Source: a virus. From it: a stretch of 64,000 nucleotides of DNA. Below the pieces are notes generated by a model that searched no databases, was not told the origin of the DNA, and saw only the letters and a list, made by a program, of their open reading frames with translations. Shown in pieces: positions 1 through 64,000 of the stretch. A program made the position numbers and the translations under genes. The stretch is from IMG/VR virus record IMGVR_UViG_3300009165_000006, one strand, 5' to 3'. Positions within the stretch are counted from its first letter, which is position 1, and each line of letters starts with the position of its first letter.

Positions 1-1572
1 AAGATCAACTTCAGGAAGGGCAGGATTCGACGGTCTTACACAGCTCTCTATGCGAAGAGGGACTCTCGTAGGGTTAGGCAAGGTAAGCTAGCTCTACCCT
101 CTTACCGTCATCACATGATGCGATTGAACAGTAATGCCGAGAGTGCCATCCTGGCAGTGATTTTCTTCGGTAAGGATTGGGTAGTGTTCGATCTTCGGGG
201 TCTACTTCGAAACGTTCGATGGCGTAACTTGTTTGTTGATGGGTCAACCCCCAGCACCTTGCTCGGCATGTTCGGGGATCCAGTGATTGACCCCAAGCGT
301 GGAGTTGTGGCCTTCTGCTACAAGGAGCAGATAGTCCCAGTTGTTTCGAAGTCGATCACGAAGATGGTCAAAGCACCGGAGTTATTGAACAAGCTCTACC
401 TAAAAAGTGAGGATCCCTTAGTTCTAGTGGCTATAGATCTAGGTCAAACTAACCCTGTGGGGGTTGGAGTCTATCGAGTGATGAATGCTAGCCTCGACTA
501 TGAGGTTGTTACTCGGTTCGCCTTGGAGTCGGAACTACTCCGTGAAATTGAGTCCTACCGACAGAGAACGAATGCATTCGAGGCTCAGATCAGAGCTGAG
601 ACTTTTGATGCAATGACTTCAGAAGAACAAGAGGAGATTACCCGGGTTAGGGCGTTCTCAGCATCGAAGGCGAAGGAGAATGTGTGCCATCGATTCGGAA
701 TGCCTGTTGATGCCGTGGATTGGGCTACAATGGGATCAAATACCATTCACATAGCCAAATGGGTGATGCGTCACGGTGACCCAAGTTTAGTTGAGGTGCT
801 CGAGTACAGAAAAGACAACGAGATCAAGCTAGATAAGAATGGGGTACCCAAGAAAGTCAAGTTGACGGACAAGAGGATTGCCAACCTGACCAGTATTAGA
901 TTGAGGTTCTCCCAAGAGACCAGCAAGCATTACAACGATACGATGTGGGAGCTGAGACGTAAGCATCCGGTCTACCAGAAGTTGTCCAAGAGCAAGGCAG
1001 ACTTCTCTCGTCGAGTGGTGAACTCCATTATTAGGAGGGTCAATCACCTAGTTCCACGAGCGAGGATTGTATTTATCATCGAGGATCTGAAGAACCTCGG
1101 CAAAGTGTTTCATGGAAGTGGAAAACGCGAGCTCGGTTGGGATTCCTACTTTGAACCAAAGAGTGAAAACCGATGGTTCATCCAGGTGCTTCATAAGGCT
1201 TTCAGCGAGACTGGTAAGCATAAGGGGTACTACATCATAGAGTGTTGGCCAAACTGGACTAGCTGCACATGCCCTAAGTGCAGTTGCTGTGACTCTGAGA
1301 ATCGCCATGGTGAGGTATTCCGGTGCTTAGCCTGCGGATATACTTGCAATACGGATTTTGGTACAGCCCCAGACAACCTAGTCAAAATTGCTACTACAGG
1401 TAAGGGTCTGCCCGGGCCGAAAAAGAGATGCAAAGGGTCCAGTAAGGGGAAAAACCCTAAGATCGCTCGATCGAGCGAAACCGGTGTATCTGTTACCGAA
1501 TCAGGTGCACCAAAGGTCAAAAAGAGTAGCCCAACTCAAACGAGTCAGAGCTCCTCGCAATCTGCGCCCTAA
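1..1572 (+). CDS. cas12j: Cas12j (CasPhi)-like RNA-guided nuclease, 5'-truncated by window edge
   Basis: Frame is open from nt 1. Colinear with CasPhi-2 as I recall it: DWVVFDLRGLLRNVRWR, LVAIDLGQTNP (RuvC-I D), IIEDL (RuvC-II E), GSGKRELGWD..ENRWFIQVLHKAFS, CPKC...CLACG..CNTD (Zn ribbon/RuvC-III). CRISPR array starts 33 nt downstream. Confidence 0.9.
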   Translation, partial: KINFRKGRIRRSYTALYAKRDSRRVRQGKLALPSYRHHMMRLNSNAESAILAVIFFGKDWVVFDLRGLLRNVRWRNLFVDGSTPSTLLGMFGDPVIDPKRGVVAFCYKEQIVPVVSKSITKMVKAPELLNKLYLKSEDPLVLVAIDLGQTNPVGVGVYRVMNASLDYEVVTRFALESELLREIESYRQRTNAFEAQIRAETFDAMTSEEQEEITRVRAFSASKAKENVCHRFGMPVDAVDWATMGSNTIHIAKWVMRHGDPSLVEVLEYRKDNEIKLDKNGVPKKVKLTDKRIANLTSIRLRFSQETSKHYNDTMWELRRKHPVYQKLSKSKADFSRRVVNSIIRRVNHLVPRARIVFIIEDLKNLGKVFHGSGKRELGWDSYFEPKSENRWFIQVLHKAFSETGKHKGYYIIECWPNWTSCTCPKCSCCDSENRHGEVFRCLACGYTCNTDFGTAPDNLVKIATTGKGLPGPKKRCKGSSKGKNPKIARSSETGVSVTESGAPKVKKSSPTQTSQSSSQSAP

Positions 1573-1604
1573 GTCACCTAGATCATTGATAACTCCAGGA
1601 GCTA

Positions 1605-1936
1605 GGATCCAATCCTTTTTGATTGCCCAATTCGTTGGGACTACCCCAAAAAGATCCACGAGGCCCGAGTGATCGACGGATCCAATCCTTTTTGATTGCC
1701 CAATTCGTTGGGACGATGACACTCTGGGTTCCCCAAGCCGGCCACGTTTTCCAAGGATCCAATCCTTTTTGATTGCCCAATTCGTTGGGACTAGGCACCT
1801 TCGGAGAGGTTCGACTGGGCAGCCTTGGATCCAATCCTTTTTGATTGCCCAATTCGTTGGGACATATCGCTTTGTCGGACGCTGAGTTCGAGATGATTAG
1901 GGATCCAACCCTTTTGATTGCCCAATTCGTTGGGAC
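1605..1936 (+). CRISPR. CRISPR array, 5 repeats / 4 spacers, CasPhi-type repeat
   Basis: 37-nt repeat GGATCCAATCCTTTTTGATTGCCCAATTCGTTGGGAC at 1605, 1678, 1755 and 1827. Degenerate 36-nt copy at 1901. Spacers are 36, 40, 35 and 37 nt. The 3' part (GATTGCCC..hairpin CCCAA/TTGGG..GGGAC) resembles the CasPhi-2 repeat end. Same strand as cas12j. Confidence 0.95.
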
Positions 1937-2452
1937 CAGTCTTATTCCTCCTACGAGCATTACACGGTCCTCGAGAACGTGGCCCTCGGTCTGAGGTACC
2001 GAGGGATCCCAAAGAAAGAACGAGAAGCCAAAGCCATGGAGATGATCGTCAAGGTCGGTCTCGAGGGGCATGAGCACAAGTTCGCCAAGTACCCGGACCT
2101 CTCAGGCGGGCAACTCCAACGTGTAGCCATTGCTCGAAGCATCGCCTACGACAGCCGGATCCTCCTAATGGACGAACCCTTTGGAGCCCTTGACCTCGAG
2201 ACTCGTAGCCAGATGCAGGAGATGATCGCTCAATTGTGGTTGAGCATCACCCCTACCATCATCATGGTGACCCATGACATTTCGGAGGCGGTCTACTTGG
2301 GTGATACCATCTATGTGATGGGTAGAAACCCTGGAAACCTCAAGAGGAGTTTCATCTCGCCTTTGCCTCTTGAGCGGAACAAAAGTATGAAACGTAGCCC
2401 TGAATTCACTCGAACTGTTCAAGATATCGAAGACTACATGTCCTCGATATGA
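1937..2452 (+). pseudogene. ABC transporter ATP-binding protein fragment (C-terminal ~170 aa, Walker A missing)
   Basis: In-frame translation starts directly after the last repeat at the Q-loop: QSYSSYEHYTVLENVALGL. Then the signature LSGGQLQRVAIARS, Walker B/D-loop ILLMDEPFGALD and H-loop MVTHD. No N-terminal P-loop region is present. Confidence 0.8.
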
Positions 2453-2484
2453 CTCTTTGCTCACCGAGGAAACGGCAAGACGAT

Positions 2485-3015
2485 TCAGACTTTCCTTCTC
2501 AAGTATTCAATTCGCTCTTGCGTTTTTTGGAGCTCTTCAGGTGAGTACATGTCGAGGTTGACTCTGAGATTGGTTTCGAGAGCTTCCAACTCTCTGCGAG
2601 CCTGGTATTTGGCTTCCGCGGCACGACTTCTGGGTTTAATCAGATACTGGATTTTCCCTTTTAGCTTACGCTTAGCTACGATAGTACCGATAGGGGTTTC
2701 GGTACCAATAGGGATAGATCTAAGAGTAAACGTGGGTCCGAAGTCACTATCGAAACCATGTCCCTCGATTTTGGCGTTTTCCTCTTGGATGAAGCATCCA
2801 TCTTTCCAAGGTTTGTCTGCCTCATCCTTTGGGATCCGCTCTGGTTTGCCAGGTCTACCGCTCTTTGAGAAGTACTGAACCTCTACGGTAGAGTCCAGGT
2901 AGCGCTGTTTAACCTTTTGCGCTTCAGCGTGTTTGTAATCCGACTCCCACTGCTGGTAAACCTTTTTGAGGTTTACCGGGCCTTTTTGGAGTGGACCGGC
3001 TTCGATGGAGATCAA
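2485..3015 (-). CDS. hypothetical protein (start uncertain)
   Basis: 176-aa ORF with TTG start, Lys/Glu-rich, no motif recognised. The upstream in-frame stretch lacks ATG. Lies between the two copies of the 63-nt ABC 3'-end repeat. Confidence 0.5.
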   Translation of the reverse strand: MISIEAGPLQKGPVNLKKVYQQWESDYKHAEAQKVKQRYLDSTVEVQYFSKSGRPGKPERIPKDEADKPWKDGCFIQEENAKIEGHGFDSDFGPTFTLRSIPIGTETPIGTIVAKRKLKGKIQYLIKPRSRAAEAKYQARRELEALETNLRVNLDMYSPEELQKTQERIEYLRRKV

Positions 3016-3211
3016 TCTTTGGATGCTTCCTGGGGCACCCTGTCCGAACTTCCCGTTATCATCAAACTCTGTATTCTCTAACTCCTATGAAAGTGGTCCA
3101 GTACTCACCTTGAGATGGGAGTGACTTAGCCTTGTCGACCAGAGCTTGGATAACTTCGCTTTTCACCTCCTAGTTGTAGTATAAGAACAAAAACTAGGTA
3201 CGTTCAAGGGC

Positions 3212-3274
3212 GAATTCACTCAAACTGTTCAAACCATCGAGGACTATGTGTCCTCGATGTAGTCCTTTGTTCAC
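3212..3274 (+). repeat. Second, diverged copy of the ABC-ATPase 3' end (direct repeat of 2402-2464)
   Basis: GAATTCACTCAAACTGTTCAAACCATCGAGGACTATGTGTCCTCGATGTAG... aligns with 2402-2464. It translates to EFTQTVQTIEDYVSSM*, versus EFTRTVQDIEDYMSSI* for copy 1. Confidence 0.8.
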
Positions 3275-3408
3275 ACATCGGAACGTTATCGAGAGCCACA
3301 GATCTTCAATCCAACTTTCAGTATGCCCCTTAGGCAAATTCTACTTATAATTGTTTCCGTTTGTCCTACTTAGAGGGACGGACACACTATAAGTCTAGAA
3401 AGGAAAGT

Positions 3409-4029
3409 ATGGGACTAGCTCATTTGAACATTTGGGTCCGGAATCGAAACTGTGACCTACTAACCGATATGTGGCGTACTGATTTGGTCATTCAAGCCTG
3501 TACCGGCACGTACCTGGTTGACATTTGGCCGGAGATCTTAAGCCAATTGCAGACTCGGTATCCTACTTACACGATACTGAGTCACTTCTACCAAGGGGCT
3601 CAACGGATCATGATGATGCCGCCGTCAGGGACCTTCTTCAATCACATTGAGGTTGATATCCCTCCTGGCTGTTACAAGGTGTGGACTCGTTGCTGTCACG
3701 GACAGAACGAGGAGACCTCAGTTCAGTTGATCTCTCCACGATGCGGGGAGGAAGCTTGCGTGAATCTGTTGCTGCCGTCTCTCAAGGTATGTGCCCAACA
3801 GATTGTGCACCCGCTCATCGACCATATCGCTGTTCAGGGGGCCTTCCCGGCGGTGGCTGATAGGCTCGTCATTCTGAAAGGGGTGATGTACGCAGGGGAC
3901 ATTGGTCGAGCCCTTTTGCTTGAGCAGTTGCAGTACCGCTTGTCTGAGGCTGTGGCGAAGGGAGACACGGCTCTGCAGGCTCGTGTCAATGCCGTGATAG
4001 CTCTTGCCGATCAGCTTCCAGCTTGCTGA
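3409..4029 (+). CDS. hypothetical protein
   Basis: ORF track 3361..4029. I prefer the ATG at 3409, preceded by AGGAAAG. Cys-rich middle, no family recognised. Confidence 0.6.
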   Translation: MGLAHLNIWVRNRNCDLLTDMWRTDLVIQACTGTYLVDIWPEILSQLQTRYPTYTILSHFYQGAQRIMMMPPSGTFFNHIEVDIPPGCYKVWTRCCHGQNEETSVQLISPRCGEEACVNLLLPSLKVCAQQIVHPLIDHIAVQGAFPAVADRLVILKGVMYAGDIGRALLLEQLQYRLSEAVAKGDTALQARVNAVIALADQLPAC

Positions 4030-4048
4030 TAGTTTGCATCGGAATGTT

Positions 4049-4078
4049 GAAGGGGTCCCTCTGAGTGGGGTCCCCTTC
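4049..4078 (+). terminator. stem-loop downstream of 3409..4029
   Basis: GAAGGGG (4049-4055) pairs with CCCCTTC (4072-4078), 16-nt loop, followed by GCATTT. Weak U-tract. Confidence 0.35.
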
Positions 4079-4281
4079 GCATTTAACACGCTGGCTGTAC
4101 AGTGGTTCGGGACGATATCTCGGGGACTGCGAAGGAGCTACGGGAGTCAGCGGCATCATCTTTGAGCGAGTAGCCTCGATCTCGATCTCGACTGGTCATT
4201 GACTTTACCAGGTCAGAGAAAGCGTGCTACGGTGCGAAGACGTCAAGGGCCGAATATCCTGAACTCACCCTGTAAAACATC

Positions 4282-4569
4282 ATGATCGAAGTACATATTG
4301 ACTTAAACTTATTCGAGATCACTCGAACAGAGGGGGTTCCAGACAACCCTCACGAAAATATCTACTTGGAATTGATCTCTATCCTCTGGAGTGTCAAGGA
4401 ACAAGCTTCAAACTCCTTGGTACTTTTAGCCCTCGGCTCTTACCTGACTCAGAAGTACCCATCAATCCCATGGAAGGTCGTAGCCTTCGTTGACAATGTT
4501 GAGGTGAGTCGACTCGAGTTCCAAAGCTTGGATGAGAGTGCTCCAATCTCCCGCCTAAGATCCGGTTAG
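4282..4569 (+). CDS. hypothetical protein
   Basis: 95-aa ORF, ATG start, no motif recognised. Confidence 0.5.
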   Translation: MIEVHIDLNLFEITRTEGVPDNPHENIYLELISILWSVKEQASNSLVLLALGSYLTQKYPSIPWKVVAFVDNVEVSRLEFQSLDESAPISRLRSG

Positions 4570-4599
4570 GTCTAAACAGATCGGTGTATTTAGACCACT

Positions 4600-5082
4600 A
4601 TGCCAGAAAGTACCATTCCAACTCTCGCAGTACTCGAAGTTGTGGGTTTTGACCAATTCCGTGAGGTAGTAGCCGTCAAGGAATCAGGTTCAAATCGAGT
4701 AAAGTACCTCACCGCTGTGAGTGGTTCTCAGAAGTCATTCGTCGATGTTAGGACTAAGAATGGTCAGATCTTTCGACTTCCAGTAGATCAAGATAGCTAT
4801 GAAGCTATCTGCGAGGATACAATGTCCAACAAAGGTAGTCGTCAAATCAAGAACGTATCTGGGCACCCGCTTCCTAGCTCCTATGCGCGAGATCGAGCTA
4901 AGGAGTATCAAGAGAGGTATGGGTCTCTTGATTCTATCGACTTCAAACGAGCGTGGGCTGAGGCTCAGATGCTCGACTCCACACTACCCCCGAACCCTCC
5001 CAAATATGTCCCTGAGGAAGCTCAGAAGGCCATCACTCTACTGGCTCGGAGAATTCTCAAACTCGAATCGGAGTGGTCATGA
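4600..5082 (+). CDS. hypothetical protein
   Basis: 160-aa ORF, ATG start, protein-like composition. Confidence 0.6.
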   Translation: MPESTIPTLAVLEVVGFDQFREVVAVKESGSNRVKYLTAVSGSQKSFVDVRTKNGQIFRLPVDQDSYEAICEDTMSNKGSRQIKNVSGHPLPSSYARDRAKEYQERYGSLDSIDFKRAWAEAQMLDSTLPPNPPKYVPEEAQKAITLLARRILKLESEWS

Positions 5083-5127
5083 TAGAGACTGCGTGTACTT
5101 GAATGCCAAGTTTGGCCCAGGAAATTC

Positions 5128-5553
5128 ATGCTCCTCTCAAGCCCCCAACGTTTGACTTGGATTTACCTCGTGTTCCAGGATACTCCACCAACATGTGGGG
5201 AGTACGTCGACCCAAAGGGAATCCACTGGCATGTTCGAAACGTGATCCGGGAGCCTGGAGTTGTCCTGCGAGAACCAGCCCCACCGGCATGGTATGTCGA
5301 GATAGCTGCGGACCACCCAGCTTACCAGCTCGAACCCGGATGGGAGCTCCGAAGGTTCTTTAGGCCCGACGAGATTGCTCTTCACCGAGAGCACCTGACG
5401 AACAGCATTCGAAGGATGAGGATCCCAGGATTCGAGTTCGTTGGAGTCTCAGAGGATGAACTCACTCTCGTGGCCAACTTTCAAGGAGTCACTAAGGCTT
5501 CAGGAGTCCCTGATGAGATCGATGGAATGCCGGTTACCATCAATTTCAGGTGA
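5128..5553 (+). CDS. hypothetical protein
   Basis: 141-aa ORF. The competing frame 5103..5363 is Pro/Arg-rich and looks spurious. Confidence 0.5.
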   Translation: MLLSSPQRLTWIYLVFQDTPPTCGEYVDPKGIHWHVRNVIREPGVVLREPAPPAWYVEIAADHPAYQLEPGWELRRFFRPDEIALHREHLTNSIRRMRIPGFEFVGVSEDELTLVANFQGVTKASGVPDEIDGMPVTINFR

Positions 5554-5557
5554 AATC

Positions 5558-5797
5558 ATGAGCTGCAAGTACGAGATAACCATCCTACACCCCAAGTATC
5601 GTGATGATGTAATGGTGTGGAACACAGTATTTAGGTCCGATACATTAACATTGACTGTTCTCAAGCGAAAGATTGATATTGCTCATGAGCTTGGTTTACC
5701 GACGACTGCAGCATATAGTAAAGGTAGTCTAGGTACTGGGAAAATCGTTGAGATGTTTGGTGAGCCTCAGTTCTTCGAGGTGGTAAAGGTTTCCTAG
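5558..5797 (+). CDS. hypothetical protein
   Basis: ATG at 5558, 5 nt after the previous stop (track ORF 5441..5797, internal start MSCKYEITIL). Confidence 0.5.
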   Translation: MSCKYEITILHPKYRDDVMVWNTVFRSDTLTLTVLKRKIDIAHELGLPTTAAYSKGSLGTGKIVEMFGEPQFFEVVKVS

Positions 5798-5825
5798 GTT
5801 ATACAAGCGTCCGGATCTGTCAGCT

Positions 5826-6221
5826 CTACGGTAATACGCTCTGGGGGACTTTAGAGGTATCGTTACGCACCTCCCAGGATACCTCTCCCTCGTCTAACCA
5901 CTTGTAGAAGACCTGGCCTCTTCCGACTTGGTTTCGAACAAGATTTGGCTCACCAAGGTGCACCAAGGCCAAGCAATCATCGGGTACCCCTCTGGACATA
6001 TAGATCTTGGCTCCACGGAAGGTTCCCATGAATCCGATCTTCAGCGAAGCAGGATTCGATTCGGACTCAATCGTGTAGATGTCTCTTCCCCATTTGCGGA
6101 TGTCAGCATATGTACAAGGAGACACCCAGACGTATTCAATCTCAGGAGTTAGCATTCCTCCGAGGATATCAGGAGTTAGCACGTAGGCTCGTTTGACTTC
6201 TTCTCTTTCGATGATGACCAT
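5826..6221 (-). CDS. hypothetical protein
   Basis: 131-aa ORF, ATG start. Confidence 0.6.
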   Translation of the reverse strand: MVIIEREEVKRAYVLTPDILGGMLTPEIEYVWVSPCTYADIRKWGRDIYTIESESNPASLKIGFMGTFRGAKIYMSRGVPDDCLALVHLGEPNLVRNQVGRGQVFYKWLDEGEVSWEVRNDTSKVPQSVLP

Positions 6222-6273
6222 AAGTAGTACCTACACTGATTCAGATGACCCGTTCACAATAATGGCAAGGGCA

Positions 6274-6819
6274 TCACTTCCGTTCTCCAGGTTGACCACA
6301 GACTAAGCACTCATCGGGACATCGATCCTCATCATGATTGTACAAACAACTTCGAGTTGGACTCTTGACGCACTTATGAGTGCCTTCAACTAAGACTGTA
6401 CCTTCAGGCAAACCAAGCTGCTCAGCAGCATACTTCATCAAGTCCGCGTGTACAGATTCGTACCTCGAGAGGGCTTCTTTGAAGTTCTCCCAGGTTCTCC
6501 GACTCTCCCAGTAGACCTCAGGGAGCCGAGATTCTCCCCCCAAGAGGTCGATGGCATAGAGGATCTCTCGGCGAACTCTCTTGTTGATCCTAAGGTTCTG
6601 GCAATCTATTTCGTCCAAAGCCTCAATCAGTGCAGCCTCAGTAGCCCCTACAGGTTTTCTCCCGAGTCGGACAACGGGTATCCCTTTGTCAGCAAAGACT
6701 TTGGCCACGTCCTCACTGATGGTGAATGAGCGGATGACTCGTGGGGCTCCCTCAGGGTACTCTGCACGAAGGCGCCAGTTGGTCTCTTGATTCGGGACTG
6801 GTGGGATGAGGTAGATCAT
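6274..6819 (-). CDS. hypothetical protein with C-terminal Cys cluster
   Basis: Track ORF 6274..6870. ATG at 6819 preferred (MIYLIPP...). C-terminus CPDECLVCG. Confidence 0.55.
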   Translation of the reverse strand: MIYLIPPVPNQETNWRLRAEYPEGAPRVIRSFTISEDVAKVFADKGIPVVRLGRKPVGATEAALIEALDEIDCQNLRINKRVRREILYAIDLLGGESRLPEVYWESRRTWENFKEALSRYESVHADLMKYAAEQLGLPEGTVLVEGTHKCVKSPTRSCLYNHDEDRCPDECLVCGQPGERK

Positions 6820-6910
6820 AAAAGTAGGCTGAGTGCTCAATAACCCTTGGCACCAGAGAGCATACACCAAGAACTTGCTGTTTCCTAGTCATTCAAGTAC
6901 ATTCCGGGGC

Positions 6911-7297
6911 ATGCCAGAATTCAGTGCCGGAGATATTGTTCGAGTAGTCCGTCAGCCAGAGCACCTGATTGTTCAGGTCGTGGGTAAAGTCGGGTTCCTT
7001 ACTAGCTTGACCGCAACCCATGCTGAGTTTACAGGTTTGAATTTAGATGGGTCCTACTCAGGGGGCATTACAACCCAACTTGATTGCCTGGAGCCTGAGA
7101 CCTCCCCTCAGTGGGTTGAAGCCAAAAGGCTTCGAGATGAGGCTTTCAAAAAGACCATAGCCGAGAGTATAGCTCGTGCTGAAAGATACAATGCCAGGAT
7201 GTTCGAACTGTCGGTCAAGTACGGAATCTCGGTGGAGCATGTGAAGGCATTGTTTTCTGACCTAACGTACCTCAATCGTCAGGGTTGGTGGCCGTAA
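6911..7297 (+). CDS. hypothetical protein
   Basis: Track ORF 6833..7297. ATG at 6911 (MPEFSAGDIV...). Confidence 0.55.
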   Translation: MPEFSAGDIVRVVRQPEHLIVQVVGKVGFLTSLTATHAEFTGLNLDGSYSGGITTQLDCLEPETSPQWVEAKRLRDEAFKKTIAESIARAERYNARMFELSVKYGISVEHVKALFSDLTYLNRQGWWP

Positions 7298-7392
7298 GTT
7301 CAGATTTTCAGTTGAACATCAGACCGCTTGTACGTAATAGGAGTTGGCCTGACCAGGTTTTGAGCAAAGCTCAGTCATTCGAGGAGAAGAGT

Positions 7393-7737
7393 ATGAGGAA
7401 TCGAGTATCGCGTGGGTTTACCGTTATAGAGGTGATCATCTGCGTGGCTCTGCTTGGGGTTTTCGCGGTCTTAATTGGGATGCAAGTCATCACGTGGTCA
7501 TCATCTCAGGGCTTGGCCGAAGAAGAAGCCCGAAACTACGCCGCGAAGATGGATAGGACTCTCAAGGGCGTCTCCTGTATGAACCGTGACATAGACGGGG
7601 ATGGTTACGTCTCGTGTACTCTCAACGTGGTCGAGAAAGACGGCTCCCTCTCCCGGGTTCCGATCGAATGCGCGGCCAAATGGACCTACAACAACGAAGG
7701 TTGCAAGGAAGCCTTCGTGAATGTGCTACGAAAGTAA
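7393..7737 (+). CDS. prepilin-type N-terminal cleavage/methylation domain protein (type IV pilin / pseudopilin-like)
   Basis: ATG at 7393 after GAGGAGAAGAGT. N-terminus MRNRVSRG/FTVIEVIICVALLGVFAVLIGM matches the class III signal (G|FT.IE plus hydrophobic helix). Confidence 0.65.
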   Translation: MRNRVSRGFTVIEVIICVALLGVFAVLIGMQVITWSSSQGLAEEEARNYAAKMDRTLKGVSCMNRDIDGDGYVSCTLNVVEKDGSLSRVPIECAAKWTYNNEGCKEAFVNVLRK

Positions 7738-7740
7738 CCC

Positions 7741-8190
7741 ATGGTCGTCAAGTTGGGTTCGGAAAGTGGGTTTGACCTCATCCAAGTACCGGTTTCACGT
7801 CTTTCTGAGATGTGTGACGTTACTCACGGGATAACCCCATGGGGTTATCCGATAAACCCCGAAGAGATTCGGGAAGCTGTAAGTGCCGGTCGAGTAGCGC
7901 CTAAACCCAGAAGGGGATTCCCCGGGTGGCCTACAGAGAGGAAGCGGCAGTATCACATCAAACGCGTGGCCTACTTGGTAATGAACGGATGGTATGATCC
8001 GATTGAGATCGACGTAGGGGTACCAAGCCTGAATTGTTACATTGACTGGCCTATCGTGGACGGAAATCACAGGTTCTATGCGTCTATCGTCCGAGAAGAT
8101 CCTTTCATTCTAGCGGTAATCAGCGGTGAGCTTGACTATGCTGAGGAGGTTCTTGGAGTTAAGTCAAGGGCGACATTGTCGCCCTTGTAG
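7741..8190 (+). CDS. ParB N-terminal/sulfiredoxin-fold nuclease-like protein
   Basis: 149-aa ORF containing WPIVDGNHRFYA (DG.HR motif typical of ParB-like nuclease domains). Confidence 0.45.
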   Translation: MVVKLGSESGFDLIQVPVSRLSEMCDVTHGITPWGYPINPEEIREAVSAGRVAPKPRRGFPGWPTERKRQYHIKRVAYLVMNGWYDPIEIDVGVPSLNCYIDWPIVDGNHRFYASIVREDPFILAVISGELDYAEEVLGVKSRATLSPL

Positions 8191-8272
8191 GTCCCTCATG
8201 CTCTAGGACGGTCGGACTTAAGTTCAAACTTCGATATTTATTGGCATCCCAGTTGAGTTTTGAGTAGGCTTA

Positions 8273-8282
8273 CGCGTAATAC
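8273..8282 (+). promoter_or_regulatory. CGCGTAATAC start-proximal motif
   Basis: CGCGTAATAC, then a 5-nt spacer (TGGGC), then the ATG at 8288. Member of the TGCGTAATA(G/C) motif family. Confidence 0.45.
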
Positions 8283-8287
8283 TGGGC

Positions 8288-9223
8288 ATGGCAAGCAACA
8301 TCAACTACAAGCAACTTCGGGATGGCACGTGGGGAGTTCAGGGGCGCAATCTTGTGACAGGCCGGACCGTGACGGTCACGAAGAAATCTGGTGAGACCAA
8401 GCAAGAAATAGTGGGAGAGATTGTTTGGAAAGGTACTGACGGCTTCTGCTACGCTAGAATTGCCGAACAGGGTGTTTCCTCTAAGTCTTCGACCCGTAGC
8501 AGCTCTACTCGAGGTAGTTCTACTCGTACCACTTCTACCCGGCGAAGCAGCCGGAAAAGCGGTAAGAAAGAGGGCGCCCAAGAGGGCAAATACTCATCAT
8601 CCCGCGAGGGCGATACGGGGGACGAGATCGGGAGAGTCTGCTTCCTCCGTGCGGGTGGAAACCGCATTCCAGTTGTTGTAGTGGGGTGGCAGACGGGCTA
8701 CTGTAGTGAAGATGGTCTCTCCTTTGGGTTACCAATGGATGATGGGTACTACACGGTTTCGTATTACAGAGACGCAACCGAGGAAGAGGCTACTGCACTT
8801 GCCTCCAAGGAAGCTGCTGCGAAGGCTGCGAAGGACTCAGCGGCCCAACAGGCCAAGGATGCTCGGATGGCAGCGGAGACGGCTGCTCGGGCACCTCTCG
8901 CAGGCCTTACGCGAAGTGATAGCTTGAGCACCCCTGCAGGTACCAAGACCTCGGTTGGTACCTACAAGAGTGAGCACGGGTGGGACATTAGCATCACCCG
9001 GGTCGAGATGGGTGATGCTAATGTGGTCTACATCGAGAGTGCCTACGGCTTCGACGACAGCCGAGAGTACCTCTGGGGCACTCCCGAGGTTCTTGCCACC
9101 CTCTACGAAGCCAGACTTGCTGAGCGTTCAATCAGCAAAGAAGAGGCTCAAGAGTACTTGTCCAAGTACTCGGGTTGCTATGGAGCAGACATCTACAAGT
9201 ACGTAGTCGCGCGAGGTGAGTGA
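8288..9223 (+). CDS. hypothetical protein with Ser/Thr/Arg-rich linker
   Basis: 311-aa ORF. Low-complexity SSTRSSSTRGSSTRTTSTRRSSRKS segment between two globular-looking halves. Confidence 0.7.
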   Translation: MASNINYKQLRDGTWGVQGRNLVTGRTVTVTKKSGETKQEIVGEIVWKGTDGFCYARIAEQGVSSKSSTRSSSTRGSSTRTTSTRRSSRKSGKKEGAQEGKYSSSREGDTGDEIGRVCFLRAGGNRIPVVVVGWQTGYCSEDGLSFGLPMDDGYYTVSYYRDATEEEATALASKEAAAKAAKDSAAQQAKDARMAAETAARAPLAGLTRSDSLSTPAGTKTSVGTYKSEHGWDISITRVEMGDANVVYIESAYGFDDSREYLWGTPEVLATLYEARLAERSISKEEAQEYLSKYSGCYGADIYKYVVARGE

Positions 9224-9275
9224 GAAGCTGCTCGATGCCTTGACTCCGCCCAGCACAACGGTGTAGCTGACTTCC

Positions 9276-9740
9276 ATGAAATCCACTGATCTTCTGAAGT
9301 TGGCTTGGAGCAAGATCGATCGACCTCATTCGATGTGTCCTGACATCGAGATTGGCTACGTTCGACGGGTGCTGGGTGAGGTAATGGCGGCCGAGATCAA
9401 GGACCGCGAGATCCTCGCCGAGGAATCCTATCGGTGGGTTTTTGGTCAACTCCTCGTGAGCCCCATGTCCCAGAGTAGTTTGGAGGATGATTGGTACGAG
9501 ACCAATCGAGTGTATCGGGAATGCATTCAACCACCCAACGACAATTACGAGGACGAGGGGTATCAGAAGGCCCTCAGCGACCAGTTCGAGGCTGAGGATC
9601 GGGAGAAGGAGCAACGGGCTGAGGAGGTCTCTGAAGCCCTCAGGTACCTCCTCACACGTGGACTAGTGGGTAGAGATCACGAAAGATACTTCGGCGATCC
9701 GGCAGCCTACCAGATGATGGTCAAGATGTCCTCGGTGTAG
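9276..9740 (+). CDS. hypothetical protein
   Basis: 154-aa acidic ORF. The antisense 9132..9614 ORF looks like a shadow. Confidence 0.6.
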   Translation: MKSTDLLKLAWSKIDRPHSMCPDIEIGYVRRVLGEVMAAEIKDREILAEESYRWVFGQLLVSPMSQSSLEDDWYETNRVYRECIQPPNDNYEDEGYQKALSDQFEAEDREKEQRAEEVSEALRYLLTRGLVGRDHERYFGDPAAYQMMVKMSSV

Positions 9741-9750
9741 CTAACTCGAT

Positions 9751-10338
9751 ATGAAGACCTATCGAGTTGAGTTATCTTCAGATGAAGGGCCTATTCGAAT
9801 TGAGTTACTAATTCGAGATTCGAATTCTACCCTTGAGCCACCTATCAGGAGATGCTTGATACTGAAGGCAAATGGGGTACCCGCATTGGAATACTGTGAC
9901 CAATTACAAGCTGGGGAGCAGCCCAACAGTTTTCGAGTGTTACTTACCCCTAACCCCATCGACTTGACTATGACCGTCGAGGACGAGGTGCTTGAATCCC
10001 AGGACCCCGTTGTCATAGATGGGCTTTATGGTAGGCGTGCGAGAATTAGTGGGGGAATACCTGCTGTTAGAAGAACTCGTGAGGAGTTTCTGGCCTCAAT
10101 GAGCGACGAGTATCGAGAGGCATACCTTACTAAAATTGCACAGAAAAGAGCTCAATATGTAAACCTTGAGGGTCAGTCCCTTTATCGAGTTAACTTAAAC
10201 GAGCTATGGTCCATTCCGGAAGGGATTCCAAGACCCCTTGACTCAAAGTTATTATTGGTTGCTCCGGCTGAGCTACCTCCAGTTGAAGATGGGCCTATCG
10301 TAGTCGAATTTGAATCATGGGAGGGTTCCGATGATTAA
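9751..10338 (+). CDS. hypothetical protein
   Basis: 195-aa ORF, ATG start. Confidence 0.6.
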   Translation: MKTYRVELSSDEGPIRIELLIRDSNSTLEPPIRRCLILKANGVPALEYCDQLQAGEQPNSFRVLLTPNPIDLTMTVEDEVLESQDPVVIDGLYGRRARISGGIPAVRRTREEFLASMSDEYREAYLTKIAQKRAQYVNLEGQSLYRVNLNELWSIPEGIPRPLDSKLLLVAPAELPPVEDGPIVVEFESWEGSDD

Positions 10339-10468
10339 CGGACAAGGCACGGGACTACGCCCCGAAACAGGGCCAATGTGTTTCGAAAGCGATTGGCGTG
10401 GAGTGTTCATCCGCGGGGACAACGCCTTTGGTGTAGCAAATACCCATGGCAAAAGAAGCTTCCTCTGA
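10331..10468 (+). CDS. small hypothetical protein (45 aa)
   Basis: ATG at 10331 overlaps the end of the previous gene (GATGATTAA). MINGQGTGLRPETGPMCFESDWRGVFIRGDNAFG... looks protein-like. Below the track length cut-off. Confidence 0.3.
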   Translation: MINGQGTGLRPETGPMCFESDWRGVFIRGDNAFGVANTHGKRSFL

Positions 10469-10661
10469 ATCCCTTGGGCACGGCAAAGTAGTCAGGGCGT
10501 CGGACAAGGCCCTGCAGATTGAGCTATCCGACATTGGTGAGACCAAGTGGATCCCACGTTCTATTATCCATGACGACTCCGAAGTCTACGATGATGGCGA
10601 GAACAAGGAGGGGGAAGTAGTGGTCAAGCAATGGTGGGCTGTGCAGGAAGGATTGGTCTGA
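10446..10661 (+). CDS. hypothetical protein
   Basis: 71-aa ORF, ATG start. Confidence 0.45.
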   Translation: MAKEASSESLGHGKVVRASDKALQIELSDIGETKWIPRSIIHDDSEVYDDGENKEGEVVVKQWWAVQEGLV

Positions 10662-10699
10662 TGTTGACTATTACCTTCGTGCAGGTGTAGGTTTTTGCT

Positions 10700-10933
10700 A
10701 TGGCTACGCACGAAGAAGAACTCAGGAAGATCGTCGACAACATCGAACTACTCGAGGCCGAGCAAGAGTCCAACACTGAGGAGATGCAGCGAATCGTCCC
10801 TTTGGAGGGCCGTGACAAACGCTTGACGTACCTCAACAAGAGGAATGTGCACATCGAGAACGGCCTCAAGGAATTACACGAGAAGCGTAAGAGCAAGATC
10901 GAAGTTATCGAATGGGAACATCGAACTGGTTAA
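10700..10933 (+). CDS. hypothetical coiled-coil protein
   Basis: 77-aa Glu/Lys-rich ORF. Confidence 0.5.
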   Translation: MATHEEELRKIVDNIELLEAEQESNTEEMQRIVPLEGRDKRLTYLNKRNVHIENGLKELHEKRKSKIEVIEWEHRTG

Positions 10934-11193
10934 GTAACAGACCACCCGCGCTCGAGCGATCGTAGAACCCGGCGAACAGCCCGATCGGCTCCGACAAATT
11001 GGTCCGATCGGAACTTGAGGTTCGGGTGAAGTTCGTGCTCTGAGGTGAAGAACGGATTGCTCGCCCCATCCTGGAAGTACTCAGCGAACCACTCGGTGGT
11101 ATAGCTGTAAGAAAGGGTGGCTCGGTAAGGTGGTATCGAGTATTCCCATGTGTTGTCGGGCTTCAAGTCCCGGGCGATGGCCTTCGGTCTCAT
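10930..11193 (-). CDS. hypothetical protein
   Basis: 87-aa ORF. 4-nt overlap with the upstream gene 11190..11411. Confidence 0.5.
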   Translation of the reverse strand: MRPKAIARDLKPDNTWEYSIPPYRATLSYSYTTEWFAEYFQDGASNPFFTSEHELHPNLKFRSDQFVGADRAVRRVLRSLERGWSVT

Positions 11194-11411
11194 GGATCCT
11201 CAACAACCCAAGCTAGAATCTCAGAGGCTGAGATGAAAGAAAATAGTTGACTCTCTGTCTCTAGCAGAACTTTTGGCTTTCCAGTAGAGGCTACTGAACA
11301 GAAACCTAGGGTGTAGACGTCCCATAGGGTACCTAGTTTGCTGATCGTGCCACAGTATGTTCTACAGTGACATTCGCTCTCTTTCCCTTGGACATTAACT
11401 AACGTTGCCAT
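11190..11411 (-). CDS. hypothetical protein
   Basis: 73-aa ORF, ATG start. Confidence 0.4.
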   Translation of the reverse strand: MATLVNVQGKESECHCRTYCGTISKLGTLWDVYTLGFCSVASTGKPKVLLETESQLFSFISASEILAWVVEDP

Positions 11412-11448
11412 GTGTTGCCCTGACTTCGATGGTTTTGTCTCACTTAGC

Positions 11449-11916
11449 TCACGTTTCTACATGAAACCTACGAAGGCCTATGACGAACGTCATACCGCAC
11501 CCCATTTTTCTACCTTGCTCGTACCAACACCCATTCTTTCGAAGAGTTATGATTCTGACCTCACCCTTCGCATCCCGAATGGCCTCGAGCCCCCCATCCT
11601 TTTCTGAGTGAACGACCAGATCTTGTTGAATGATGAGGGTCTTGTAGCTCAAGAATCTAATGATCGTGTACGGATAGTAATCCGTACCCCAATGGAAGGT
11701 CACCCCCATGCCTATTGCCGGCTCTGGGGTCTGTTTTGCCCACTGTGCCACCAAATCGAGAACGGATGTTTCGGTGTTTGGGCTGTCAATTTCTCCAGGC
11801 CCCCTAAGGTAGAGGCGAATTCCATCCAAACTAACCCAACTCACTTTGGTCATCCGTCCATCAACGTTACAATAGACGGTACCTTCGGAGTCGATTGATA
11901 GGCTTTCTGTTGCCAT
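11449..11916 (-). CDS. hypothetical protein
   Basis: 155-aa ORF, ATG start. Confidence 0.6.
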   Translation of the reverse strand: MATESLSIDSEGTVYCNVDGRMTKVSWVSLDGIRLYLRGPGEIDSPNTETSVLDLVAQWAKQTPEPAIGMGVTFHWGTDYYPYTIIRFLSYKTLIIQQDLVVHSEKDGGLEAIRDAKGEVRIITLRKNGCWYEQGRKMGCGMTFVIGLRRFHVET

Positions 11917-11952
11917 ATCGAATATTGCATGCCAAAGGTGGCGAAATCAACC

Positions 11953-12312
11953 CTAAAATGGCTCGGCAGTGGTTAAAATGATGATGCCTTCCAGCACCTG
12001 AGCCTCGGTGAGCTCCCAATCAACTTCTCGAGGGAGTCCAGCGATAACAGCTACCTTGAACTTCTGGTAGACCTCCAGGGCTTTCTCGTCGTCCCTTAGG
12101 ACGTCTGCGCAGATAGCCAGGGCGAGCTGGGCAGGCCCGCTTCCGGAATAGCCACACTCGAAACCGATCGAATGGTTCCGAAGATCGGAGCGTGGATCGA
12201 TCTTGTTTTCGACCTCACCAATTCGGACGAAAACTGACAGGATATCATCCTCATCACGTTCCCCTATGTAGACTTTCATGAGGTTAACCCCCCCTCCACT
12301 TGCAGGTTTCAT
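11953..12312 (-). CDS. hypothetical protein
   Basis: 119-aa ORF. The start is preceded by the TGCGTAATAC motif. Confidence 0.65.
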   Translation of the reverse strand: MKPASGGGVNLMKVYIGERDEDDILSVFVRIGEVENKIDPRSDLRNHSIGFECGYSGSGPAQLALAICADVLRDDEKALEVYQKFKVAVIAGLPREVDWELTEAQVLEGIIILTTAEPF

Positions 12313-12317
12313 ACTCT

Positions 12318-12327
12318 GTATTACGCA
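12318..12327 (-). promoter_or_regulatory. TGCGTAATAC start-proximal motif
   Basis: Minus strand reads TGCGTAATAC AGAGT ATG (ATG at 12312). Confidence 0.45.
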
Positions 12328-12426
12328 CTAGTCACGACAATCTCAATGACTTTTCAAGCTGCCAGTGCTTTTTTGTTGACTGCTAGGGTGATTCGAGTGC
12401 AATGAGGTGAAATCAGGCAGGTTTCT

Positions 12427-13404
12427 ATGGGCTCATTCAATCAAGTTTGCATGCTTTCTGGGATCCCAATCACCTATCGGGATCCGGTACGGGCTATCCT
12501 CGTGACGGAGCATCCCCGGGCTACCCTTGGTACCGCTGCGCGTGGTTACTCCTCGAAATACATCCCGAGGACCTTTCCAATTCGTGGTACTTACAACGAT
12601 TACGGGTCGTTAGAGAACGTCCCAGACGACGTATTCAAGCGTCTGTGGGTCAAGGGATTGCAGGATGACCTAATCGAGCTTTCGCAAGGTGCGAACCCAA
12701 GAGATGAAGCTGTCACGAAAGACTTGGACTTCGATGACTTGTGGGTGGCTATTTTGCAAGAAAGGCTACTAGTTCCTGGTCACGTTTCGAGGGGAATTGG
12801 CTTTTGTGAGCCGATGCCCTTGGAGGTTGTAGACCATCCGGTTGTTTCGCGACATATACGGAACGTTCGCGTTCAAGTAGCTATGATCCGCGAGGATGTC
12901 TGGCAGTCCATCATGGCTACCCCTCTCAAAACCAGGGCTTTCTTCGAGCTACCTGAGACGTTGGAAGCTCTTCAAGGGGCGGTTCAAGCTTACTGGGGGG
13001 AGTGCTCCACCCTGTTGAACAAGCCCATTAGCAAGTTTGACAAGCAGTTACTTCGAAACACTATTCGTTGTATCCAGCTAGAAGGACCCGTGGCGAACCT
13101 GCCAAGTTATACACTTCGAGACGAATGGGTCTTCGGACTCGGATCGCATTGGCTCATGGCTCTCGAGGGCGAGATTCAAACCCAGGAGTTGAACGACTTC
13201 TACCAAGGCGTAGCCGAGATGGTCTGGTTCATCTGGGTCAACTCCTATCGCAATCGAGAAGGAAGTCTTTGGAAACCCTCCTACGCAGGTGGTGAGGATC
13301 TTCCTTGGAATGACCATCTCCGGTTCCATAAAGACATGGTGCGGATTCTCGAAGGTTTGATTGCCAAGGACAAGGAAGAATACGAAGAATCATGCACACC
13401 ATAA
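12427..13404 (+). CDS. hypothetical protein
   Basis: 325-aa ORF, ATG start. Confidence 0.7.
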   Translation: MGSFNQVCMLSGIPITYRDPVRAILVTEHPRATLGTAARGYSSKYIPRTFPIRGTYNDYGSLENVPDDVFKRLWVKGLQDDLIELSQGANPRDEAVTKDLDFDDLWVAILQERLLVPGHVSRGIGFCEPMPLEVVDHPVVSRHIRNVRVQVAMIREDVWQSIMATPLKTRAFFELPETLEALQGAVQAYWGECSTLLNKPISKFDKQLLRNTIRCIQLEGPVANLPSYTLRDEWVFGLGSHWLMALEGEIQTQELNDFYQGVAEMVWFIWVNSYRNREGSLWKPSYAGGEDLPWNDHLRFHKDMVRILEGLIAKDKEEYEESCTP

Positions 13405-13736
13405 GTCTTGAGCAGGCGCTATCCATATGGTCGGAACTTGAGCAAGCGTATCACAGGCCTGAGACTCATCGTACTATCGAGCTCTACCTGTACCGATTGG
13501 TTACCGGGTCCCCTTCTGCTTATCGAGTTGAACTCATAGAAAGTCCAGGACCTATCGGCGATAACGTTCGGGAAATCTACCGAAAGGCAAATCGAGCTCT
13601 CTATGCTCTATTGAAGCACTTCTGTGACATCAGAGAGGCCTCAATCACTGTGGAGGGCCAAGAGCTTGGACCTTGGTTGGCTGATTCCCTTCAATGTCAC
13701 AGAGTCCAAGTCACTGTGAATCCAAGAAGAAAGTGA
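13392..13736 (+). CDS. hypothetical protein
   Basis: 114-aa ORF overlapping the previous gene by 13 nt. Confidence 0.55.
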   Translation: MHTISLEQALSIWSELEQAYHRPETHRTIELYLYRLVTGSPSAYRVELIESPGPIGDNVREIYRKANRALYALLKHFCDIREASITVEGQELGPWLADSLQCHRVQVTVNPRRK

Positions 13737-13960
13737 TGACTAATAAGCCCGTGATCCAGGTTTCTCACGCTGATCTCGAACGATGGGATGATGGACCTTA
13801 CAAGTCCAAGTGCCCAACCTGCAAGGATGGGATCCTCATGATCTGCCGCGATTCATCTACGTTCAAGCTACAACGTCGAGATCGATGCATCAGTTGTGGT
13901 CAACAATTCAACTACACGGACGCGGAGATCAATGGAGAACGGTTCGAGGGGGACAAGTAA
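13736..13960 (+). CDS. zinc-ribbon protein
   Basis: ATG at 13736 overlaps the previous TGA (GTGATGA). CPTC...CISC four-Cys ribbon. Confidence 0.6.
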   Translation: MTNKPVIQVSHADLERWDDGPYKSKCPTCKDGILMICRDSSTFKLQRRDRCISCGQQFNYTDAEINGERFEGDK

Positions 13961-14104
13961 GCACAAGTAGGTTCTCTGCGGCATTCTGGTTACAAGAACT
14001 CTTGCGGATACTCGCTTGACACGTTGCCTAGATCCTGCTCTCCTTCTTGGTGACTCAATTGTTGAGTTCTAGCCTAGAAGGAATTCGGGGCGGGAAGGAA
14101 CACC

Positions 14105-15250
14105 ATGAAACCTACAGTAGCAGTTATCTCCTTAGTTCTCCAAGCCACAGCCCTAACAGCCTATGCACATCCGGCTTGTCACGGACAGTTACAGGGGGCC
14201 ATCAACACTCCGGCAGATGATTCCGTACATTGCCCGACGGTATGTGATCCGACTGGATGCCAATGTGATCCCACTCAGCTCTCCCCCTATAGCCTCGAGT
14301 GGTGGTACTGGACGGGCCACCTGAAGACACTGAGTGGTCGCAAGTTTGGGTTCTCGAACATCGTCTACACGGGGATCGACCTCGTCACCTACCTTCCACT
14401 CACATGGTCGGACAGTACGGTGGCCGACCTTCGTAACGGCACGTTCAACTATGGTGGACGAGAAGCTATTCTCGGGTTGCCGACGAAGGTCCCCAACGGA
14501 TTCGAGTTCACTTTCCCTCACTCGCAGGTCTTTGGGGGTAATGGAACTGATGCGATCCACTCAGTGATCGTCGACCAAACCTCGGGCAAGCGGTACGAAG
14601 TGGATCTGGCGATTCACTCGGTGAAAAAGCCGGTTCAACAGCGTGCCGATGGACTCGTTTACTACTATTCCCGCGAGCAAATGCTTGCAGTCGGAGCCAT
14701 CGTTATCGATGGGATACCCCAGATCGTAACGGGAACCGTCTGGTTCGACCATCAGTTTGGGGATCAACGAGACGCTTACCAGAATGTCACCACGTGGCAG
14801 TGGTTCGGGATCCAACTCTCGGGCAACCGGCAGCTCGTCCTCTACGACGTCCAGGTGAACGAGAACGAGACTCGCCCCGAGTACGCCTCCGGAGTCATCG
14901 AAGGGACCTTCACGGATCCCAACTGCGGAGTCACTCACCTGACCCGGAACGACTTCACCATCACGCCCCTTGGTAGCTGGCAGTCGGCTTGGATGCCCCC
15001 AGGCTGGGGTGACTTCCAGTGCATCTACCCGATGGGGTGGAGCATCCAAGTCCCCAGCAAGGGGATTGACATCACCGTGGATCCCTACTTCGATGCCCAG
15101 GAGATCATCGCCCCCTTGCCGGCTCCTGAAGGCACATTGACCGTTGGTGACCGGTATTGGGAAGGGGATGCCGCGGTGACGGGTAGCGATACCGGTGAGG
15201 CCTTCGTGGAACTCACCGGCTTCTGCCCATTTGCCCCAGGATCTAACTAG
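14105..15250 (+). CDS. secreted AttH/CrtC-like (lipocalin-like) protein
   Basis: GGAAGGAA RBS. Signal peptide MKPTVAVISLVLQATALTAYA. Blocks EWWYWTGHL, VWFDHQFG and WQWFGIQL resemble the hydroxyneurosporene synthase/AttH family. Confidence 0.6.
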   Translation: MKPTVAVISLVLQATALTAYAHPACHGQLQGAINTPADDSVHCPTVCDPTGCQCDPTQLSPYSLEWWYWTGHLKTLSGRKFGFSNIVYTGIDLVTYLPLTWSDSTVADLRNGTFNYGGREAILGLPTKVPNGFEFTFPHSQVFGGNGTDAIHSVIVDQTSGKRYEVDLAIHSVKKPVQQRADGLVYYYSREQMLAVGAIVIDGIPQIVTGTVWFDHQFGDQRDAYQNVTTWQWFGIQLSGNRQLVLYDVQVNENETRPEYASGVIEGTFTDPNCGVTHLTRNDFTITPLGSWQSAWMPPGWGDFQCIYPMGWSIQVPSKGIDITVDPYFDAQEIIAPLPAPEGTLTVGDRYWEGDAAVTGSDTGEAFVELTGFCPFAPGSN

Positions 15251-15255
15251 TTTGG

Positions 15256-15519
15256 TCAGGTCACGGTACCTGCAATTTCTTTCTTGGCTACAGCTTGCAG
15301 GTACCGTATGACCAACCAATCGTCGACAACGTCCCCTGCTCTTAAGTATTGGGGGGCATCGGGTGGCACGTACTTAGTAAGTTCATCCTTGAAATTTTCA
15401 AGTTCCTCGGGTGTGAGGCCTTGTTTGGTTAGGTCAAAATCATTGTACCCATGAAGACAGAATTCACTAGCTGCATCATTCAGGATAGTCACTAAAACTT
15501 TCAATTGAGCACGATTCAT
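15256..15519 (-). CDS. hypothetical protein
   Basis: 87-aa ORF, ATG start. Confidence 0.55.
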   Translation of the reverse strand: MNRAQLKVLVTILNDAASEFCLHGYNDFDLTKQGLTPEELENFKDELTKYVPPDAPQYLRAGDVVDDWLVIRYLQAVAKKEIAGTVT

Positions 15520-15539
15520 TCCCCGGTGTACACCAGTTC

Positions 15540-15668
15540 ATGCACTTTTGTGGAGACCTATTTCACGATCTGCCGTTTTATTTGGTGACGGCGTTGCCGT
15601 TCTTAGGTACTCTCGTCGCCTGGTGTCGATCCATGGTCAAAAGGCTTCGTGTGGATAGAAGACGATGA
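15540..15668 (+). CDS. small putative membrane peptide (42 aa)
   Basis: ATG ORF in an otherwise empty gap. Hydrophobic core LPFYLVTALPFLGTLVAWC followed by a basic tail. ORF evidence only. Confidence 0.25.
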   Translation: MHFCGDLFHDLPFYLVTALPFLGTLVAWCRSMVKRLRVDRRR

Positions 15669-15705
15669 CTGAGGCTCTTAGGCGAGGCAGAGGTTAAGCT
15701 CACGG

Positions 15706-15912
15706 TCAGCTCTTCATGAAATTCGCTGGGCTATCTTTCCGGACTCGATGCTTGATCTCGTCCCGCACCTTGCATCCCTCGGCTGACTTCGTAGGCTCAA
15801 GTGGGGTAGCAGGGGCTCCACAGTTCTTGCACTTGCCGCCCTTCACATAGAGCGGGTTGTGACAGTAGTGGCACTTCGGCCTTCTCTTCGGCGTGTGCTT
15901 CATAACTACCAC
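15706..15912 (-). CDS. zinc-ribbon protein (paralog of 17357..17551)
   Basis: KCHYCHNPLYVKGGKCKNCGAPATPLEP versus KCYYCHRPLYLSDGKCTNCGAPATPLDP in the paralog. GTG start overlaps the upstream stop (GTGGTAG). Alternative ATG at 15903. Confidence 0.6.
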   Translation of the reverse strand: MVVMKHTPKRRPKCHYCHNPLYVKGGKCKNCGAPATPLEPTKSAEGCKVRDEIKHRVRKDSPANFMKS

Positions 15913-16167
15913 CGGACATCCTCCGGGAGCCTCCCATAGGCCAGCTCACAGGCTTCCTCGTACTTCGTAGCCCGCTCAACCTCACCTTCGAGCCGGAGGC
16001 TCATGGCACACGACTTGTTGATGGCGTAGCAAGCTAGCGTCTCCATGATCCGGCGAGCGCCCTTCCGCTTCCCAGTGACAACGACGGCTTCCTTCTGGGT
16101 GGCGATGTGCCACCCAGAAGTCTCGGAGTTCTTCCCGGCTCATTGCGTCGAAGTTTGGGATTTCCAT
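15906..16167 (-). pseudogene. frameshifted paralog of 17545..17811
   Basis: MEIPNFDAMSREELRDFW matches MELTNLEAMTQDELRAFW. After FW, homology (WHIATQKEAVVVTGKRKGARRIMETLACYAINKSC...LPEDVRW*) continues in the +1 frame, and 5 nt are missing relative to the paralog. Confidence 0.6.
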
Positions 16168-16172
16168 GCCTT

Positions 16173-16182
16173 CTATTACGCA
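16173..16182 (-). promoter_or_regulatory. TGCGTAATAG start-proximal motif
   Basis: Minus strand reads TGCGTAATAG AAGGC ATG (ATG at 16167). Confidence 0.45.
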
Positions 16183-16382
16183 CCACCAGCAGAGAATTCA
16201 ACTGAATCTTTGCTACCCACCTCTCCCCATGGTATCATCTGGCTATGGATACTCGACGAAAAGACCACATCCAAAGAGGAGGTCGTGTATTCCTTCCCCT
16301 TTGGCGTATGAGACAGATTAAGTTCGAAGAGGCTGTACTCAATTCGATAGCCAAGCGCGAGGGATTGACTGGTAGTCTTCAT
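16176..16382 (-). CDS. possible ThiS/MoaD-like ubiquitin-fold protein (C-terminal ..AGGA)
   Basis: 68-aa ORF divergent from the E1-like gene. Its C-terminus IPWGEVGSKDSVEFSAGGA* resembles the ThiS/MoaD ending (..gD.V.f....GG). The stop lies inside the downstream TGCGTAATAG motif. It competes with + ORF 16245..16520. Confidence 0.3.
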   Translation of the reverse strand: MKTTSQSLALGYRIEYSLFELNLSHTPKGKEYTTSSLDVVFSSSIHSQMIPWGEVGSKDSVEFSAGGA

Positions 16383-16598
16383 CACATGGATTGCCGGTGC
16401 GGCTCTATCTACTGCAAGGCGACGCCCTACCTCTCCACGACTAAAGACGCTCGACCCGAAGGATGCACTGAGGAGCCCAAGATGCGGAGCGGTTTCCAGC
16501 CCGGTCGACCTAAGTACTAGGAGTCAAGAGAACGACAAGCGAGTGTTCAATACTGAGGACAAGCAAGTAATCCCCCTCCATCTTTTGTGCTCTGATCT

Positions 16599-17345
16599 AT
16601 GCCTCAGCTAACAATTGAACAGCAAATCCGATATGAGCGTCACGTTAGGCTGCCTGAAGTCAAGGAAGCTGGGCAGATCAAACTGCTTCAGAGCAAGGTC
16701 CTGCTCATAGGGGCGGGCGGGTTAGGATCCCCAGTAGCGCTCTACTTAGCCGCCGCAGGGGTCGGTACCTTGGGGGTCGTGGACTTTGATTCGGTTAGCC
16801 TCTCGAACCTCCAGAGGCAGATCATCCACTCCACCGTCGGAAAACTCAAGGTCCCAAGTGTCACAGAGGCGGTGACCCGGTTGACCCCTGACGTATCCAC
16901 CGTTGAGTATGTCGGTCGCGTGGATGCCTCGACCATAGATCAGATCTTCGAGATTGGTTGGCACGTGGTCATTGACGCCGTGGATAACCTGGAAACTCGG
17001 TACCTCATCAACGAAGCTTGCGTAAAACGTAAGCTCCCATGGATCCACGGGGCCGTTTTCTCGTATGAGGGTCAAGTGACAACCTTCACCCGGGGCGGCC
17101 CCTGCTATCGATGCCTCTATCCAGATGTGCCCCCCAAAGGGGCTGACAAGCCCGGTGGCGTCCTTGGAGTTGTCCCAGGCGTGATAGGTACTATCCAAGC
17201 AACAGAGGCGCTCAAGGTCATCCTGGGGCTCGGACAGACGTTGGAAGGGACGATGCTCAACTACAACGCTCTCTACATGTCCTTCGACCGAATGCCGCTT
17301 GGAGCTCGCAACCCAAACTGCTCAGTTTGCTCGATGACTTACTGA
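16599..17345 (+). CDS. ThiF/MoeB/HesA-family E1-like adenylyltransferase
   Basis: RY.RH..L...G...Q..L..S.VLLIGAGGLGSPVALYLAAAGVG (nucleotide-binding loop), SNLQRQ, Zn motifs CYRC and CSVC. No Cys in the crossover loop (DVPPKGADKPGGVLG). Confidence 0.9.
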   Translation: MPQLTIEQQIRYERHVRLPEVKEAGQIKLLQSKVLLIGAGGLGSPVALYLAAAGVGTLGVVDFDSVSLSNLQRQIIHSTVGKLKVPSVTEAVTRLTPDVSTVEYVGRVDASTIDQIFEIGWHVVIDAVDNLETRYLINEACVKRKLPWIHGAVFSYEGQVTTFTRGGPCYRCLYPDVPPKGADKPGGVLGVVPGVIGTIQATEALKVILGLGQTLEGTMLNYNALYMSFDRMPLGARNPNCSVCSMTY

Positions 17346-17356
17346 GCATAGGTTCA

Positions 17357-17551
17357 TCACTTGAAAAACATGGCTGGTGTGTCCCGACGAAGAGGGTGCT
17401 TGATTTCGTCCTGCACCTTGGGATCTTCAGTGGGCTTCAGCGGGTCAAGTGGAGTAGCGGGGGCACCACAGTTCGTGCACTTGCCATCGCTCAAGTAAAG
17501 CGGACGGTGGCAGTAGTAGCACTTGGGGCGGCCCGTAAGATTACCTACCAC
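17357..17551 (-). CDS. zinc-ribbon protein (paralog of 15706..15912)
   Basis: Track ORF 17357..17590. I prefer the GTG at 17551 overlapping the upstream stop (GTGGTAG), as in the paralog. Confidence 0.6.
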   Translation of the reverse strand: MVGNLTGRPKCYYCHRPLYLSDGKCTNCGAPATPLDPLKPTEDPKVQDEIKHPLRRDTPAMFFK

Positions 17552-17811
17552 CGGACGTCCTCCGGGAGCTTCTCGTACTGGATCTCGCAAGCCTGCTCAT
17601 AGGTCAGGGCAGGTTCAATCTGGCCTTCGAGACGAAGGCCGATAGTACACGATTTGTTGATGGCGTAGCAGGCTAGACTCTCCATGACCTTGCGAGCGTC
17701 TTTCCGGTCACCAAGGAAGAGGCCGGCCTCTTCCTTGGTGGTAACGTGCCACTTCGACCAAAAAGCTCGAAGCTCGTCTTGAGTCATGGCCTCGAGGTTT
17801 GTGAGTTCCAT
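17545..17811 (-). CDS. hypothetical protein (intact copy of duplicated module)
   Basis: 88-aa ORF preceded by the TGCGTAATAG motif. Paralog of 15906..16167. Confidence 0.65.
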   Translation of the reverse strand: MELTNLEAMTQDELRAFWSKWHVTTKEEAGLFLGDRKDARKVMESLACYAINKSCTIGLRLEGQIEPALTYEQACEIQYEKLPEDVRW

Positions 17812-17816
17812 ACGTT

Positions 17817-17826
17817 CTATTACGCA
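17817..17826 (-). promoter_or_regulatory. TGCGTAATAG start-proximal motif
   Basis: Minus strand reads TGCGTAATAG AACGT ATG (ATG at 17811). Confidence 0.45.
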
Positions 17827-17887
17827 CGATTGGGGTGAAACTCAACAAGCAATTGTCTGATTCCTAGGATTGGTGTAGGGTTGAAGC

Positions 17888-18202
17888 ATGGAATGTATTG
17901 ACCAGTCAACTTTGAACTCTGAACCAGATCTCGGAACTATCGCGCAGTTGAATCACGAGGGGGATACGACGTACACGTGGGACAAAACGAATGAAAACGA
18001 GTGCCGGGCCGCCGAGGCACACTTCAACCTGTTGAAGTCGAAAGGATTTCTCACCTTTAAGGTGAAACGTAGTAGACGTAAAAGTCCGGAAGAAGCATTT
18101 GATCCGAAAGCAGGCAAGTACGTCTACGTGGCCCCCGAAATAGCGACCACCCTTGACCCCAAGGCGGACTACGTAGTGACACCACAGATGCGAGGCGGGT
18201 GA
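17888..18202 (+). CDS. hypothetical protein
   Basis: 104-aa ORF, ATG start. Confidence 0.55.
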   Translation: MECIDQSTLNSEPDLGTIAQLNHEGDTTYTWDKTNENECRAAEAHFNLLKSKGFLTFKVKRSRRKSPEEAFDPKAGKYVYVAPEIATTLDPKADYVVTPQMRGG

Positions 18203-18264
18203 TGGGTAGTAGAACTACCCAGTGGATTCCTGAATCAGAACTTAGCCTTAGCAGGAGATAACTT

Positions 18265-18612
18265 GTGCATCTCCTCGTAGGCGTTCTTGATCCAGGTGAG
18301 ATCCCCATTTATGAGTTAGAAGGGGCAGAGCATAGCTATCAGTGGGATGGGGCCTCCAATTTTGCCAATGGAGGAATCTGGGACATCAGGCCCTTAACAG
18401 TCAACCATAGAGTCATAATCAGCTTAGGGCTTGATGAACCACTGACCGTTCTCGTTGCCCAACTTTCAGATCGCCTTCAAGCGTTACCTCAACCACTGGA
18501 TGGTTCCTTGATTCTGTCTATCAGGTCCGTCTATTCTGTTGATGGGGTTACTAATTGGGAATCAGGTCCAGATCAGCATGGGATCTGGATCGTGGGGGTT
18601 TGGCCTTTGTAG
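18265..18612 (+). CDS. hypothetical protein
   Basis: 115-aa ORF with non-ATG start. Weak. Confidence 0.35.
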   Translation: MHLLVGVLDPGEIPIYELEGAEHSYQWDGASNFANGGIWDIRPLTVNHRVIISLGLDEPLTVLVAQLSDRLQALPQPLDGSLILSIRSVYSVDGVTNWESGPDQHGIWIVGVWPL

Positions 18613-19220
18613 AACGAGCCTACACGGGCATAGATCTCGATGGGCAAGATCCAAGCTATTTGATTGAGCAGACGTGCTTGCTTATCGCCGGCAAGGATTA
18701 CGATAGAAACATACCTAGACTTGAAGCTTGGAGGGTTCGTCTCGAAGAAGAAAGGCGCGAGAGGAAAGCCAAGCGTGATAGTGTTGAAGCAAAAGCTCGA
18801 GCTATCCTAATGGCCCATCTCGATGAAACCCAAGTGTCTGAGTTCGAATCCTCTGGATCCTTCCACGTCCTTGGTGCCGATGGTTACACCTATCTCATCA
18901 CCTCCAGGGAACAACACAATGTGTTTCGAATCGAGGAGGGACGTCGAACCTTCGAGTACTGCATCGTGACAAGGGATTTCGTACCCCTTCAGGATCAGAT
19001 GCTGACTCAAATGCTTCTCTTGACGACCCATCCTGCGATGTTTCATCAAATCGCGAACACCTGGGAAATTAGAGAAGATGGGACCCGCATCCGCATAGCA
19101 GGGCGACTAGTTGACGTTCTTGAGAACCCAGCCGCCCAAGTCGGCTGGGTTCTCAAATCTCCTTACCGGCAAGTATCTCTCTGTACATCGGGCCTAGCAC
19201 TTTTGAGACACTCCCCTTGA
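18555..19220 (+). CDS. hypothetical protein (start uncertain)
   Basis: 221-aa ORF with TTG start. The 3' end runs through the 19120-19156 stem-loop and overlaps the ligase gene end. Confidence 0.45.
   Translation: MGIRSRSAWDLDRGGLAFVERAYTGIDLDGQDPSYLIEQTCLLIAGKDYDRNIPRLEAWRVRLEEERRERKAKRDSVEAKARAILMAHLDETQVSEFESSGSFHVLGADGYTYLITSREQHNVFRIEEGRRTFEYCIVTRDFVPLQDQMLTQMLLLTTHPAMFHQIANTWEIREDGTRIRIAGRLVDVLENPAAQVGWVLKSPYRQVSLCTSGLALLRHSP
19120..19156. terminator. perfect 15-bp stem-loop at the convergent gene junction
   Basis: TTGAGAACCCAGCCG (19120-19134), loop CCCAAGT, CGGCTGGGTTCTCAA (19142-19156). It includes the ligase stop codon. No U-tract on either strand. Confidence 0.4.
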
Positions 19221-20094
19221 TGCTCTGCTCGGTAGCCCCGAGTTCGGTCATCTCCCGTTGGCAATCCTTGGCCAGGTCTGCGCAAACCGTGGTCAAGATC
19301 AATGGCATGTCCTTCATGGTATGGGTTAATTCAACCCCTCGGTCGTTAAGGCGTCCGACGGCGTTGATGACTCGCCCCTTCGTGACGTACTTGACGATGA
19401 AGTCATCAATCGGAGAAGGACCCCTTGGAGTTTTCTCTTTGGCGGCGGATGCAACTTCAGCGAACTTGGCGCATTTATGCTTACAGATTAGCCAGTTTCC
19501 AAACACGTTTCGGAGAAGAGGATTCGATCGGATGACCACCCCCTCAGCGATGTTGTCATCCCCAAAACCATTGATCTTCCCAACCGTGCTGGGTTTTTCT
19601 AAGAGCGCATCGAAGTTTGCCTGAGTCGGCTCCCCTCGCCACACCTCGGGTATTACAGGTAGCTCCATCTTGGAGCAAAGCTCGATGAACAGGTCGTAGG
19701 TGACAAAGTTCTTGGCCACCATGATGTCGAAGGCTCTGAAAAGAGGCTCCTGACCACTTGAGTATTGAACTCCCTTGGTTTTGATGCCGGGACCGTGAGC
19801 TTCACCAAAAACGGTGACTTCAGAGAACCCGTAGGACTTGATGACCTCCATCATCCTTGTTAGAAGGTCCTTCTGGGCTTTGAACTTGTTAAGCATGCTC
19901 CCGAGCGGGAAGTTCTGCCCAAGTTGATATTCGACGTCACGTGAACCATAACCAATCTCTTCGATGCTTTTCATCCCGAGTGGGAAAAAGAGACGAAAAT
20001 TCGAACCGTGGATTTTCTCGAGGGCAACTACTTCCCTGACAGAAAAGATCTCTGGGCAGTCGGAGAGTTGAACGATTGAAGGGTACTTTTCCAT
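19153..20094 (-). CDS. Rnl2-family RNA ligase
   Basis: Motif I EKIHGSNF (T4 Rnl2 has EKIHGTNF), VFGEAHGPGIK (T4: VFGEFAGPGIQK), AEGVVIRS, ICKHKCAKFAE (T4: IKCKNSKFSE), plus a C-terminal Rnl2-like domain. Confidence 0.88.
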   Translation of the reverse strand: MEKYPSIVQLSDCPEIFSVREVVALEKIHGSNFRLFFPLGMKSIEEIGYGSRDVEYQLGQNFPLGSMLNKFKAQKDLLTRMMEVIKSYGFSEVTVFGEAHGPGIKTKGVQYSSGQEPLFRAFDIMVAKNFVTYDLFIELCSKMELPVIPEVWRGEPTQANFDALLEKPSTVGKINGFGDDNIAEGVVIRSNPLLRNVFGNWLICKHKCAKFAEVASAAKEKTPRGPSPIDDFIVKYVTKGRVINAVGRLNDRGVELTHTMKDMPLILTTVCADLAKDCQREMTELGATEQSIKGSVSKVLGPMYREILAGKEI

Positions 20095-20193
20095 TGGATC
20101 CTGTATAAATCCACGGATAGGTACTCCAATCCCTTGGCCAAGTCAACATAATGTTGACTTTCTTGATATACCCTGACACCTTGGACTACTACT

Positions 20194-20529
20194 ATGTCAA
20201 AAGACGAATGTCCGGCTGAGGATAGACTGATAATAGGTCCAGATCTTGGGGATGGGTCGCATTCGTGCGTGAGGCATACTCCAGATCACAAGATCCACGT
20301 GGGTAGAGTCCAACCTTTGAGAGATGGGCAATCGATCATTGGGGACCAAGAGATTCTGATGGTGAAGTACGATTCCCAGCAAGGAGACTTTTTGGTACGA
20401 ACTGTATACAATCCTCGTCATCAAGGAGAAGAGTCCAACACCTCGAAGGGCCCAGCCAAGGTCACCAGCGACGCTTATCGAGCCGGCTACGACCGTATCT
20501 TCGGCAAGACTTCGATCGGAACAGCTTGA
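20194..20529 (+). CDS. hypothetical protein
   Basis: 111-aa ORF, ATG start. TACCCT box about 21 nt upstream. Confidence 0.55.
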   Translation: MSKDECPAEDRLIIGPDLGDGSHSCVRHTPDHKIHVGRVQPLRDGQSIIGDQEILMVKYDSQQGDFLVRTVYNPRHQGEESNTSKGPAKVTSDAYRAGYDRIFGKTSIGTA

Positions 20530-20598
20530 TGAGCTGGTTCGGTGTAATCACCGATAGTGTCTCAGGAGTTCAAAAACCCCAATGGGTTTGATCGGTTT

Positions 20599-20639
20599 GA
20601 TCAACTTTGACTAGCTTTGGAGTCAACTGCTACTACCCT
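20599..20639 (+). repeat. 41-nt element, copy A (second copy at 46707..46747)
   Basis: GATCAACTTTGACTAGCTTTGGAGTCAACTGCTACTACCCT versus GATCAACTTTGATCAGGTTTGGAGTCAACTGCTGCGACCCT: 5 mismatches in 41 nt, counted by eye. Confidence 0.7.
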
Positions 20640-20665
20640 GATCGATACAAGCGAGAACCCATGAT

Positions 20666-20869
20666 ATGACTTTCTCCGAAGCCCTTGTTCACCTCAAAGC
20701 TGGTCGACAGATTAAGCGCAAGGGGAGTGTTGTTTGGCTGCATATCGACAAGTACGGGCACATCCGGGAATTGGACTTTGCCTTTGGATTTCCAGACTCC
20801 ACACTCTGGGTACCAACCGAAGAGGACATCTTAGCCGAGGACTGGGAAATGCGCGAAGTTACCAGCTAA
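20666..20869 (+). CDS. DUF2829-like small protein (Tad2-like fold candidate)
   Basis: MTFSEALVHLKAGRQIKRKG...LWVPTEEDILAEDWEM matches the DUF2829 pattern (M.F.EAl..lk.G..v.R.gW ... p...DllA.DWe). Confidence 0.6.
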   Translation: MTFSEALVHLKAGRQIKRKGSVVWLHIDKYGHIRELDFAFGFPDSTLWVPTEEDILAEDWEMREVTS

Positions 20870-20931
20870 ATAGCTCATTGACACATAGTACTTAAATTAA
20901 CACTACCCTCAATTTACACAAAAGGTATCGT

Positions 20932-21561
20932 ATGTTCTTCTGGTTCGGATTGGCCCCTTGGATCTGGGGGTTTGAATTTGTACTGTTTGTAGGGCTTATT
21001 GTGCTAGTCGAATTCGAGTTCTACAAGTGGTCCACCGCAACCCTCATAGGAGCTCTCGTACTGAGTCACTTCCTGCATGCGTTCTCAGTAGTGGATCTAG
21101 TAAGGCATAACCCTGGAACCTCCTTTATCGTAGTCCTGAGCTATTTCCCTGCGGGCACCATATGGGCAACCTTCAAGTGGTTCTTGTTCCTCTATCGGTT
21201 CAAGGACGCCAGGATGGATGCCTTGGATGAGTTCCATGATATTCAGGAAGCGGCTCGAGCTCGAATCGCTTCGGGTGCTGTCTACACAATGGATGAGGAG
21301 TTGGTCAATAAGACGGATTACCAGTATTTGCGTAGCCAATACTTCAAGAAGACCAACCTTTCGAAGATCCCACGTGTCCGTGACTACAAGAGGAAGGTTA
21401 TCGGTTGGATTGCGTTCTGCGTGTTTTCGATAGTTGGCACTATCTTCCACGACCTGGTTCGTAGGATCGCACTCTGGATCTACAATCGAGTCAGCAGTTT
21501 CCTTCAGTGGATGTCAAATCGGATTATCTCCGAGGTGGAAGAAATACCTGAAAAGACCTAG
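20932..21561 (+). CDS. membrane protein
   Basis: 209-aa ORF with several hydrophobic helices (FFWFGLAPWIWGFEFVLFVGLIVLV, ...). Confidence 0.65.
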   Translation: MFFWFGLAPWIWGFEFVLFVGLIVLVEFEFYKWSTATLIGALVLSHFLHAFSVVDLVRHNPGTSFIVVLSYFPAGTIWATFKWFLFLYRFKDARMDALDEFHDIQEAARARIASGAVYTMDEELVNKTDYQYLRSQYFKKTNLSKIPRVRDYKRKVIGWIAFCVFSIVGTIFHDLVRRIALWIYNRVSSFLQWMSNRIISEVEEIPEKT

Positions 21562-22451
21562 TGAACCAAGGTTCGCTCGAAGGCCTCGTTGTTGAGCACA
21601 ATCATGATGGAGGGTGGATCCGGAGCGTTCGCTTGACGAGTTGACTCATCGTACTCGTGGCAACCCCACTCACCCTTCTCCATGTAAGGTTGAACTCTTA
21701 CCCATGTTCCGATACTTGGATCAATGGCTGCAGCAGCCGCTATTGTGTCGTGAAGGGCCTTCCCCTCTGGGCGCTTTTTGAAGTAAAAAGCCATCCCTTC
21801 CTTGATGAGGTCAAGCCCAGCATGGGCTCCGGAAGGGATTCTCTCATTGACCATAGGACCCCAGAAGACACCGTGACAAACGTTCTTGGAAACCATCCGT
21901 CGAGTCCAGATAGGTGAGTTTTTACCCAGTAAACCGAGGGCTGCTTTCGAGTCGCCCCCAAGGTTGAAGGTCGGACAGGTGAGCTTGCCGGCGAACTTGG
22001 GTAGCCGGTGTTCGGGTGGGACGATGTTGTCTCCGGCGAAGCCACCCTGGCAAGTCCACGTACGGAAAAACGGCCACACCTCACTGCTAGCCTTCCAGAT
22101 GTTGGTGAGGGCCGCTCCAGTGATTAGGTGGGTGGTTGGAAAGTCCAGTAGTACCTGCTTAATGACCTCAGTGGCGCTTCCCTGGGGCTGACAGGGGGAG
22201 ATCTTCCCAAGCCAATCATAGTGGAACTGGGACACCTTAGAAGTTTGCTTCTTGAGGCTCCCAATTCCGATAGGCACGTCCGTCCGCCCAAGACGATCGA
22301 GGACATGACGAACTATCCCGACCTGGTCGAAACCTCCTGGATGGATCGTAGCCCCAACGAGTTTGGCTCGGGGATGAGTAGCAAGGAGCGCTAGAGTGAA
22401 CACGTCATCTGGGTCACTCGTTTCCATGTCGAACAGATATTCTTGAGTCAC
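21558..22451 (-). CDS. nucleoside hydrolase-like (IU-NH family) protein
   Basis: N-terminal DMETSDPDDVFTLALL resembles the D.D...DD motif. ALHDTIAAAAAIDPSI resembles the family's LHD..A...a.dP block. GTG start. Confidence 0.6.
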   Translation of the reverse strand: MTQEYLFDMETSDPDDVFTLALLATHPRAKLVGATIHPGGFDQVGIVRHVLDRLGRTDVPIGIGSLKKQTSKVSQFHYDWLGKISPCQPQGSATEVIKQVLLDFPTTHLITGAALTNIWKASSEVWPFFRTWTCQGGFAGDNIVPPEHRLPKFAGKLTCPTFNLGGDSKAALGLLGKNSPIWTRRMVSKNVCHGVFWGPMVNERIPSGAHAGLDLIKEGMAFYFKKRPEGKALHDTIAAAAAIDPSIGTWVRVQPYMEKGEWGCHEYDESTRQANAPDPPSIMIVLNNEAFERTLVH

Positions 22452-22514
22452 TTGAAATCAATCTCAGGTTATAGGAGTGGCTGCCACCTAAATTTCGATG
22501 GTGTATCAGCTACC

Positions 22515-23456
22515 ATGCCCTCTTCGTTGAGTAAAGCCCAAGCTTGTCTGCTGTGTCATGTGGTCGGAGACTCCCTTGGGAGCCTCGTAGAGTTCGAGTC
22601 CGAGGAGACCATCCTTCAGGAGCACCAAGGAGAAAAAGTGCGCTACCTCGCTGATGGGGGCACCTGGGAGACCTTGGCGGGGCAAGGCACAGACGATTCC
22701 GAAATGGCCATCACCCTAGCTAGGACTCTCATTCACCATGGTTTTTACAGCTCAACCATTATGCGGAGTATGTATTGCTATTGGCTCAATAGCCAACCAT
22801 TTGACGTTGGCAGGACCACTCAAAATGGACTCCTGGATATGCCTGACTTCCACAGCCAAGCCAATGGGGCTTTGATGCGTGTCGCCCCCTTGGGGATCTT
22901 TGGAGCGAAGAAGAAGGACTGGAGAAAGACCATGATCTGGGCGATGGAGGATGCCCTTATTACGCACCCAAATCAAATATGCTTACAAATCAATGCACTT
23001 TATGTATCGATGATCGATCAAGCAATCGGAAGTGATGCAAGCCCAGATCAACTCTACGGTGCGCTGGCCGCAACAGCAGTGGATATGGAAGCCCATCCAG
23101 TTATCCTCGAAGCTATCGACCGAGCTAGAACTGCCCCACCGGAAAACTACATGGTGAATATGGGTTGGGTTGTCCTCGCTTTCCAGAATGCGCTCTATCA
23201 ACTACTACACGCCCCGTCATTGACTGAAGGAATTGTCGATACCGTCAATCGCGGAGGTGATACCGATACCAACGGAGCAATTGCCGGTGCTCTGCTTGGG
23301 GCTGTTTACGGGATGGAGCAAGTCCCCAAGGATTGGATCGATGGAGTAACCCAATGTTGCCCATCGGTGACCAACCCCTACTCTAGAAAGCCACGTACAG
23401 GCTTCTTTTGGACTAATGATGTGCTAGAAGTAGCCAAAAAACTACTTGATAGTTGA
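22515..23456 (+). CDS. ADP-ribosylglycohydrolase family protein
   Basis: GDSLGSLVEF, GTDDSEMAITLA and GGDTDTNGAIAGALLGAVYG are classic DraG/ARH motifs. ATG at 22515 within track ORF 22443..23456. Confidence 0.85.
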   Translation: MPSSLSKAQACLLCHVVGDSLGSLVEFESEETILQEHQGEKVRYLADGGTWETLAGQGTDDSEMAITLARTLIHHGFYSSTIMRSMYCYWLNSQPFDVGRTTQNGLLDMPDFHSQANGALMRVAPLGIFGAKKKDWRKTMIWAMEDALITHPNQICLQINALYVSMIDQAIGSDASPDQLYGALAATAVDMEAHPVILEAIDRARTAPPENYMVNMGWVVLAFQNALYQLLHAPSLTEGIVDTVNRGGDTDTNGAIAGALLGAVYGMEQVPKDWIDGVTQCCPSVTNPYSRKPRTGFFWTNDVLEVAKKLLDS

Positions 23457-23488
23457 CACCTGCGCTACTTTAGGGCAAGCATCCGCCC

Positions 23489-23941
23489 ATGAGTGAACAA
23501 ACCCCTGGTAGAGACGAGAAAGGCCTTACGATATCCGGAAGGACGATGCTCCGGATACTCTTGGAGTTTGCGAGGTTACTCGCAGCTTCGAGAAAAGTCG
23601 GAAGTAAGATGACTTATGAGGTTCTCCAGACTCCAACCATTCTCGTTGAGATTCGGACCCTCCTGTGGATTGCATCTGGGATGGCCAAGAGATTGGGTTC
23701 GCTTGTGGAGGTAGAAGACTACTTGGCCGAGCATGCTGAGGAAGACGAGAGGACTGTTTTAGCTGGAACTACTGAACTAGAGAAGACCTTGATAGCGGAA
23801 GCTCTGGCGCGTAGCGGGGTTCCAAGATGCCCCAAGTGTCACGAACCTACCTGCCCAATGTGTAGGGAGTGTCACTCTTGTGAAAAGCGAGAGTCGCACT
23901 CTAGCCCTTTCGATTTCTCAGGTGGTGGAGCGGCTAACTAA
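23489..23941 (+). CDS. hypothetical protein with C-terminal Cys cluster
   Basis: 150-aa ORF. CPKCHEPTCPMCRECHSC near the C-terminus. Confidence 0.55.
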   Translation: MSEQTPGRDEKGLTISGRTMLRILLEFARLLAASRKVGSKMTYEVLQTPTILVEIRTLLWIASGMAKRLGSLVEVEDYLAEHAEEDERTVLAGTTELEKTLIAEALARSGVPRCPKCHEPTCPMCRECHSCEKRESHSSPFDFSGGGAAN

Positions 23942-23948
23942 TGTTGAT

Positions 23949-24221
23949 ATGGAGGCTACGAAGATGATCCGTGCAGTAGGTACTCAGAAAGACGGGCGTA
24001 AGTTACTGATCCTTGGGGTTGATGCGATCAACCTCGAGAACTTGAAGGCCAAGAATGCCATTCTCGTCCGAGGAACTCAGTTCGGTATTAATCTGCCAGT
24101 GGACGTATTGATCATGTATGGGGACACCTTGGAGGAGGTAGCGGAAGACCTTCGTAAGAGTGGGGTTGGATCCATTCCAACCCCACTACCAGATCCCGTA
24201 GAAGGAGGTTCCAATGTCTGA
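23949..24221 (+). CDS. hypothetical protein
   Basis: ATG at 23949 within track ORF 23880..24221. Confidence 0.5.
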   Translation: MEATKMIRAVGTQKDGRKLLILGVDAINLENLKAKNAILVRGTQFGINLPVDVLIMYGDTLEEVAEDLRKSGVGSIPTPLPDPVEGGSNV

Positions 24222-24516
24222 AGTCCGAGCTGTCACCTATGTCTCATTCGCTATCCCTAGAAGAAACCTAGGGGTGCTCATTTTAGAGGGGGAGCTGAAC
24301 GTATCTGAGGCAATCCTTGAAGCTAACCGTCTCAAGTTGAACCCTGGTGGAGAAGTAATCGCGGTCTCATGCAAAGAGACCGATACGGATGTACCAAAGG
24401 AACTCTTTGAAGCCATGTGGAACAATCGGAACCGTCTCATCCCTGAGGTAGAAGCTCGAATTCTATTTGAAGCAGCTTCAATCAGAGATTGGGATGGGAC
24501 TGCGGTTCAATCTTGA
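24214..24516 (+). CDS. hypothetical protein
   Basis: 100-aa ORF. 8-nt overlap with the previous gene. Confidence 0.55.
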   Translation: MSEVRAVTYVSFAIPRRNLGVLILEGELNVSEAILEANRLKLNPGGEVIAVSCKETDTDVPKELFEAMWNNRNRLIPEVEARILFEAASIRDWDGTAVQS

Positions 24517-24791
24517 GTACGTTATCCGGAAGAAGAAATATCGTGGCTGATGATCAAAATCTAGTGCAGTGGTCGAATGCTGATCCCCGAGACACCATTT
24601 ACAAGCGAGCTAACATCATCATTTTGAGACCCAATACCCAAGGTCAATTCGGCAATGAAGTAGGTGAGGGTTGGGTTGAAACTAAAGAAGGATACCACAT
24701 TCATACAACATTTGAGGACCACCGACATATCAGTGCGGACGATAAGTGGGATCCCATATGGTGGTGGGTTAGGGGCCCCATGCAACCGTAG
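24489..24791 (+). CDS. hypothetical protein
   Basis: 100-aa Trp-rich ORF. Start uncertain. Confidence 0.45.
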   Translation: MGWDCGSILSTLSGRRNIVADDQNLVQWSNADPRDTIYKRANIIILRPNTQGQFGNEVGEGWVETKEGYHIHTTFEDHRHISADDKWDPIWWWVRGPMQP

Positions 24792-24843
24792 TTGGTAGGT
24801 TTTGTCATCCAGCTTCCACTTTGTAATCGGTGTAATTTTCAGA

Positions 24844-25092
24844 ATGAACAAAGAAAAGTACGGGTCCCCAGCTGAGGAACAAGCTACCAAGATCCTCGCA
24901 GGCATAAAGATCATTCAGAAGTATTACGCCAAGGTCTCACTGATAGGACTGGATAAGGGAGTGTTCGTCGGTCCCTGCTACGGCCCCAAGGACGCCCCGT
25001 ATCTAGATGCGGACGTGAAGGAGCTTCAGTCCCTAGGATGGAGTTGGAGTCAAGAACAAGGCGCCTGGGAGTTCTATACAGGTCATGGCTAA
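24844..25092 (+). CDS. hypothetical protein
   Basis: ATG at 24844 within track ORF 24802..25092. Confidence 0.5.
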   Translation: MNKEKYGSPAEEQATKILAGIKIIQKYYAKVSLIGLDKGVFVGPCYGPKDAPYLDADVKELQSLGWSWSQEQGAWEFYTGHG

Positions 25093-25441
25093 CGAATCGA
25101 ACCTATTCACGTTTGCCGCTAATTGTGGCTACGAGGTGTGTAAGGTTACACTAACCTCTTTTGGTCCCAACCCCAATCGGATCCGCCAGTACCTTCGTCA
25201 ACGATTCGTCTACACTCTAGCCGAAGTCCTTCGAGTTCGACCACCAGTCCCATTGCTAGAGACCATCTTTTGCGAGGAGGTTCAGCTGATTAAGAATGAG
25301 CTCGAATCCCGTGGTGCGAGAACCAAACTAGATTACGGGTGCAAATCTGCAAGTGAGGATTACCCTAAGGTTAGAATTTCACTCTTCGAATCCATTCCCA
25401 ACCCAACTACCCAAACCTGTAGGGGGTCCAATGGAGGCTAA
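25085..25441 (+). CDS. hypothetical protein
   Basis: 118-aa ORF. 8-nt overlap with the previous gene. Confidence 0.5.
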   Translation: MANESNLFTFAANCGYEVCKVTLTSFGPNPNRIRQYLRQRFVYTLAEVLRVRPPVPLLETIFCEEVQLIKNELESRGARTKLDYGCKSASEDYPKVRISLFESIPNPTTQTCRGSNGG

Positions 25442-25470
25442 TTTCAGTGCCAAGCACGTGTAACTTTCTT

Positions 25471-26094
25471 ATGAATGGCGTTACTAGGTGTAAAATGAAG
25501 AAACCGTCCTGGCTTCGTTGGATCGATGTTGTTACCTTTGGTGGTCTTACGGCCGTCTCTTCTTCAGCGTTCTTCTACGCTCTTACGCACAAGATCGAGA
25601 CCCCTCATGCTACTGAAGGACTGTGTCTGCTTGGTACTGTAGCTCTATGCTTTGGTTTGATCTGGCTCCGTTTTACCCTACTCTACAAAAAGTGGTGGGA
25701 TGCCTTCACTTGGTACCCAGAATATGGATTCATGATCAACCCTGGGAAGTACAAGCTCCCTGATTCCAAGGAGCTGAACAGGCTCGTCAAGAAGACCATC
25801 GACGCTTGGTCACCCTACCACCCAACAGCTTACTTCATTGTTCGATCTGAGGTCAACTGGGTTTGGTTTGAGGAAGGTCTCAACATTAGGGTTCGAGACG
25901 TTGTTGGAAAGCTCTGCAAAGGGTACACTGTGCCCTTTAGTCACTTGATGGGGGTTGACTACGATACCCCGAATGACGTGCTAGAGCTGACAGCCTTTGA
26001 GCATGAGCTAGGCCATGTTATCAGGGGAAATGCCACTGGCATTTGGGACGAAGATGAACACCACAAGTTCATGCGTGAGCACGGACTCAAGTAA
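25471..26094 (+). CDS. membrane-anchored HExxH metallopeptidase-like protein
   Basis: Two N-terminal hydrophobic helices. C-terminal FEHELGHVIRG (HExxH). Start is ATG 25471 or 25495. Confidence 0.55.
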   Translation: MNGVTRCKMKKPSWLRWIDVVTFGGLTAVSSSAFFYALTHKIETPHATEGLCLLGTVALCFGLIWLRFTLLYKKWWDAFTWYPEYGFMINPGKYKLPDSKELNRLVKKTIDAWSPYHPTAYFIVRSEVNWVWFEEGLNIRVRDVVGKLCKGYTVPFSHLMGVDYDTPNDVLELTAFEHELGHVIRGNATGIWDEDEHHKFMREHGLK

Positions 26095-26134
26095 TTTACA
26101 TTCAGACCAGTGTGTGAGCTTCGTAAGCACCATC

Positions 26135-26281
26135 ATGGAACAAGTTGAACGTGAATACTCAGCCCGATTAGGTATTTGTTTGGAACTTCTCCGCAAGATC
26201 AACCAAGCTCGAAGACTTGGGGAATGGGACTTAGCTGAGAACTTGCTGAGAAAGTTGCGTCGAGTTGAAGGCAAAGTGTGA
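26135..26281 (+). CDS. small hypothetical protein
   Basis: 48-aa helical ORF from ATG 26135 (track ORF 26015..26281). Confidence 0.3.
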   Translation: MEQVEREYSARLGICLELLRKINQARRLGEWDLAENLLRKLRRVEGKV

Positions 26282-26297
26282 GGGTATCGGGGGCTAC

Positions 26298-26819
26298 ATG
26301 AAGATCGATACCAAGTTATGGACCTTGAATCAAAGTAGCGGTCCAGTGCTCTTGGTTTGTATTGAGGGCGCTGAGACTTTCTTACTTCGAGACAATGGTG
26401 AGTTAGGGCATCAGGTTGGGAGTAAGATTAAGTGGTATTTCAATAACCGGTTGTCATCAACTCAGGCACTACTTGAGGTAAGGCTTGTTCTTGTACCAGT
26501 ACCTAGGCTAACCCTCTTCGGTGGTCAATTTACAACTAATGAATGGGTTGGGTGGCAAGCTCGGAAGCTAATACAGTTTGCTCAAGAGATGAAAGGATCT
26601 TCGATTGCTGGCACTTTGCACCTGATAGATCTCTGGTCTGAAATCCAGGATGGAATGCCACGAAGGGATCTGGCCCTGCTGTTCTCGTCCTCCAAGTTCG
26701 ATACCTCGGCGCTAACTCCGATACCAGAGTACTGCGGTTGGACTGGAATCTTCAATAGCGATGGAAAAGAAGAGAGCCTTCCTCGAAAGAACCGGTACTC
26801 TAGACCATGGGTTATCTGA
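26298..26819 (+). CDS. hypothetical protein with C-terminal RYxR tail
   Basis: ATG at 26298. Ends ...PRKNRYSRPWVI*. Confidence 0.55.
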   Translation: MKIDTKLWTLNQSSGPVLLVCIEGAETFLLRDNGELGHQVGSKIKWYFNNRLSSTQALLEVRLVLVPVPRLTLFGGQFTTNEWVGWQARKLIQFAQEMKGSSIAGTLHLIDLWSEIQDGMPRRDLALLFSSSKFDTSALTPIPEYCGWTGIFNSDGKEESLPRKNRYSRPWVI

Positions 26820-26898
26820 CCCTCTAGCCGAATTACTAGTCCTCGAACTAATTGGTTGAGAATGTAGAAGCCTGTGCGTAGTACATCGACATAAGTCT

Positions 26899-27291
26899 AT
26901 GCCGATACCTATCCACCAAGAATCAGATCCTGAGATTCCTCGAAACTCGGACCTGGAACGGTGCTGCATCTGCCGAGAACGAACGTCTTGGTGGACTTCC
27001 CTTCCAGACCGTAAACCCGGAGAGCAGGTGGCGATCTGCCCTCATTGTGCATCTCGAGGAAATCCCGAGGACGTCCCCTCGAAGTTGGTTTGGTGCCGGC
27101 GAGAAGACATCGCGTACCACCCGACTTTTGGTGACATCAGTCAAGGTCACGACCGAGAATACCCACCCGCGCCAATAGTTCAACCAGAGGCCAAGAATGA
27201 CCTACTACAGCGACCCAGTCAAAGACAGCGAAGCCCAAAGCATCGTAACTCAAATTCAGGCTCGACTCGCCGAAGTCGGACTCAAGTCTGA
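26899..27291 (+). CDS. Cys-rich hypothetical protein
   Basis: CCICR...CPHC motifs. The basic tail overlaps the next gene by 95 nt. Confidence 0.45.
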   Translation: MPIPIHQESDPEIPRNSDLERCCICRERTSWWTSLPDRKPGEQVAICPHCASRGNPEDVPSKLVWCRREDIAYHPTFGDISQGHDREYPPAPIVQPEAKNDLLQRPSQRQRSPKHRNSNSGSTRRSRTQV

Positions 27292-27997
27292 GATTACCAC
27301 CAACTGGTATCACTATCAGTTAACGGTAAAAGAGCCTCAAGATTACGTAGCATTTCAGGTTTTGGAGGGCGGACTTGAGAGTTTGGAGGGCGGACTTGAC
27401 CGCAAACTAATTGTGGTCTTTAGTACCATTAGGCTAAGTAATGACGGGGAGACCTTATACCATGGGGTCAACCTCAGAGAAGACCTGGAGAACTTCCATG
27501 AGAAGATATTCGATGAAGCCAAGCGCCAGAACGATTGGGTTAAGCAGAAGATACAACGGGAAGTTGAGAGCGCCGAAGCAATCCAAAGTTGCAATCGGAT
27601 CCTTCAACAACTAAAAAACGACTTCCCAACCTATGCCAAGTCCATATTGATTGGGCTGTCGTCTCCTGAGGGGCCTAAGTTCAGCTTGGGGCTCCACGGA
27701 CTTACGGAAGATCGGATCCGTCAAATTCTAAACCTGATCGGGTCACCTTCGATGTACGCAATAATTGGAATTTACTCTGATAAACCTACCATTTGGGGTA
27801 TCGGAGGCACTCCAGATGAGGCCCTAGCTGATGCTCAGAGTAACGGCTTCCAGATATCCAACTGGAGCATCATCCCAATCACCGACGATCAAGTTCGAAT
27901 GATCACCAAGAAGGGGGCCGAGGGTACGGATCCTAGAGCCATTGGAATCGAGCTAGCTGAAAAAGATTGGTTGAACTTAGGATACCGTCGCGCGTAA
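27197..27997 (+). CDS. hypothetical protein
   Basis: 266-aa ORF, ATG start. Confidence 0.65.
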   Translation: MTYYSDPVKDSEAQSIVTQIQARLAEVGLKSEITTNWYHYQLTVKEPQDYVAFQVLEGGLESLEGGLDRKLIVVFSTIRLSNDGETLYHGVNLREDLENFHEKIFDEAKRQNDWVKQKIQREVESAEAIQSCNRILQQLKNDFPTYAKSILIGLSSPEGPKFSLGLHGLTEDRIRQILNLIGSPSMYAIIGIYSDKPTIWGIGGTPDEALADAQSNGFQISNWSIIPITDDQVRMITKKGAEGTDPRAIGIELAEKDWLNLGYRRA

Positions 27998-28169
27998 TAG
28001 GTCCCATACCACTTCACGAACGCATTGCGAAAGCTCTAGGTTGGACGGTCAATGAGACCCAGAGCTTCTCGTTGGCTTCGTTAAGGGATCTGGTTCGTCC
28101 AATCTCTTTGAAGTTGGCCGCTGAGATCACTCAAGCCATCGAGACTGGATCCTACCTTGTAAGCTAATC

Positions 28170-28682
28170 ATGGTCCTTTTCCGCGATATCCCCCTGTTCC
28201 CTCGGGCTCACTACGAGATCGACGTGGATTGGAACTTCCTCGAAAAGTTCATTAGCAATGCCATCAAAGAGGACGGGCTCAACCTTGACCCCGACTTCCA
28301 ACGAGCCCACGTGTGGACTCGGGAACAACAGGTGGCCTACGTCGAGTACATCTTGAAGGGTGGCGAGGTAGGCCGTAATCTAACCTTCAACGCAAAGGGT
28401 TGGGGGTACGATCTTGTAACCGGGTCGTATGAGATCGTGGATGGAAAGCAAAGGCTCGAAGCGGCTCGAGCCTTCCTTCGGGATGACTTTCCAGTCTTTG
28501 GGCACTACCGATCGGAGTATACGGATCGGATGCGGCTCCACGCTGGCTTCAAGTGGCGGATTTGCTCCCTCGAAACTCGAGAGGAAGTCCTCCAACTCTA
28601 CCTCAATATCAATGCCGGTGGGACCCCTCATACGCAAGAGGAACTTGACCGAGTTCGCCACATGCTGCGTTCACGTTCATAG
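28170..28682 (+). CDS. DUF262 (ParB-like/GmrSD N-terminal type) domain protein
   Basis: DPDFQRAHVWTREQQVAYVEYIL and IVDGKQRLEA match the DUF262 FQR..vW / DGQQR blocks. No DUF1524-type nuclease half is present. Confidence 0.6.
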   Translation: MVLFRDIPLFPRAHYEIDVDWNFLEKFISNAIKEDGLNLDPDFQRAHVWTREQQVAYVEYILKGGEVGRNLTFNAKGWGYDLVTGSYEIVDGKQRLEAARAFLRDDFPVFGHYRSEYTDRMRLHAGFKWRICSLETREEVLQLYLNINAGGTPHTQEELDRVRHMLRSRS

Positions 28683-28837
28683 AAGACTCTGGCATCACCG
28701 TCGGACTCATCGAGGCGGTAAGGCACAGAACTCCCGTGCCTCGGCTCCTAAGGGGCTGTTGCCGAGGGTATCTCTTACCTGGATCGCCTCCTGACCCTTC
28801 TCGCGCCCCAGGAAGTACTCGACAAACGTAAAGACCA

Positions 28838-29098
28838 ATGATCTCTCAACTAGCTAATCAACTGTCCTATGCCTTCCTGGGGCTCTCGTTCCTCGTCCTA
28901 TGCACTTGCTTCTGGATGCTCCGGAAAGCTCATAAGCATTTGACCAGAGTCACCAAGATGGCTGCTCCTTGGTGGTTTCTTGAAAGTAAGAAAACTCGGA
29001 TGCTTCCAGATGGGTACCACGAGTTGGCCAATACCCCTGTCGGCGATGCAAGAAAAACCCGAATACTTCCAGTCGGATGCTATGAGAGATCTTCTTGA
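28838..29098 (+). CDS. hypothetical membrane protein
   Basis: 86-aa ORF with N-terminal helix LSYAFLGLSFLVLCTCFWML. Confidence 0.4.
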   Translation: MISQLANQLSYAFLGLSFLVLCTCFWMLRKAHKHLTRVTKMAAPWWFLESKKTRMLPDGYHELANTPVGDARKTRILPVGCYERSS

Positions 29099-29161
29099 GT
29101 CAGAGCTCAGGTAGTGCAGGTGTATGGGATAACGAATCGTCGTAGTCTTGAAGGCAGGCCT

Positions 29162-29497
29162 ATGTGGGCATTATTCAGAAGGAAGCCGAATGAGGATCCC
29201 GTTGAGTACCCTCGCATAGCTAAGATCAAGATCCACCCTCTACGCTGCCACACCTGTGGGGAGTCTTTGAAAGATGGGGACTTAGCTGTATGGTCCGAGA
29301 AGAAGAATGGGTGGAAGGGGGAAATGTCTCACGCTCGATGTGTAGTTTTCATCAGGCACCCTGACTCTTCAACTACCAGACTCGATGGGAGATCAATCAG
29401 AACCGATGGGAGAGGGGGCATCCTAGAACCACTTCCGAAAGGATCTCTGCTCCTGACCGTATCCGAGTGGGAGCATTGGTCGAATATGGCTGACTAG
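29162..29497 (+). CDS. hypothetical protein
   Basis: ATG at 29162 within track ORF 29114..29497. Confidence 0.5.
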   Translation: MWALFRRKPNEDPVEYPRIAKIKIHPLRCHTCGESLKDGDLAVWSEKKNGWKGEMSHARCVVFIRHPDSSTTRLDGRSIRTDGRGGILEPLPKGSLLLTVSEWEHWSNMAD

Positions 29498-29690
29498 ACG
29501 CCTCGCCCGCGCCTTGAAGACTCGAGGTGAGGGCCAACCCCAGAAGGCCAGTGGTTGGACGGTTGGTACTCGGAGCAAGAGGTCTCGTAAGTCAACCTAA
29601 TTACTTGCGAAACTAGGTTGTTAAGGTGTCTTGACTTTTCCACCTCATTCAGGCAACGGTAAGATCTGCTCGAGGAGTCCACCAGGTCAA

Positions 29691-29963
29691 ATGCCAAACT
29701 CACCAAATGATTCTAAGCTAACCATCGGGCAGCCGCGTTCGGAATCCCTCAGCATCCTGACAATCTTCGAGCATCCACTGGACTACCCTACCAAGTACGT
29801 AGTCCGAGAGTTCATTGTGGATGTCGACGGGAAGCTCTATGCTCGAAAGGCGTGCAATCTCGCTGATACTTTAGAGGGCGCCCGCCTACTGATCCCTCCA
29901 GGACGTGTTTGCGTTCAAGAACCAAACACCAAAGAGTTACCAGCCGTGGAGTCCTGGATATGA
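29691..29963 (+). CDS. hypothetical protein
   Basis: ATG at 29691 within track ORF 29631..29963. Confidence 0.5.
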   Translation: MPNSPNDSKLTIGQPRSESLSILTIFEHPLDYPTKYVVREFIVDVDGKLYARKACNLADTLEGARLLIPPGRVCVQEPNTKELPAVESWI

Positions 29964-30376
29964 AATTCGATGCACCTTACGAAGCTCTATTCCTTCTTCC
30001 AGAGCCTATTTGCAAGTCCTGTGGGACCAAGATTCCACGAGACTCTGAGAAGTGCCCCAAGTGTGGATCCCTCTTCGAGTGGTCCCTTCGTGAGAAGCTA
30101 GCTACTGCAGCGATCTTGTCCTACGTTGCTGCTGAGGTTGTCAAAGAAGAGGCGGACCGAGTTCTTCGTGAGTTCAAGGCTCGTAAGTGGTGCAAGCAGC
30201 ATGGATTTCAACGCACTCTTACTTTGCCAAAAGATGGTAGGGAAATCGTGGTCTGCATTCACTGTCTTGCTCATGCGATGATGCAACCGGCTCGGATCTC
30301 TACTGTCCCCGCGTCCCAAAGTGACACGCGAGCAACTCATGGCGAAGAGCAAGACCCGAACAAGTCTCAAGCCTGA
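29960..30376 (+). CDS. zinc-ribbon protein
   Basis: ATGA overlap with the previous stop. CKSCG...CPKCG ribbon. Confidence 0.55.
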   Translation: MKFDAPYEALFLLPEPICKSCGTKIPRDSEKCPKCGSLFEWSLREKLATAAILSYVAAEVVKEEADRVLREFKARKWCKQHGFQRTLTLPKDGREIVVCIHCLAHAMMQPARISTVPASQSDTRATHGEEQDPNKSQA

Positions 30377-30542
30377 ACCCACTCCCAAGCAACTCAAAAC
30401 TCTTTGGGATGCCATCGTCGCTTGGCGGAACGAGCACGAAGTGAGTTGCCCGGAGGCCCTTGTACAAATTGATTCCGTCAACGAGGGCCTACCGATCCTT
30501 GCTGAGAATGCACTGAATATCGTGGGCTATTGGGGCGAGTAG
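30321..30542 (+). CDS. hypothetical protein
   Basis: 73-aa ORF overlapping the previous gene. Start uncertain. Confidence 0.4.
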   Translation: MTREQLMAKSKTRTSLKPEPTPKQLKTLWDAIVAWRNEHEVSCPEALVQIDSVNEGLPILAENALNIVGYWGE

Positions 30543-30669
30543 TCTGATTGTCTTGACCGGGGAGCTGAACTCGTTCGAAAGTTTCACTTTACTGGCTATC
30601 TCGAATAGTGTAGACCCGAACCCCACAAAAAGGGCAGGGTGTCTAGGATTCGAGTAGAAAGGAACGAGC

Positions 30670-33301
30670 ATGGCCGAAGGTAAGAAGGAACTAGTACTAG
30701 TAAACAACGAGTTTGCATGGGTGAAGGATCTGTCAGGGGGTATGATTTGTGTATTGCGGTCCCCACAAGGAGCCGCTATCCGTAGACTCTGTGATTGTGA
30801 TCCAGAATGCGAATAGAGAGTTCGTTCCGATCGGTGGGGACCAACTGAAGGGGCAGACTTTCGTCCAAGCTCTGGAATCCCAGTACATCATCCTACACAA
30901 TCCCGAGACTCCCGGTGCTCGACTGATGACTCGAGGGAAGAACGAAGCCATAGCTCTCCAAACCGGTAAGTGCATCGTCAAACGTGGTCCATGCGAGTTC
31001 CCTCTTTGGCCTGGTCAGCAAGCGGAGGTTGTTGACGGCCATCGCATGACTTCGGACCAGTTCCTTCGAATTCGAGTAGTGGGGGAAGTGGCTCCTGACG
31101 ACGTCAAGGCTCTTCAGTTGTTACTCAAGGAGGACTGGCTCACCTCAAAGCCCATGCCTCAGCCCGTCAAAGCCGAGGAGCCTGCGGGTCTTTTCATCAT
31201 GGCCAGTGCATCCAAGGATCCGGAACCCGTAGAGGATGAGGTCAAGCTACCCGAGCTAACCATCGGCTCTGAGTGGATTGTCCGCGGAATGAAGACCAAG
31301 TTCTTCATTCCTCCTACTGGGGTTACGGTCCTCCCTGCTAATGACCGTGTGACCATAGGGGAAGACCCTTATGTGATGAATGGCGTTCCGCTCGATGCTG
31401 ATGAGTACGTCATTCTGAAGAACCGCAGTGGTCGAATCAGCTACGTTCTAGGCCCAACAACAGTCACCCCCTGCGAAGACCAAGAGTTTCAAGAATCTAA
31501 CAGTGGGTCTCACAACCCAGTCTTCAAGGCCCAAAGTATCGACGAAAACAGCGGTGTTCTACTCCGAACCCTGTTCCCGATGACTCGCAAGACGATCCAA
31601 GAACGTATGGGCTTGGATGTTCAAGTCCAATTTACTCCAATTGCCAACCCCAATGAGGACGGAGAGGAAAGCGATAGGAGAACACCTTCCTCTGATGAGG
31701 TATTACCTCCAGGGACTCAACTTGTCGTTTGGCGGGAGAAGCGATTGGTCTTCCCGGCGGATGGTATCCAGATCATCAAGAAGTTTGAGGCCATCCACAT
31801 TCTAGCGGGTACTGCTCGGTACGTGAAGAACTCGCTGACGGGTAGAACTCGAATCGTGCAAGGGGAATGTCTATACCTAGCTGATCCCCGATGTGAGGAG
31901 TTCACCAGCCGTCGTCTGACCAAAGAGATGATCGGACTCTGGCTTCCGGGGCAAACCTTCGAGACTTACAACCCCGAACTGGTTCCCTGCATTACCGTTC
32001 CTCAGGGTACGGCCGCCATGATCCTCAAGCGAGGAATTGGCTCAAACACTCGCAAGACCATCATTGGTTATGCCACTTACTTTCTGGAGTGGGACGAGAC
32101 CCTCTGCGAGATGAAGCTCTCGACCTCGCGGGGTGGAGAAGCCAAGACCTATCAGAATGCAATCAAGATCTGCTACCTCTGGATGAAGTCCAATCGAATT
32201 AACGATGCTCTACTGGATGGACGTACCCGGGAGGATTGTGAGTTCTCGATCCAATACACCCTGACGGTTGACTTCGAGGAGGAGCACAATGACTCCTGGT
32301 TCAACGTCGATGACTATGTGTTTCTCGTCTGTGAAGAGGTTCGCTCACGTCTACGCGGAGGTCTCCTTGCTACCTCCATCAGCGAATTGTCCACAAACTA
32401 CGTCGAGATCATCCGAGACATAGTTCTCGGCATGAAGCCCAGTGTACCGCTTAAGAGTGAAGACCCACTAGCCAGGCTAGAAGCCTATACCATACCTCAC
32501 CGCCCAGGAATCGAGTTCCCGAGGTTCGGAGCTCGACTGGTCGACATCAACATCAATGCCTTCAGTATTCGAGATCCAGAACTGCAGGGGCAGCTCCGCC
32601 AACTTCAGATGGCGGGGATCAACGAGTCTGTTCGAACTCGAACAGCTCAGATCATCTTAGATGGGGCTCGAATTCGAGCGGAGATTGAGAGGAACCAAGC
32701 CACCCTTGCCACGGAGACCACCAAGTTCAAGAAGGGTCAGGAGCTTATAAACACTGAGGTGGCTGAAGAGACCACTCGTAAGAAAGGTCAGCAAGAGCAT
32801 CAAACGGCCCTTGCTTACTTGGAAGCGGAAAAGGCTCGGTTATTGGCTGAAGCAAGTAAGAACCTTGAGGTAGCTGCGAAGAATGACGAGCTATCGAAAT
32901 CTCAGCTAACTACTCAAGCTACTCTTGCAGATCTTGGACTCAAGATCACCGAGCTCAAGAAGCTGACTGATCTTGCAGTTCTCGAAGTAACTAGCAAGAA
33001 TATGGAGCTCAAACGTCAAGACGAAACCGAAAAGGTGAAGGCAACTGCCGAGGCCGCTGCTATCGTCAACAACTCGGTCTTACCGACTCTCGGGGCACAC
33101 CTGGCGGAGATTCGAGACTCCCTCGTTGCAGACAAGCTGGTTAGTGCCTTCGGTGCAGCGGCAAGCTTCCGAGGCGTGGAAGTCGTCGAGCTTGCTGCTC
33201 AGACCCTCAGCTCGTTACCCGGTTTGGGATCTGTTCTTGGTCGACTACGTCGGAATCCTTCACGGAATGAAGGCCAGGGTAGCCCTCAAGCGACTAGATA
33301 A
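30670..33301 (+). CDS. major vault protein (MVP)-like protein; N-terminal 26 codons in a different frame (+1 shift near 30746-30752)
   Basis: Track ORF 30749..33301 (GTG start). QYIILHNPE...CEFPLWPGQ parallels MVP [9 protein letters not shown]...DPFPLYPGE. The shoulder-like DDYVFLVCEEVRSRLRG and the long C-terminal coiled coil parallel the MVP shoulder and cap-helix. ATG 30670 ORF (MAEGKKELVLVNNEFAWVKDLSGGMI) aligns with the MVP N-terminus. Confidence 0.75.
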
Positions 33302-33304
33302 TCA

Positions 33305-33607
33305 CTACTCGGTGGGCTGAATCATAGCCCCTTCGGTATTCAGTACTGAGGGGGCTGTTGGTCTCTTACCTCTACAACACTTGCAACCCTTCTGCTTAAC
33401 TAGGTTGTTCGTCTGACGTACACTGACCGTCACGATGGCCCCACAGACGAGACAGAGAGCCTTCCAGAAGGACCAGTCAGCATTCGGTCCCTCTCCAGCG
33501 ATCTTGATCAGCTCGTAGGGGCCGAACACTTCCCCCTTGTGACGTTTCCTCGGGTCATAGTTTCTCTTGAGAATAAGGGGTTTTCTCTCATCTGTGGACA
33601 TCGACAT
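33305..33607 (-). CDS. Cys-rich hypothetical protein
   Basis: 100-aa ORF. CLVCG...CKCC motifs. Confidence 0.55.
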   Translation of the reverse strand: MSMSTDERKPLILKRNYDPRKRHKGEVFGPYELIKIAGEGPNADWSFWKALCLVCGAIVTVSVRQTNNLVKQKGCKCCRGKRPTAPSVLNTEGAMIQPTE

Positions 33608-33652
33608 GTGTGCTTACTACACCAATTGATGTGATGTCGAATCCGGAGACCT

Positions 33653-34033
33653 ATGTCCGAAAAACTAGTAATCCCTGCTAAAACTGAACTGATTGTTCTC
33701 CCCGCGGATGCCCACGAGAAAAGGACCTTTGGGTTCGTTGTGCACGAATGGAATGGAGTTCCTCTTCATTCCATTCTCGACGGCAAGATTGTGAAAAAGC
33801 CCGTACCCACAACCGAAGATCTGGTTGTAGGTCATGACTATGCAGCCTGCGGCCTCAGTGGCTATCTGCTCTGGACCGTTGGCAAGGATGCCGATGGAGA
33901 GCTCCACATCACCTGTGGGCCCTACCTGATTGGGTGCCTTGAACGTGGCAGGGATGAGCGCAATTGCTGGGTGGTCACCGGGATGATCAATACTCGGGGG
34001 CTCACGAAGATTAAGAAGGCTTATTCAACTTAG
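33653..34033 (+). CDS. hypothetical protein
   Basis: 126-aa ORF, ATG start. Confidence 0.6.
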   Translation: MSEKLVIPAKTELIVLPADAHEKRTFGFVVHEWNGVPLHSILDGKIVKKPVPTTEDLVVGHDYAACGLSGYLLWTVGKDADGELHITCGPYLIGCLERGRDERNCWVVTGMINTRGLTKIKKAYST

Positions 34034-34245
34034 ACTGTTGGTTTCTTCCAGCCTTCTTGTGCTCGGATCTGTAAGACCTGCGCAATCGAAAGCTTCCCAA
34101 GTTCGGTAGGCCAGCCTTGATCTTGACAATACTTCAGGGCGAAAGCATGACGAGCATCGAGGATTACTTTCGCCCGGTCAGCATCTTCTTGAGTCCCGTG
34201 AGTGGTTACAGATCCAAGGTTACCAGGAAGCTTTATGGTCGGCAT
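34030..34245 (-). CDS. hypothetical protein
   Basis: 71-aa ORF, convergent with the previous gene. Confidence 0.5.
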   Translation of the reverse strand: MPTIKLPGNLGSVTTHGTQEDADRAKVILDARHAFALKYCQDQGWPTELGKLSIAQVLQIRAQEGWKKPTV

Positions 34246-34248
34246 AGT

Positions 34249-34548
34249 TCAGGTTTTCTTGATGTTAGCGTTGTCAAGCGCTTGCTGGACGATCAGCTCA
34301 GCCGCTTCGATCATCGAAAGTCCCGTTGCCCATGACGGTCGTGCATTTTCAGAACACCAGTCCTGTAGTGCTATCACTCCATCTCCCATGTCATGAGCTC
34401 CGTAAGGTGGAACCTCCATCGGTGGCTCCTTGCCTATGAGGACCTTGAGTGCCTCCCGGAAGTAGTTGAGCGCCCCCTCAACATTGCGGCTCTGACCTTT
34501 TCGACCTGAATTCATATGTGTCCTCGAGCTCGACCCCAATCCAACCAT
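34249..34548 (-). CDS. hypothetical protein
   Basis: 99-aa ORF. Confidence 0.5.
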   Translation of the reverse strand: MVGLGSSSRTHMNSGRKGQSRNVEGALNYFREALKVLIGKEPPMEVPPYGAHDMGDGVIALQDWCSENARPSWATGLSMIEAAELIVQQALDNANIKKT

Positions 34549-35486
34549 GCCTGAGTAATCAAATCAAGCTTCCCCTCCATCTCTTCCGTACAAGGATTCT
34601 CTTTTGTAATAGCCTGTAAGGCTGGACCCCACCAGTCTGGGTTATCTCGTAGCTCCTCCAGAATGATTGGGACCACAGGCATGCCCATCTGGATGACTTT
34701 TTGATAGGCTTTGTGGTTCAGGTCAATGGCGGACAATACTTGGGCGTCTTTCTTCCAACTGTCTCTGAGAGCTCTGAAGGAAAGACGCAACGTGATCTTG
34801 GTCTGCAGAGCTTCGAACCTGTTAGCTACCTCCTTTAAACCAAGAGCTCTCCACAGAAGCTGGCGAGTATTTGCCCCCTCGACCCCAGTAGCAAGCTTCG
34901 GGCAGTCATAGAGCAGCCTAGCCATCTCGAGCAGGTCATTGTCGTCCTTAGCTTGACTGAAATGAGCCTCGAGAGATCCATTAGGCGCTCTCGATTCAGA
35001 ATAAGGTTTCTCCTCCCGAAGGTACAAAAGATCTGCCCACAGGTCCTCCAAGAGCCTTCTCTCAGTGTTGTTGAGTCCTGGCCAAAGTCTCTCATCTCGA
35101 CTTACGAGCTTAACACTCTCAGGTTTCTCCAGATTCGGATCTGTTCTAAAAGCATCCCCCAACTTGATGAGGTTGGCAGCACTCTCATAGAAAATTGGTG
35201 AGAGTAGTATTGGCATCTTGGAGTTAGACGTAGGGGTTTTGGGAAGATTCTGGATGACTCTCATCTTACCTTCCTTGGTCAGCTTCCACGCTGACCAAGG
35301 ATAGACAACTCGTTCAACGTACCCATTCAAAATCAGATAGTTCAAGTATGTTTCCGTCTTACCCTCATCTTGAGGGCTTACGACTATGAAGATGGTGTCT
35401 GGATCCATCCTTTTTTGAATCCAATCAGCACCAATCTGGTCTAGTAGGTTAGTAGCGCCCTCACGGATCTCCTCGATCGTCATCAT
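34512..35486 (-). CDS. hypothetical protein
   Basis: 324-aa ORF, ATG start. Confidence 0.7.
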   Translation of the reverse strand: MMTIEEIREGATNLLDQIGADWIQKRMDPDTIFIVVSPQDEGKTETYLNYLILNGYVERVVYPWSAWKLTKEGKMRVIQNLPKTPTSNSKMPILLSPIFYESAANLIKLGDAFRTDPNLEKPESVKLVSRDERLWPGLNNTERRLLEDLWADLLYLREEKPYSESRAPNGSLEAHFSQAKDDNDLLEMARLLYDCPKLATGVEGANTRQLLWRALGLKEVANRFEALQTKITLRLSFRALRDSWKKDAQVLSAIDLNHKAYQKVIQMGMPVVPIILEELRDNPDWWGPALQAITKENPCTEEMEGKLDLITQAWLDWGRARGHI

Positions 35487-35549
35487 TGTGCGCTTTTACT
35501 TCATGTGGTAAGATGTTTCAAGCTGAGAAGTAAAGGTTTGGCGCATAAT

Positions 35550-35831
35550 ATGGCAACCATCAATTTGACCACGCAGTTGTTCGAGGGTTTGACCGACCAA
35601 GAGGTCAATGAGCTTCAGGCATGGGCTGAAGGCGTAGTGCTTCGAGGAGAGTTCCCGCCCAAGCACCCAGACACGATCGAACAATGGTTTGTAAGTTTCG
35701 GTTATGACGCGGATCATCGGCTACTAGTATTCTCCACTGCGCTGCCCCAACGGGTCCTCTTGTCCCTGCTGAAGCGGAAGGATGAGCAGATCTCCAAACT
35801 CTGTGAGTTAATTCACATGCCTATCGAGTAG
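35550..35831 (+). CDS. hypothetical protein
   Basis: ATG at 35550 directly preceded by GCATAAT. Track ORF 35505..35831. Confidence 0.5.
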   Translation: MATINLTTQLFEGLTDQEVNELQAWAEGVVLRGEFPPKHPDTIEQWFVSFGYDADHRLLVFSTALPQRVLLSLLKRKDEQISKLCELIHMPIE

Positions 35832-35902
35832 TGTCACCAAGGTGTAGTGAGTGCCGTCCAATCACTGGTCGACGCACTCGACTTGGCAACAGGAGTACCG
35901 AC

Positions 35903-36223
35903 ATGAGAAATCAAGATCTGATGAAGCGAGTTAAAGGACCCGTCGATGTCCCCAATGAGCCTCACTTCGCAATCCTCATCTATGCAACCCGGAGCATCTA
36001 TCACGAGGGAGATGAACGCTCACGCACTTGCCCAGGTCACGGATACCCAGCTCATACGGAAACGCTCGATGCGTTTGAGCACTGGGTGACGACCGAAAAG
36101 TCCTACCTCGAAGAGTTCATCACCGAACTTGATGCCCGAACCGGGTACGACAAGAAGCCTTACGTCATTCTGGAGGTGACCAAGAAAGGTAGCGTGGCTA
36201 GGAGCACCACGGTTCAGTTCTAA
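35903..36223 (+). CDS. hypothetical protein
   Basis: ATG at 35903 with AGGAG 7 nt upstream. Track ORF 35831..36223. Confidence 0.6.
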   Translation: MRNQDLMKRVKGPVDVPNEPHFAILIYATRSIYHEGDERSRTCPGHGYPAHTETLDAFEHWVTTEKSYLEEFITELDARTGYDKKPYVILEVTKKGSVARSTTVQF

Positions 36224-36636
36224 TGGTCCGCCCAGGTTGGCTCCAAGTAGGGCTTCATCTTCGATCGAAAGAAACGCCGAACGACCTCTTCCGAGTCACG
36301 AAGATCGTTCAGGAGTTCGTCGAGCTCGAGGGGATCAACCACCCAGAGGACAATAAACACAGAACGAAAATCGACTACCTCCATGCCTTCTATTGGGCTC
36401 CGGACTACTTCGAATGTGATGACTGTCGACGCAAGCCTGGGGCCCCTACTCTATGTTCTGATTGCCTCAGACGAAGAGAGGAGTTTTACAGTAATGGTAG
36501 GCTTAAATGTGAGCTACCTCGCTTCTGTTCTAAACCTTACAATGGGTACCCGGCGGTTTACCTCCCAATGGGGCTTTCTAATGATGACGTACCAGTTGTG
36601 AGATTGTCTAGATATCAGAGAAAGTGGGTAGTCTAG
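36223..36636 (+). CDS. hypothetical protein with C-terminal RYxR tail
   Basis: TAATG overlap with the previous gene. Ends ...VVRLSRYQRKWVV*. Confidence 0.6.
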   Translation: MVRPGWLQVGLHLRSKETPNDLFRVTKIVQEFVELEGINHPEDNKHRTKIDYLHAFYWAPDYFECDDCRRKPGAPTLCSDCLRRREEFYSNGRLKCELPRFCSKPYNGYPAVYLPMGLSNDDVPVVRLSRYQRKWVV

Positions 36637-36654
36637 CTGTGGTGTATTCAATGA

Positions 36655-37135
36655 GTGCCGTTCAACAACATCTTGGACTTCGTTGAAGGCCCGATGGGGC
36701 TGAACTGGACTCTCCTGCCGGTCCAGCGCTTCATTTTGAAGCTATACTACGGGATTGAACTCAATACCTCCGAGCGTCGGATCCAGATCTTTGATCCATT
36801 TCAGGAGACGCTTCGATACAGTCTTTCTGAAGACGACTACTTGAGCTACCTCTTTGAAGAAGGTCGGTGCAACGTCCAGGACCAGTCATTGCTGCCCCGT
36901 CCTGGCCTTGTCCTAGCTGCTGGGCGCAGGACGGGGAAGAGCACCTTGGCAGAGCTAACCGCCAGCTACACGGTCATCCAGCTGCTTCAATTGGGGAACG
37001 CTCATGAGGCCTTTGGTGCTTCGAATCCCAACCTGGGAGGTTCAAGTTCTCCCCAGTGGGTTCCTACGCGAGGAGTTCATGCGGGATCCTCATCGATTCT
37101 GGACTGAGTATGGGGCTGAGTTCGCTCCCAGGTAG
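36655..37135 (+). pseudogene. terminase large subunit-like fragment (N-terminal Walker A segment plus frame-shifted short tail)
   Basis: LLPVQRFILKLYYG and Walker A LAAGRRTGKST are typical of TerL N-termini. After about 120 aa the sense continues in the +1 frame (...LPSGFLREEFMRDPHRFWTEYGAEFAPR*). No Walker B or nuclease domain is present. Confidence 0.45.
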
Positions 37136-37151
37136 CTCAGACACGTTAGGA

Positions 37152-37475
37152 TCAATCTCCGGGTTTAATAGCCTCTCTGATGCCTTCAAGAATCTGAGAC
37201 AGAATGCTGTCTTCTAAGCTTTCGAGGGCTATGAGCAACGATCCGGCGCGTTGGGCTATCAAGTGGATCATATCCTTGGCGTATCTCGCAGTCCATCCAT
37301 GCTTACCCCAAGCATCCATCGCTTCTTTAGTTCGATAGACGAAGATCTCAGACGGTTCCCCTCTATCCAATATGGCGGAACCCCATACTCTCTGTATGAC
37401 AACAACCGCGTGAGTTAGAGTGTCATTTGCACCGAATCTCGTTTGAAGAGCTACGTCACAGCCACCTGGAAGCAT
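37152..37475 (-). CDS. hypothetical protein
   Basis: 107-aa ORF, ATG start. Confidence 0.55.
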   Translation of the reverse strand: MLPGGCDVALQTRFGANDTLTHAVVVIQRVWGSAILDRGEPSEIFVYRTKEAMDAWGKHGWTARYAKDMIHLIAQRAGSLLIALESLEDSILSQILEGIREAIKPGD

Positions 37476-37573
37476 GTCACGTTCCTTGGGTCTACGGGAA
37501 TAGTTAGGACAAAAGACGACTTGTGACAGGCTGCTTAACCAAATACGTCAAGGAACCGGATAACCATTGGTTC

Positions 37574-37777
37574 TTAACACCTGTATGGATTGCCACCCTC
37601 CCCCATGTCGTCAAAACCAAGACCACAATCCGGGCAACGCCAATGCCCGCACCCACGGTGGCACTCCCGCATACGCCGATGATCACATTGCCGTAAGACG
37701 GACCAACTCTTACGTGGTCGTAGTATTCTACGTTCGTTCCCACCGAGGTCCCGAACACCTTGCTTGGTCAGCTTCAT
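37574..37777 (-). CDS. Cys/His-rich small protein (alternative: 37504..37758 in another frame)
   Basis: 67-aa ORF with CHRGCGHWRCPDCG. Overlaps an 84-aa Gly/Val-rich ORF on the same strand. I cannot decide between them. Confidence 0.3.
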   Translation of the reverse strand: MKLTKQGVRDLGGNERRILRPRKSWSVLRQCDHRRMRECHRGCGHWRCPDCGLGFDDMGEGGNPYRC

Positions 37778-37792
37778 TCCGATTGGGCTGAC

Positions 37793-38170
37793 CTATGCCA
37801 AGCCAACGAAGGGAGTCGTGAGACGATAGTTGTTTAGGGTCAGCACTTGGGCCTTTACCCCTTCCGGTTCCGCCACTACAAACCAGAATGCAACGACATC
37901 CTTGGTGAGAGGCATACTCCTGGATGCTTTCACTTGAGCCGGCTCGTCAAGGGCCTGCTTGAGTGTATCCCCACATGAACTCGTGATAGACAGGAACTTA
38001 TTTCTGTCCGTTACCAGGAAATCCCCCTTGGCGTCGGAGTCAACGTAGATAACCAAGTCGTTGCTCACCGTCTCTAGCCCTCGCTTCGCTGCTCTCAAGA
38101 GGCGGGCATTCACGTACGGTTTCAGTTCTGTTAGGTTATCTTGAGTCATTTGTCTGGCTGTTCTCCACAC
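37793..38170 (-). CDS. hypothetical protein
   Basis: 125-aa ORF, ATG start. Confidence 0.6.
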   Translation of the reverse strand: MWRTARQMTQDNLTELKPYVNARLLRAAKRGLETVSNDLVIYVDSDAKGDFLVTDRNKFLSITSSCGDTLKQALDEPAQVKASRSMPLTKDVVAFWFVVAEPEGVKAQVLTLNNYRLTTPFVGLA

Positions 38171-38222
38171 TCTGGATTATATAGGTATCCACTCCTACAG
38201 ATCAATACTTTTCAAGTCGTTC

Positions 38223-38765
38223 TCAGATCACCGGGCTACGCTTGTAGCGGCTTGGGATGGTCGTTCGGTCTTTTTTCATGGGCTCCTTCTTCCTCGAAGA
38301 TGAAGGTTCCGGTTCAGACCGTCCTCGCACCCGTTCGACAACAACCTCAAGCCTCTCTCTGATAGGCTCCGTCAGGATGGCGTCAATCAGAGTTCTTCGC
38401 TGAGGGAGATTCAATTCAGTGAGTTCTGTGCGAACCGGCATGAGCCCGACGGACTCTGGCTCAGAATTGAAATAGATATGACCTATGGCGGGGCGAATCC
38501 TTTCCCAGGGCGTCTCTTCAATTAGGTTCTGATTCCTCCTTACTACGACCTGAATGTCATTAGGATTGAATACGACGATCCCACTCTCTATTTGGTTTCG
38601 AAGGCTATTCCAGAAGGTGGCACCCAACTCGCGAGCCAGGTCGAACGGATCCTCGAGTTCACCAGCGCTCCAGGATCGCATAACCTCATCGGTCATTGTG
38701 AATTCAGAGGAGGCTAGGTCCCCACCTTCCCCAATGACTCGAACAAGAACCTGTACCGTTGGCAT
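38223..38765 (-). CDS. hypothetical protein with C-terminal RYxR tail
   Basis: Track ORF 38223..38792 (TTG start). ATG at 38765 preferred. Ends ...TIPSRYKRSPVI*. Confidence 0.6.
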   Translation of the reverse strand: MPTVQVLVRVIGEGGDLASSEFTMTDEVMRSWSAGELEDPFDLARELGATFWNSLRNQIESGIVVFNPNDIQVVVRRNQNLIEETPWERIRPAIGHIYFNSEPESVGLMPVRTELTELNLPQRRTLIDAILTEPIRERLEVVVERVRGRSEPEPSSSRKKEPMKKDRTTIPSRYKRSPVI

Positions 38766-38785
38766 AATCTTAATGAAGCTTACTT

Positions 38786-38833
38786 CAATCAACTTCCGGT
38801 GTAAAGACCTTCATGGATAGGCTGAGCTGATCG
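38786..38833 (+). repeat. 48-nt duplicated 5' region, copy 1 (copy 2 at 42978..43026)
   Basis: CAATCAACTTCCGGTGTAAAGACC..CATGGATA(A)GGCTGAGCTGATCG. This copy lacks one A, so its ATG opens only a 5-codon ORF. Confidence 0.7.
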
Positions 38834-39009
38834 AGTATCGATCTATACGACGATAGACGAGTAGCGGTTCATCGATTGGGGGATGGTGTTCAGTGACCGG
38901 CATCCAGCCTTTTCTTTCGGGTTCAGGCTTCTCTTTCATGGGGGATCCTCCGGTGGCAGGGATACACCGGTTGACTTTTGGAGGTGATCCCCGGATAATG
39001 GGGGTCATT

Positions 39010-39204
39010 ATGGTCACCATTACGAAAGAACACCTTGAGAATTGGAAGACTTCCGGCTTTATCCTAAGTGAACTTTTCCCGATGGGAGTGATGGGAGTGT
39101 TTGATGCTCCGATTTCTTCTGAAATCAAGGTTCGGATTCTCCTACGGGAGGAGATTCTTGGTAGCAGGGGTTTGATCTATGTAACGGCGAGGGCGGTACG
39201 CTGA
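39010..39204 (+). pseudogene. unit A, N-terminal part (interrupted)
   Basis: MVTITKEHLENWKTSGF...GLIYVTARAVR*. Homology to the other units resumes in the +1 frame (YAEGGEIPKEELEKAAEAA) and again in the frame of 39267..40016. Confidence 0.55.
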
Positions 39205-39266
39205 AGGGGGAGAGATCCCGAAGGAAGAGTTAGAGAAGGCTGCTGAGGCTGCTTCTATGGCAGCCG

Positions 39267-40016
39267 TTGAAGCTGTTAGGGGGAATGCTTGGGCTTCTTC
39301 TATTGACTGCTTGGGCTGCTTCTATGGCTGCTTGGGCTAATGCTAGAGTTACTTGGGATGCTACTAATGCCTGGAATAATGCTATCACTGCTGCCCGAGC
39401 CACTGCTTGGATGGATTTTTCTAGTGAGGAGGAAGAGAAAGAAGCCCAACTCACTGATTGCCGAGAGTGGTTGCTGAGGGTTCCTGTACCAACGAATAAT
39501 GGGGGTGATATGATAGCCAATAAGAAAGAGATCATTCCGATGGGGCTTATGGGATTGTTTGAAATCCCTATCTCCCCTATTAATACCCTATTGATACTCT
39601 TACACGAGGAGGTTCTTGGGAGGAGGGGAATGGTCTATGTGGCGGCGAAGGCTGCCCGTCGGGCCTGTACGAAGACAGAATTGTCTCATTCTGATAGCCT
39701 TCGAGCTCTAGATCTATGCGACCGATACGTTGAAGGGGAAGAGATCCCGAAAGAAGAGCTAGCGAGAGCTGCTAATGTGGCTGATGTGGCGGCTCTGTCT
39801 GCTTGTGATGCTACTTGGGGGGCGGCATGGGCTACTTGTAAGGCGGTAAGGGCTGCTAATGCCGCTTCGTCTTTGTCCCCTGTCAGGACTGATGCTTGGG
39901 CCGCTGTGGAGGCAGCTGCTGTTAGAGCCACTTCTAATGAGGAAGGAGAAAGGGAAGAGGAGAGAAAGTCCCAACTCGCTGATTGTCGAGAGTGGTTGCT
40001 GAAAGGGAACACATAA
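39267..40016 (+). CDS. unit A C-terminal part fused in frame to unit B
   Basis: Contains two ..QL(T/A)DCREWLL.. ends. Unit B could start independently at ATG 39510 (MIANKKEIIPMGLMGLFE...). Unit B ends LLKGNT* and lacks the RYQRIMRSL tail (deletion). Confidence 0.5.
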   Translation: MKLLGGMLGLLLLTAWAASMAAWANARVTWDATNAWNNAITAARATAWMDFSSEEEEKEAQLTDCREWLLRVPVPTNNGGDMIANKKEIIPMGLMGLFEIPISPINTLLILLHEEVLGRRGMVYVAAKAARRACTKTELSHSDSLRALDLCDRYVEGEEIPKEELARAANVADVAALSACDATWGAAWATCKAVRAANAASSLSPVRTDAWAAVEAAAVRATSNEEGEREEERKSQLADCREWLLKGNT

Positions 40017-40028
40017 GATGAGGTCGTT

Positions 40029-40565
40029 GTGATTACAATTACGAGTGAACTTCTCGAAAGTTGGGAGGTTTCCGACTTTATCCCAAAAGAACTACTTCCG
40101 ATGGAGGTGATGAGGTTGTTCGAAGCCCCGATTCCCTCTAGGGACAAGGTTCGGGTTCTTTTACGTGAGGAAGTTCTTGGGCGGAGGGGTTTGGTCTATG
40201 TAGCGGCCAGGGCGGCACGCCGAGCCCGTACAGTGACAGGTTGGTACCATTCTGATAGTCTTCGAGCTCTAGATCTATGTGATCGGTACGCTGCTGGAGA
40301 AGATATCCAGAAAGAAGAGTTAGAGAGAGCTATTAAGGCGGCTGAGGTGGCTTCTTCTGAAGCTGCTTCTTCTTGGGCTGCTAGGGCTGCTGCTAATGCT
40401 GCTAGAGCGATTGCTGTTCCTAGGGCTGCTTGGACTGCTACTTCTAATGAAGAGATAGAGAGAAGGTCCCAACTTACTGATTGCCGAGATTGGCTTCTAA
40501 GGGGAAACCCACAAGAAAGAGCCCCCATACTCACAAGGTATCAGCGGATAATGAGGTCCTTGTGA
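40029..40565 (+). CDS. unit C, apparently intact family member
   Basis: 178-aa ORF with GTG start. Full set of family blocks and the TRYQRIMRSL* tail. Confidence 0.65.
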   Translation: MITITSELLESWEVSDFIPKELLPMEVMRLFEAPIPSRDKVRVLLREEVLGRRGLVYVAARAARRARTVTGWYHSDSLRALDLCDRYAAGEDIQKEELERAIKAAEVASSEAASSWAARAAANAARAIAVPRAAWTATSNEEIERRSQLTDCRDWLLRGNPQERAPILTRYQRIMRSL

Positions 40566-41185
40566 TAACCATTACGAGTGAACTCCTTGAGAGGTGGGAA
40601 AATTCTGACCTTATCCCGAACGAACAACTCCCGATGGGGGTGATGGATGTGTTCGGAGCATCGATCCCCTCTAAGAACAAGGTTCGGCTTCTCCTACACG
40701 AGGAGGTTCTTGGGAGGAGGGGAATGGTCTATGTGGCGGCTCGGGCTGCGCGCCGGGCCTGTACGAAGACAGAAGGGTCTCATCCTGGTAGCCTTCAAGC
40801 CTTAGATCTATGCGACCGATACGCTGAGGGGGAAGAGATCCCGAAAGAAGAGCTAGAGAGCGCTTCTAATGCGGCTGACGAAGCGGCTAGGGTTGTTTCT
40901 GAGGCTGCTTCTACTTGAGCTGCTTTTGACGCTTCTGTTTCTGATGTTAGAGATGTTTGGCCAGCGAGAGCTGCTGCTTTTGCTGCTGGAGCTGCTTTGG
41001 GTACTTGGACTGTTTCTGATGCTTGGGATGCTACTACTTGGGCTTGGGATACTACTGATGGGGTTAGTGATGAAGAAAGAAACTCCCAACTCGCCGATTG
41101 CCGCGAGTGGTTGCTGAGGAATTCCCCACAAGAAAAGGCTCCAGTACTTACTCGGTACCAACGGATAATGAGGTCGCTATCCTAA
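40562..41185 (+). pseudogene. unit D, interrupted by a single in-frame TGA (40916-40918)
   Basis: GTG at 40562 overlaps unit C's stop. ORFs 40481..40918 and 40997..41185 are in the same frame. The TGA aligns with a TGG (Trp) codon of unit C (TCT TCT TGG GCT GCT versus TCT ACT TGA GCT GCT). Confidence 0.6.
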
Positions 41186-41353
41186 CCGTAGGACGGGAGC
41201 ACCTTCAAGGCCAGACTCGAGCTAGTCCAGCCCAGATCAGGTTCAGTAGAGTGACCACAATGAGGCACTCAATAGCCGCTTCTTTCGGGAACTTGAGGAC
41301 GGCACAGGTCATCAAGCAGATGACCCAGGAGGTGAGGATCCTCGTGACCACGG

Positions 41354-41650
41354 TCATCCTACGAGTCTGAAGGTCTTCCAGCACCTGACGCAACCGTTGC
41401 TCTCAACGTCATCAAGCTGGTCGAGGGCATTGACCTCAACCTGGACGGCTCGGCCCAGGATAAGTTGCACGACGGATTGGACCTCAAGGATTGAGAGGTC
41501 TTGGTAGCTCGTAAGAGGCGTTCCTACCTTGACGAGGTCAGCCACGACCTCTACGCGAGTGATGTGCCAGCCCAGAGTTGGATCGTTCGGGAGCGTGTAC
41601 TGCACCCTCGCACGTTGGAAACCCTCCATCCTGACGACCTCGATGGTCAT
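41354..41650 (-). CDS. hypothetical protein
   Basis: 98-aa ORF. ATG overlaps the stop of a 14-codon upstream ORF (ATGA). Confidence 0.55.
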   Translation of the reverse strand: MTIEVVRMEGFQRARVQYTLPNDPTLGWHITRVEVVADLVKVGTPLTSYQDLSILEVQSVVQLILGRAVQVEVNALDQLDDVESNGCVRCWKTFRLVG

Positions 41651-41691
41651 GGGGACTCACCTATCAGGATGAGAGAGTACGTCTTTGTCAT
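41647..41691 (-). CDS. 14-codon upstream ORF (MTKTYSLILIGESP)
   Basis: ATG at 41691 sits 5 nt downstream of the CGCGTAATAC motif, the same architecture as full-length genes. TGA overlaps the ATG of 41354..41650. Confidence 0.3.
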   Translation of the reverse strand: MTKTYSLILIGESP

Positions 41692-41696
41692 ACTGG

Positions 41697-41706
41697 GTAT
41701 TACGCG
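41697..41706 (-). promoter_or_regulatory. CGCGTAATAC start-proximal motif
   Basis: Minus strand reads CGCGTAATAC CCAGT ATG (ATG at 41691). The motif contains the TAA stop of 41700..41942. Confidence 0.4.
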
Positions 41707-41942
41707 GCAGGCTTGGATTTCTCAACCACTCTCTTGGGCACCTTGGGGGCGTTCGCGAGCCAAGCCTCAACCTTAATCCGGAAGTCAATCCAAGCCTCAG
41801 TGTTACCCAGAGTCCAATTCTCGGTAGCGTGGTCAATGGTGCGTGCCATATGGATCAGGTCGATGACCGTTGGAAGGAGGAGCTTTCTATTGAGCTTGGC
41901 TGAGATCTCCTCAGCGGGCTTCAATCGTTTTAGGCGTTTCAT
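41700..41942 (-). CDS. hypothetical protein
   Basis: 80-aa ORF. Overlapping + strand ORFs look weaker. Confidence 0.5.
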   Translation of the reverse strand: MKRLKRLKPAEEISAKLNRKLLLPTVIDLIHMARTIDHATENWTLGNTEAWIDFRIKVEAWLANAPKVPKRVVEKSKPAA

Positions 41943-41945
41943 TCG

Positions 41946-42170
41946 TTACTTTTTCAGTAGCTCGGGGGGAATGTTCTCGCAGGAGACTTGGAAGGCCGAT
42001 TGATTCCATAGGCCCATGCAAATCTTTGGGGCTCGCGGATCTCGAAAGTACGTGGGTTGATTCCAAGTCGTTCTCTGCCGGTGCCCAACCCAAAGAAGCA
42101 ACGAAGTTGACCACAAGATCGCTGCTACGACCAGAGCTATGCAACCTATCTGCTTGGAACTTAGAGCCAT
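41946..42170 (-). CDS. small membrane protein
   Basis: 74-aa ORF with helix IGCIALVVAAILWSTSLLLWV. Confidence 0.45.
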   Translation of the reverse strand: MALSSKQIGCIALVVAAILWSTSLLLWVGHRQRTTWNQPTYFRDPRAPKICMGLWNQSAFQVSCENIPPELLKK

Positions 42171-42736
42171 TGGTTTACCTCAGGATCCCAGTACTTCTTC
42201 GACACTGGGCATACTTTGGACACTAGCTGACGCATCTTGGTGTGGTCAACTTTATTCAGCGTTTCGATCCCTATGCAAAGAGCCGCAGTCATCACTCGAC
42301 GATGGCTGACGGCCCCAAAGGTCTGCCTCCACACGTAGTCAACCCCCTCGAGCAACCCCTGCGTGGAAGTACACTCGAGCACCAGGACGAAGTTGGAACA
42401 GATTCGACCCCTCACCTTTCGGGGCGCCCACTTCTCGATTAGCTGCTTAAGTGTACTCTGGGGCTTCCTCTTGAGTATTTGAATGCCTATAACTATCGCG
42501 GTTTTAGCCAACCTGTGTTTGGTAACGGTGCATTTGATTCTACCCTCACCCTTGTCCTTAGTTGAGGCCAAAAGTGCCATCATGATCTCAGCACTCTCTG
42601 GACTACCAACCAAGTTGAGTACCGAATTGCGACGAATTGCCAAAAGAAACCCCTCGAGATGCCAAATCCCCGAAGCAACGTAGGTTATGGCATTTGACTG
42701 TGCGAGAGGGTACACGAGCTTTTTGGCCCATGACAA
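42161..42736 (-). CDS. hypothetical protein
   Basis: 191-aa ORF, ATG start. Confidence 0.6.
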   Translation of the reverse strand: MSWAKKLVYPLAQSNAITYVASGIWHLEGFLLAIRRNSVLNLVGSPESAEIMMALLASTKDKGEGRIKCTVTKHRLAKTAIVIGIQILKRKPQSTLKQLIEKWAPRKVRGRICSNFVLVLECTSTQGLLEGVDYVWRQTFGAVSHRRVMTAALCIGIETLNKVDHTKMRQLVSKVCPVSKKYWDPEVNQWL

Positions 42737-42977
42737 GGAAGAAATGCTAAAAAGAACGTGGATTTATCGGCGGTGCTGGGTCAAGCAGAATGAGGTGGTT
42801 GAGTTTTTAGGGGCTTTCAGCTACGAGGCTCGATTACTGCTCGAAAAACTCGTTACAATCGTTCGTTGTGCGTCCCGGATTAGGGACTTCGTTCCGACGA
42901 GGACCCGCAAGATGGGTTGTCTACCGGGCCGGTAAAAGGGCCAGGGTCACTTTTGGCATGATCTTGATGGTTTACCC

Positions 42978-43026
42978 CAATCAACTTCCGGTGTAAAGAC
43001 CCACATGGATAAGGCTGAGCTGATCG
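42978..43026 (+). repeat. 48-nt duplicated 5' region, copy 2
   Basis: Same sequence as 38786..38833. Here it carries the functional ATG of 43005..43244. Confidence 0.7.
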
Positions 43027-43244
43027 CAAGCTACAAGTTCGAGAAGGGTCGTCAAGTCATGGTTGAGAAGGCCCAAGAGATTCAGAAGCGAAAGCTCTCT
43101 AGTATCTGCAAAGAACTACTCGAGAAATACGGCAAAGGTCCACATGACCTTGGAGATGGGAACTCCGAAGGGTACAACATCATCCAAAAAGGCGATACTT
43201 GTTACTTGAGTCAAGTTCGAGCCAAGAAGGCTGCTTCCGGTTGA
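43005..43244 (+). CDS. hypothetical protein
   Basis: 79-aa ORF, ATG start inside the duplicated block. Confidence 0.55.
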   Translation: MDKAELIASYKFEKGRQVMVEKAQEIQKRKLSSICKELLEKYGKGPHDLGDGNSEGYNIIQKGDTCYLSQVRAKKAASG

Positions 43245-43265
43245 ATCCTATGACCCAGGCTGGCG

Positions 43266-43637
43266 TTATGGTTTCCAACCAGCAGGTGGTTGGAAACCAG
43301 CATCCTTAGCTTTCACGGCCCAATCAGGCCATGGACGTTCAACTCCCAGCAATGCAACGTTGGCAGCATCTAGCGCTTGCTGAGCGCGTTTCTTCGAGTT
43401 GAACTCGAAGACATCCTCTTTCGGGTCAATCGCGTAGGACCTAACAGCCTTCTGTGCTATCGTGAAATCGCGATCGTAGGTTTTAAAATCCCCCAAGGGG
43501 GCATCGGCCGGATCCGATCCTTCCTCTGCTTGAGGATAGTACCATCCGATGGCATATGCATGCCTCGTTTCAAAGAGAGCAAGAACCGCGCCATCCGAGG
43601 TGGTGTACTTTGGTTGCTTAGTAGCTTGCTTTGGCAT
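43266..43637 (-). CDS. hypothetical protein
   Basis: 123-aa ORF. TGCGTAATAG motif 11 nt upstream. Confidence 0.65.
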   Translation of the reverse strand: MPKQATKQPKYTTSDGAVLALFETRHAYAIGWYYPQAEEGSDPADAPLGDFKTYDRDFTIAQKAVRSYAIDPKEDVFEFNSKKRAQQALDAANVALLGVERPWPDWAVKAKDAGFQPPAGWKP

Positions 43638-43648
43638 ATGACGAAACC

Positions 43649-43658
43649 CTATTACGCA
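43649..43658 (-). promoter_or_regulatory. TGCGTAATAG start-proximal motif
   Basis: Minus strand reads TGCGTAATAG, then 11 nt, then ATG (43637). Confidence 0.4.
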
Positions 43659-43764
43659 CGAGATCTGGGGAACTCAATGAGAAAGTATACCGTTTAGCAA
43701 TGCCTACCGCTGCTTGGAGCTGGGGGCTGAACATCGTGGGATCGCTCGGTTTGGTAGGGGCTAA

Positions 43765-44484
43765 TCATCGCTCACTGCGTTGTATTAGCGGGCGAGAGCT
43801 CTCATTCCACAAGCCATCCAACCTTTGGATCTCTCGCCTGATAAGGGATACATTCTCATCGATCTCGGGCTTCAAGTACTTGAGGTACACTTCGCGTCTC
43901 TTACTGAGCCAGACCTCTTGGGCATCCTCATCATCCATGGGCCTCTTCCCGAAGGCACTCACCTCTTCTAGGATCTTGTCCCGATCAGGACCATACACCC
44001 AAAACAAAACATCCCCTTGATGGTCCACAGAGGAAGGGCCGATTCGAACACCCCATGGATCCACAGCCCAATGACGACGTCTCTTACTGAGGGACGCCTC
44101 CTGTTCTTCAGTGACTACTAGTACAGGAATGTTGTGAGCATCACAGTCATAGTTGTAGTAGGGGACCGCCTCTTGAAAGAGAACCAACTCTGAGCTGATA
44201 TCAGTTGACATCCTACTCTCTCGGTCCCCAACCTTAATCGCAATCCAACGAGTAACACTGTAGATGTAGTCTCGTTCGAATCCGAACATCCCCGATTGGT
44301 AATCAAATCCAATGGAAGTCGGACGTTTGAAGATGTCGTCGGTGGGGGGACTTGCCGATCCGTGCCATTCGTCAGGATTCTTTCCTGACACCTTGTCCCA
44401 AGACAAGAAGTTCTCCTCCATGAAACAGAAGAACTTCATCCTGAGTTTCTTATCCCCAATTGGAACGGATATTGAATAACCCAT
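43765..44484 (-). CDS. hypothetical protein
   Basis: 239-aa ORF, ATG start. Confidence 0.65.
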   Translation of the reverse strand: MGYSISVPIGDKKLRMKFFCFMEENFLSWDKVSGKNPDEWHGSASPPTDDIFKRPTSIGFDYQSGMFGFERDYIYSVTRWIAIKVGDRESRMSTDISSELVLFQEAVPYYNYDCDAHNIPVLVVTEEQEASLSKRRRHWAVDPWGVRIGPSSVDHQGDVLFWVYGPDRDKILEEVSAFGKRPMDDEDAQEVWLSKRREVYLKYLKPEIDENVSLIRREIQRLDGLWNESSRPLIQRSER

Positions 44485-44600
44485 CGAGGCAACTACACCA
44501 GGCTTTGGTGACTCCCCTTAGGATCGTAATGGTAGCCCACTTGTACCCCTATGTTATCTACCTCTTGACCAAGATAGTAAGACAGAGTACACCTACCTAC

Positions 44601-44792
44601 ATGGAATCAGACCAAGCAATCCACTACCTTCTCCATACCTTGTGGACGAAGGCCGTAGGGACTGAGAACTACGACAAATCCGAGTGGAAACGCATGAGCG
44701 CCTTTATCTACGCTCACTTGGACAGAAACAAGATCTACACAAGAAGTCCCCGAAACGATCAACAAGAGGTCGAGCGAAAGCCCGTGATCTAA
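44601..44792 (+). CDS. small hypothetical protein ending ..EVERKPVI
   Basis: ATG at 44601 within track ORF 44460..44792. The C-terminus resembles the RYERKPVI tail but lacks RY. Confidence 0.4.
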   Translation: MESDQAIHYLLHTLWTKAVGTENYDKSEWKRMSAFIYAHLDRNKIYTRSPRNDQQEVERKPVI

Positions 44793-45244
44793 GAGATGGG
44801 CTTGGTGTGAGTGTACCTGGGTTCAACTTCTTTGACCACCTTGTTCAAAAAGTCAGCCAAATGCTTTGCTACCTGAGCCGGAGTACCAGTTTTCCCTCGG
44901 AGTCGATACTCTCGGGGCATAGCCGATAACCTATGCTCGACCTGGACCTTACCTGTTGGTGGGGGGCTGTGTGGAGTCTCCTTTCCGAAGCCTTTGATCG
45001 AGAAGGCCATGCGGTTGTTCTCGGCTTCTGCTCCTCCGCCGGCACTCCCCACACCTTTGGGCAGATTGATGAAATTGACAAACACCGTGTCGTATCGGAC
45101 TCCAGCGAGTTTACTCACGTTGTCGAATTTAATCTGGCGGCCCTGAAGATTGAGATGGGACTCAACCATCTTGATGAACTCTTCGGATCCTCCACTCTCA
45201 GCAGCGAATCTTGTGGCAACTCTCTTGGTTAGATCTTGGGTCAT
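44789..45244 (-). CDS. hypothetical protein
   Basis: 151-aa ORF, ATG start. Confidence 0.6.
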   Translation of the reverse strand: MTQDLTKRVATRFAAESGGSEEFIKMVESHLNLQGRQIKFDNVSKLAGVRYDTVFVNFINLPKGVGSAGGGAEAENNRMAFSIKGFGKETPHSPPPTGKVQVEHRLSAMPREYRLRGKTGTPAQVAKHLADFLNKVVKEVEPRYTHTKPIS

Positions 45245-45249
45245 ACCCT

Positions 45250-45520
45250 TGAACCTCGATAAGAACTATCGCACGCCTTGACTCCAGTGACGAACTGTGA
45301 ACCGCTTCAACCACTCTTACGCGCGAGCTTGTCTGAATCTCAACTAAATTGAGTATAGCCTTCCAAAAGACCGTTCTGTGAAACTTATTCAAAGTTGCTC
45401 ATAGGAGAACTCCGATGTTCACTTCCTGCTTCAACGAGACATGACTCGTAGGCCGAAGGGTTCTCCTTCGTTCCGCCGCTAGAGGACTCTCCACAGGCTT
45501 TTTAGCGCCGAAGGCGCCTA
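45250..45520 (-). ncRNA. predicted omega RNA (reRNA) region of the TnpB element
   Basis: By analogy with IS200/605 TnpB loci, the guide RNA scaffold overlaps the tnpB 3' end and the right end. The 154-nt non-coding stretch after the stop contains the hairpin CTCAA-CTAAA-TTGAG (45339-45353). Boundaries are not determinable by eye. Confidence 0.35.
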
Positions 45521-46643
45521 GGTTCCTCGGGAACTCCGAGTACCTTTCCAAATTCTTCGCCGCATTCTCATCTCGATCATGAATAGCTCCACATCCTTCA
45601 CAAACCCACTCTCTCACAGAAAGAGCCAGCTGCGGCCGTTTAAGGCCGCAGCTGGTACATATCTTCGAGGATGGGAACCATCGATCAGCTACTTCTAGCT
45701 TAGATCCATACCAAGTGGTCTTGTAGGAAAGTAGCCTCTTACTTTCAAACCACCCTTGGTCCAAGATCGACCGAGAAAGGTGAGGATTCTTACTCATTCC
45801 ACGAATACCAAGGTCTTCCACAACGATGGCTGACTTGGTTTTCGCCAGCCCCGTTGTGAACTTATGAAGGAAATCCCTTCGAACGTTTGCTACTCGTGAG
45901 TGAATCCTCGCTAATCTTTGAGCTGATTTCCTCCTATTTGACGAACCCTTACGCTTCCTCGAATGAGAGCGTTGAGCCCTTCTTAACCGACTTAACGCTT
46001 GTTTCAATGGATTCGGGGCATGTATCTTCGTACAGGCCCCGTCCGAAGAGACCGTAGCGAAAGTAAGAATCCCTAGATCTACCCCAGCTTTTGGTCCTTG
46101 GATAGGAATAGGATCCGTCACGACCTCAACGGTATTGACGGATACGAACCATCGATCTGCTACCCTCGAAATCGTAGCTGAAAGGATCTCCCCACTAATC
46201 CTGCCGTTGATCTTCTCTTTGGTTCGAATAGTCCCAAGCCTAGGGAGCTTAATATACCTAGTTTGTGGCTCAATTGAACCATAGAGACGGAAGGAATCCT
46301 TTGATTTATGCTTCTTTTTGAACTTTGGGAAGCCAACTCCTTCTGATCTTCTGGACCAGAAAGCTTTGAAAGCTTTGTCAAGATCACGAAGAGCTTCCTG
46401 AGGGGCACACTTGGAAACCTCGTACATCCAAGGGAAGTCAGGGCCCTTGCGGGCGTTGAGGTCCCGATGTTCAGCGATGGCGTTGGTGAACTTCTCCTTA
46501 CCTTCTTGGGTTCGGAAGCGTTCGATCCTCCTTTGGAGGGACCAATTCCAAGCGAAGCGAGCCGTTCCGGCATGCTTCGCCAAGAACGTCCGAACCCGAT
46601 TGTTCGGATCTAACTCGAACTTATACGCCTTCCGAAGTTCCAT
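45399..46643 (-). CDS. tnpB: TnpB (IS200/IS605 OrfB-family RNA-guided endonuclease)
   Basis: MELRKAYKFELDPN...FLAKHAGTARFAWNW (OrfB N-terminus), RuvC-I GVDLGILTFAT, RuvC-II AIVVEDLGIRGM, Zn finger CTSCG...CEGCG, RuvC-III HDRDENAAKNL. Confidence 0.92.
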   Translation of the reverse strand: MELRKAYKFELDPNNRVRTFLAKHAGTARFAWNWSLQRRIERFRTQEGKEKFTNAIAEHRDLNARKGPDFPWMYEVSKCAPQEALRDLDKAFKAFWSRRSEGVGFPKFKKKHKSKDSFRLYGSIEPQTRYIKLPRLGTIRTKEKINGRISGEILSATISRVADRWFVSVNTVEVVTDPIPIQGPKAGVDLGILTFATVSSDGACTKIHAPNPLKQALSRLRRAQRSHSRKRKGSSNRRKSAQRLARIHSRVANVRRDFLHKFTTGLAKTKSAIVVEDLGIRGMSKNPHLSRSILDQGWFESKRLLSYKTTWYGSKLEVADRWFPSSKICTSCGLKRPQLALSVREWVCEGCGAIHDRDENAAKNLERYSEFPRNLGAFGAKKPVESPLAAERRRTLRPTSHVSLKQEVNIGVLL

Positions 46644-46706
46644 GAAGAATGGGTATCTTACACCAAGTTCAGAAAAAGTTATCGAAATTCAAGTTTGAAT
46701 AGGGTC

Positions 46707-46747
46707 GATCAACTTTGATCAGGTTTGGAGTCAACTGCTGCGACCCT
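46707..46747 (+). repeat. 41-nt element, copy B (copy A at 20599..20639)
   Basis: See copy A. Here it lies on the + strand between two minus-strand genes, just upstream of tnpB. Confidence 0.7.
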
Positions 46748-46842
46748 CGGAGGAGCCCCCAGCTCCTCCAGCTCCATTTGCTCGATAGGTTTTTCAGGAT
46801 CCCGCCTCCAAACTACATGGAATCGGAGGCTAGGAGTCAGAC

Positions 46843-47340
46843 CTAGGTCCGAGCAGCCAAAGCCCGAGCGATAAACCGTCGAGCCTCGGGGTCCGAGGGA
46901 TCGAAGGCAATCGAGGCGCGTCCGGTGATTGGCACCGGGGGTTGTACGGATTTTGAACCGCCATCAATAGCAGGCTTCTTGGCGGACTTCCCCTCCGCCT
47001 TCTTGTCAGCACTCCGGAGAGTGTAAATCGTATTCGGGGTAATTACGGCTCCAAGTGCAGCTGCCTTCTCGACGATCTGCGCAGCCGAGAGCTTGGGATA
47101 CTTTCGAATAAACGCAGACTTATTGAGGGGGTTCCCCTCAACTTTCTTGGCAGCCTTGGCGGTCTTCTTGGCAGCCTTGCCAACCTTCCCCTCCGCCTTG
47201 CGCTTGTCCGCACTTCGGAGAGTCCAGATCGTTCCTGGACTTATTTCTTCCCCCAGTTTAGCCGCTTCCTCGACGACTTCTGCAGGCTTGAGGTTGGGAA
47301 ACCTGCGGATGAACTCTGATTTGTTGAATCTTTCTCCCAT
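46843..47340 (-). CDS. Lys/Ala-rich protein with internal tandem duplication (putative DNA-binding, histone-like)
   Basis: NKSEFIRRFPNLKPAEVVEEAAKLGEEISPGTIWTLRSADKRKAEGK is repeated as NKSAFIRKYPKLSAAQIVEKAAALGAVITPNTIYTLRSADKKAEGK. K/A-rich linkers. The function is inferred only. Confidence 0.6.
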   Translation of the reverse strand: MGERFNKSEFIRRFPNLKPAEVVEEAAKLGEEISPGTIWTLRSADKRKAEGKVGKAAKKTAKAAKKVEGNPLNKSAFIRKYPKLSAAQIVEKAAALGAVITPNTIYTLRSADKKAEGKSAKKPAIDGGSKSVQPPVPITGRASIAFDPSDPEARRFIARALAART

Positions 47341-47839
47341 GTGCTTATTACTTTCTAGCCATTTAGGCTGTGGCCATCAATAGTGGATCAAAGTAGATCG
47401 AGGTACAACCTGAAAAGTACGTGCAGAGCTTGACTATCGTCAAAACCTGTAACTTCAGCCATAAGGCCCGTGAGGGATCTGTATATAAAATGAGGCATTT
47501 CGACCAAGGTAGTAGATGATAACTGTATGATAGAGCTAAGAAATGAAGCTAGTAAGGCGGACTTAAGGGTAGTTCGTTGGGGCCTACTGACTGAGAATCC
47601 TTGGACTCGGCGATGCTAGTGCGTCTAATCTCGGAAGAATTGGGTTTCAAGCGACGGCAGAGTACCTACGCAGTCAAAGCAATCGAGGGCTTCGAGACGG
47701 GCAAGCGAATACGCTCCCCCAAGGATGATTGGAGTCCATTGGTTCTAGGACTAACTTGGCCAAGCACACCTACCGCAATGAACTCACCCTGTCAGACACC
47801 AAGCGTGGTTTGCGGGTCTTGCCGATGCCACGACAGCCT

Positions 47840-47901
47840 AAAAAAGCAAAAAGCCCATCCAGCTCCGCTCTGTGGGACTGGATGGGCTTTTTGCTTTTTT
47901 T
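47840..47901. terminator. bidirectional intrinsic terminator
   Basis: A6 run, then GCAAAAAGCCCATCCAG (47846-47862), a 15-nt loop, CTGGATGGGCTTTTTGC (47878-47894), then a T7 run. Perfect 17-bp stem. Lies 3 nt after the stop of 47904..48941. Confidence 0.85.
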
Positions 47902-47903
47902 GG

Positions 47904-48941
47904 TCAACAACCCAAAGTGTCGACGATTCGGCTAATCTTCTGGACCTTGGACCGGAGCTGATCTTCGGCAGCCATTCGGGCCACGGATCGATCCTCATCG
48001 TTACCCTCGCACCACAGTTCAAGACCGTGCACGAAGATTTCGGTGTGCCACTTCCCACCTGTTTGCTTCTCGGAAAGAACAACATCCTCGTTCTGGTAGT
48101 GGCAATGAGTTGGGTTTACCGAGTGCATGGGTTGGTTCATCCATGTCGAGAACTCTGACTGTACTTTGGCTTTGCTCTTAGCGAGATCAGCATCGTCCTC
48201 ATCATCGTCATCGGACTCGTCACCCTCCTCGTCATCATCGTTCTCAGACTCATCATTCTTCCCCTCATCCTCATCAGACTCGTCGCTCATAGCTTGAAGA
48301 GCTTCTCCAAGATCTAGGGTATCATTTGAGGGGTCATCTCCGAGGATTGGGCTAATCTTCGCTTTGGTTGCTAGAGAGTACCTGCCCCTCACGGGGCAGA
48401 TGAACCGATTCTTGTGTGCCGAAAGTATATTACTTACTGAACTCCTTCGCTTGGGCATCCAACATCTCTTCTCCAGCCTAGTGCAAATCTCGCCGACGCT
48501 GAGAGTCTCAGTTCCAATGACATAGATTACCCTATCGAGTAACTTTTGAGGTTTTTCATCTTCCGACATCACAACTTCCTCCTCCACCGATACTGACACC
48601 TCTACCACAGGTGCCCGAGTATCGGAACTACTTACTGAGGTGGCGGGGCTCGTCGGGGTTAGCCCTGTCCCATTAAGCAGTTTCTTATGTTCAATCACGG
48701 CTATAGCGGTTGCCCTCCTTTCTTTCTCTTGCAACCGCCTCGCTTCAACGATTGCCAGCCTGCGGTCCGTGAACAAGCAGCTCTCGCTGGCCACGAATTC
48801 GTAATGGTCTTCAACTGAACGTACGGTCACAGGATCAGGAGGGGCATTCGTCGGCGAATGCCCTTCAGTACCAGCTTTTATGATGAAAACTGGTATGATC
48901 TGCCCCGTTCCCGCTATCCAGCGCATAGGGTGGGTAGTCAT
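47904..48941 (-). CDS. hypothetical protein with poly-acidic segment
   Basis: Track ORF 47904..48968 uses TTG. ATG at 48941 preferred, 8 nt after the TGCGTAATAA motif. Contains DESDEDEGKNDESENDDDEEGDESDDDDEDD. Confidence 0.7.
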   Translation of the reverse strand: MTTHPMRWIAGTGQIIPVFIIKAGTEGHSPTNAPPDPVTVRSVEDHYEFVASESCLFTDRRLAIVEARRLQEKERRATAIAVIEHKKLLNGTGLTPTSPATSVSSSDTRAPVVEVSVSVEEEVVMSEDEKPQKLLDRVIYVIGTETLSVGEICTRLEKRCWMPKRRSSVSNILSAHKNRFICPVRGRYSLATKAKISPILGDDPSNDTLDLGEALQAMSDESDEDEGKNDESENDDDEEGDESDDDDEDDADLAKSKAKVQSEFSTWMNQPMHSVNPTHCHYQNEDVVLSEKQTGGKWHTEIFVHGLELWCEGNDEDRSVARMAAEDQLRSKVQKISRIVDTLGC

Positions 48942-48949
48942 GCCCCGTG

Positions 48950-48959
48950 TTATTACGCA
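48950..48959 (-). promoter_or_regulatory. TGCGTAATAA start-proximal motif
   Basis: Minus strand reads TGCGTAATAA CACGGGGC ATG (ATG at 48941). Confidence 0.4.
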
Positions 48960-49055
48960 TAGATGCAAGAAAATTCAACAGAAATTGTCGAGTGGTGAAA
49001 TCTCCTACCTTGTACCCAATCGTGACCAGGCGCATCCTCGGTGTAGCCCATCTGA

Positions 49056-49541
49056 ATGGCACTCCTAGACTTCGTTCTCAGTGAAAATGAGAGCTACATC
49101 AACCGATCCTACTACCATTCGCACTGCGAAGAGCACGAAGCCTCCCGAGAGGAAGTCCTTCTGTGGCGTAAAGTGAAGGAGCTGGAAGCTATCCTTCAGA
49201 GCCTCCGACCTCAGGTTGTCAATGAGCTCCTAGCGGCTATCCCTAGGGATACTGAAAAGGTGTGGGTAAATGTCAGAAGCATGGAACTCCTGAAGAAGTA
49301 CGCTGGAGACCTAATCAGACAAGAGATCCTCTCTAGTATTGACAGCACCTACCAAGAGATCTGGGGATCAATTCAGGTCCTCTCCGACTATGACGAGGAG
49401 CCGCATACCATCTGGCTCGCGGTGGACCCAAACTTACCAGATGATGGGGTCAGCACTGAGAGAGCTTCCACGTACCTGACCCCGGTAATCGAAACTCTCC
49501 GATCTGCAATTGACCATCAGCCTGTTGAGGTGGATTCATAA
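49056..49541 (+). CDS. hypothetical protein
   Basis: 161-aa ORF, ATG start. Confidence 0.6.
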   Translation: MALLDFVLSENESYINRSYYHSHCEEHEASREEVLLWRKVKELEAILQSLRPQVVNELLAAIPRDTEKVWVNVRSMELLKKYAGDLIRQEILSSIDSTYQEIWGSIQVLSDYDEEPHTIWLAVDPNLPDDGVSTERASTYLTPVIETLRSAIDHQPVEVDS

Positions 49542-49803
49542 TTACAGTGATATTGCTCCCTTTAAAGCTCTCCAGGAAATCACTGCCCACTATGATCCTC
49601 TTCACCTCATATTGAAAGACCTTCGCCCTCAACAGGAATAGTCGAAGCTCGTTCAAGTTACTGAAGCAAGGTAGGTAGTAGCGACCTGGTGTAGTCGATT
49701 GAATGTAGATCGGCGACCCGTTTGCCCAAGGGAGTAATGCCCCGGAGAGGCTACCTCGCACTGATTTAGGTCCTTCAGTCACGCAGCAGCACCCTAGCAC
49801 CAA
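49450..49803 (-). CDS. hypothetical protein
   Basis: 117-aa ORF. Convergent 92-nt overlap with 49056..49541. Confidence 0.45.
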   Translation of the reverse strand: MVLGCCCVTEGPKSVRGSLSGALLPWANGSPIYIQSTTPGRYYLPCFSNLNELRLFLLRAKVFQYEVKRIIVGSDFLESFKGSNITVIMNPPQQADGQLQIGEFRLPGSGTWKLSQC

Positions 49804-49805
49804 TT

Positions 49806-50108
49806 ATGGATACAACGCAAATCCTAAAAGTATCGGAGAGATACAGATCAATATTTCAGCTTGCAGGAGCTACTCCTCGAAAGTGGGATACCTCTCTGAA
49901 CACTTGTCCAGGAAACCTCTGCGCTTATGATCACTGCTTTTGGATGTGCGAGGAGATTCGGAAGATGATACCAGCGAATCCGGAAAAGGCTGTTCGTTGG
50001 TTGTGCTTCGTTCAGGGCATCCTCTGGGTTTCTGGAAAATCTAGTATCGATTCTATGCGGGAGGATAATCGACTCATCCTCGGTAGTCAAGCCGACTGCC
50101 GAGGATGA
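49806..50108 (+). CDS. hypothetical protein
   Basis: 100-aa ORF, ATG start. Confidence 0.55.
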   Translation: MDTTQILKVSERYRSIFQLAGATPRKWDTSLNTCPGNLCAYDHCFWMCEEIRKMIPANPEKAVRWLCFVQGILWVSGKSSIDSMREDNRLILGSQADCRG

Positions 50109-50233
50109 GGGGGCGCATGACCCCGAAGTGGCTCAGCGTCGCTCATCACTTCGACTCCGACACAGTCCGTTCAAGGCGGTTAGCAGCCTCTGAGAGGTCT
50201 CCGTTAATGAGTTGGGCACCCGCCACGCTTCTT

Positions 50234-50269
50234 CACTACACCAAACTCAAACACGATTCTGGTGTAGTG
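50234..50269 (+). promoter_or_regulatory. 10-bp-stem hairpin upstream of the Cas-like operon
   Basis: CACTACACCA (50234-50243), a 16-nt loop, TGGTGTAGTG (50260-50269). Ends 22 nt before the GTG at 50292. Single copy in the window. Confidence 0.35.
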
Positions 50270-50291
50270 TACTGCGACGAATGAGGTGTGA

Positions 50292-51218
50292 GTGCTAGCA
50301 ACAAGAAAATGCGCATTCGACTCATGCGAGATAGAGTTCGAACCAACACATCCATACCAACAATACTGCTGTACTAGGTGCAAGGAGCGCGCTCGTTGGC
50401 ATCGTTCAGAACAGATTGAAAAATCCAAGAAACGCAGCCAAAAGTGGTACTCCGATCCGGAAAATAAGCTCAACCACAGGGTAGCTCGAAGGGGTAGACG
50501 CATGTCAGTAAAAACTGGTAGAGGTGAATGGGAGATGCCAGCCCCAATGATCGAATACCTACCGGGCGGATGCGTCCCGATTGCTATTGAGTGTGGGTAT
50601 AAGTTCGAACATTGGCAACTTGCATCACTTCACGGAATGATGAGTACGATCACTGGACCTCACTCAGCCAACAACCCAGTATTTACACTGTTTCCGTGGC
50701 ACATAGGGTGCGGATGGGCCGCGTACATTCGAGATATTGAGTTAGCCAGATCGATTGCCATGCGTACACACGTGGTCAACTTCAATGACCGTGAGCAGGA
50801 ACTCGCTCTAGGATGGCTCGTACGTGTCAAAGCACCACAGATCAAGCCAGGTGCTTGGAAACTTCGAATCACAACTATTACACCTGTGTGTTGTCGCGCA
50901 ACTGGAGGGACTTATTACATGGCTCCAACTGCGAACAACATCAAAGGGACTCTTGAGGTAAACGTTGCACGAAGGCTTGGAATAAAGACTGAGAAACACG
51001 ACGTTCAGGTCAGATTGCTTGACTCAAAAGCCTTCTTAGACAAGCTTCGACTATCTGGCAATGGCAGCAAGCTTGGTGACATTTGTGGGTGGTCTGGAAG
51101 CATCGACATTGAAGTGAATGCGCTTGGTAGGCTTCTGCTTGAATGTGCCGCCCTCGGCATGGGATTGGGAGGCAAGTTGGCGTTTGGATTTGGGCGAATC
51201 AAGGTAGAGACAATATGA
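50292..51218 (+). CDS. Cas6-like RAMP protein with N-terminal zinc-ribbon extension
   Basis: The C-terminus GMGLGGKLAFGFGRIKVETI is the glycine-rich loop typical of Cas6/RAMP C-termini. N-terminus CAFDSC...CCTRC. GTG start. First gene of a 6-gene operon. Confidence 0.55.
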   Translation: MLATRKCAFDSCEIEFEPTHPYQQYCCTRCKERARWHRSEQIEKSKKRSQKWYSDPENKLNHRVARRGRRMSVKTGRGEWEMPAPMIEYLPGGCVPIAIECGYKFEHWQLASLHGMMSTITGPHSANNPVFTLFPWHIGCGWAAYIRDIELARSIAMRTHVVNFNDREQELALGWLVRVKAPQIKPGAWKLRITTITPVCCRATGGTYYMAPTANNIKGTLEVNVARRLGIKTEKHDVQVRLLDSKAFLDKLRLSGNGSKLGDICGWSGSIDIEVNALGRLLLECAALGMGLGGKLAFGFGRIKVETI

Positions 51219-52387
51219 GGCCCTCGCCAAGTCAGCTGCTTCACAAAGCAATAGGAAGCCCGCGGGTTGACGGGTGCTCGGAGGCAAACGGTCTTTGCTA
51301 CGTTTGCGCAGGTCCTGTAGTTCGAGGAAAACCCGTTGTCGACTGGTGTACTTCAAGTTACACAGATCAGAATCGTGCGCGTTGTCCTGCAGCAATTTAC
51401 GTCTGTGAGGCATGTTGCATGCTTGCTGCACGTACTTTTCCAGTCCCTGGGCGCCCGCCAGGACAGTGTTCGGTTTGCGAGGGAACCGGAACTGTGAAAA
51501 AGATTCCTCCCAAGGGCAAAGGAAAGGCGTCCAAGATCGGAGACGCTTGCCCTAAGTGTGGTGGTACGGGCGAAGCGTCGTTCGGTGGCAACTTCCGCAA
51601 TTACAGCCACCTATATGAGGAGGGGTGGGATTCACCGTCACTTCCGGATGGAACCGTGATCCCAGGCTACCTGAACGCATCAAAGGGAGAAAAACCGATC
51701 GTGCTTAACTTCCTAAGGCGTGACCACCACGGCATGTGGTTCGCTGCAATCGCAGACAGTGGACAGAAGCATGTGGTGCATCATACACCACCGAACCTGC
51801 TCGGTCCAGGCGGAACGGTGCTGTTCGAGGAGACGCTTGTTAGCATCCCACCAGGTCTCTCGCTGGTAGACGAAATGACAGCACTTCTCACCGCTGGAGC
51901 AACAAAGGAAGAGATTCTCATCGGAGAATATAGCCAGTTCACATGGCTGCGCTTGGAGACAGCAATCCGTGAATTTGAGGGTCGTAACGCGAAGCGGCGG
52001 CATACTGGGTGGTTTCGTTTGGCGCTATGGCTATCTCAACGAGATGAGGCAGCAGTAGCTATAAGGATTGAAGCCGAGAAGGCAGCAGAGAAAGAACGTA
52101 AGGCACGGACCAAACAGAGAACCAAGGAGACTCAAAGTGTTGAAACAGGAAGAAAGAAAGCATCTCGAAACACTTCTTGTCGAGATGCTGTTATCGATCC
52201 GAGACCGGTATGTGAAGGACAAAGGGGGGAAGGTAAAGCCGGACTACCTCGAACAGATCCAAAACCGAGCCAGAACAAGTGCAGAAATGTCACCGACCAT
52301 CAATCGGTGGGTGAACGAGCTTCAAATAGACCTACAAATGCAGAGCATCGACACGTGGGGCAGCTCAGCCTCTTCAACGCTCCTTGA
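51215..52387 (+). CDS. Csf1-like (type IV Cas8-like) zinc-finger large subunit candidate
   Basis: ATGA overlap with the upstream stop. N-terminus CYVCAG...SSYTDQN...VCEACC has the Csf1-like CxxC..FTD-like..CxxC layout. Inserted DnaJ-type CSVCEGTG...CPKCGGTG. The last ~85 codons are low-complexity and overlap the next ORF. Confidence 0.45.
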   Translation: MRPSPSQLLHKAIGSPRVDGCSEANGLCYVCAGPVVRGKPVVDWCTSSYTDQNRARCPAAIYVCEACCMLAARTFPVPGRPPGQCSVCEGTGTVKKIPPKGKGKASKIGDACPKCGGTGEASFGGNFRNYSHLYEEGWDSPSLPDGTVIPGYLNASKGEKPIVLNFLRRDHHGMWFAAIADSGQKHVVHHTPPNLLGPGGTVLFEETLVSIPPGLSLVDEMTALLTAGATKEEILIGEYSQFTWLRLETAIREFEGRNAKRRHTGWFRLALWLSQRDEAAVAIRIEAEKAAEKERKARTKQRTKETQSVETGRKKASRNTSCRDAVIDPRPVCEGQRGEGKAGLPRTDPKPSQNKCRNVTDHQSVGERASNRPTNAEHRHVGQLSLFNAP

Positions 52388-52607
52388 TCTAGTAAGCTTC
52401 TGCGACGAACACTCGTGCCACAGAGAAGCGAAAATGATGGTAATTCGCGATGGTGCGTTCTTGTTTGCATTGCTCCGCAAACAGATCGAACTTCGCAAAG
52501 AAGAACGGGAGCGAGAGAAGCAGGAGCGAATCCTTGGGAAACTTACCAAGGAAGACATGTTGGCAGCAGCAGAAGAGAATGGATTGTTAGTTGAGGAAAC
52601 GGCATAA
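52137..52607 (+). CDS. Cas11-like small subunit candidate
   Basis: GTG at 52137 preceded by AAGGAGA (6-nt spacer). About 156 aa, helical and charged. Sits between the large-subunit-like and Cas7-like genes. Frame is +1 relative to the upstream ORF. Track ORF 52068..52607. Confidence 0.4.
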   Translation: MLKQEERKHLETLLVEMLLSIRDRYVKDKGGKVKPDYLEQIQNRARTSAEMSPTINRWVNELQIDLQMQSIDTWGSSASSTLLDLVSFCDEHSCHREAKMMVIRDGAFLFALLRKQIELRKEEREREKQERILGKLTKEDMLAAAEENGLLVEETA

Positions 52608-53590
52608 TGGAGACAACTCGATACATTTCGGTGGTCAGGGCAGTTCAACCGATCGCGCATCACAAGGGTAGTATCGGAAATCACGCAACGATCATGCGTG
52701 CAGCTGTAAGGCTTCCTGGCGGAGAGATCGCAGACGTGCCAGAGGGCACTGGTAACGCAGTTAGAAATCGATTACGCCGAGCTGCCGCGATCTGTTCATT
52801 GGACGCAGCTGGAATTCTGGGGGATCCCCAACTCGAACGTGGAGCGATGCGGCTGCTGTTCAACGGCGGAATGCTCACTGGAAAGGGTGATGGGACCACG
52901 ATCAACATCGATCGATGGCGCGAGCTTGTGACGCTATTCCCGTTTCTTGGGATCCTTGGGGGTTGCATCGACAATCGTACCCAAGGCGGACAACTCAATG
53001 TTGACGCACTGAAGCTCATCTGCGAGGAAAACATGCACTCGCTAAATCCATGGACGCGACAGTGGCTCAAGGATAACAATGAAGGGATCTGCGAAAGCTC
53101 CTACCTACTTGAGAAAGTTCAACGGGTGAATATGGACCCGGAGATCCTTCCCGAGAACCTGAAACTGCTTTCGGAGGGTGCGAGGTTACAAGTCTATAAC
53201 AAGCTACTAGCACAGGGTAAAGCTCACGAGGAGGGGAACGCGATCGAGGCCGCAAAAGTCAAGAGCGACATGATGCCGCATACGTTCGAGCGAATCATTC
53301 GCGGGTCATTGTTTCAACTGTCGTTCTTGTTGAGGTCTTATAACGAGCTTGAGCGAGACGCTTTCGAGTACGCCTACTCCTGCCTATTGAACAACTTCCG
53401 TTTCGGAGGAAAACAAGCATCAGAACACGGGGAACTCGAATTCCTTGCGGGTGCCAGGGTTCACTTCAAACAATACACAGGAGAGCTCGACATCGGTGAG
53501 CGAAAAGGAACCGGTGATCTGTTCCGAGCGCACGTTACCGATCACAAGGAACAGCTGGTGAACTGGTTACGGCACGAGGTAGCAGCGTGA
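52607..53590 (+). CDS. Csf2/Cas7-like RAMP backbone subunit
   Basis: Three blocks as in Csf2/Cas7: VPEGTGNAVRNRLRR (..GNslRg.lR), LLFNGGMLTGKG (L.sGG.l) and LFPFLGILGG (..P...LFGG). TAATG overlap with the upstream gene. Confidence 0.6.
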   Translation: METTRYISVVRAVQPIAHHKGSIGNHATIMRAAVRLPGGEIADVPEGTGNAVRNRLRRAAAICSLDAAGILGDPQLERGAMRLLFNGGMLTGKGDGTTINIDRWRELVTLFPFLGILGGCIDNRTQGGQLNVDALKLICEENMHSLNPWTRQWLKDNNEGICESSYLLEKVQRVNMDPEILPENLKLLSEGARLQVYNKLLAQGKAHEEGNAIEAAKVKSDMMPHTFERIIRGSLFQLSFLLRSYNELERDAFEYAYSCLLNNFRFGGKQASEHGELEFLAGARVHFKQYTGELDIGERKGTGDLFRAHVTDHKEQLVNWLRHEVAA

Positions 53591-54240
53591 ACTACGAGCC
53601 AATCAAGGTCAGCTGCAAGCTTGCCGAGGGGTTCGTAATGCGAACCCCTACCGTGTTGGATTCACTATTGGCCGCAGTGATAGCAATGCGTGAGCAGTTG
53701 CCTACTCCGATATCCGAGGACGAAATCAAAGAGATCCCAGTACCCATTGACGAAGCTGCTGGGATTCGACTGTGCTCATCGGCCATGTTTGAGATAGAGG
53801 AGACATTCGGCTCATTTCGAACACGACGCCCACCAATCGAAGAATACTGCCACTTTGGAAAGCGTGGTGGTTCCGTATCGATTGCTAGTGGCCCCGACAA
53901 GCTCTATATGATGGAGTATGACTACCAGTTCGCAGTTGACGACAAAGTGACATGGTTTGCATTGGGAGACATTGTCAGTGTACACAACTTACTGACGGAT
54001 GTATTCTACCTCGGCAAACATCGCTCAATCGGCAAAGGGCGGATCATTGAAGGCTCATGGAAGGTTGAAAGCTGTAAACCCTGGGGTGAAGGGTTTCCGG
54101 TGGTTCATAACGGCACTCCGAAGCGTCCCTTGCCGTTAGGTTGGCCTGGCGTGGCCACGACAACCAGGACCGGTTACGCAACGTTACGACCCCCCTATTG
54201 GATGTACTCTCGTGAGGAAGCCTGCTTCCTCCCAGGATAG
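53587..54240 (+). CDS. Csf3/Cas5-like RAMP subunit
   Basis: N-terminus ..RTPTVLDSLLAAVIA (LDgLL-type block) and glycine-rich loop LGKHRSIGKGRI. 217 aa. GTGA overlap with the Cas7-like gene. Confidence 0.5.
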   Translation: MNYEPIKVSCKLAEGFVMRTPTVLDSLLAAVIAMREQLPTPISEDEIKEIPVPIDEAAGIRLCSSAMFEIEETFGSFRTRRPPIEEYCHFGKRGGSVSIASGPDKLYMMEYDYQFAVDDKVTWFALGDIVSVHNLLTDVFYLGKHRSIGKGRIIEGSWKVESCKPWGEGFPVVHNGTPKRPLPLGWPGVATTTRTGYATLRPPYWMYSREEACFLPG

Positions 54241-55701
54241 ATGAAAGCTCTAGCTTGCACGCTCGACACATGGGATGCCTTCGCAAGGGCCACCGGAAGA
54301 ACTGAGACCACCGGTCTCACGTTTCCCCTACGAATACTCGAGATTATCGGAAAGCCCTACGGACTAGAGCTCGAATACGCGAACAAACTGAACCGCCATG
54401 ACGCAGTGTTCATAGCGGTTCACGACTTTAGTTCGATGCTGTCCCTTGGAAAGGCGATGCAGAAGCTGAAATTGCCGCTACTTGCCAAAGACCGCGACCG
54501 AAGTCACCCGCTCGTATGGATGGGCGGACAAGGTACACGCAATCCGCTACCTATTGCCGATATTGCTGACTTGATAGTGCTTGGGGATGCAGAGCTCTCG
54601 CTGCCTCAATTACTCCAAATATGGGAGCGAAATGGGAACAGTAGAGAGTTCCTGGTGGGAGCGTCTACTGTCTCTGGGGTATTCGTTCCTTCGATCCACA
54701 ACGAAAATGAGGTGACCCTGAAAATGGGTTGGTCACCGGATATACGAACTTCACTTCAAAGCAGAAGCCTACCAATGGAACAGCATGCCAGAATCGAGCT
54801 CTCGCGTGGATGCAAGAGCAAGTGCTCATTCTGCGGACTCGGATGGATGGGTCCAGTTCGACATAACACCTTGGACGACGTACGGGATGCTATCCGAGGA
54901 GTGCCTTCGGTCCACCTGCAGGCTTGCGATGCCGAAGCTTACCCGGACATCGTTCGGTTGCGTGAGTGGATGCGCGAGAGAGGAATCAAAGACACCGGGT
55001 GTACCTCACGTCTCGATTCTAATTACGATGCTAGGAGCGAATTTCTATTCGACAAGTTGTTCAATTTCGGAATCGAGGCTGTGACCGAGCGTGTCCGCCG
55101 CAAAATCGGCAAGGCCAGACTAACGAACGACTTCATCGTTGAGGCTATGTGCGGGCTATACGAGAGACAGAAAACGCGGAAGGGTGAAGCCTGTGAGAAG
55201 ACCAATTGGCACATGATCTCTGGACTTCCGGGGGAGTTGGTATCTGAAACCGCGGAACTGGCGCAGACAATCCGAAGGCTCGATGCGACAATGCTGGAAC
55301 GGAGAATCACCGGGCAGCTAACGATCCGATGGCAACCGTTACTACCCTGTCCTGGGACACCACTGCAGTGGTGTCCCATTGGGCCGGATTGCGAGCCGTG
55401 GAGTAAGGCCTTGGCCAGAAACATCCGCAAAACGTACTGTCTGAAGCTAGAACATGGTTCCGGGAGACAGGAACGAAAGCACGCCCTGACCTGTATACTG
55501 ATGCGGTCAGGGCGTGTGGGGGCAAAGCTGATCGCACTTGAGTCAAAGTCTGCGGTTACCCCAGTTGCCGCGGTCGAGCTTACCGGGACGACTACCGGTA
55601 AGCTCGACCTTAGTGGTCCGCTTCCATGGGATTTCGTGCATGGTTACTACCCGCGAGGGGTGCTCGAAAAGGCCTACAAAAAGACCATACAATGCACGTA
55701 G
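54241..55701 (+). CDS. radical SAM enzyme with N-terminal B12-binding-like domain
   Basis: IELSRGCKSKCSFCGLGW gives CX3CX2C at 54811-54834 (aa 191-198). N-terminal VWMGGQGTRNP...DLIVLGDAELSLPQLL resembles the class B (cobalamin-domain) rSAM fold. The start abuts the Cas5-like stop. Confidence 0.8.
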   Translation: MKALACTLDTWDAFARATGRTETTGLTFPLRILEIIGKPYGLELEYANKLNRHDAVFIAVHDFSSMLSLGKAMQKLKLPLLAKDRDRSHPLVWMGGQGTRNPLPIADIADLIVLGDAELSLPQLLQIWERNGNSREFLVGASTVSGVFVPSIHNENEVTLKMGWSPDIRTSLQSRSLPMEQHARIELSRGCKSKCSFCGLGWMGPVRHNTLDDVRDAIRGVPSVHLQACDAEAYPDIVRLREWMRERGIKDTGCTSRLDSNYDARSEFLFDKLFNFGIEAVTERVRRKIGKARLTNDFIVEAMCGLYERQKTRKGEACEKTNWHMISGLPGELVSETAELAQTIRRLDATMLERRITGQLTIRWQPLLPCPGTPLQWCPIGPDCEPWSKALARNIRKTYCLKLEHGSGRQERKHALTCILMRSGRVGAKLIALESKSAVTPVAAVELTGTTTGKLDLSGPLPWDFVHGYYPRGVLEKAYKKTIQCT

Positions 55702-55715
55702 ACTGGAACGAGGAA

Positions 55716-55958
55716 TCAGTTAGATCGTTTTGGCGGAAGAAGCTCGTGAAAAACGAATCCATCCGTAGACTCTGTAAGAAACAGACGCATCCCCGGCTTC
55801 AATTCCGGGTACTTCGCCACATCCTCAGCGGTAATAGTGAACTTGAAAATCGTATCATCCACTTCGTCTGCCATACCCTTTTGGGCGCGTTCCCAAAAGT
55901 CAAGAACAAACTTGGGCTCTCCTTGAAACTTGTCAGTCAATCGATCTCCATTCAGCAT
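55716..55958 (-). CDS. hypothetical protein
   Basis: 80-aa ORF preceded by the TGCGTAATAG motif. Confidence 0.6.
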   Translation of the reverse strand: MLNGDRLTDKFQGEPKFVLDFWERAQKGMADEVDDTIFKFTITAEDVAKYPELKPGMRLFLTESTDGFVFHELLPPKRSN

Positions 55959-55963
55959 ACCCT

Positions 55964-55973
55964 CTATTACGCA
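55964..55973 (-). promoter_or_regulatory. TGCGTAATAG start-proximal motif
   Basis: Minus strand reads TGCGTAATAG AGGGT ATG (ATG at 55958). Confidence 0.45.
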
Positions 55974-56025
55974 TGAAGAACCAATAACTAAACCAAGAAT
56001 CCGAATTTTGGTGTATTAGCACCCC

Positions 56026-56481
56026 ATGGAATACTCAATTCTGGTTGAAGGTGGGTCTATCACATTGGACGAAAAGGTGGATTGTCGAAAGATTATCGAC
56101 GGTTGCATCTACTTAGGCCTTCTCGCCAATTCCAAAAGTGAAGTCAAAACCGAGTCAAAACCCATCTACCTGAAGGTCAGTGCGTACTACTTCCTCAACC
56201 TTGGGTGCCTCGTCATGCTTCGAAACATCAAAGACGACACCGTCCTCGAACACCGATCTGCCATCATCGCTTGGCAGGGTGGTCTCGTAACGCACATGGA
56301 GGTGGACCGTTTCTTGGCCCAGTCCATTCATTGGTCTGCTGTTCGGATAAGAGATGCGGACTTCCTTGGCGGGAGGTTCGCCAAGGGCTACTTCGAACCA
56401 GCATCATCTCTCGCCGAAATCTTCAACCCATCTGAGCCCAGGGTGCCCACTCCAATGAGCGCGGCTCCGGTTCCTAGTTGA
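56026..56481 (+). CDS. hypothetical protein
   Basis: 151-aa ORF, ATG start. Confidence 0.55.
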   Translation: MEYSILVEGGSITLDEKVDCRKIIDGCIYLGLLANSKSEVKTESKPIYLKVSAYYFLNLGCLVMLRNIKDDTVLEHRSAIIAWQGGLVTHMEVDRFLAQSIHWSAVRIRDADFLGGRFAKGYFEPASSLAEIFNPSEPRVPTPMSAAPVPS

Positions 56482-56523
56482 GGATTGACATAGTATTGAA
56501 GCTTGAGCACTGTTCCGCATTGT

Positions 56524-56754
56524 ATGGAACCCAAGAAACTCCGGCAATACGGTAAGGTAATTAACTTCAACCCTATTATAATGGGCTACCCAATCCGTTC
56601 GGTTGCTCCTGCCAAGGGACTTCGTTCAGGTCCCCACCGGGATGGGGACCTGAACAGTGCTCTAGCTATACAGTCTCCTCAGGCACCTCCAACTTCAATG
56701 GTACGAGTAAGTCGATACCAAAGGGTCTTGAATCGGGGGAAATGGTTAATCTAG
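56524..56754 (+). CDS. small protein with extended RYxR tail
   Basis: ATG at 56524 within track ORF 56503..56754. Ends ...VRVSRYQRVLNRGKWLI*. Confidence 0.4.
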   Translation: MEPKKLRQYGKVINFNPIIMGYPIRSVAPAKGLRSGPHRDGDLNSALAIQSPQAPPTSMVRVSRYQRVLNRGKWLI

Positions 56755-56790
56755 TGACATCAGAACCGAGAGCAGTGAACGGGACAACCC

Positions 56791-57069
56791 ATGAGTCAGC
56801 GTAGGTTGGAAGTAAAGGTCCTCCCCGCGAATGGGTCAAGTCCTGAGGTTGTCGAGATCCCACTAGACAATCCGTCAGCCAGCAAGCTCAACTTGTTCGT
56901 CTTTCGACGCCCGACCTCTATGGGCGAACGGGACATCGAAGAGCTCGTTCAGATCTCAACTCAGGTATCTGGGCATCCAGGTGCTGCGATAATTCTCGGA
57001 GAAGAAGACAAGTTTGAAGTGTATGAAGTAGAGATCCCAACCCGGTACGAAAGAAAGCCGGTCATCTAG
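56791..57069 (+). CDS. hypothetical protein with C-terminal RYxR tail
   Basis: 92-aa ORF. Ends ...EIPTRYERKPVI*. Confidence 0.55.
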   Translation: MSQRRLEVKVLPANGSSPEVVEIPLDNPSASKLNLFVFRRPTSMGERDIEELVQISTQVSGHPGAAIILGEEDKFEVYEVEIPTRYERKPVI

Positions 57070-57088
57070 TTTCGGTGTACTTGATTGA

Positions 57089-57727
57089 ATGCGACCGCGC
57101 TACGGAGATTGGGTGCAAACCCTGACAGGACATAGATTCTATGTCCTAGACCCAGAACCAGAGGACATACAAATCGCAGATATCTCTGGTTCCTTGGGGA
57201 AAATCTGCCGATTCAACGGGCACCCCCGAATCCCATACTATGTCGGCCAACATTGTGTCTTGGGCTCTCACGTTGTCGAGGAGCAGACTCACAACTTGAT
57301 CCTAGCCTTGGCGTTTCTCCTTCATGACTCGGGAGAAGCCTATTTGATGGACATGGTCCGTCCGTTGAAAGTGATGCCTGAGTTGGAAGCCTACCGTTTG
57401 GCTTCCAAGAGACTGGATAGGGTGATCGAGAAGCGGTTCAACTTACCAGAGGGGATCCTGGACCACCAAGTCATCAAGGAAACGGACAATCGAATGCTCT
57501 TCACTGAGAAGAGAGACCTGCTCGTTGCTCTTCAGTGGGATCAATCAGCCCAACCTTACGACTTCAAGATCAAACCTTGGAGCTGGCAGAAAGCTCAGAA
57601 GAGGTACTTGTTTCGATATCACGAGTTGTGCCTAAGGCTTGATGGTTATCCAGAGATGGCTACCAAAGCACTCTCCTTGACTCGATTGCTACCAGTTGTC
57701 GGCAAGTTCTCGACTAGAGAACGGTAG
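57089..57727 (+). CDS. HD-domain phosphohydrolase
   Basis: ..YYVGQHCVLGS.. (H) and FLLHDSGEAYLMDMV (HD...E..D) match the HD metal-binding pattern. Confidence 0.7.
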   Translation: MRPRYGDWVQTLTGHRFYVLDPEPEDIQIADISGSLGKICRFNGHPRIPYYVGQHCVLGSHVVEEQTHNLILALAFLLHDSGEAYLMDMVRPLKVMPELEAYRLASKRLDRVIEKRFNLPEGILDHQVIKETDNRMLFTEKRDLLVALQWDQSAQPYDFKIKPWSWQKAQKRYLFRYHELCLRLDGYPEMATKALSLTRLLPVVGKFSTRER

Positions 57728-58088
57728 CCACTCCATCGTCCACAGGATGATCACTTAGCACCAGCTTGATGGTGGAGACCAGCTCGGTCAAGTGAAAGGG
57801 CTTGGACAGAAAGTAAGGAAAACCCTCAAGATCCGGCCATCCTGAGACCACGATGAACCTGTCCTTCAGCTGGAGGTCTTTATCGACGAGCCATTGATAC
57901 AATTCCGTTGCTGTACCGGCACCCAACTTGAAGTCAGCCACGATTACTTCGACTAATCCCGTAGCTATGATACGCTTAGCCCCCTCTACGGAGTCAGTCT
58001 CCTCAACAATGTAGTTTTCGGCTTTCAGAAAAGTCCGTATCAGCTTCCTGAGAGCAGACTCATCCTCCACCAGCAAAACGCGGTTCAT
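57714..58088 (-). CDS. stand-alone response-regulator receiver (CheY-like) domain
   Basis: VLLVEDE acidic pocket, VIVADFKL (phospho-acceptor Asp position), IVVSG (Ser/Thr position), LSKPF (Lys-Pro). No output domain. Confidence 0.8.
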   Translation of the reverse strand: MNRVLLVEDESALRKLIRTFLKAENYIVEETDSVEGAKRIIATGLVEVIVADFKLGAGTATELYQWLVDKDLQLKDRFIVVSGWPDLEGFPYFLSKPFHLTELVSTIKLVLSDHPVDDGVATVL

Positions 58089-58122
58089 TCCTTACCTATT
58101 CAAAAGTAGAATCCTACGTGCC

Positions 58123-59478
58123 ATGAAAGTCCCTGAAAGAGTCCGTTTTATCTGCAGTATCTTGAATCAAGCAGGCTTTGAAGCCTGGGTTGTTGGTGGC
58201 GCAGTGCGCGACTCTATACTTGGCCGAGAAGCTCACGACTTCGATGTGGCCACTAATGCTCTCCCTGATAGAGTCGTCAGGCTGTTCAGTCGTGTCATTG
58301 AGACCGGTATCCAACATGGAACGGTCACGGTCATGATTGAAAACGAGGGCTTCGAGGTCACCACCTTCCGTGGTGAAGGTACCTACTCGGATGGGCGCCA
58401 CCCAGATAGTGTCAGGTTCTTGGACTCTATCATCGAGGACTTGGCTCGTCGAGACTTCACAATGAATGCGGTCGCGTACGACCCCTTGACAGGGAAGTTC
58501 TGTGACCCCTTCGGTGGGGTGCAGGATATCGAATGCATGCTCATCCGAGCTGTAGGATCTCCTGAAGAAAGATTCCAAGAAGACGGCTTGAGAGTCATGC
58601 GAGCTATTCGTTTCATGAGTACTCTGGGATTCTCCATTGAACCACGTACTCTCGAAGGTATGGCGAAGATTGATTCCCTAGCCTCCCTAGCCAAGGTCAG
58701 CGTTGAACGGGTCAGGGACGAGCTCTTTAGGATCATGGGCTCGAAAGCACCCTCTCGTTCAATGAATGCCATAGTTCATACCGGAGTCTTGGACGTGATC
58801 CTACTAGAGATGCGCCCGATGGTTGGGTGTACTCAAAATCGGTACCATTCCTACGACGTTTGGACCCACACGATGGTTACTCTCGACCATTGTCCGGATG
58901 ACAACCCTATCCTCAGGTTTGGGGCTCTCTTTCACGATATCGCAAAGCCCGAGGTGAAAGGGGTTCACCCAGTCCATGGGGATGCCACTTTCTACGATCA
59001 TGAGCTGGTGGGGGCAAAGAAGACCGATGAGATCTTGACTCGGTTGAGGTTCTCAACCGAAGATCGGGAGAAGATTGTTCACTTGGTTGAGCACCACTTC
59101 ATCCGGTACGAACACGAGTGGTCGAATTCAGCGCTTCGTCGTTGGGTTCGGAAGGTTGGATTGGAGAGCGTCCCCACTTTCTGCACTCTCGCCCGGGCGG
59201 ACATCGCCGGGAAAGGGCCTATAGCCACAGTTGAATCCGAGAATTCAGTCATTGATGACCTGGAGAATCGGGTATCCAGACTGCAATTGACCGAAGTGAT
59301 CCCAACGTCAATCAAGGTGCTTGCCATCGACGGGAACGACGTGATGGCTCACTTGGGTATAGGACCAGGCCCTAGGATAGGAAGAGTGCTAGAAAGCCTT
59401 CTAGACGCCGTAACGGAGGACCCAGAACTCAACACCCGGGAGAAGCTCTTGGAGCTTGCCAGGGAAGTTCAAGTGTGA
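58123..59478 (+). CDS. cca: CCA-adding enzyme / tRNA nucleotidyltransferase with HD domain
   Basis: VVGGAVRDSILGREAHDFDVAT (GG.vRD...G....D.D), ERV.DEL, and a C-terminal HD domain (LFHDIAKP...HH). Confidence 0.9.
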   Translation: MKVPERVRFICSILNQAGFEAWVVGGAVRDSILGREAHDFDVATNALPDRVVRLFSRVIETGIQHGTVTVMIENEGFEVTTFRGEGTYSDGRHPDSVRFLDSIIEDLARRDFTMNAVAYDPLTGKFCDPFGGVQDIECMLIRAVGSPEERFQEDGLRVMRAIRFMSTLGFSIEPRTLEGMAKIDSLASLAKVSVERVRDELFRIMGSKAPSRSMNAIVHTGVLDVILLEMRPMVGCTQNRYHSYDVWTHTMVTLDHCPDDNPILRFGALFHDIAKPEVKGVHPVHGDATFYDHELVGAKKTDEILTRLRFSTEDREKIVHLVEHHFIRYEHEWSNSALRRWVRKVGLESVPTFCTLARADIAGKGPIATVESENSVIDDLENRVSRLQLTEVIPTSIKVLAIDGNDVMAHLGIGPGPRIGRVLESLLDAVTEDPELNTREKLLELAREVQV

Positions 59479-59496
59479 GAAAAAGTGCAAAACGAG

Positions 59497-59586
59497 ATGC
59501 TACTAGTACTCGGCTTGTCCTTCTTGGCTATACTCGTAATAACCACGGTCATCATCACGCTAATCGTGGTCAACCTCCGTGACTGA
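59497..59586 (+). CDS. 29-aa hydrophobic peptide
   Basis: MLLVLGLSFLAILVITTVIITLIVVNLRD*: a single TM-like helix, 18 nt after the cca stop. ORF evidence only. Confidence 0.3.
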   Translation: MLLVLGLSFLAILVITTVIITLIVVNLRD

Positions 59587-59658
59587 AAAAACCGCGGATA
59601 CAGCTGAAAGAGCTGCAGGCCGAAACGAAATCAGTGTGAACAGTTCGTATGTAGCCTT

Positions 59659-59697
59659 AAAAAGCGAGACCCCAAGTCGGAGGAAATGGGGTCTCGC
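59659..59697 (-). terminator. intrinsic terminator for the 59766..62007 minus-strand genes
   Basis: GCGAGACCCCA (59664-59674), a 12-nt loop, TGGGGTCTCGC (59687-59697). On the minus strand the stem is followed by TTTTT (59659-59663). Confidence 0.7.
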
Positions 59698-59765
59698 CGA
59701 AGAACGGCATCAAATGGCAATTTACGATGAGCAACAATACATCATTGATCCCCAATAAAAGGATT

Positions 59766-60089
59766 CTACATTTCTCGGGGGCACGGGATCCCAGTTGCCA
59801 TTCTACCCGCTAGGTACTCTCTTTCGGCTTCTTCTACCTCTTCTGGCAAAAGCTCTCCCCCAAAAGTACTGTTCATGATGTCCTTGACTTTCATGTCTTC
59901 TGGGAGCAAGTCCTCAAGACAGAACAGTCCCTTAGTGGCTTCTCCGTTGTCGCCTTCGATATTGGACTCAACAAACAGATGCGGGTAGCCCTCGTTGTCA
60001 ATAACGAGTTGCCACTTGCCACTCTTGGGACGAATTACGCCTTGTGCCTGAGGATCACGGTCATAACGACCGACGATTATGTCTTCCAC
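59766..60089 (-). CDS. hypothetical protein
   Basis: 107-aa ORF, ATG start. Confidence 0.6.
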   Translation of the reverse strand: MEDIIVGRYDRDPQAQGVIRPKSGKWQLVIDNEGYPHLFVESNIEGDNGEATKGLFCLEDLLPEDMKVKDIMNSTFGGELLPEEVEEAEREYLAGRMATGIPCPREM

Positions 60090-60180
60090 GTCAATACCCT
60101 TTCGAGCTCCTCACGGAGCGGTTAGGGCCAGTGGTCATCCCCCATTGGCTCCCCAAGCCTAAGACACCAAGAACGGGAGG

Positions 60181-62007
60181 TCAAGAAAATTCTTGCAGGT
60201 ACCTTTGAGCCACTAAAGTCACGAGGTCGTCCATCGACGAGAAGACGGATCTGAAGGATTCAAGCTGATCTCGATCCATGTCCATCTCCAACACGTAGTG
60301 AGTGAAAGCTTCAGCGAAAGCCTCATCTATATTGGCTCCCCCATACTCGGAAACTGGGGCGACAGGGCGAGTATCCTCTCTGAATCTTCGATCCCAATCC
60401 TCTACGACTCTCTTCCCCTTAGTATTCTCGTACTCGTTGGTTGCCTCAACCGCAATCGTCACATAATGGTGCGCAGCCTTAACCGTACGATTGATCAAAT
60501 CTAGCGTCTTGTCTAGCCACTTACCTCGCTCGACTCGGAACACTTGATTGAAGTCAGTTCCATCTGGGTACTTGTTCACAGTGCTATTCAAGACTTCACT
60601 CATATTCGCACAAGTGGTGTGCACCTCAGCAACCAGATCTAAGACATCTAGTAGGGCTTTCCTGACTGTCTGATTAACTGGCGAGTCAGCGCTTGAAGAA
60701 TGAACCGCTGTGATCATTTCATTCTTGAAATCCCAGGCCGTATCGTTGATTGGTCGGGAGAAAGCATCCAAGATCTTCATGTACCAACGAAGCTTTGACT
60801 TGCGGAATAGTTCCAACTTCTGCTTGATAGGCTCGGCTACACTGTCAATCTTAGCCTGAGCTGCTTGTACCTTCTCTTCTGGGATTGTGTAGGTTGGGAT
60901 GTCACTCTCTGAAGGGCGAATTGCGGTTGGTCTTACCTTTATCAGACTGTTGAATTTGGCTCTCTGAGTTGAGGTCATCTGTTTGAACCAATAGCGATGA
61001 CCGAGTTCATGAACTAGAAGCTTCACAATAAACTTACCAGGCTTCGAGTAGCAGTTGATGGTATCTGGTCCGATTCGGTAATCCCCACCGGTCTCACCTG
61101 ATAGTGAGTTAGGATTTACTCCTCCACAATTATGGCACCTAACAAAGAACGTGCCATACCAAGCTTTCCCGAACCCCTTGGTTTTCATTCTCGTGTGAGC
61201 TTCGTCTATGTATTTGACATAATCCTCGGTGTCCATCTCAGTTACGGTTGAATCGTCAATGACGACCTTCATCCTGTACATGTCAAATTCACGAAAGATA
61301 TTACTATTCTGAACCGCTTGCTCAGTGTAGTTGGACTTCAGTACTTCACAGACCCAATCGAACCACTTGATGGGGTTGAAGTTGTCGATCCTAATTCGCT
61401 TGACGGTCTTGAGTGCTTCACGCTTGAACCCAACAGCAGCTAGAAAGGCGGTGACAACCCTGAAGTTCCGATCAATATCAGCGTCCACTAGAGCTTTAAT
61501 TTGGGTTGGAGTAGCCTTATTGATGGTTTGTTGCACGAGGCGCTCTATGGCAGCCTCATCAATGACCCAACCCCAAGTAAAAAACCCCCCAAAGGTTTTT
61601 GTTGTACTTGCAATCTTTTCTCGGATCTCTACGGCTGCCCGCCATGTTAGGTACTGTGTTGGATCACTAATGTCAACGTAATTTCCGTACCTTCCAACTG
61701 CGTCTAACGATTCCGTGATTACCTCCAGTTTGTCCTGGGCTTCCTTAACCCTACGATGAACAGACTCTAGGGCTGGTTCGAATGTAACCATGCTCTTGAA
61801 GTCTTTTTCAAATTTCGTTAGGAAACCCCCAACCTTGTCATCCAACAAGTGAGCCCACCACTTAGATTGATGGCCTTCAATTGGGGTCTTCAAGATAGCT
61901 ACGAGTTCCGCCCTCTTCGCTTTGAACCACTTGTCTGGGATGAAAGTAGCAACAATCCCTCTCTGGAAGCGGGCAGCTACTCGAAGGATGATAAGATCTT
62001 CTCGCAT
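60181..62007 (-). CDS. large hypothetical protein with HExxH zincin motif
   Basis: 608-aa ORF. KLLVHELGHRYWF, and a C-terminal EAFAEAFTHYVL that may supply a third ligand. Confidence 0.65.
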   Translation of the reverse strand: MREDLIILRVAARFQRGIVATFIPDKWFKAKRAELVAILKTPIEGHQSKWWAHLLDDKVGGFLTKFEKDFKSMVTFEPALESVHRRVKEAQDKLEVITESLDAVGRYGNYVDISDPTQYLTWRAAVEIREKIASTTKTFGGFFTWGWVIDEAAIERLVQQTINKATPTQIKALVDADIDRNFRVVTAFLAAVGFKREALKTVKRIRIDNFNPIKWFDWVCEVLKSNYTEQAVQNSNIFREFDMYRMKVVIDDSTVTEMDTEDYVKYIDEAHTRMKTKGFGKAWYGTFFVRCHNCGGVNPNSLSGETGGDYRIGPDTINCYSKPGKFIVKLLVHELGHRYWFKQMTSTQRAKFNSLIKVRPTAIRPSESDIPTYTIPEEKVQAAQAKIDSVAEPIKQKLELFRKSKLRWYMKILDAFSRPINDTAWDFKNEMITAVHSSSADSPVNQTVRKALLDVLDLVAEVHTTCANMSEVLNSTVNKYPDGTDFNQVFRVERGKWLDKTLDLINRTVKAAHHYVTIAVEATNEYENTKGKRVVEDWDRRFREDTRPVAPVSEYGGANIDEAFAEAFTHYVLEMDMDRDQLESFRSVFSSMDDLVTLVAQRYLQEFS

Positions 62008-62058
62008 CTTACGTAAGCGGGCCCAACAAGAGAAAACCGCTCGGTGTACTAACCCTTT

Positions 62059-62430
62059 GTGAAACCAGGTGATAATCTCGACGGGCCAGTACCTTACGTA
62101 GTGTGTGCGACTCTCAATGACTTGGACCAGTTTGTTACGATCCCCAAGTTCATTGTCGATGGGGTAGTCAAAGCTTCTGGGTTGACACCATGGTGGCCCC
62201 TAGGAGTGTTCGTCATCTTCACGGATGAGGGGGCTACTGTCTGCGTCTACGGGCATGACGAGAATCTGGTCTTCGGCTTCAGACGCAACACCATCCCTCT
62301 TAGCGACGATGAGTCCAAGAATCCACCGATCGGAGAAGCTGTTCTGAAAATGTGGAAGGAACTCCGGAGCACACCTGAGTCCGTCCTATCGGAAAACCTC
62401 AACAAATTGAGGTCCAAAAGTGACACATGA
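62059..62430 (+). CDS. hypothetical protein
   Basis: 123-aa ORF, GTG start. Confidence 0.5.
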   Translation: MKPGDNLDGPVPYVVCATLNDLDQFVTIPKFIVDGVVKASGLTPWWPLGVFVIFTDEGATVCVYGHDENLVFGFRRNTIPLSDDESKNPPIGEAVLKMWKELRSTPESVLSENLNKLRSKSDT

Positions 62431-63038
62431 TCACCTTCGACGATATCACACCTCTACCATTAGCCGGCCAGTACTGGGCAAATTTACTCGAATTATCTCT
62501 CATGCGAGTAATAGAGGGATACCCAAATCCGCTTGCATACGCATTCACACAATGGTGTCTAGGTCAAGAATCCGAAACTCTGTACAGTTTTATCCCACCA
62601 TTAAATAGGGAGTTTAAGCTACTGCGCTGGTCCTACCCCTACAGTGATGAGCGAATCTCCAATGATCTGGGATACAAGTTCAAATCTCGCATGGGCGACA
62701 TTCTAGAGCTCTCATCTGGGCTCCTAGCATTTGTCGTGATAGTTGATGAGGCAGTCTTTCTCTACACGGATGAGCAATTGCCTCTTGCAATTGACTATGT
62801 TGAACCGTCAGTTTACACTGTAGTTCAACGGGGTCCTGGTCCTCTTGAGGCCGCACCTCCCCCAAAGAAACCCCCCTACCTCAATCGTTACGAGAGAGTC
62901 CTCAATGCGATGTCCAATCGATCGATGCCACGACCTGAGGATCCTCTACGAAAAACAGACTTACCGTTCTATGACTCTCAGAATCATAGAACGGTTTTCA
63001 CAAACGCCAACCTAGTAGGGAGATGGCGACACCTCTAG
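62427..63038 (+). CDS. hypothetical protein (internal YLNRYERVLN motif)
   Basis: 203-aa ORF with ATGA overlap to the previous gene. Confidence 0.6.
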   Translation: MITFDDITPLPLAGQYWANLLELSLMRVIEGYPNPLAYAFTQWCLGQESETLYSFIPPLNREFKLLRWSYPYSDERISNDLGYKFKSRMGDILELSSGLLAFVVIVDEAVFLYTDEQLPLAIDYVEPSVYTVVQRGPGPLEAAPPPKKPPYLNRYERVLNAMSNRSMPRPEDPLRKTDLPFYDSQNHRTVFTNANLVGRWRHL

Positions 63039-63092
63039 TTAAGCCCTTTACAAGAAGGCCTACCTTGCTCAAAAGACGGGAAATCGAGTGCT

Positions 63093-63518
63093 TCAGCTAG
63101 AGGTCTTGGTTGGTAGCTTGATGTCGAAGTGATCGAGTAGTGCTTGGGACATTTCTTTCAGCTCTCGCACACAGGCATGCAAGCACTTCAACTCATTAGC
63201 GACGGAGTTGCTCTCATTCTCGTGTACTGCTGCAGACCCCTCGAAACGAGATATGGCAGTGTCCAATTTAGCCTGAACAATGCCCAATTGCTCGTGTACT
63301 TGCTGTTGCGACTCGTGAACTTCCTCGACTTTCTTGCCGTACCATACAGCTTGGACCAAAGCCGATTCTCCGATATCACTCAGGGTCAACAAACCTTGGG
63401 TGATGGTCTCCGGATCCAAGGGGTTTTCGTTGAATCGGTCTCTCCATTCCCGTAGGCTCGAGAGCACTACTACTTCCGATTGCACTCTTTCACTAGATCT
63501 CGTTTGATTTTCACCCAT
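63093..63518 (-). CDS. hypothetical coiled-coil protein
   Basis: 141-aa ORF, ATG start. Confidence 0.6.
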   Translation of the reverse strand: MGENQTRSSERVQSEVVVLSSLREWRDRFNENPLDPETITQGLLTLSDIGESALVQAVWYGKKVEEVHESQQQVHEQLGIVQAKLDTAISRFEGSAAVHENESNSVANELKCLHACVRELKEMSQALLDHFDIKLPTKTSS

Positions 63519-63618
63519 TGGACTAACTCCAGAAGCTTTTACCTAAGCTAGGGGAACCCATCAGGCATTTAATCACTAGACTTATAATCGCTAAGACCCC
63601 CTGAGCCCCAAAAAGCTC

Positions 63619-63897
63619 TTAAACTGGAATGCAGCAACAATTGGAGGTTTGGAGGGGTTGAGGTAGTACAAGCACCGATTCAAAAACTATCCTTGTGTGA
63701 TACCCAGCAGGCAAACCAAGTATGGGGGTAAGGTCCTTGGGGAAGACCCCTAGAGAGATAGTTCGGTAAGCAGGCTCTACAGTCCACCCAATACTGTCAG
63801 AGTACCAAAGAGCGGCGCCAGGCCCCTCCGCTACCAGGCTGACATAGTGACCGCTTCTCGGAGTTCCCATAACTAAGACTTCCAAAAGGACTTCCAA
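63619..63897 (-). CDS. hypothetical protein
   Basis: 92-aa ORF near the window end. Start uncertain. Confidence 0.35.
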   Translation of the reverse strand: MEVLLEVLVMGTPRSGHYVSLVAEGPGAALWYSDSIGWTVEPAYRTISLGVFPKDLTPILGLPAGYHTRIVFESVLVLPQPLQTSNCCCIPV

Positions 63898-64000
63898 CGG
63901 TGTAGTTAGGCCCCATGATCAGAGAAACGCTAACTAGCGTGGAAAGGCTCAGAATCCTCACCGGTCCAATGTTCTCCGACAAGACGGAAACGTTGATTCA

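Follow-up and report, generated by a model that had tools for sequence, protein, structure and literature searches.

A candidate phage-borne E1/ubiquitin-like protein system with a cysteine-bearing partner

We describe a viral locus that encodes, at a probability we put at roughly 55%, a phage-borne system of the E1/ubiquitin-like protein (Ubl) type, composed of an E1-like enzyme (16599-17345), a small GG-terminated protein, p104 (17888-18202), and a partner with an invariant cysteine, p300 (18265-19220). The locus lies in a 64,000-nt stretch of DNA, referred to in its entirety as the window; related loci or contigs carry L-numbers and homologous proteins P-numbers. Direct support was obtained for the family, the intact active site and the missing cysteine of the E1, for the terminal GG of p104 and its predicted fold, and for the linkage of the three genes. 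A phage-borne E1/Ubl pair had been proposed in a first-pass annotation of this DNA. The idea was reasonable and its E1 half was confirmed, but the partner was wrongly named, p104 being a better candidate than the 68-aa ORF chosen there.

The E1-like gene and its motifs are located as follows.

16599..17345, plus strand: E1-like adenylyltransferase of the ThiF/MoeB family, 248 aa, intact and full-length
16710-16727, plus strand: E1 motif GAGGLG
16806-16820, plus strand: E1 motif NLQRQ
16974-16988, plus strand: E1 motif DAVDN
17103-17114 and 17319-17330, plus strand: zinc CxxC motifs
17139-17162, plus strand: crossover loop GADKPGGV, without Cys

Residues 12-243 of the E1 matched the Pfam ThiF profile (PF00899) over positions 1-238 of 238 (E = 2.2e-72), and the score of 243.5 bits against a gathering cut-off of 28.1 places the protein within the superfamily. 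MoeB and ThiF were the nearest families with solved structures, E. coli MoeB (1jw9) being the best solved relative (4e-49). Among NCBIfam families the nearest were MoeB, the SAMP-activating UbaA and MoeZ, with the N-terminal-rhodanese MoeB variant PRK08762 as the best model and UbaA as the second best. Every equivalog cut-off was missed, including those for PRK08762 (319 vs 449), UbaA (275 bits vs 450), TIGR02356 thiF (212 vs 275) and TIGR02355 moeB (188 vs 376). The GxGxxG, NLQRQ and DxxDN motifs were all present, both CxxC zinc motifs and the ATP-site residues were retained, and across 23 aligned E1 sequences (alignment A5) G38, G40, G41, G43, N70, L71, R73, Q74, D126, D129, N130 and all four zinc cysteines were invariant.

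At the site of MoeB C187 and ThiF C184 the loop reads GADKPGGV. The absence of a cysteine here, already pointed out in the first-pass annotation, extends to the whole viral clade, with none in 16 of 16 viral-clade sequences of A5 (the window protein, P0002-P0015 and P0020). The cellular relatives, MoeB/rhodanese proteins about 55% identical to the E1, carry a cysteine in this loop (PSCAEAGV), and the N-terminal rhodanese domain found in the closest of them is missing throughout the viral clade, as is a conserved loop Tyr or any other conserved loop nucleophile. The protein does not fit a canonical, thioester-forming E1, its crossover loop having no catalytic Cys and none inserted. It also lacks an MccB/PaaA-type N-terminal peptide clamp, the ThiF domain beginning at residue 12 of 248; MccB matches were confined to residues 26-173, and PADLOC E1-E2 models aligned only with the N-terminal, ATP-binding portion of the adenylation domain (residues ~14-177). 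With an intact ATP site and no loop Cys, the enzyme is predicted to adenylate only, as had been proposed earlier. The first-pass annotation had also raised the prospect of an E1 grouping with housekeeping MoeB/ThiF acquired from a host. This was partly borne out because the nearest relatives are cellular MoeB-type enzymes, but the E1 falls in a separate viral clade from which the loop Cys and the rhodanese domain have both been lost.

The Ubl candidate lies 60 nt beyond the span flagged in the first pass.

17888..18202, plus strand: p104, Ubl candidate of 104 aa and member of a GG-terminal small-protein family, ending ..YVVTPQMRGG with the stop codon directly after

The terminal GG was invariant in 12 of 12 aligned sequences of the p104 subfamily (window protein included), and in the wider family it ended all but two of the 28 members read. 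A few MAG copies of the GG protein end in AG. The predicted structure of p104 has beta-grasp topology, and its top structural neighbours were all beta-grasp proteins; MoaD, TtuB and Mth1743 were among the neighbours, with BilA among the weak ones. The protein carries an internal insertion and has no sequence similarity to MoaD or ThiS. No family match was found in Pfam, NCBIfam, PADLOC or PHROGs, a PDB profile search returned no Ubl, and sequence comparison placed p104 in neither ThiS/MoaD/Urm1 nor another known Ubl family. Sequence links from p104 and p300 to solved structures were discarded as spurious, examples being designed PPR repeats and ribosomal protein L21. With 667 matches (E <= 0.001) among 50%-identity representative proteins, the p104 family is large, uncatalogued and previously undescribed. 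Its predicted beta-grasp fold, its invariant C-terminal GG and its adjacency to ThiF in distant relatives make p104 a much better Ubl candidate than the flagged 68-aa ORF, and the likely partner of the E1. A second candidate was considered, a 77-83-aa protein ending ..EIKGGVVKVW that sits just after ThiF in L002, L005/L009, L007 and L011; it was set aside as absent from the window, degraded in L004 and undetected by the GG-family HMM.

The third gene is divided in the window.

18265..18612, plus strand: N-terminal part of p300, cut off from the remainder through loss of 1 nt near 18588-18592
18600..19220, plus strand: C-terminal part of p300 with a conserved ~100-aa domain, its invariant Cys at 18960-18962 and the Asn of its HNV motif at 18918-18920

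The two halves correspond to one ORF, which is in a single frame in L002, L007, L008 and L010 and forms a single 299-aa ORF in L012. The split recurs in the independent assemblies L065, L067 and L068, and p300 of the window could be impaired. The Cys was invariant in 18 of 18 diverse p300 C-domains, and the HNV-motif Asn was conserved in 17 of 18 aligned p300 sequences. A Pfam scan of the 18 C-domains gave nothing recurrent, with no UQ_con, RWD or Prok-E2, and hhalign of the C-domain against three E2 sequences gave a probability of 0.3%, that is, no similarity. In these comparisons the C-domain showed no sequence or profile similarity to UBC, HPN motif included. A tblastn search with it found no match in 50,697 deposited phage records, and the DNA of the window likewise had no match among these records.

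Linkage of the three genes was observed well beyond the window. L008 (a 370-kb contig, E1 58% identical) has ThiF, p104 and p300 contiguous, with gaps of 7 and 3 nt, and L032 (a 304-kb contig, E1 57% identical) has the order ThiF, one gene, GG gene, p300; both are distant jumbo-phage relatives. At most 6.5 kb separates ThiF from p104 in the window and in L002, L004, L007, L009 and L011, and in L034, a Synergistetes MAG, another Cys-less ThiF comes after a p300 C-domain gene. Nearly every GG gene has p300 after it, the pair being linked in 19 of 19 short-family viral loci and 29 of 31 MAG loci. ThiF joins them sporadically: most GG/p300 pairs had no ThiF within 6 kb, and the E1 is therefore not obligatory in the module. 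This counts against an E1/Ubl/Cys-protein system, as do L010 and L012, where p104 has no ThiF within 10 kb, and L001, where ThiF occurs without p104. The frameshift in p300 of the window weighs in the same direction, as does the lack of any recognisable JAB or other deconjugating-peptidase family in the 64-kb window, where no recognisable E2 was found either.

In the proposed E1/Ubl system, adenylation of p104 by the E1 is the best-supported step and is strongly suggested: an E1 dimer would take up ATP together with the extended ..RGG tail of p104, forming p104-Gly-AMP. Because the E1 lacks both a loop Cys and any other conserved nucleophile in that loop, and lacks a rhodanese domain as well, it would form neither a Ubl thioester nor a persulfide of its own, so an outside nucleophile would have to attack the acyl-adenylate. 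Conjugation or sulfur transfer would presumably follow adenylation. The most likely attacking nucleophile would be the invariant Cys of p300, yielding a thioester from which the Ubl would pass on to a target amine, in a two-enzyme conjugation pathway with no E1~Ubl intermediate. Both this role for p300 and the existence of a conjugate are put forward tentatively.

Bacterial Bub pathways offer a precedent for an E1 without a catalytic Cys (PMC11601596). Bub, Bil and CBASS-Cap2 share with the proposed phage system an E1 adenylation domain and a Ubl-type substrate. They differ in being host-encoded defences and in features that the phage locus lacks, namely an E2 domain, a JAB or serine peptidase and a conserved loop Tyr; no operon of the Bil/Bub/CBASS-Cap2 kind (E1 with E2 and JAB or serine peptidase) was found at the window. 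Archaeal SAMP/UbaA, Thermus TtuB/TtuC and eukaryotic Urm1/Uba4 are E2-independent, dual-function Ubl systems and, like the phage locus, combine a minimal E1 and a GG-Ubl with no canonical E2/E3. UbaA and Uba4, however, retain a catalytic Cys and/or a rhodanese domain, neither of which the phage E1 has, and none of the three systems has an obligatory p300-like neighbour such as that of the phage GG gene. The lambda/T1 tail assembly protein I, a Ubl occurring with the JAB/NlpC protein K (Iyer et al. 2006, PMC1779556), is a known case of a beta-grasp protein that a phage encodes and that conserves a Gly at its C-terminus. The tail protein has its Ubl fused to a further, C-terminal domain; it is encoded in the tail module and occurs with a JAB peptidase but no E1. 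p104, by contrast, ends at its GG, sits among genes other than tail genes and is accompanied by an E1.

A broader proposal would be that numerous uncultured phages, together with phage-like contigs assigned for the most part to Burkholderiales MAGs, possess a Ubl-conjugation module of their own, in which an undescribed GG-terminated beta-grasp modifier is paired with a new kind of cysteine transferase. The latter, the p300 C-domain, would resemble an E2 functionally and perhaps in its fold. In jumbo phages a phage Cys-less E1 would activate the modifier; elsewhere hijacked host MoeB/ThiF would do so, and phages would "ubiquitinate" host or phage proteins, for example in countering host defences or steering infection. 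We hold this proposal to be speculative and, on balance, doubtful. Descriptions of bacterial ubiquitin-like conjugation to date cast it as a weapon that hosts turn on phages (Bil, CBASS-Cap2, Bub); should the module conjugate proteins, Ubl chemistry would be at work on the viral side of this arms race as well. The locus would then represent a phage-encoded E1/Ubl module with a new modifier family and a new, near-constant partner bearing an invariant Cys, and, after Bub, a second example of an E1 passing on its Ubl without a catalytic cysteine. A search of a limited library of the literature, which is no proof of novelty, found no description of a phage E1/GG-Ubl/Cys-protein module.

Sulfur transfer in place of conjugation is a rather unlikely outcome in our estimation. 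The E1 would here adenylate p104, and a host persulfide donor (IscS or rhodanese) would convert it to p104-COSH, supplying sulfur for a phage-directed thio-modification or cofactor. MoaD/MoeB, ThiS/ThiF and TtuB/TtuC work in this way, a GG-terminal beta-grasp protein is a hallmark of sulfur carriers, and the kinship of the E1 to MoeB, UbaA and MoeZ, the presence of MoaD, TtuB and Mth1743 among the structural neighbours of p104 and the lack of a recognisable E2 or JAB in the window all fit such a role. E. coli-type MoeB, moreover, functions without a rhodanese domain and is not known to need its loop Cys. The phage E1 resembles MoeB/MoaD, ThiF/ThiS and PRK08762 in its adenylation domain, its zinc CxxC pairs and its homodimer-type architecture of ~250 aa; its presumed substrate is likewise a small beta-grasp protein ending in GG, and its adenylation-only chemistry would match that of E. 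coli MoeB. It differs from MoeB/ThiF proper in its sub-cut-off equivalog scores, its lack of the loop Cys and of the rhodanese domain of PRK08762, and its encoding by large uncultured phages, just as p104 differs from MoaD/ThiS in sequence and by its insertion. Against sulfur transfer, precisely those elements on which sulfur relay depends in the cellular relatives, the rhodanese domain and the Cys, have been given up by the viral clade, and the constant partner of the GG protein is p300, which is an uncharacterised protein with an invariant Cys and not a known sulfur-insertion enzyme. No MoaE, ThiG, TtuA/PP-loop enzyme, CysM, cysteine desulfurase or rhodanese was found in the 64-kb window (E <= 1e-5), nor any MoaD/MoaE or ThiS/ThiG among its 117 ORFs at the same threshold or among the called genes of related loci, so that p104 has no sulfur-acceptor enzyme nearby. 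A sulfur carrier would suggest that large phages make a thio-modification not yet known. Under either reading the three genes, all small, lend themselves to direct testing in vitro.

We consider it improbable that the E1 is a captured host MoeB boosting host molybdopterin or thiamine synthesis through host MoaD or ThiS, with p104 nearby by accident. The ~55% identity to cellular MoeB/rhodanese proteins and the top rank of PRK08762 are consistent with capture, and some deposited phage records carry genes annotated as ThiF/MoeB. The E1 nevertheless falls under all MoeB/ThiF equivalog cut-offs and belongs to a stable viral clade with derived losses, and it turns up repeatedly with the GG/p300 pair, at three levels of divergence and with direct adjacency included.

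The partner originally assigned to the E1 lies on the minus strand, opposite a second reading frame.

16176..16385, minus strand: flagged 68/69-aa "Ubl" ORF, not a gene; antisense of the 5' end of plus91 together with two divergent promoters
16245..16520, plus strand: plus91, conserved 91-aa gene with a HHMDCRCGSIYC motif, open in all three genomes compared

That this ORF is a ThiS/MoaD-like Ubl serving the E1 is hardly credible: its sole support is the local likeness of its ..EFSAGGA* end to a Ubl tail, and the opposite strand is under purifying selection. The ORF is not conserved, the minus frame being broken by stop codons in the orthologous DNA of L002 and L007, where its identity (55/81 and 29/80 residues) was no better than that of non-coding frames. 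The plus frame was uninterrupted in the window, L002 and L007, with 67/81 and 50/80 identical residues in the latter two and with substitutions clustered at third codon positions (18/36 and 41/83). The overlapping plus-strand ORF, an alternative that the first-pass annotation itself had named, is thus the conserved one, and plus91 is a real conserved gene. It lies between p104 and p300 in relatives and upstream of the E1 gene in the window, where it has been relocated; the related loci have wholly different genes upstream of ThiF. The flagged ORF had no family match in Pfam, PHROGs, NCBIfam or PADLOC. Its TAA stop (16176-16178) falls within a TGCGTAATAG box, so that the "GGA*" ending is promoter sequence (-10 region), and the right-hand copy of this box is preceded by ..CCCAATCG and no GG is encoded there. 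Frame-specific conservation of the opposite strand, the stops in orthologues and the promoter overlap rule the ORF out as a Ubl, and it has no part in the E1/Ubl system.

The TGCGTAATAG box belongs to two similar promoters of the form TTGAnT-17-TAATAG.

17817..17845, minus strand: promoter of the right 88-aa gene, with -35 TTGAGT (17840-17845), 17 nt, and TAATAG in the TGCGTAATAG box (17817-17826)
16173..16201, minus strand: promoter of the left 88-aa copy, with -35 TTGAAT (16196-16201) and the TGCGTAATAG box (16173-16182)

Exact TGCGTAATAG was present upstream of both 88-aa genes, as the first-pass annotation had said of a shared box, and the ATG of the right gene follows its box by 5 nt. With at most one mismatch allowed, the window holds 11 copies of TGCGTAATAG, where 1.8 would be expected, and not one of 100 shuffles gave as many; the box holds the -10 region of a repeated promoter. 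A simple promoter scanner overlooks the TAATAG promoters, since its rule demands a T as the sixth base of the second hexamer. Another promoter-like site (16210-16238) ends 7 nt before the ATG of plus91.

These promoters precede two copies of a minus-strand module (15706-16183 and 17357-17827), each with a zinc-ribbon and an 88-aa gene.

17545..17811, minus strand: right 88-aa gene, intact, 60-69% identical to 88-aa genes in L001-L005, L009 and L010
17357..17590, minus strand: right CxxC..CxxC zinc-ribbon gene, true start probably a GTG overlapping the stop codon of the 88-aa gene
15906..16167, minus strand: left 88-aa gene, its frame shifted by the loss of 5 nt between 16113 and 16114
15706..15912, minus strand: left zinc-ribbon gene, ORF intact, likely start the ATG at 15900

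The proteins had no family matches beyond weak zinc-ribbon ones, and the genes are missing from L008 and L032, in both of which ThiF, the GG gene and p300 adjoin one another or nearly do. They were therefore rejected as E1 partners and treated as inserted neighbours, placed between the E1 and p104 genes in the subclade of the window and not core components. The module does flank the E1 on both sides, as first annotated, with 71-76% DNA identity between copies. The duplication is not a recent copying event within this genome, the left copy being 84% identical to the orthologous region of the related phage L001 but only 71% to the right copy. Decay of the left copy through the loss of 5 nt after ..DFW was also seen as first described. 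The junction falls in an arm of a 12-nt inverted repeat whose arms (16092-16103 and 16109-16120) match perfectly, and the same deletion was observed in L066, an independent assembly from another sample (99.97% identical, no gaps).

The locus was read as a version of the E1/ubiquitin-like (Ubl) theme in which neither the phage modifier family nor its constant partner has been described before. The features concerned are as follows.

15706-16183 (-), left copy of the module of a zinc-ribbon gene and an 88-aa gene
16176-16385 (-), 68-aa ORF flagged as a candidate Ubl gene by the first-pass annotation
16245-16520 (+), 91-aa gene (plus91)
16599-17345 (+), ThiF/MoeB-type adenylyltransferase gene (E1)
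17357-17827 (-), right copy of the module
17888-18202 (+), 104-aa Ubl candidate with a predicted beta-grasp fold (p104)
18265-19220 (+), gene after p104, split in the window (p300)

The product of the E1 gene is an adenylation domain of the ThiF family at full length (Pfam, E 2.2e-72). Its top curated models were MoeB PRK08762, the archaeal SAMP-activating UbaA and MoeZ, with all scores under the equivalog cut-off, and its closest solved structures were E. coli MoeB and ThiF. Alignment with these two placed the Lys of GADKPGGV at the crossover-loop Cys (MoeB C187, ThiF C184), bearing out the earlier reading that this Cys is absent. The nearest cellular proteins (~55% identical) begin with a rhodanese domain and read PSCAEAGV in the loop. 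Within an alignment of 23 homologues, each viral-clade E1 was ~250 aa long with neither the rhodanese domain nor the loop Cys, and no alternative conserved loop nucleophile was found among them, while the four zinc cysteines and core ATP-site residues were invariant throughout. The Cys-less E1s clustered in a neighbour-joining tree except for one homologue (P0020), whose placement was unresolved.

Gene content upstream of ThiF differed greatly among relatives, with a divergent gene for an FGE-sulfatase (formylglycine-generating enzyme-like) domain observed in the related loci L001 (4897-5544, -) and L002 (4866-5783, -). Directly downstream of ThiF, several relatives encode a conserved 77-83-aa protein ending ..EIKGGVVKVW, with an internal GG five residues before the C-terminus (L002 6756-6989, overlapping the ThiF stop codon; L005 7134-7385; L007 7048-7299; L011 4305-4553). 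This protein is missing from the window and internally deleted in L004 (remnants 1746-1822).

The 68-aa ORF was rejected as the Ubl gene. It had zero matches across four profile libraries, and homologues of the overlapping plus91 were found in L002 (82.7% over 81 aa), L007, L009, L010 and L011. We compared orthologous DNA of the window, L002 and L007 frame by frame. The plus frame was open in all three genomes, with amino acid identities of 67/81 (L002) and 50/80 (L007) and with 18 of 36 and 41 of 83 substitutions, respectively, at third positions. The flagged minus frame contained stop codons in both relatives, and its identities (55/81 and 29/80) were not above those of other frames. Its final codons (..GGT GGT GCG TAA) coincide with the TGCGTAATAG box, a promoter element upstream of both 88-aa genes, and a second promoter-like site (16210-16238) ends 7 nt short of the plus91 ATG; the "68-aa protein" is therefore the antisense of a real gene together with two divergent promoters. 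The Cys-less loop, the double module and the 5-nt loss reported by the first-pass annotation were seen again, but the 68-aa ORF was not upheld as a gene; the annotation's E1/Ubl idea is supported in part, with a different ORF as the Ubl candidate. The plus91 protein also has a HHMDCRCGSIYC motif that is conserved and may be a metal site. In relatives plus91 lies between p104 and p300, so in this subclade the system may include it as an accessory component.

The p104 protein ends ..YVVTPQMRGG, followed at once by the stop codon, and this GG was invariant and terminal in all 12 aligned sequences, including that of the window. No sequence model searched recognised p104, and none of ten GG-family members scanned fell in a Pfam family. 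When 1.84 billion representative proteins were searched exhaustively with an HMM, 667 relatives were obtained at E <= 0.001; a length of 60-130 aa was usual among the 150 matches listed, and 26 of the 28 wider-family members read ended in GG. Some members, on Burkholderiales and Betaproteobacteria MAG contigs (L037, L038, L041, L042, L046, L047), end instead in ..PPIRAG or ..PPIHAG.

In L008 (E1 58% identical), ThiF, p104 and p300 are contiguous on the same strand, separated by 7 and 3 nt, and in L032 (57% identical) a single gene stands between ThiF and the GG gene, which p300 follows. Closer relatives have ThiF and p104 at most 6.5 kb apart, and on a Synergistetes MAG contig (L034) a Cys-less ThiF comes after a p300-type gene. 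In all 19 short-family viral loci and in 29 of 31 MAG loci, the latter chiefly Burkholderiales bins, the GG gene was followed by the p300 C-domain (~100 aa). Because most of these loci had no ThiF within 6 kb, the GG/p300 pair is the core module and is old, and the E1 was added to it in some large phages. The GG gene beside ThiF in L032, a 304-kb relative, is split over two reading frames in that assembly (9145-9548). Just upstream of the L008 cluster, this 370-kb relative carries a Peptidase_C39 gene and an AAA_33 kinase-like gene (7639-9238); Peptidase_C39 is a Cys protease family known to cleave after double Gly.

Cys, Pro, Asp and Gln were invariant in the p300 C-domain, with an Asn in 17 of 18 sequences. 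An AF2 model of a full-length homologue (pLDDT 81 overall, >90 over most of the C-domain) predicted a helix, four strands, the Cys ending the fourth, and then helices. The window p300 consists of two overlapping ORFs through a 1-nt loss near 18588-18592, before a run of five G, and is one continuous ORF in L002, L007, L008, L010 and L012. The same split occurs in independent assemblies (L065, L067, L068) and so is no assembly error, and a TTG at 18600 could serve as start for the C-terminal part.

The best-supported step of the proposed mechanism is that the E1 would adenylate the C-terminal Gly of p104 in an ATP-dependent manner. This adenylate would then have to be resolved by an outside nucleophile, since the E1 lacks every element able to hold or thiolate the Ubl. 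We favour the invariant Cys of p300 as that nucleophile, giving a conjugation-type pathway. The Bub E1s are a precedent, as their catalytic Cys is absent, as in the phage E1 (PMC11601596). The main rival is attack by a persulfide, by which p104 would become a thiocarboxylate sulfur carrier. The window yielded neither a sulfur-acceptor enzyme or rhodanese nor an E2 or JAB peptidase, so adenylation of p104 may lead either to conjugation or to a thiocarboxylate.

The zinc-ribbon and 88-aa pair is present twice in the window, and the left 88-aa copy lacks 5 nt. The deletion is real, as an independent assembly of a different sample has exactly the same one. We compared window 15690-16600 with L001 and L002. 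The left copy shared 84% DNA identity with the orthologous region of L001 (7623-7972) and 71% with the right copy, and the adjacent plus91 shared 88% with that of L002 (8217-8449). Being nearer to other phages than to the right copy, the left module and plus91 thus look like the product of mosaic recombination among related phages; the two copies and the decay of one were confirmed, but not as a recent in-genome duplication. The order in relatives is ThiF, zinc-ribbon (-), 88 aa (-), 76 aa (+), p104 (+), plus91 (+) and p300 (+), and in the window plus91 accompanies the left module, p104 and p300 the right one. The deletion junction (16113/16114) falls within an arm of a perfect inverted repeat of 12 nt (16092-16120), and the matching place in the right copy holds a 16-nt perfect palindrome (17709-17740). 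The deletion may stem from a template-switch mutation at a quasi-palindrome.

The TGCGTAATAG box forms the -10 region in a sigma-70-like promoter that recurs in the window, TTGA(A/G)T, 17 nt, TAATAG. Sites were observed on the minus strand at 12318-12327, 16173-16182, 17817-17826, 43649-43658, 48950-48959 and 55964-55973, and in similar form on the plus strand at 7331-7340 and 27991-28000. At the minus-strand sites the ATG lies 5-11 nt past the box, usually 5, and this short distance suggests that the phage genes concerned form a regulon with leaderless or near-leaderless transcripts.

The 64-kb window has a GC content of ~50%, and no tRNA genes were found in it. A majority of its ~117 candidate ORFs (>=50 aa) had no family assignment, and the recognisable genes are typical of a large-phage accessory region. 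They are listed here with two further notable ones, for an 850-aa protein and a second TnpB-like ORF.

115-1572, second TnpB-like ORF
22443-23456, ADP-ribosylglycohydrolase
30749-33301, 850-aa protein with a major-vault-protein shoulder domain
45399-46643 (-), TnpB, full IS605-type
54241-55701, radical SAM enzyme with N2 domain
58123-59478, CCA-adding enzyme
elsewhere in the window, RNA ligase
elsewhere in the window, Tad2-like protein
elsewhere in the window, GmrSD_N domain

No DNA-level match to deposited phages was found; syntenic relatives are carried by contigs from metagenomes (66-370 kb), and IMG/VR lists several of these. A 381-aa, apparently secreted protein with CrtC/AttH lipocalin-like domains (14105-15250) is kept upstream of the locus in relatives, at 87-89% amino acid identity.

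Follow-up and report, generated by a model that had tools for sequence, protein, structure and literature searches.

A variable accessory-gene region encoding an RNA ligase, a Tad2-like protein, a nucleoside hydrolase and an ADP-ribosylhydrolase in a large phage-like element

The DNA analyzed here is a stretch of 64,000 nucleotides (the window) from a source contig of approximately 102 kb. Its relatives are filed as viral contigs of 33-512 kb, and we infer from their IMG/VR membership, the gene architecture and PHROG hits that it belongs to a large uncultivated phage-like element, with no capsid or terminase gene within the 64-kb window. The original prediction placed a candidate counter-defence island at positions 19153-23456. 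All four genes that it named were found in this interval: an Rnl2-type RNA ligase, a Tad2-like (DUF2829) protein, a nucleoside hydrolase (NH) and an ADP-ribosylhydrolase (ARH). Each passed the curated Pfam cut-off, and searches of PHROGs, NCBIfam and the PDB were concordant with these assignments (Table 1). The domain assignments of the single genes are far beyond chance.

Table 1. Features of the accessory region and its flank (positions in the window)
Feature	Position	Strand	Basis
Rnl2-type ATP-dependent RNA ligase, 313 aa	19153..20094	-	Pfam RNA_ligase PF09414, E 4e-16
orf111, conserved backbone gene	20194..20529	+	Homologues (45-94% identity) in L003, L047, L049, L050
Tad2-like (DUF2829) protein, 67 aa, variable slot A	20666..20869	+	Pfam PF11195, E 1e-9, profile 1-72 of 73
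TM209, predicted membrane protein, 209 aa, backbone	20932..21561	+	Hydrophobic N-terminal segments in translation
NH, divergent nucleoside N-ribohydrolase, 297 aa, variable slot B	21558..22451	-	Pfam IU_nuc_hydro PF01156, E 7.7e-12
NH/ARH divergent intergenic region, 63 bp	22452..22514	.	Gene coordinates
ARH, DraG/Tri1-like ADP-ribosyl(arginine) hydrolase, 313 aa	22515..23456	+	Pfam ADP_ribosyl_GH PF03747, E 4e-55
orf150, backbone gene bounding the variable region	23489..23941	+	Translation, homologues in relatives

The four genes form at least four transcription units on alternating strands: Rnl2 is on the minus strand, orf111, the Tad2-like gene and TM209 on the plus strand, NH on the minus strand and ARH on the plus strand, so that orf111 and TM209 are interposed among the named genes. 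Rnl2 and orf111 diverge from a 99-bp spacer, and TM209 and NH converge with a 4-bp overlap of their stops. The divergent transcription of ARH was confirmed, and its start was corrected: the TTG at 22443 overlaps the NH start, while an ATG at 22515 is backed by gene calls on identical contigs and by all of the close homologues (312-313 aa). The corrected start leaves the 63-bp NH/ARH spacer, in which no sigma-70-like promoter was reported. No match to Pfam, PHROG, NCBIfam or PADLOC was found for orf111, and TM209 and orf150, the latter with a Cys-rich C terminus (CPKCHEPTCPMCRECHSC), matched none of the families searched.

To compare relatives, we combined tblastn with precomputed Pfam annotations of the neighbours. 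The backbone order is orf206, Rnl2, orf111, slot A, TM209, slot B on the opposite strand, ARH or nothing, and orf150. Homologues of TM209 are 42-56% identical in L003, L047 and L050, and L049 keeps the last 42 codons only; those of orf150 (50-82% identity in L003, L047, L049 and L050) directly follow ARH or NT5C/NH. Across five related genomes, the four genes have been gained or lost independently and exchanged for an NT5C 5'-nucleotidase, a DUF4406/DUF1937 protein or unknown ORFs. L049 has the same gene set (ARH 93% and NH 99% identical) with a truncated TM209 and one extra gene. By tblastn, L047 carries DUF4406-like, Tad2-like and ARH genes and lacks NH and Rnl2; L050 carries Rnl2, DUF4406-like, NT5C, two unknown genes and ARH and lacks the Tad2-like gene and NH; and L003 carries Rnl2, DUF4406-like and NH, which is immediately preceded by NT5C on its own strand, and lacks ARH and the Tad2-like gene. 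Rnl2 is kept at 76-92% identity in the three relatives that have it. In more distant NH-carrying contigs (39-473 kb) the neighbours change again: those of NH in L046 are a dCMP deaminase, a glycosyltransferase and a NUDIX gene, and in L044 and L045 a Tad2-like gene lies 6-9 kb from NH.

Slot content thus differs across related genomes, as expected of a variable accessory island; the idea of one coordinated unit did not hold, given the alternating strands and the independent occurrence of the genes in relatives. That independence also weighs against a coordinated island directed at NAD-derived immunity and tRNA cleavage, which would combine a gcADPR sponge, ARH and NH acting on ADPR compounds and repair by Rnl2, and which we consider unlikely, although variable slots often house anti-defence genes. 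A second explanation is ordinary auxiliary metabolism with no immunity link, in which NH (with NT5C and the DUF4406-like protein) recycles nucleotides, ARH is bacterial housekeeping, the DUF2829 protein is not a sponge, Rnl2 maintains RNA, and the theme only seems to exist because annotation reaches some genes and not others. In its favor, the clustering of the four genes is not significant as such: about 12 of about 95 genes in the window are annotatable, and at least four annotated genes among six consecutive ones arise in ~10% of random placements, a rough estimate because small ORFs were only partly scanned. However, fast gain and loss between genomes whose proteins are otherwise 80-99% identical is typical of conflict cargo and not of core metabolism, and this explanation also seems improbable to us. 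The slot repertoire (ARH, NH, NT5C, the DUF4406/DUF1937 N-ribosyltransferase-like protein and the Tad2-like protein) shares the theme of nucleotide glycosidic or phosphoester chemistry, and its pieces recur close together in the distant contigs L011, L018, L044 and L045. This thematic recurrence could reflect a functional link among the slot genes, to which the reading favored below gives little weight.

The RNA ligase matched PHROG 548 (E 1.9e-34, profile 3-336 of 341), TIGR02307 (E 1.9e-24, profile 23-319 of 326, under the trusted cut-off) and, in the PDB search, the T4 Rnl2 structure 2hvq (E 1.3e-5, residues 21-280 aligned). Its nucleotidyltransferase motifs are intact (I, EKIHGSN with Lys27; III, FGEAHG at 96-101; IV, EGVVIR at 184-189; V, ICKHK at 203-207), and the C-terminal domain is Rnl2-like. 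The window ligase therefore shares motifs I, III, IV and V and the C-terminal domain with T4 Rnl2, but differs in its low identity, its score under the TIGR02307 cut-off and the lack of a Pnkp partner in the window. No Walker-A kinase or HAD phosphatase motif was found in ORFs of at least 60 aa across the 64 kb, indicating that no Pnkp is present. Because this end-healing partner is missing from the window, the proposed role of the ligase in repairing anticodon-nuclease breaks was not supported, which also counts against the coordinated island. In T4, the anti-PrrC pathway relies on Rnl1 and Pnkp, not Rnl2, and we know of no biological substrate of T4 Rnl2. The window ligase would seal 3'-OH/5'-phosphate nicks in structured RNA, perhaps as part of a dispersed RNA-maintenance set with the CCA-adding enzyme at 58123-59478.

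The original prediction regarded DUF2829 as the family of the anti-Thoeris sponge Tad2, and both the Pfam name and a published report (bioRxiv 10.1101/2023.05.01.538930) agree. In a PDB phmmer search, the 67-aa protein matched Tad2 proteins only (8sme, 9e-5; 8v3e; 9eib). Its AlphaFold model (pLDDT 69.7) had Tad2 structures as all of its best 21 Foldseek matches in the PDB (TMq 0.53-0.64), and the model places the protein in the Tad2 core fold, in a minimal form lacking the beta2-beta3 insertion. We compared it with SPO1 gp34.65, HgmTad2/AcrIIA7, ModTad2 and SptTad2. Shared with these sponges, which are its only credible PDB fold matches, are the PF11195 domain, a core of alpha1, beta strands, C-terminal helix and last strand, and the C-terminal W-x-P-[ST]-x-x-D-[IL]-L-A-E-D-W, including Trp48 and Asp54, the equivalents of SPO1 W73 and D79. 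Unlike them (88-104 aa), it lacks the insertion (SPO1 36-59), which is the cyclic-dinucleotide site of HgmTad2 and SptTad2, and its subfamily has a specific invariant loop, E-L-D-x-x-F-G-x-P-D. At the position of the SPO1 W25/N26 dyad it has a variable Ser-Val; T65, D67, H71 and T78 differ as well, and of the 10 contact residues in SPO1 just 2 are shared. Of 60 long-form DUF2829 domains, 52 have Trp at the dyad position, versus none of 13 in the Tad2-like subfamily, where the dyad-equivalent loop is the most variable part. A W21A/N22A mutant of HgmTad2 loses gcADPR binding (PMC10680739). In the in silico comparison with Tad2, the fold was thus found in the model and the known gcADPR pocket was not. 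With about half of that pocket gone and no W-N dyad, this comparison partly contradicts a role of the protein as a gcADPR sponge, and gcADPR is not its predicted ligand, since the pocket is unlike those characterized.

The missing dyad and contacts argue against the coordinated island, while the family assignment and fold, together with the many immune nucleotides bound across the Tad2 family (3'cADPR, His-ADPR, N7-cADPR, cGAMP and cUMP; PMC12393519), speak for it. With Trp48 and Asp54 retained and a nearly invariant Trp24 three residues past the missing Trp, the protein may conceivably have a remodelled ADPR-type pocket; it would probably be a small oligomeric ligand sponge. All of the characterized DUF2829 proteins are immune-signal sponges (10.1101/2023.05.01.538930; PMC10680739; PMC12393519), which argues against purely auxiliary metabolism.

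NH scored 45.9 bits against PF01156 (cut-off 34.2). Its motif FDMETSDPDD (7-16) reads DxExxxxDD where the canonical form is DxDxxxDD, and it has other conserved elements (His77, TGAALTN at 111, QGGFAGDN at 135, Asn163, SKNVCHG at 188 and His234-Asp235); invariant residues were mapped over 896 homologues. A profile of 28 homologues matched the IU-NH structures 8ctm, 1mas and RihA (E 3e-8 to 3e-6), with DD, His82, Asn168 and His241-Asp242 aligned, which indicates that the catalytic residues of IU-NH, those binding free ribonucleoside, are kept. The best Foldseek matches of the AlphaFold model (pLDDT 95.3) were RihA, IU-NH, plant NRh and yeast URH1 (TM ~0.7, identity 16-20%). Compared with the group-I enzymes (Crithidia/Leishmania IU-NH, E. 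coli RihA/RihB and yeast Urh1), NH has the same fold and equivalents of Asp14-Asp15, His82, Thr126, Asn168 and His241-Asp242, but differs in its low identity, the altered motif, a Thr in place of Glu166 and its membership in a separate family of megaphage-like contigs, Myxococcota and Bacteroidota. No homologue was found in 50,697 GenBank phage genomes. Free-standing chromosomal members occur in Myxococcus, Pyxidicoccus and Chryseobacterium (47-51% identity), and the single genomic context inspected is unremarkable. These observations and the nucleotide-metabolism neighbours found elsewhere (NT5C, dCMP deaminase, NUDIX) are in keeping with auxiliary metabolism.

In the closest relative, NH is paired with NT5C and not with NAD/ADPR enzymes, which points to nucleoside catabolism. 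NH would cleave the N-glycosidic bond of a ribonucleoside, and together with NT5C, which stands beside or replaces it in relatives, could convert NMP to nucleoside and then to base and ribose, for catabolism or salvage. NH gives the appearance of a standard group-I nucleoside hydrolase; this and the NT5C pairing do not support interference with NAD/ADPR, and count against the coordinated island, although XopQ, an NH-fold protein, has been crystallized with ADP-ribose (4p5f, rank 50 in the NH Foldseek search).

ARH matched DraG (3g9d, E 5.7e-26; 2woc, E 6.6e-24) and Tri1 (6dre, E 3.8e-16) in the PDB, whereas ARH3 matched only its C-terminal 40 residues. Glu26, Thr59-Asp60-Asp61, Asp97 and Gly247-Gly-Asp-Thr-Asp-Thr252 are intact, and the catalytic residues are invariant among 20 phage-like and bacterial homologues, so that the DraG-type active site is complete and the proposed identity stands. 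ARH aligns full-length with DraG (Rhodospirillum/Azospirillum) and Tri1 (Serratia) and shares the GGD[TA]DT metal motif with both and, under the same numbering, the E-D-D catalytic residues of DraG (E26/28, D60, D97; residue roles from PMC8120803). Unlike them, it lies on a phage-like element and scores under both equivalog cut-offs (TIGR02662, NF041672), and the toxin-occluding N-terminal extension of Tri1 is missing (Tri1 model position 66 aligns to residue 4). The intact active site favors the coordinated island, as does the cleavage of ribose-ribose O-glycosidic bonds by eukaryotic DraG-like enzymes (PMC8120803). In Serratia jumbo phage BF, moreover, NadR-like and PnuC genes for rebuilding NAD are found 4 kb away from an ARH (NARP3, PMC13464706), but no PADLOC or NAD-salvage match was found in our region. 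Thousands of bacterial proteins share ~52% identity with ARH, in keeping with a housekeeping enzyme. However, bacterial homologues (50-55% identity) adjoin BrxR/SbcCD/DUF4007 or Mrr-helicase/Vsr/DprA-like genes, and both of these examined contexts look like defence islands.

Near ARH, we recognised no gene resembling DraT, Tre1 or another ART. The enzyme would be a metal-dependent hydrolase that takes mono-ADP-ribose off arginine, and it probably erases the marks of a host ADP-ribosyltransferase toxin or defence. It would then be an orphan-antitoxin-type counter-defence analogous to AdfN (T4 gp30.3), an orphan phage NADAR antitoxin against DarTG1 (PMC11825919). Both are stand-alone ADP-ribose erasers on mobile elements, kin to antitoxin or immunity proteins and without a cognate toxin gene, but AdfN has a NADAR fold and acts on guanine-ADP-ribose on DNA, whereas ARH is DraG-like and all-alpha, with Arg-ADP-ribose on protein as its expected substrate. 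Alternatively, ARH may reset the element's own ADP-ribosylation.

Jumbo phages have been recognised as carriers of both RNA-repair and NAD/ADPR counter-systems (Iyer et al. 2021, PMC7824862), and their combination there favors the coordinated island; like our region, large phages encode RNA ligases as well as a CCA-adding enzyme and proteins that act on NAD-derived molecules. The survey lists Macro, NADAR, Nudix, cRec, SIR2 and NAD-salvage genes, and we found no mention of a DraG-like ARH, nucleoside hydrolase or DUF2829 in its text. Taken together, the original prediction stands in the variability of the island, the Tad2 family and the ARH active site, and is not supported in the single unit, the gcADPR pocket, the NH role and Rnl2 repair. 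We favor, as somewhat better than even, the reading that the interval is a hypervariable region of accessory genes in a large uncultivated phage-like element, made up of independent single-gene modules and not of one pathway. Because the genes are swapped singly and half of the Tad2-like pocket is missing, the region resembles a loose collection of helper genes and not one anti-immunity system. The Tad2-like subfamily (14 proteins, mean column identity 71%) and ARH are strongly conserved, suggesting that both are under selection, and these two proteins are the plausible counter-defence candidates of the element.

The original prediction placed four genes for RNA repair and NAD/ADP-ribose handling between positions 19153 and 23456 and read them as a counter-defence island, gcADPR sponge included, directed against NAD-derived immunity and tRNA cleavage. 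The ORF listing and the family searches bear out all four: an Rnl2-type RNA ligase (Rnl2), a DUF2829 protein (the Tad2-like protein), a nucleoside hydrolase (NH) and an ADP-ribosylhydrolase (ARH), and each of these domain assignments is robust. One boundary was moved: the ARH gene, previously taken to start at TTG 22443, begins downstream at ATG 22515, because the gene called on identical metagenomic contigs has 313 aa and close homologues have 312-313 aa. The observation thus stands, whereas its interpretation is supported in part. Because the strands alternate, from Rnl2 to the orf111/Tad2-like/TM209 run, to NH, and then to ARH and the plus-strand array that follows it, the interval holds at least four transcription units and no operon. 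When 16-26 kb was scanned for consensus promoters and terminators, shuffled sequence produced more matches than the real one, and no operon structure could be derived. CTACCCTSA was considered as an upstream motif of the Tad2-like and TM209 genes and rejected (3 matches vs 0.9 expected; 4 of 100 shuffles reach 3). PADLOC models had zero matches for Rnl2, orf111, the Tad2-like protein, TM209, NH, ARH and orf150. With ~12 annotatable genes among ~95, at least four annotated genes among six neighbours arise in ~10% of random placements, and therefore the argument rests on comparative genomics.

Positions of the features discussed, in the window and in related loci
Feature	Locus	Position	Strand	Product or match
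TnpB/Cas12f-like gene	window	115-1572		
Left repeat copy beside ThiF gene	window	15903-16183	-	88-aa gene broken into two ORFs (15906-16046, 15982-16167)
ThiF/MoeB-like E1 gene	window	16599-17345 (within 15706-17827)		PF00899, E 2e-72
Right repeat copy beside ThiF gene	window	17542-17827	-	
Rnl2	window	19153-20094	-	313 aa; PF09414, E 4e-16
orf111	window	20194-20529	+	no function assigned
Tad2-like gene	window	20666-20869	+	67 aa; PF11195, E 1e-9
TM209	window	20932-21561	+	209-aa membrane protein; no function assigned
NH	window	21558-22451	-	297 aa; IU_nuc_hydro PF01156, 45.9 bits (gathering score 34.2)
ARH	window	start 22515	+	313 aa; ADP-ribosylglycohydrolase match, E 4e-55
orf150	window	23489-23941	+	
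GmrSD N-terminal domain gene	window	28170-28682		170 aa; PF03235, E 3e-12
Vault-shoulder-like gene	window	30749-33301		850 aa; PF11978, E 3e-9
TnpB/Cas12f-like gene	window	45399-46643		
Radical SAM gene with two preceding genes	window	52607-55701 (radical SAM 54241-55701)		217 aa; 327 aa (PHROG 22746); radical SAM
Response_reg gene	window	57714-58088		124 aa, stand-alone domain
CCA-adding enzyme gene	window	58123-59478		HD domain; NF009814, E 5e-88
DUF7768/DUF1937/DUF4406 gene	L003	13373-13738		
DUF7768/DUF1937/DUF4406 gene	L047	2180-2515		
DUF7768/DUF1937/DUF4406 gene	L050	5198-5536		
DUF7768/DUF1937/DUF4406 gene	L011	6964-7281		
359-aa and 444-aa protein genes	L050	7504-9917		
359-aa and 444-aa protein genes	L018	2395-4931 (homologous pair)		
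TnpB-like gene	L047	7030-8433		
ARH, NadR-like and PnuC region	L053 (phage BF)	253440-266336		

A comparative map was built by tblastn of the window proteins on related loci and Pfam annotation of the genes of those loci. It revealed a conserved backbone, orf206-Rnl2-orf111-(slot A)-TM209-(slot B, opposite strand)-(ARH)-orf150, with parentheses around what varies. In the window, slot A holds the Tad2-like gene and slot B holds NH, and ARH is present. The same holds for L049, whose proteins are 82-99% identical, with an extra 79-aa gene in slot A and TM209 represented by its last 42 codons. L047 carries a DUF4406/DUF1937-like gene, a 111-aa gene and a Tad2-like gene in slot A, a 70-aa ORF in slot B, and ARH; NH is absent, and Rnl2, orf104-orf206 and ThiF are replaced. 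L050 has a DUF4406-like gene in slot A and a 5'-nucleotidase (NT5C) with unknown 359-aa and 444-aa proteins in slot B, retaining ARH and Rnl2 and lacking the Tad2-like gene and NH. In L003, slot A contains a DUF4406-like gene and two unknowns and slot B contains NT5C and NH; Rnl2 is present, and ARH and the Tad2-like gene are absent. Around one conserved backbone, close relatives thus differ in the genes they carry, a pattern taken here as the operational mark of a phage anti-defence island; five genomes (the window included) show five combinations, which indicates that the genes assort independently. Rnl2 belongs to the semi-conserved flank and not to the variable cargo. Our judgement leans, by a modest degree, towards the interval being a hypervariable accessory region of independent modules, with the caveat that the slot repertoire shares a chemical flavour (N-glycosidic hydrolases, a nucleotidase and a nucleotide sponge fold).

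Several further features of the relatives were noted. The DUF7768/DUF1937/DUF4406 protein of 111-121 aa that fills slot A in relatives is absent from the window; its family is part of the N-(deoxy)ribosyltransferase-like clan. Its gene lies at most 1 kb upstream of the short Tad2-like gene both in L047 and in another relative's contig, L011. The 359-aa and 444-aa pair, beside NT5C and ARH in L050, recurs at 29-38% identity in a 512-kb contig (L018), where two Tad2-like genes lie at a distance of 2.5 kb and an NH gene at one of ~10 kb. In other contigs, the neighbours of NH are genes for a dCMP deaminase, a glycosyltransferase and a NUDIX protein (L046), a ThiF-like gene (L004), a methyltransferase-like gene directly upstream with a JAB/MPN-like gene (HTHPGSGYPGPSYTD) nearby (L005), and a 416-aa ORF directly downstream (L008); in L044 and L045 a Tad2-like gene lies 6-9 kb from NH. 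We rejected this last proximity as significant: one contig holds at least two DUF2829 genes per 228 kb, and at such a density it is no surprise that ~3 of 9 lineages have one at most 10 kb from NH.

Both sequence and fold place the Tad2-like protein in the DUF2829 domain family. It matches PF11195 ("Thoeris anti-defense 2-like") at 39.2 bits, against a cut-off of 25, over profile positions 1-72 of 73, and it matches SPO1 Tad2 (8sme) at E 9e-5 in phmmer; tblastn against GenBank phage genomes gave no match. An AlphaFold model built from its 14-member subfamily is of moderate confidence only (pLDDT 69.7, residues 39-46 below 50). In a Foldseek search of the PDB with this model, ranks 1-21 were all Tad2 structures (TMq 0.53-0.64), and those from SPO1 and Myroides, HgmTad2/AcrIIA7 and SptTad2 were the sole credible fold matches.

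The predicted Tad2 fold was thus recovered, but the pocket told otherwise. The contact residues of SPO1 Tad2 are W25, N26, I63, T65, D67, H71, W73, S76, T78 and D79 (10.1101/2023.05.01.538930), and gcADPR binding is lost in the HgmTad2 mutants W21A/N22A and S90A/T92A/D93A (PMC10680739). When residues were mapped with MAFFT and HMMER alignments, the Trp-Asn dyad of the beta1-beta2 loop (SPO1 W25/N26, HgmTad2 W21/N22), a mutationally validated defining feature of a gcADPR sponge, was missing from the Tad2-like protein: Ser21 and Val22 take the places of W25 and N26, and HMMER leaves a gap there. In the rest of the pocket, I63 corresponds to L36, T65 to F40, D67 to F42 and H71 to T46; in its C-terminal part, W73 and D79 are matched by the identical W48 and D54, while S76 and T78 are replaced by T51 and E53. 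The cyclic-dinucleotide site of HgmTad2 lies in an insertion between beta2 and beta5, which in the HgmTad2/SptTad2 type spans 35-41 residues (PMC10680739). This insertion is likewise lacking, the strands being joined by a four-residue turn (DKYG). A gcADPR sponge of the Tad2 kind would be expected to form a homotetramer with pockets between protomers, to bind gcADPR and to inhibit Thoeris; the model of the Tad2-like protein is that of a monomer. The dimer interface of SPO1 Tad2 is made by helix alpha2, which is part of the insertion that the Tad2-like protein is without.

An exhaustive profile search of DUF2829 yielded 274 representatives, many of which have 60-72 aa and are matched in one stretch, so the short form is common. 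A tryptophan at the position equivalent to W25 was found in 93 of 139 domains overall, in 52 of 60 long forms and 19 of 41 short forms, and in none of the 13 members of the subfamily of the Tad2-like protein itself; about one third of the sampled domains lack this key residue, the entire 66-68-aa subfamily among them. Within that subfamily the dyad columns are the most variable segment and the loop E-L-D-x-x-F-G-x-P-D is invariant throughout. Its strong conservation (mean column identity of 71%) shows the Tad2-like protein, as judged from the alignment, to be functional. It is plausible that it acts as a sponge for another ligand, and also that its pocket has been remodelled around the nearly invariant Trp24; functional plasticity has been described across the Tad2 family (PMC12393519).

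The RNA ligase was originally assigned to the repair of anticodon-nuclease damage. Its covalent nucleotidyltransferase motifs I (EKIHGSN at 26, consensus KxHGxN), III (FGEAHG at 96), IV (EGVVIR at 184) and V (ICKHK at 203) are intact, and it aligns to T4 Rnl2 (2hvq) over residues 21-280. Matches to PHROG 548 (E 1.9e-34, positions 3-336 of 341) and TIGR02307 (E 1.9e-24, 23-319 of 326) cover the Rnl2-specific C-terminal domain, which is present; with a TIGR02307 score of 86.8, against a trusted cut-off of 197, the protein is a divergent member. The ligase is intact, but the Pnkp-type end-healing enzyme that such repair requires is missing from the window: among the ORFs of 60 aa or more across the 64 kb, none contains a Walker-A or HAD DxDGT motif, so an enzyme of this type is not present locally, and no end-healing kinase or phosphatase was matched by Pfam or PHROG among the window ORFs scanned. 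We consider it unlikely that the interval is an integrated NAD/ADPR counter-defence island, a reading to which the Tad2 fold and the ligase would contribute and which lacks the Trp-Asn dyad and the end-healing partner.

A CCA-adding enzyme with an HD domain is encoded 38 kb from Rnl2. The carriage of RNA ligases and CCA enzymes has been described as a theme of jumbo phages, and an RlaP-type nucleotidyltransferase often accompanies RNA ligases (PMC7824862); orf206 was considered for this role and rejected, with no Pfam or PHROG match. The CCA gene is divergent from the gene for the stand-alone Response_reg protein, and a divergent 'cRec' receiver domain has been linked to NAD/cyclic-phosphate processing (Iyer et al., PMC7824862).

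NH belongs to a family whose N-terminus is invariant, FD-M-E-T-x-D-P-D-D, that is, DxExxxxDD vs the canonical DxDxxxDD calcium/catalytic motif. This variant (D8-x-E10-T-x-D13-P-D15-D16) is one residue longer and has Glu in place of the second Asp, and only the DD pair aligns directly. QGGFAGD, KN-x-x-HG and K-x-x-HD are also conserved. A 28-member family profile picked out IU-NH and RihA structures, aligning Asp15-Asp16, His77, Asn163 and His234-Asp235 to Asp14-Asp15, His82, Asn168 and His241-Asp242 of IU-NH; His77, Asn163 and His234-Asp235 show little or no variation across the family, and the group-I catalytic His and Asp are in place. The AlphaFold model (pLDDT 95.3) can be overlaid, at TM ~0.7, on RihA, IU-NH, plant NRh and yeast Urh1, nucleoside hydrolase structures heading the matches and XopQ with bound ADP-ribose only at rank 50. 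Since NT5C lies directly upstream of NH on the same strand in the closest relative (L003), the economical reading is that NH would take part in catabolism from nucleotide to nucleoside to base and ribose. That the interval as a whole is plain auxiliary metabolism is nevertheless improbable in our estimation; the NT5C-NH pair fits it, and the bacterial surroundings of ARH homologues are of another kind. Among the 896 NH homologues are some on contigs of 228-473 kb and some on chromosomes of Myxococcus, Pyxidicoccus and Chryseobacterium (47-51% identity); the one Myxococcus context examined was uninformative. No tblastn match was found in 50,697 GenBank phage genomes. The family is putatively viral and, by this search, not known from cultured phages.

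ARH is matched over its full length by DraG (E 5.7e-26) and Tri1 (E 3.8e-16), and by ARH3 in its last 40 residues only, from which we infer a specificity for arginine-ADP-ribose. Glu26, Thr59-Asp60-Asp61, Asp97 and GGDTDT (247-252) do not vary among 20 homologues and correspond to the E-D-D catalytic and binuclear metal site of DraG by the residue roles in PMC8120803. Unlike Tri1, ARH has no N-terminal toxin-occluding extension (NF041672 position 66 aligns onto residue 4). No ADP-ribosyltransferase was recognised among its neighbours, and a sequence-motif search of the window for an end-healing partner, an ADP-ribosyltransferase or a NUDIX protein found none. Thousands of bacterial proteins are 50-55% identical to ARH, and the two bacterial contexts examined (L051 and L052, ~52% identity) were both defence-island-like, with BrxR, SbcCD-like and DUF4007 genes in an alphaproteobacterium and Mrr-helicase, Vsr, MORC-like ATPase and DprA/SLOG-like genes in Pontiellaceae. 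Such enzymes also occur at 26-28% identity in 35 GenBank phages, mostly jumbo and Streptomyces phages. In the cultured Serratia jumbo phage BF (357 kb), a gene annotated as ADP-ribosylglycohydrolase lies 4 kb upstream of genes for a NadR-like nicotinamide-nucleotide adenylyltransferase and the transporter PnuC, a pair named NARP3 (PMC13464706). An IMG/VR scan with ARH peptide patterns gave no confirmed relative; relatives came from the protein database. ARH is probably an eraser of arginine ADP-ribosylation that serves as an orphan, antitoxin-like counter-defence; AdfN (PMC11825919) is a parallel in concept but has a different fold.

The same DNA was found in run SRR5468433 and JGI samples 3300027956 and 3300081805, the source contig being ~102 kb. 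Searches with NH and the Tad2-like protein led to relatives among IMG/VR viral contigs (33-512 kb) and among contigs from metagenomes (39-473 kb), and megablast of 16-26 kb against GenBank phages gave no DNA-level similarity. No capsid or terminase gene was found among the ~60 window ORFs scanned against Pfam or PHROGs, most of which have no family; as judged from its relatives and gene architecture, the source is probably a large phage. Apart from the families in the table, a CrtC/AttH lipocalin was matched, and tRNA and Rfam scans of the window returned nothing. The absence of Walker-A (GxxxxGK[ST]) from every window ORF of at least 60 aa is unusual for 64 kb of phage genome, as is that of Shine-Dalgarno-like sequences from the upstream regions inspected.

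Other genes of the element also deserve mention. The ThiF gene is flanked by a diverged direct repeat (73-76% identity, spacing ~1640 bp), a duplicated minus-strand module of an 88-aa gene and a zinc-ribbon gene. The vault-shoulder-like protein, which matches the major-vault-protein shoulder domain, is kept in relatives, as a protein of 877 aa in L049 and as one of 884 aa, which also has a faint Vault_3 match, in L046. The radical SAM gene and the two genes before it may form a three-gene module; the 217-aa protein has a precomputed Csf3 match (PF27782) on an identical contig (L054). One TnpB-like protein is complete (OrfB_IS605, TNB and HTH, 414 aa) and the other divergent (485 aa, weak TNB match), and in L047 a TnpB-like gene interrupts the orf100-homologue region. 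The protein consisting of the GmrSD N-terminal (DUF262-type) domain only also matches the PADLOC NsnA and PD-T4-2_A models and is kept in L050 and partly in L049.

A bolder and very improbable reading is that the genes cycling through the slots supply glycosidic-bond enzymes together with a remodelled sponge, a toolkit by which ADPR-derived immune signals would be broken down or captured. In 2'/3'cADPR, ARH would sever the ribose-ribose link, much as ARH3 acts on poly(ADP-ribose); NH, with its unusual DxExxxxDD centre, would split base from ribose in a signal such as N7-cADPR, His-ADPR or a nicotinamide riboside-type molecule; and the 67-aa protein would bind a ligand new to the Tad2 family via the invariant ELD-x-x-FG-x-PD loop. 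RyDEP is the only known gcADPR-cleaving family (PMC13232231), and if this reading were true, new enzyme classes degrading NAD-derived immune signals would stand beside it. If the cautious reading is true, the Pfam "Tad2-like" label alone is no predictor of a gcADPR sponge. Worth keeping are the DUF2829 subfamily without the gcADPR dyad, the NH family, which recurs in contigs of up to 473 kb, is absent from the GenBank phage genomes searched and is thus a candidate viral enzyme class, and the mapped swap-prone locus, which in this clade of large uncultivated phage-like genomes is a source of counter-defence candidates: ARH, the minimal Tad2-like protein, the DUF4406-like protein and the unknown 359-aa and 444-aa proteins.

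Follow-up and report, generated by a model that had tools for sequence, protein, structure and literature searches.

The window, by which we mean the whole 64,000-nt stretch of DNA analyzed here, belongs on the evidence of its sequence to a tailed huge phage. Four of its open reading frames (ORFs) end in the strict pattern [STN]RYxRx[PW]V[IV]-stop, referred to below as the tail, and the genes that bear it as carriers:

26265..26819 (+): carrier gene, 173 aa from the probable start ATG at 26298
26790-26816 (+): tail NRYSRPWVI, C-terminus of carrier 26265..26819
36223..36636 (+): carrier gene with a Cys-rich body, 137 aa
36607-36633 (+): tail SRYQRKWVV, C-terminus of carrier 36223..36636
38223..38792 (-): carrier gene, 180 aa from ATG 38765
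38226-38252 (-): tail SRYKRSPVI, C-terminus of carrier 38223..38792
56791..57069 (+): carrier gene, 92 aa, with gene calls in four public contigs
57040-57066 (+): tail TRYERKPVI, C-terminus of carrier 56791..57069

Against these four, 200 dinucleotide shuffles of the window gave 0.0 strict ORFs (maximum 0), which bears out the C-terminal enrichment over shuffled controls expected in the original prediction. The looser pattern RY.R lies within the last 15 residues of 4 of the 102 predicted window proteins, whereas 2000 residue shuffles average 0.16. Homologues from other loci also carry the tail. For the first carrier it is retained in the L005 orthologue; all four homologues of the Cys-rich carrier (55%–95% identity) terminate in [SP]RY[QK]R.W[VL][IV]; homologues of the minus-strand carrier (40%–50% identity) end in IPTRYNRKPVI and IPTRYRRNPVI; and a distant homologue of the fourth (L010:4724-5002) terminates in PPTRYEREPVI. 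Immediately downstream of the Cys-rich carrier is a terminase-large-subunit-like gene that matches Tunturiibacter phage Tunturi_5 gp1 and uncultured phage LR745208.1.

Worn, variant, and lost tails

Other places in the window hold altered or partial forms of the tail, or relatives of carriers:

44460..44792 (+): carrier gene with a worn tail, probable start ATG 44601
44763-44789 (+): worn tail QEVERKPVI, with R-Y gone and ERKPVI retained
39267..40016 (+): paralogue copy 1, ending in CREWLLKGNT-stop
40029..40565 (+): paralogue copy 2, Ala-rich body, second of three tandem paralogues
40533-40562 (+): variant tail TRYQRIMRSL, end of copy 2
40562..41185 (+): paralogue copy 3, same tandem family, in-frame stop at 40916-40918
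41150-41182 (+): variant tail TRYQRIMRSLS, end of copy 3
56503..56754 (+): doubtful ORF ending in RVSRYQRVLNRGKWLI, the N-half of the tail with a different, longer C-half
62883..62906 (+): internal NRYERVLN within ORF 62427-63038, motif N-half only
4282..4569 (+): 95-aa homologue of cluster 0, a tail-bearing family

All eight C-termini quoted in the original prediction are encoded as it gave them, and where it placed them. Its listing of QQEVERKPVI as a related form was right: the orthologue of 44460..44792 in a syntenic relative (L006:8032-8229) terminates in PTRYERKPVI, and by this comparison the gene is a true but worn member of the set. Its count of seven carriers with unrelated bodies holds for the four strict cases, but the pair ending in TRYQRIMRSL(S) are tandem paralogues, and 56503..56754 is doubtful as a gene because the JGI records contain no call for it. 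As to whether the carriers could be fragments of one duplicated gene, BLAST clustering separates the bodies of the five main carriers from one another as unrelated, and the tandem pair are the two cases for which duplication applies. Within that tandem family, a deletion took away the tail of copy 1, where MRSL-stop remains in a different frame, and copy 3 has an intact 199-aa counterpart in L005. The Ala-rich family of copy 2 weakly matches a “head scaffolding” PHROG (E 1.6e-4). The internal NRYERVLN is preceded by a Pro-rich stretch and followed by 46 residues, and the end of 4282..4569, APISRLRSG-stop, looks like a decayed tail. The tail is gone or decayed and the gene kept at 4282-4569, 39267-40016, and 44460-44792; carrier bodies evidently can do without the tail, whose loss the gene survives.

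Anatomy and distribution of the tail

Dozens of unrelated small huge-phage proteins share this end of 9–11 residues, R-V-S-R-Y-x-R-x-P/W-V-I. We collected 81 distinct carriers (median length 137 aa) in at least 29 BLAST clusters without detectable similarity between bodies, and found the full motif at the ORF end in 88 of 88 cases and internally in none. The typical layout is a small folded body (65–317 aa), then a flexible linker rich in Pro, Glu, and Lys (14% Pro in linkers versus 6% in bodies), and then the tail, with the consensus R-[VLIP]-[ST]-R-Y-x-R-x-[PW]-V-I-COOH. In an alignment whose members were chosen by a relaxed pattern, R, Y, and R never vary, and conservation of V-I reaches 90% or more. 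Every second position is conserved (-10, -8, -6, -4, -2, and 0), with Pro or Trp at -2. Some carrier families (clusters 0 and 1) are tandem arrays of ~100-aa paralogues, and one carrier has a Tad2-like anti-defence domain. A few are membrane proteins, either polytopic with three transmembrane (TM) helices or N-terminally anchored, and their C-terminus is predicted to be cytoplasmic because a strongly basic segment follows the last TM helix. AF2 gave a low-quality model for the one carrier predicted (mean pLDDT 44.5), which is of little information.

As had been claimed, Arg and Tyr codons differ among tail copies, and a comparison of 60 nt on each side of the tails found no similarity. Because codons are scrambled and flanks unrelated, conservation evidently acts on the peptide and not on the DNA, again as proposed. 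Orthologues at 40%–58% identity retain the tail, and the linker before it varies. The proposed tag-like behavior is thus upheld, with at least 29 unrelated families, a strictly terminal position, a linker before the tail, and a tail that outlives linker drift; the sequences speak for an element that is portable among unrelated proteins and confined to their very end.

An extended DNA pattern for the tail has matches in three IMG/VR contigs, two of them with more than one, and in ~29 true metagenome loci or contigs, one of 443 kb. Among 185,579 species genomes it gave six matches, none at an ORF end, with a pattern strict enough to recover only ~28% of known tails and in a collection that may not include the phage host. 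The motif was not found in the literature or in protein-family libraries. The sampled sequence amounts to ~300 kb from genomes of roughly 440 kb and was mostly picked for containing tails. Where loci were picked without regard to tails, 4%–20% of genes are tailed; locus L062, for instance, retrieved via its MVP gene, has 8–9 tails in 22.6 kb. Unbiased clustering of C-termini detected shared ends in the window, L062, and 10 other loci tested from the tail-bearing clade, and none in L020 (same clade), in five control loci, or in seven of eight other huge-phage loci; in the eighth (L075), three members form one cluster without an evident motif in common. In L066 the clustering detected a shared end of another kind. 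A related 421-kb contig has a different shared tail, KTALERILxDExxL, and 13 ORFs of L066 end in [KR]TALER[IL]L.[DE][DE]..[LVF]. RF.R variants with the spacing of the tail occur in L069. Within the material searched, the tail is limited to one clade of uncultivated huge phages.

A probable docking tag, its candidate receptors, and known systems

We consider the tail to be probably (about 0.7) a short linear motif that acts as a modular docking tag at the C-terminus and is recognized in trans by one putative clade-specific receptor. It would lie in the groove of that receptor as an extended strand, free carboxylate included, because conservation alternates along the peptide, Pro or Trp stands at -2, and nothing follows the last Ile. 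A phage-encoded receptor that co-evolves with the tag is most likely, because cellular genomes lack the motif and a related phage lineage has a different tag; the receptor may instead be encoded by a host, which itself may be outside the genome collection. Reading would take place in the host cytoplasm, because that is where the tails of the membrane carriers are predicted to be. The outcome would be that dozens of unrelated accessory proteins, one of them Tad2-like, are gathered at one machine or place, for which we would rank an AAA+ unfoldase, protease, or tether above the prohead interior, and that above another phage-built assembly.

The AAA+ version of the docking tag, in which the tail is a recognition tag for or a tether to such a machine, is drawn by analogy and is possible, although well short of probable. 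Carriers might be substrates whose degron, like the ssrA tag, has two parts (an adaptor-binding half, R-x-S-R-Y-x-R, and a pore-binding half, x-P-V-I-COOH) or adaptors tethered via a C-terminal peptide in the manner of the SspB XB peptide, so that early proteins would be removed on schedule or host targets delivered. The strict need for a free C-terminus, the basic residues followed by a hydrophobic last dipeptide, the flexible linker, the membrane carriers with predicted cytoplasmic tails, and the ease with which tails are lost all fit; the tail may also resemble MuA RRKKAI, ssrA, and SspB-XB, and a distantly related huge phage has a ClpX gene (L067:8699-9970). However, neither the window nor the loci sampled from the tail-bearing clade showed a gene for ClpX, ClpP, Lon, or FtsH; over its 20 kb the ClpX-bearing lineage lacks a shared tail; with seven or eight conserved positions the tail exceeds the need of most degrons; and the use of a degron on a Tad2-like sponge is not obvious. 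Somewhat less probable, and likewise an analogy, is that the tail binds the procapsid inner face or the scaffold and in this way gets accessory and anti-defence proteins packaged for injection along with the DNA. The same anatomy of body, flexible linker, and short C-terminal peptide is found with encapsulin cargo-loading peptides and with the HK97 protease and its C-terminal targeting region, and the carriers are small accessory proteins (one Tad2-like) of a tailed huge phage, one of them encoded directly upstream of the terminase-like gene; the “head scaffolding” match of the variant-tail paralogues points the same way. Further, two reports place ~50 different proteins inside the heads of other giant phages (PMC7411985, PMC10052503). 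Three-TM and N-terminally anchored carriers, however, should stay out of a tailed-phage head, the surroundings of carriers yielded no gene for capsid, portal, scaffold, or prohead protease (nor did the window as a whole for capsid, portal, or protease), and the 4%–20% of genes that are tailed in loci not picked for tails also count against it. A terminal position is absolutely needed here, whereas we know of no such requirement in known loading peptides.

Two further genes of the window bear on other readings:

30749..33301 (+): MVP-like protein, 850 aa, colinear with the shoulder and cap helix of eukaryotic MVP
16599-17345: ThiF/MoeB-type protein, located via its GxGxxG...NLxRQ signature

It is unlikely that the tail marks substrates of a carboxylate-acting enzyme (an E1/ThiF-type protein or an R2K-clade ATP-grasp ligase) that conjugates or extends tagged proteins. 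The substrates known for E1 enzymes have Gly-Gly or other small residues at their end, unlike Pro-Val-Ile, and no E2-like, JAB, or Ubl partners were identified, although the window encodes the ThiF/MoeB-type protein (Pfam ThiF, E 2.2e-72) and the strict requirement for a free C-terminus would suit such an enzyme. R2K ATP-grasp genes (E 7e-39), most likely L017:4589-5863 and the L045 copy judging by size, lie beside tail genes in sampled clade loci, and the R2K clade is predicted to modify proteins (PMC4431377; PMC7824862), but the gene was encountered in a single sub-lineage and is missing from the window. The vault-like shell suggested as a target in the original prediction is less likely still. 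The MVP-like gene does lie among carriers, both occur on huge clade contigs (102, 226, 435, and 443 kb), and L062 joins an MVP gene to many tails. Yet close homologues (42%–46% identity) lie in chromosomes of Candidatus Uhrbacteria, where rpmE, prfA, rpsB, and tsf are their neighbors and tails are absent; tails are likewise lacking from L063, a 93-kb contig with an MVP homologue; and the scan of species genomes yielded no true tail. Eukaryotic vault cargo is recruited through a folded INT domain and not a terminal peptide, and membrane carriers do not fit. Because MVP homologues also occur in tail-free bacterial chromosomes, targeting to this shell is without support. Least probable, and largely refuted, is a non-functional tail, whether left over from one duplicated gene or domain, a cassette of mobile DNA, or a generic patch that is basic or binds membranes. 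Tandem paralogy in two of the seven originally listed cases and in the arrays of clusters 0 and 1 would suit duplication, but it is set against the number of dissimilar bodies, the scrambled codons and lack of DNA similarity in and around tails, and the preservation of tail and not linker among orthologues. For a generic amphipathic membrane anchor, a tail in which S/T, R, Y, and R do not vary and Pro stands at -2 is too specific, and carriers already anchored in the membrane are also tailed.

As a docking tag, the tail has several partial parallels. Encapsulin cargo-loading peptides and the HK97 maturation protease likewise place a short C-terminal peptide after a flexible linker, with unrelated cargo read by one shell protein and the phage/HK97 world in common; their sequence is different (a (D/E)xxLxIGSL-type motif absent here), and the tail has far more carrier families, some membrane carriers, a strictly terminal position, and a shell partner that is putative. 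In phage T4, IPI-III and Alt, unrelated internal proteins that include an anti-restriction protein, share a ~10-residue capsid targeting sequence that takes them into the prohead, but that tag is N-terminal and removed by the prohead protease, whereas ours is C-terminal. The ssrA, SspB XB, and MuA ClpX tags are C-terminal, ~11 residues long, and read through the carboxylate and last aliphatics by an AAA+ machine; ssrA is in two parts, and SspB is a body with a long flexible linker and a terminal tether. Their sequences (AANDENYALAA, LRVVK) are unrelated to the tail, and ssrA is added by tmRNA, whereas the tail is genome-encoded on many proteins in a clade where no unfoldase was found. PTS1 (-SKL) and viral PDZ-binding motifs, through which viruses reach one hub, are also read at the extreme C-terminus, carboxylate included, on many unrelated proteins, but these are eukaryotic systems with three to four defining residues copied from host motifs, compared with seven to eight fixed positions and no cellular match here. 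Poxvirus ankyrin/PRANC (F-box-like) proteins dock variable target-binding bodies on a common machine through one C-terminal module; PRANC, however, is a folded domain of ~40–50 residues on one repeat family that engages a host ligase, and the tail is an 11-residue linear peptide on unrelated bodies. Finally, the clamp-binding tails of T4 gp43, gp33, and gp55 are short C-terminal peptides by which unrelated proteins bind one phage-encoded ring; they serve a handful of replication and transcription proteins and are acidic-hydrophobic, whereas the tail is basic-aromatic and ends dozens of ORFans.

The tail in the window and in related loci

Four genes of the window, when translated, end in the strict form of the tail, [STN]-R-Y-x-R-x-[PW]-V-[IV]-stop:

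26265-26819, plus strand, strict tail
36223-36636, plus strand, strict tail (137-aa carrier)
38223-38792, minus strand, strict tail (189-aa carrier)
56791-57069, plus strand, strict tail

The original prediction had listed small proteins with unrelated bodies and a common C-terminal peptide, and translation returned exactly the peptides that it quoted. The strict motif occurs four times in the window; 200 dinucleotide-preserving shuffles gave 0.0 (maximum 0). The looser core RY.R is found 25 times in the open stretches of at least 30 codons in six frames, with eight occurrences no more than 13 residues from a stop, and it lies within the last 15 residues of 4 of the 102 predicted window proteins, where 2000 residue shuffles averaged 0.16. 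A given residue is encoded by different codons in different copies, and the 60-nt flanks of the stops are unrelated on both sides; conservation therefore acts on the peptide, as had been claimed. A mobile DNA cassette or repeat was rejected on these same two observations.

The list of carriers needed some correction. The four strict tails stand, but the two open reading frames (ORFs) ending in TRYQRIMRSL(S) are tandem paralogues and represent one family, and the ORF at 56503-56754 is absent from the gene calls of public records. The related form QQEVERKPVI (44460-44792) was rightly included: it is a genuine member with a worn tail, because its orthologue ends in PTRYERKPVI. Elsewhere the tail has been lost or has decayed while the gene was kept (4282-4569 and 39267-40016, with partial wear in 44460-44792). 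The paralogue family to which the two TRYQRIMRSL(S) ORFs belong, Ala-rich and with AARAA/WAA-type repeats, occupies 38893-41185 on the plus strand, with three full tandem copies at 39267-41185 and an additional partial match at 39010-39201. Every gene of this family begins with VITITSELLE immediately at the preceding stop; the tail is deleted from copy 1, copy 3 has an in-frame stop, and the family shows a weak PHROG match to "head scaffolding" (E 1.6e-4).

Homologues of the 137-aa carrier (55-95% identity) end in LSRYQRKWVV, LSRYQRPWVI, LSRYKRSWLI or VPRYKRPWVV, and the ten residues ahead of the tail vary freely; those of the 189-aa carrier (40-50% identity) end in IPTRYNRKPVI or IPTRYRRNPVI. 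Five tails are present on a syntenic 12-kb contig (L006). Protein-based searching of IMG/VR returned no relatives of the 189-aa carrier or of the MVP-like protein, and relatives were found instead with back-translated DNA patterns of the tail. The first pattern matched only two IMG/VR contigs, several times each, and the pieces fetched from them were dense in tail ORFs. A longer pattern matched three contigs in IMG/VR and 37 metagenome loci (about 29 true ones, with the 443-kb contig Ga0265338_10000010 among them); among 185,579 species genomes it gave six matches, none at the end of an ORF. A locus retrieved for its MVP gene, independently of tails (L062), carries 8-9 tails in 22.6 kb, and in loci not selected for tails the tags occur on 4-20% of genes.

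As a motif-free control, the C-terminal 14 residues of every predicted gene were clustered. The tail was recovered in the window (5 genes), in L062 (8 genes) and in a further 10 clade loci; L020, also of the clade, yielded no cluster. No cluster was obtained from the Candidatus Uhrbacteria loci, from L063 (a 93-kb contig with an MVP homologue), or from 50 kb each of phages LR745208.1 and Tunturi_5. Of eight loci that represent other lineages of huge phages, seven likewise gave none, and the eighth (L075) gave one three-end cluster without an evident common motif.

Anatomy of the tail and its carriers

Across all loci we collected 81 distinct carriers (median 137 aa, range 65-317 aa), which fall into at least 29 BLAST clusters; a single duplicated gene was rejected on this count. 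In an alignment assembled with a relaxed selection pattern, the R, Y and R never vary and the closing V-I is conserved to at least 90%.

Table. Residues at each position of the tail
Position -10: R
Position -9: V, L, I or P
Position -8: S or T
Position -7: R
Position -6: Y
Position -5: any, mostly E
Position -4: R
Position -3: any
Position -2: P or W
Position -1: V
Position 0: I

Each of the 88 full motifs directly precedes the stop of its open frame, with no internal occurrence. The 20 residues ahead of the tail contain 14% Pro, versus 6% in the protein bodies, and are also enriched in Glu and Lys. From the conservation of positions -10, -8, -6, -4, -2 and 0, the Pro at -2 and the absence of any residue after the Ile, we infer that the tail would be bound as an extended strand in a groove, together with its free carboxylate.

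The carriers are ORFans, and in Pfam, PHROG and NCBIfam searches the sole confident domain was Tad2-like, on the only carrier with a recognisable function:

L007 (IMGVR_UViG_3300037067_010056), 4829-5116, minus strand, Tad2-like (Thoeris anti-defence 2) carrier of 96 aa, Pfam E 4e-9, ending in RVSRYNREPVI

One carrier family has three transmembrane helices, followed by a strongly basic segment predicted to be cytoplasmic and then by the tail; another has a single N-terminal transmembrane helix. Since membrane-anchored carriers have the tail too, a role for the tail as membrane anchor was rejected. An AF2 model of one carrier, built from a five-sequence alignment, was too poor in quality for use. 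The tail is thus a clade-restricted, peptide-level, strictly terminal and modular tag on at least 29 unrelated families of small proteins, and it appears to be read in the cytoplasm by one clade-specific putative receptor.

The phage element and tags of other lineages

Matches to the window were found on metagenome contigs (JGI 3300009146 among others), and a 100% identical copy of its MVP-like protein is encoded on a 102-kb contig (P0008). At the DNA level it has no match among GenBank phages, and it contains no tRNA genes. Pfam and PHROG identified no structural genes in the window, only auxiliary functions, among them an ADP-ribosylglycohydrolase, an RNA ligase, a CCA-adding enzyme, GmrSD and the following:

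115-1572, plus strand, TnpB/IS605 OrfB-type gene
16599-17345, plus strand, ThiF/MoeB-type E1-like enzyme of 248 aa, with GAGGLG...NLQRQ and a C-terminal CxxC
45399-46643, minus strand, TnpB/IS605 OrfB-type gene with full HTH, OrfB and TNB domains
53587-54240, plus strand, Csf3-like protein (Pfam Csf3 in the public gene call)
54241-55701, plus strand, radical SAM enzyme with a Radical_SAM_N2 domain

The complete domain set of the second TnpB-type gene indicates that the phage genome contains IS elements. The cluster at 50292-55701 (plus strand), which holds the Csf3-like and radical SAM genes, may be a type IV CRISPR-Cas-like remnant. No ubiquitin-like or E2 partner was recognised near the ThiF/MoeB-type gene. 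A protein with a prepilin-type N-terminal methylation motif (7285-7737, plus strand; Pfam N_methyl, E 1.3e-5) is kept in several relatives.

The gene 3' of the 137-aa carrier (36655-37129, plus strand) has relatives in Tunturiibacter phage Tunturi_5 (309 kb), where it is the terminase large subunit, and in the uncultured 485-kb phage LR745208.1. The window copy lacks residues ~126-261 and its frame is changed, the result either of pseudogene formation or of an assembly error; two relatives, L005 and L006, have the gene intact (304-315 aa). Contigs of 226, 435 and 443 kb carry relatives of the window, three relatives are IMG/VR viral contigs, and the domains encoded by neighbouring genes in relatives include P22 antirepressor, T5orf172, Thg1, HU and R2K ATP-grasp. 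We conclude that the element is a member of an uncultivated clade of huge tailed phages.

A related tag is present in a sister lineage. On the 421-kb contig JBFOMY010000035.1 (L066; GCA_040961665.1), 13 ORFs at 1252-17340 end in [KR]TALER[IL]L.[DE][DE]..[LVF], a count made within 20 kb and out of 46 to ~54 genes depending on the gene call. These shared ends are preceded by a Pro-containing linker, as in the window clade, and their core, [ST]-x-hydrophobic-E-R-[IV]-[LM], resembles the window variants TRYQRIMRSL, SRYQRVLNRGKWLI and NRYERVLN; no RYxRxPVI tails occur in the same 20 kb. A DNA pattern for the KTALERIL tag gave 15 single matches in IMG/VR, attributable to chance, with no C-terminal tag of this type among them. 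The 407-kb contig IMGVR_UViG_3300010429_000387 (L069) has the variant tails SRFERDFDI, DRFSREPVV and DRFEREDPV, whose spacing from the protein end is that of the window-clade tail; the proteins range from 78 to 504 aa:

L069, 1418-2932, variant-tail protein
L069, 7400-8779, variant-tail protein
L069, 18390-18626, variant-tail protein

Two of the three are far larger (504 and 459 aa), and these have no Pfam or GenBank-phage annotation and no annotated homologues. The tail therefore belongs to a small family of C-terminal tags, each particular to one lineage of the phage group. Such a family argues for a co-evolving putative receptor, most simply one encoded by the phage, and the receptor is probably phage-encoded.

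Candidate destinations for tagged proteins

We read the tail as a docking tag in a general sense, with a probability of roughly 0.7, and the more specific proposals for unfoldases or proteases, procapsids, C-terminal modification and the MVP-like shell are nested within this reading. That the tail is not a functional tag at all is scarcely credible. The original prediction had proposed, speculatively, the capsid or the MVP-like shell as the target. The MVP-like protein (850 aa; 30749-33301, plus strand) is colinear with the shoulder and cap helix of eukaryotic MVP, and its homologues form two groups: those with 61-100% identity are on huge phage contigs, and those with 42-46% identity are chromosomal in Candidatus Uhrbacteria (CPR) and other bacteria, where the genes adjoin rpmE, prfA, rpsB, tsf and tdk. 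The Uhrbacteria genes are the nearest cellular relatives, which may point to an exchange of genes with Patescibacteria or to a host from that group. Bacterial and phage homologues of MVP have been described previously (bioRxiv 10.1101/872010; 10.1101/2023.11.10.566534). For vault cargo of the INT-domain type, the signal is expected alongside MVP, whereas neither the bacterial MVP loci nor L063 has any tails. The tail is therefore not a native cargo signal of MVP-type shells; occurrence in the same phage is the sole link between the two, and it is very improbable that carriers are addressed to this shell.

Loading into the procapsid, suggested by the likeness of the tag's anatomy to loading peptides, is an unlikely proposal with circumstantial support: the carriers are accessory or anti-defence in nature, one of them adjoins the terminase-like gene, and there is the weak scaffolding-like match in the Ala-rich family. 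Membrane carriers and the absolute terminal position fit it badly. Loading motifs of encapsulins are Gly/Ser/Leu-rich (LTVGSLRR-like, for example). They too are C-terminal and follow a flexible linker, as does the present tag (88 of 88 terminal, after a Pro/Glu/Lys-rich linker), but their consensus is not matched by R-[VLIP]-[ST]-R-Y-x-R-x-[PW]-V-I, and of the HK97-fold shell gene that accompanies encapsulin cargo there was no trace, no encapsulin or capsid-like family being detected among 97 window proteins or 146 neighbouring proteins from genomes sampled in part. The T4-type capsid targeting sequence is N-terminal and cleaved by the prohead protease, whereas this tag is C-terminal and no prohead protease was found among the window proteins.

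It is possible, by analogy with ssrA, MuA and SspB-XB, whose free C-terminus with aliphatic last residues is needed for recognition, that the tail marks carriers for an AAA+ unfoldase or protease, or tethers them to it, though we put this forward tentatively. Tails are always terminal, with V-I at -1 and 0, positions compatible with ClpX-type tags; the window and the sampled DNA of the tail-bearing clade contain no cognate AAA+ unfoldase, and the ClpX encoded by a distant relative (L067) has no tails nearby. In that one distant lineage only, the phage ClpX gene is directly followed by the gene for a 151-aa ORFan, an adjacency that we regard as a lead. In the window this ORFan (44789-45244, minus strand), a candidate hub for the tag, is the most conserved of its syntenic block, at 77-79% identity to relatives versus ~50% for its neighbours, with invariant GGGAEAENNRM and LADFLNKV motifs; the identity is 67% in the L066 lineage. 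Its 73 homologues are confined to huge metagenomic contigs, which reach 435 kb, and its confident AF2 model (pLDDT 86) is a weakly RWD/UBC/frataxin-like alpha+beta sandwich. It also occurs in lineages without the shared tail in the flanking 20 kb, and is thus not tag-specific.

Enzymatic modification of the tagged C-terminus is improbable. R2K ATP-grasp and ThiF enzymes could in principle act on a C-terminal carboxylate, and the R2K clade is a predicted protein-modifying peptide ligase (PMC4431377), but neither gene is consistently linked with the tail. An R2K-clade gene (E 7e-39) was found among sampled loci of one sub-lineage and not in the window; two ORFs beside the row of tail genes were assigned by size only:

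L017, 4589-5863, R2K ATP-grasp, 425-aa ORF
L045, 4815-6089, R2K ATP-grasp, 425-aa ORF

Other known readers of protein ends were also considered. Prokaryotic C-terminal sorting signals consist of a transmembrane helix with a basic tail or of a folded C-terminal domain, whereas the tail has no hydrophobic helix, and none of the 81 carriers matched the LPXTG, PEP-CTERM, GlyGly-CTERM, T9SS CTD or other sorting models of NCBIfam and Pfam. Hydrophobic residues at 0 and -2 would fit a class II PDZ-binding motif; a receptor search of the window and sampled neighbours returned no PDZ, tail-specific protease, TPR or AAA+ protease family.

One 11-residue tag on at least 29 unrelated ORFan families, with a different tag in a related lineage, would open a large part of phage "dark matter" to a first functional reading, in that its carriers would have a partner or a fate in common. 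The tail could lead to a phage machine or compartment that is new, and it could become a portable biotechnology tag if it loads a particle or controls stability. It is also usable as a sequence signature of the clade in metagenomes. More speculatively, huge phages of this group might run a virus-encoded address system, in which lineage tags (RΦSRYxRx[PW]VI in the window clade, KTALERILxDExxL in the 421-kb relative and RFxR variants in the 407-kb relative) would send dozens of proteins with accessory or anti-defence roles to a particle or compartment of the phage's own making, such as a procapsid, an MVP-like shell or a replication compartment.

The motif is in no family library and no paper of the searchable corpus, and literature searches on motif strings and on C-terminal tags of huge phages returned nothing relevant. 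Shared terminal tags sort proteins in cells and in a few viruses, as in PTS1, encapsulin peptides, ssrA and the T4 capsid targeting sequence. The tail appears to belong among such sorting or docking tags, as a motif new to family libraries and to the searchable literature, and the phage address system, if true, would be the viral analogue of signals that direct proteins to organelles, PTS1 for example.
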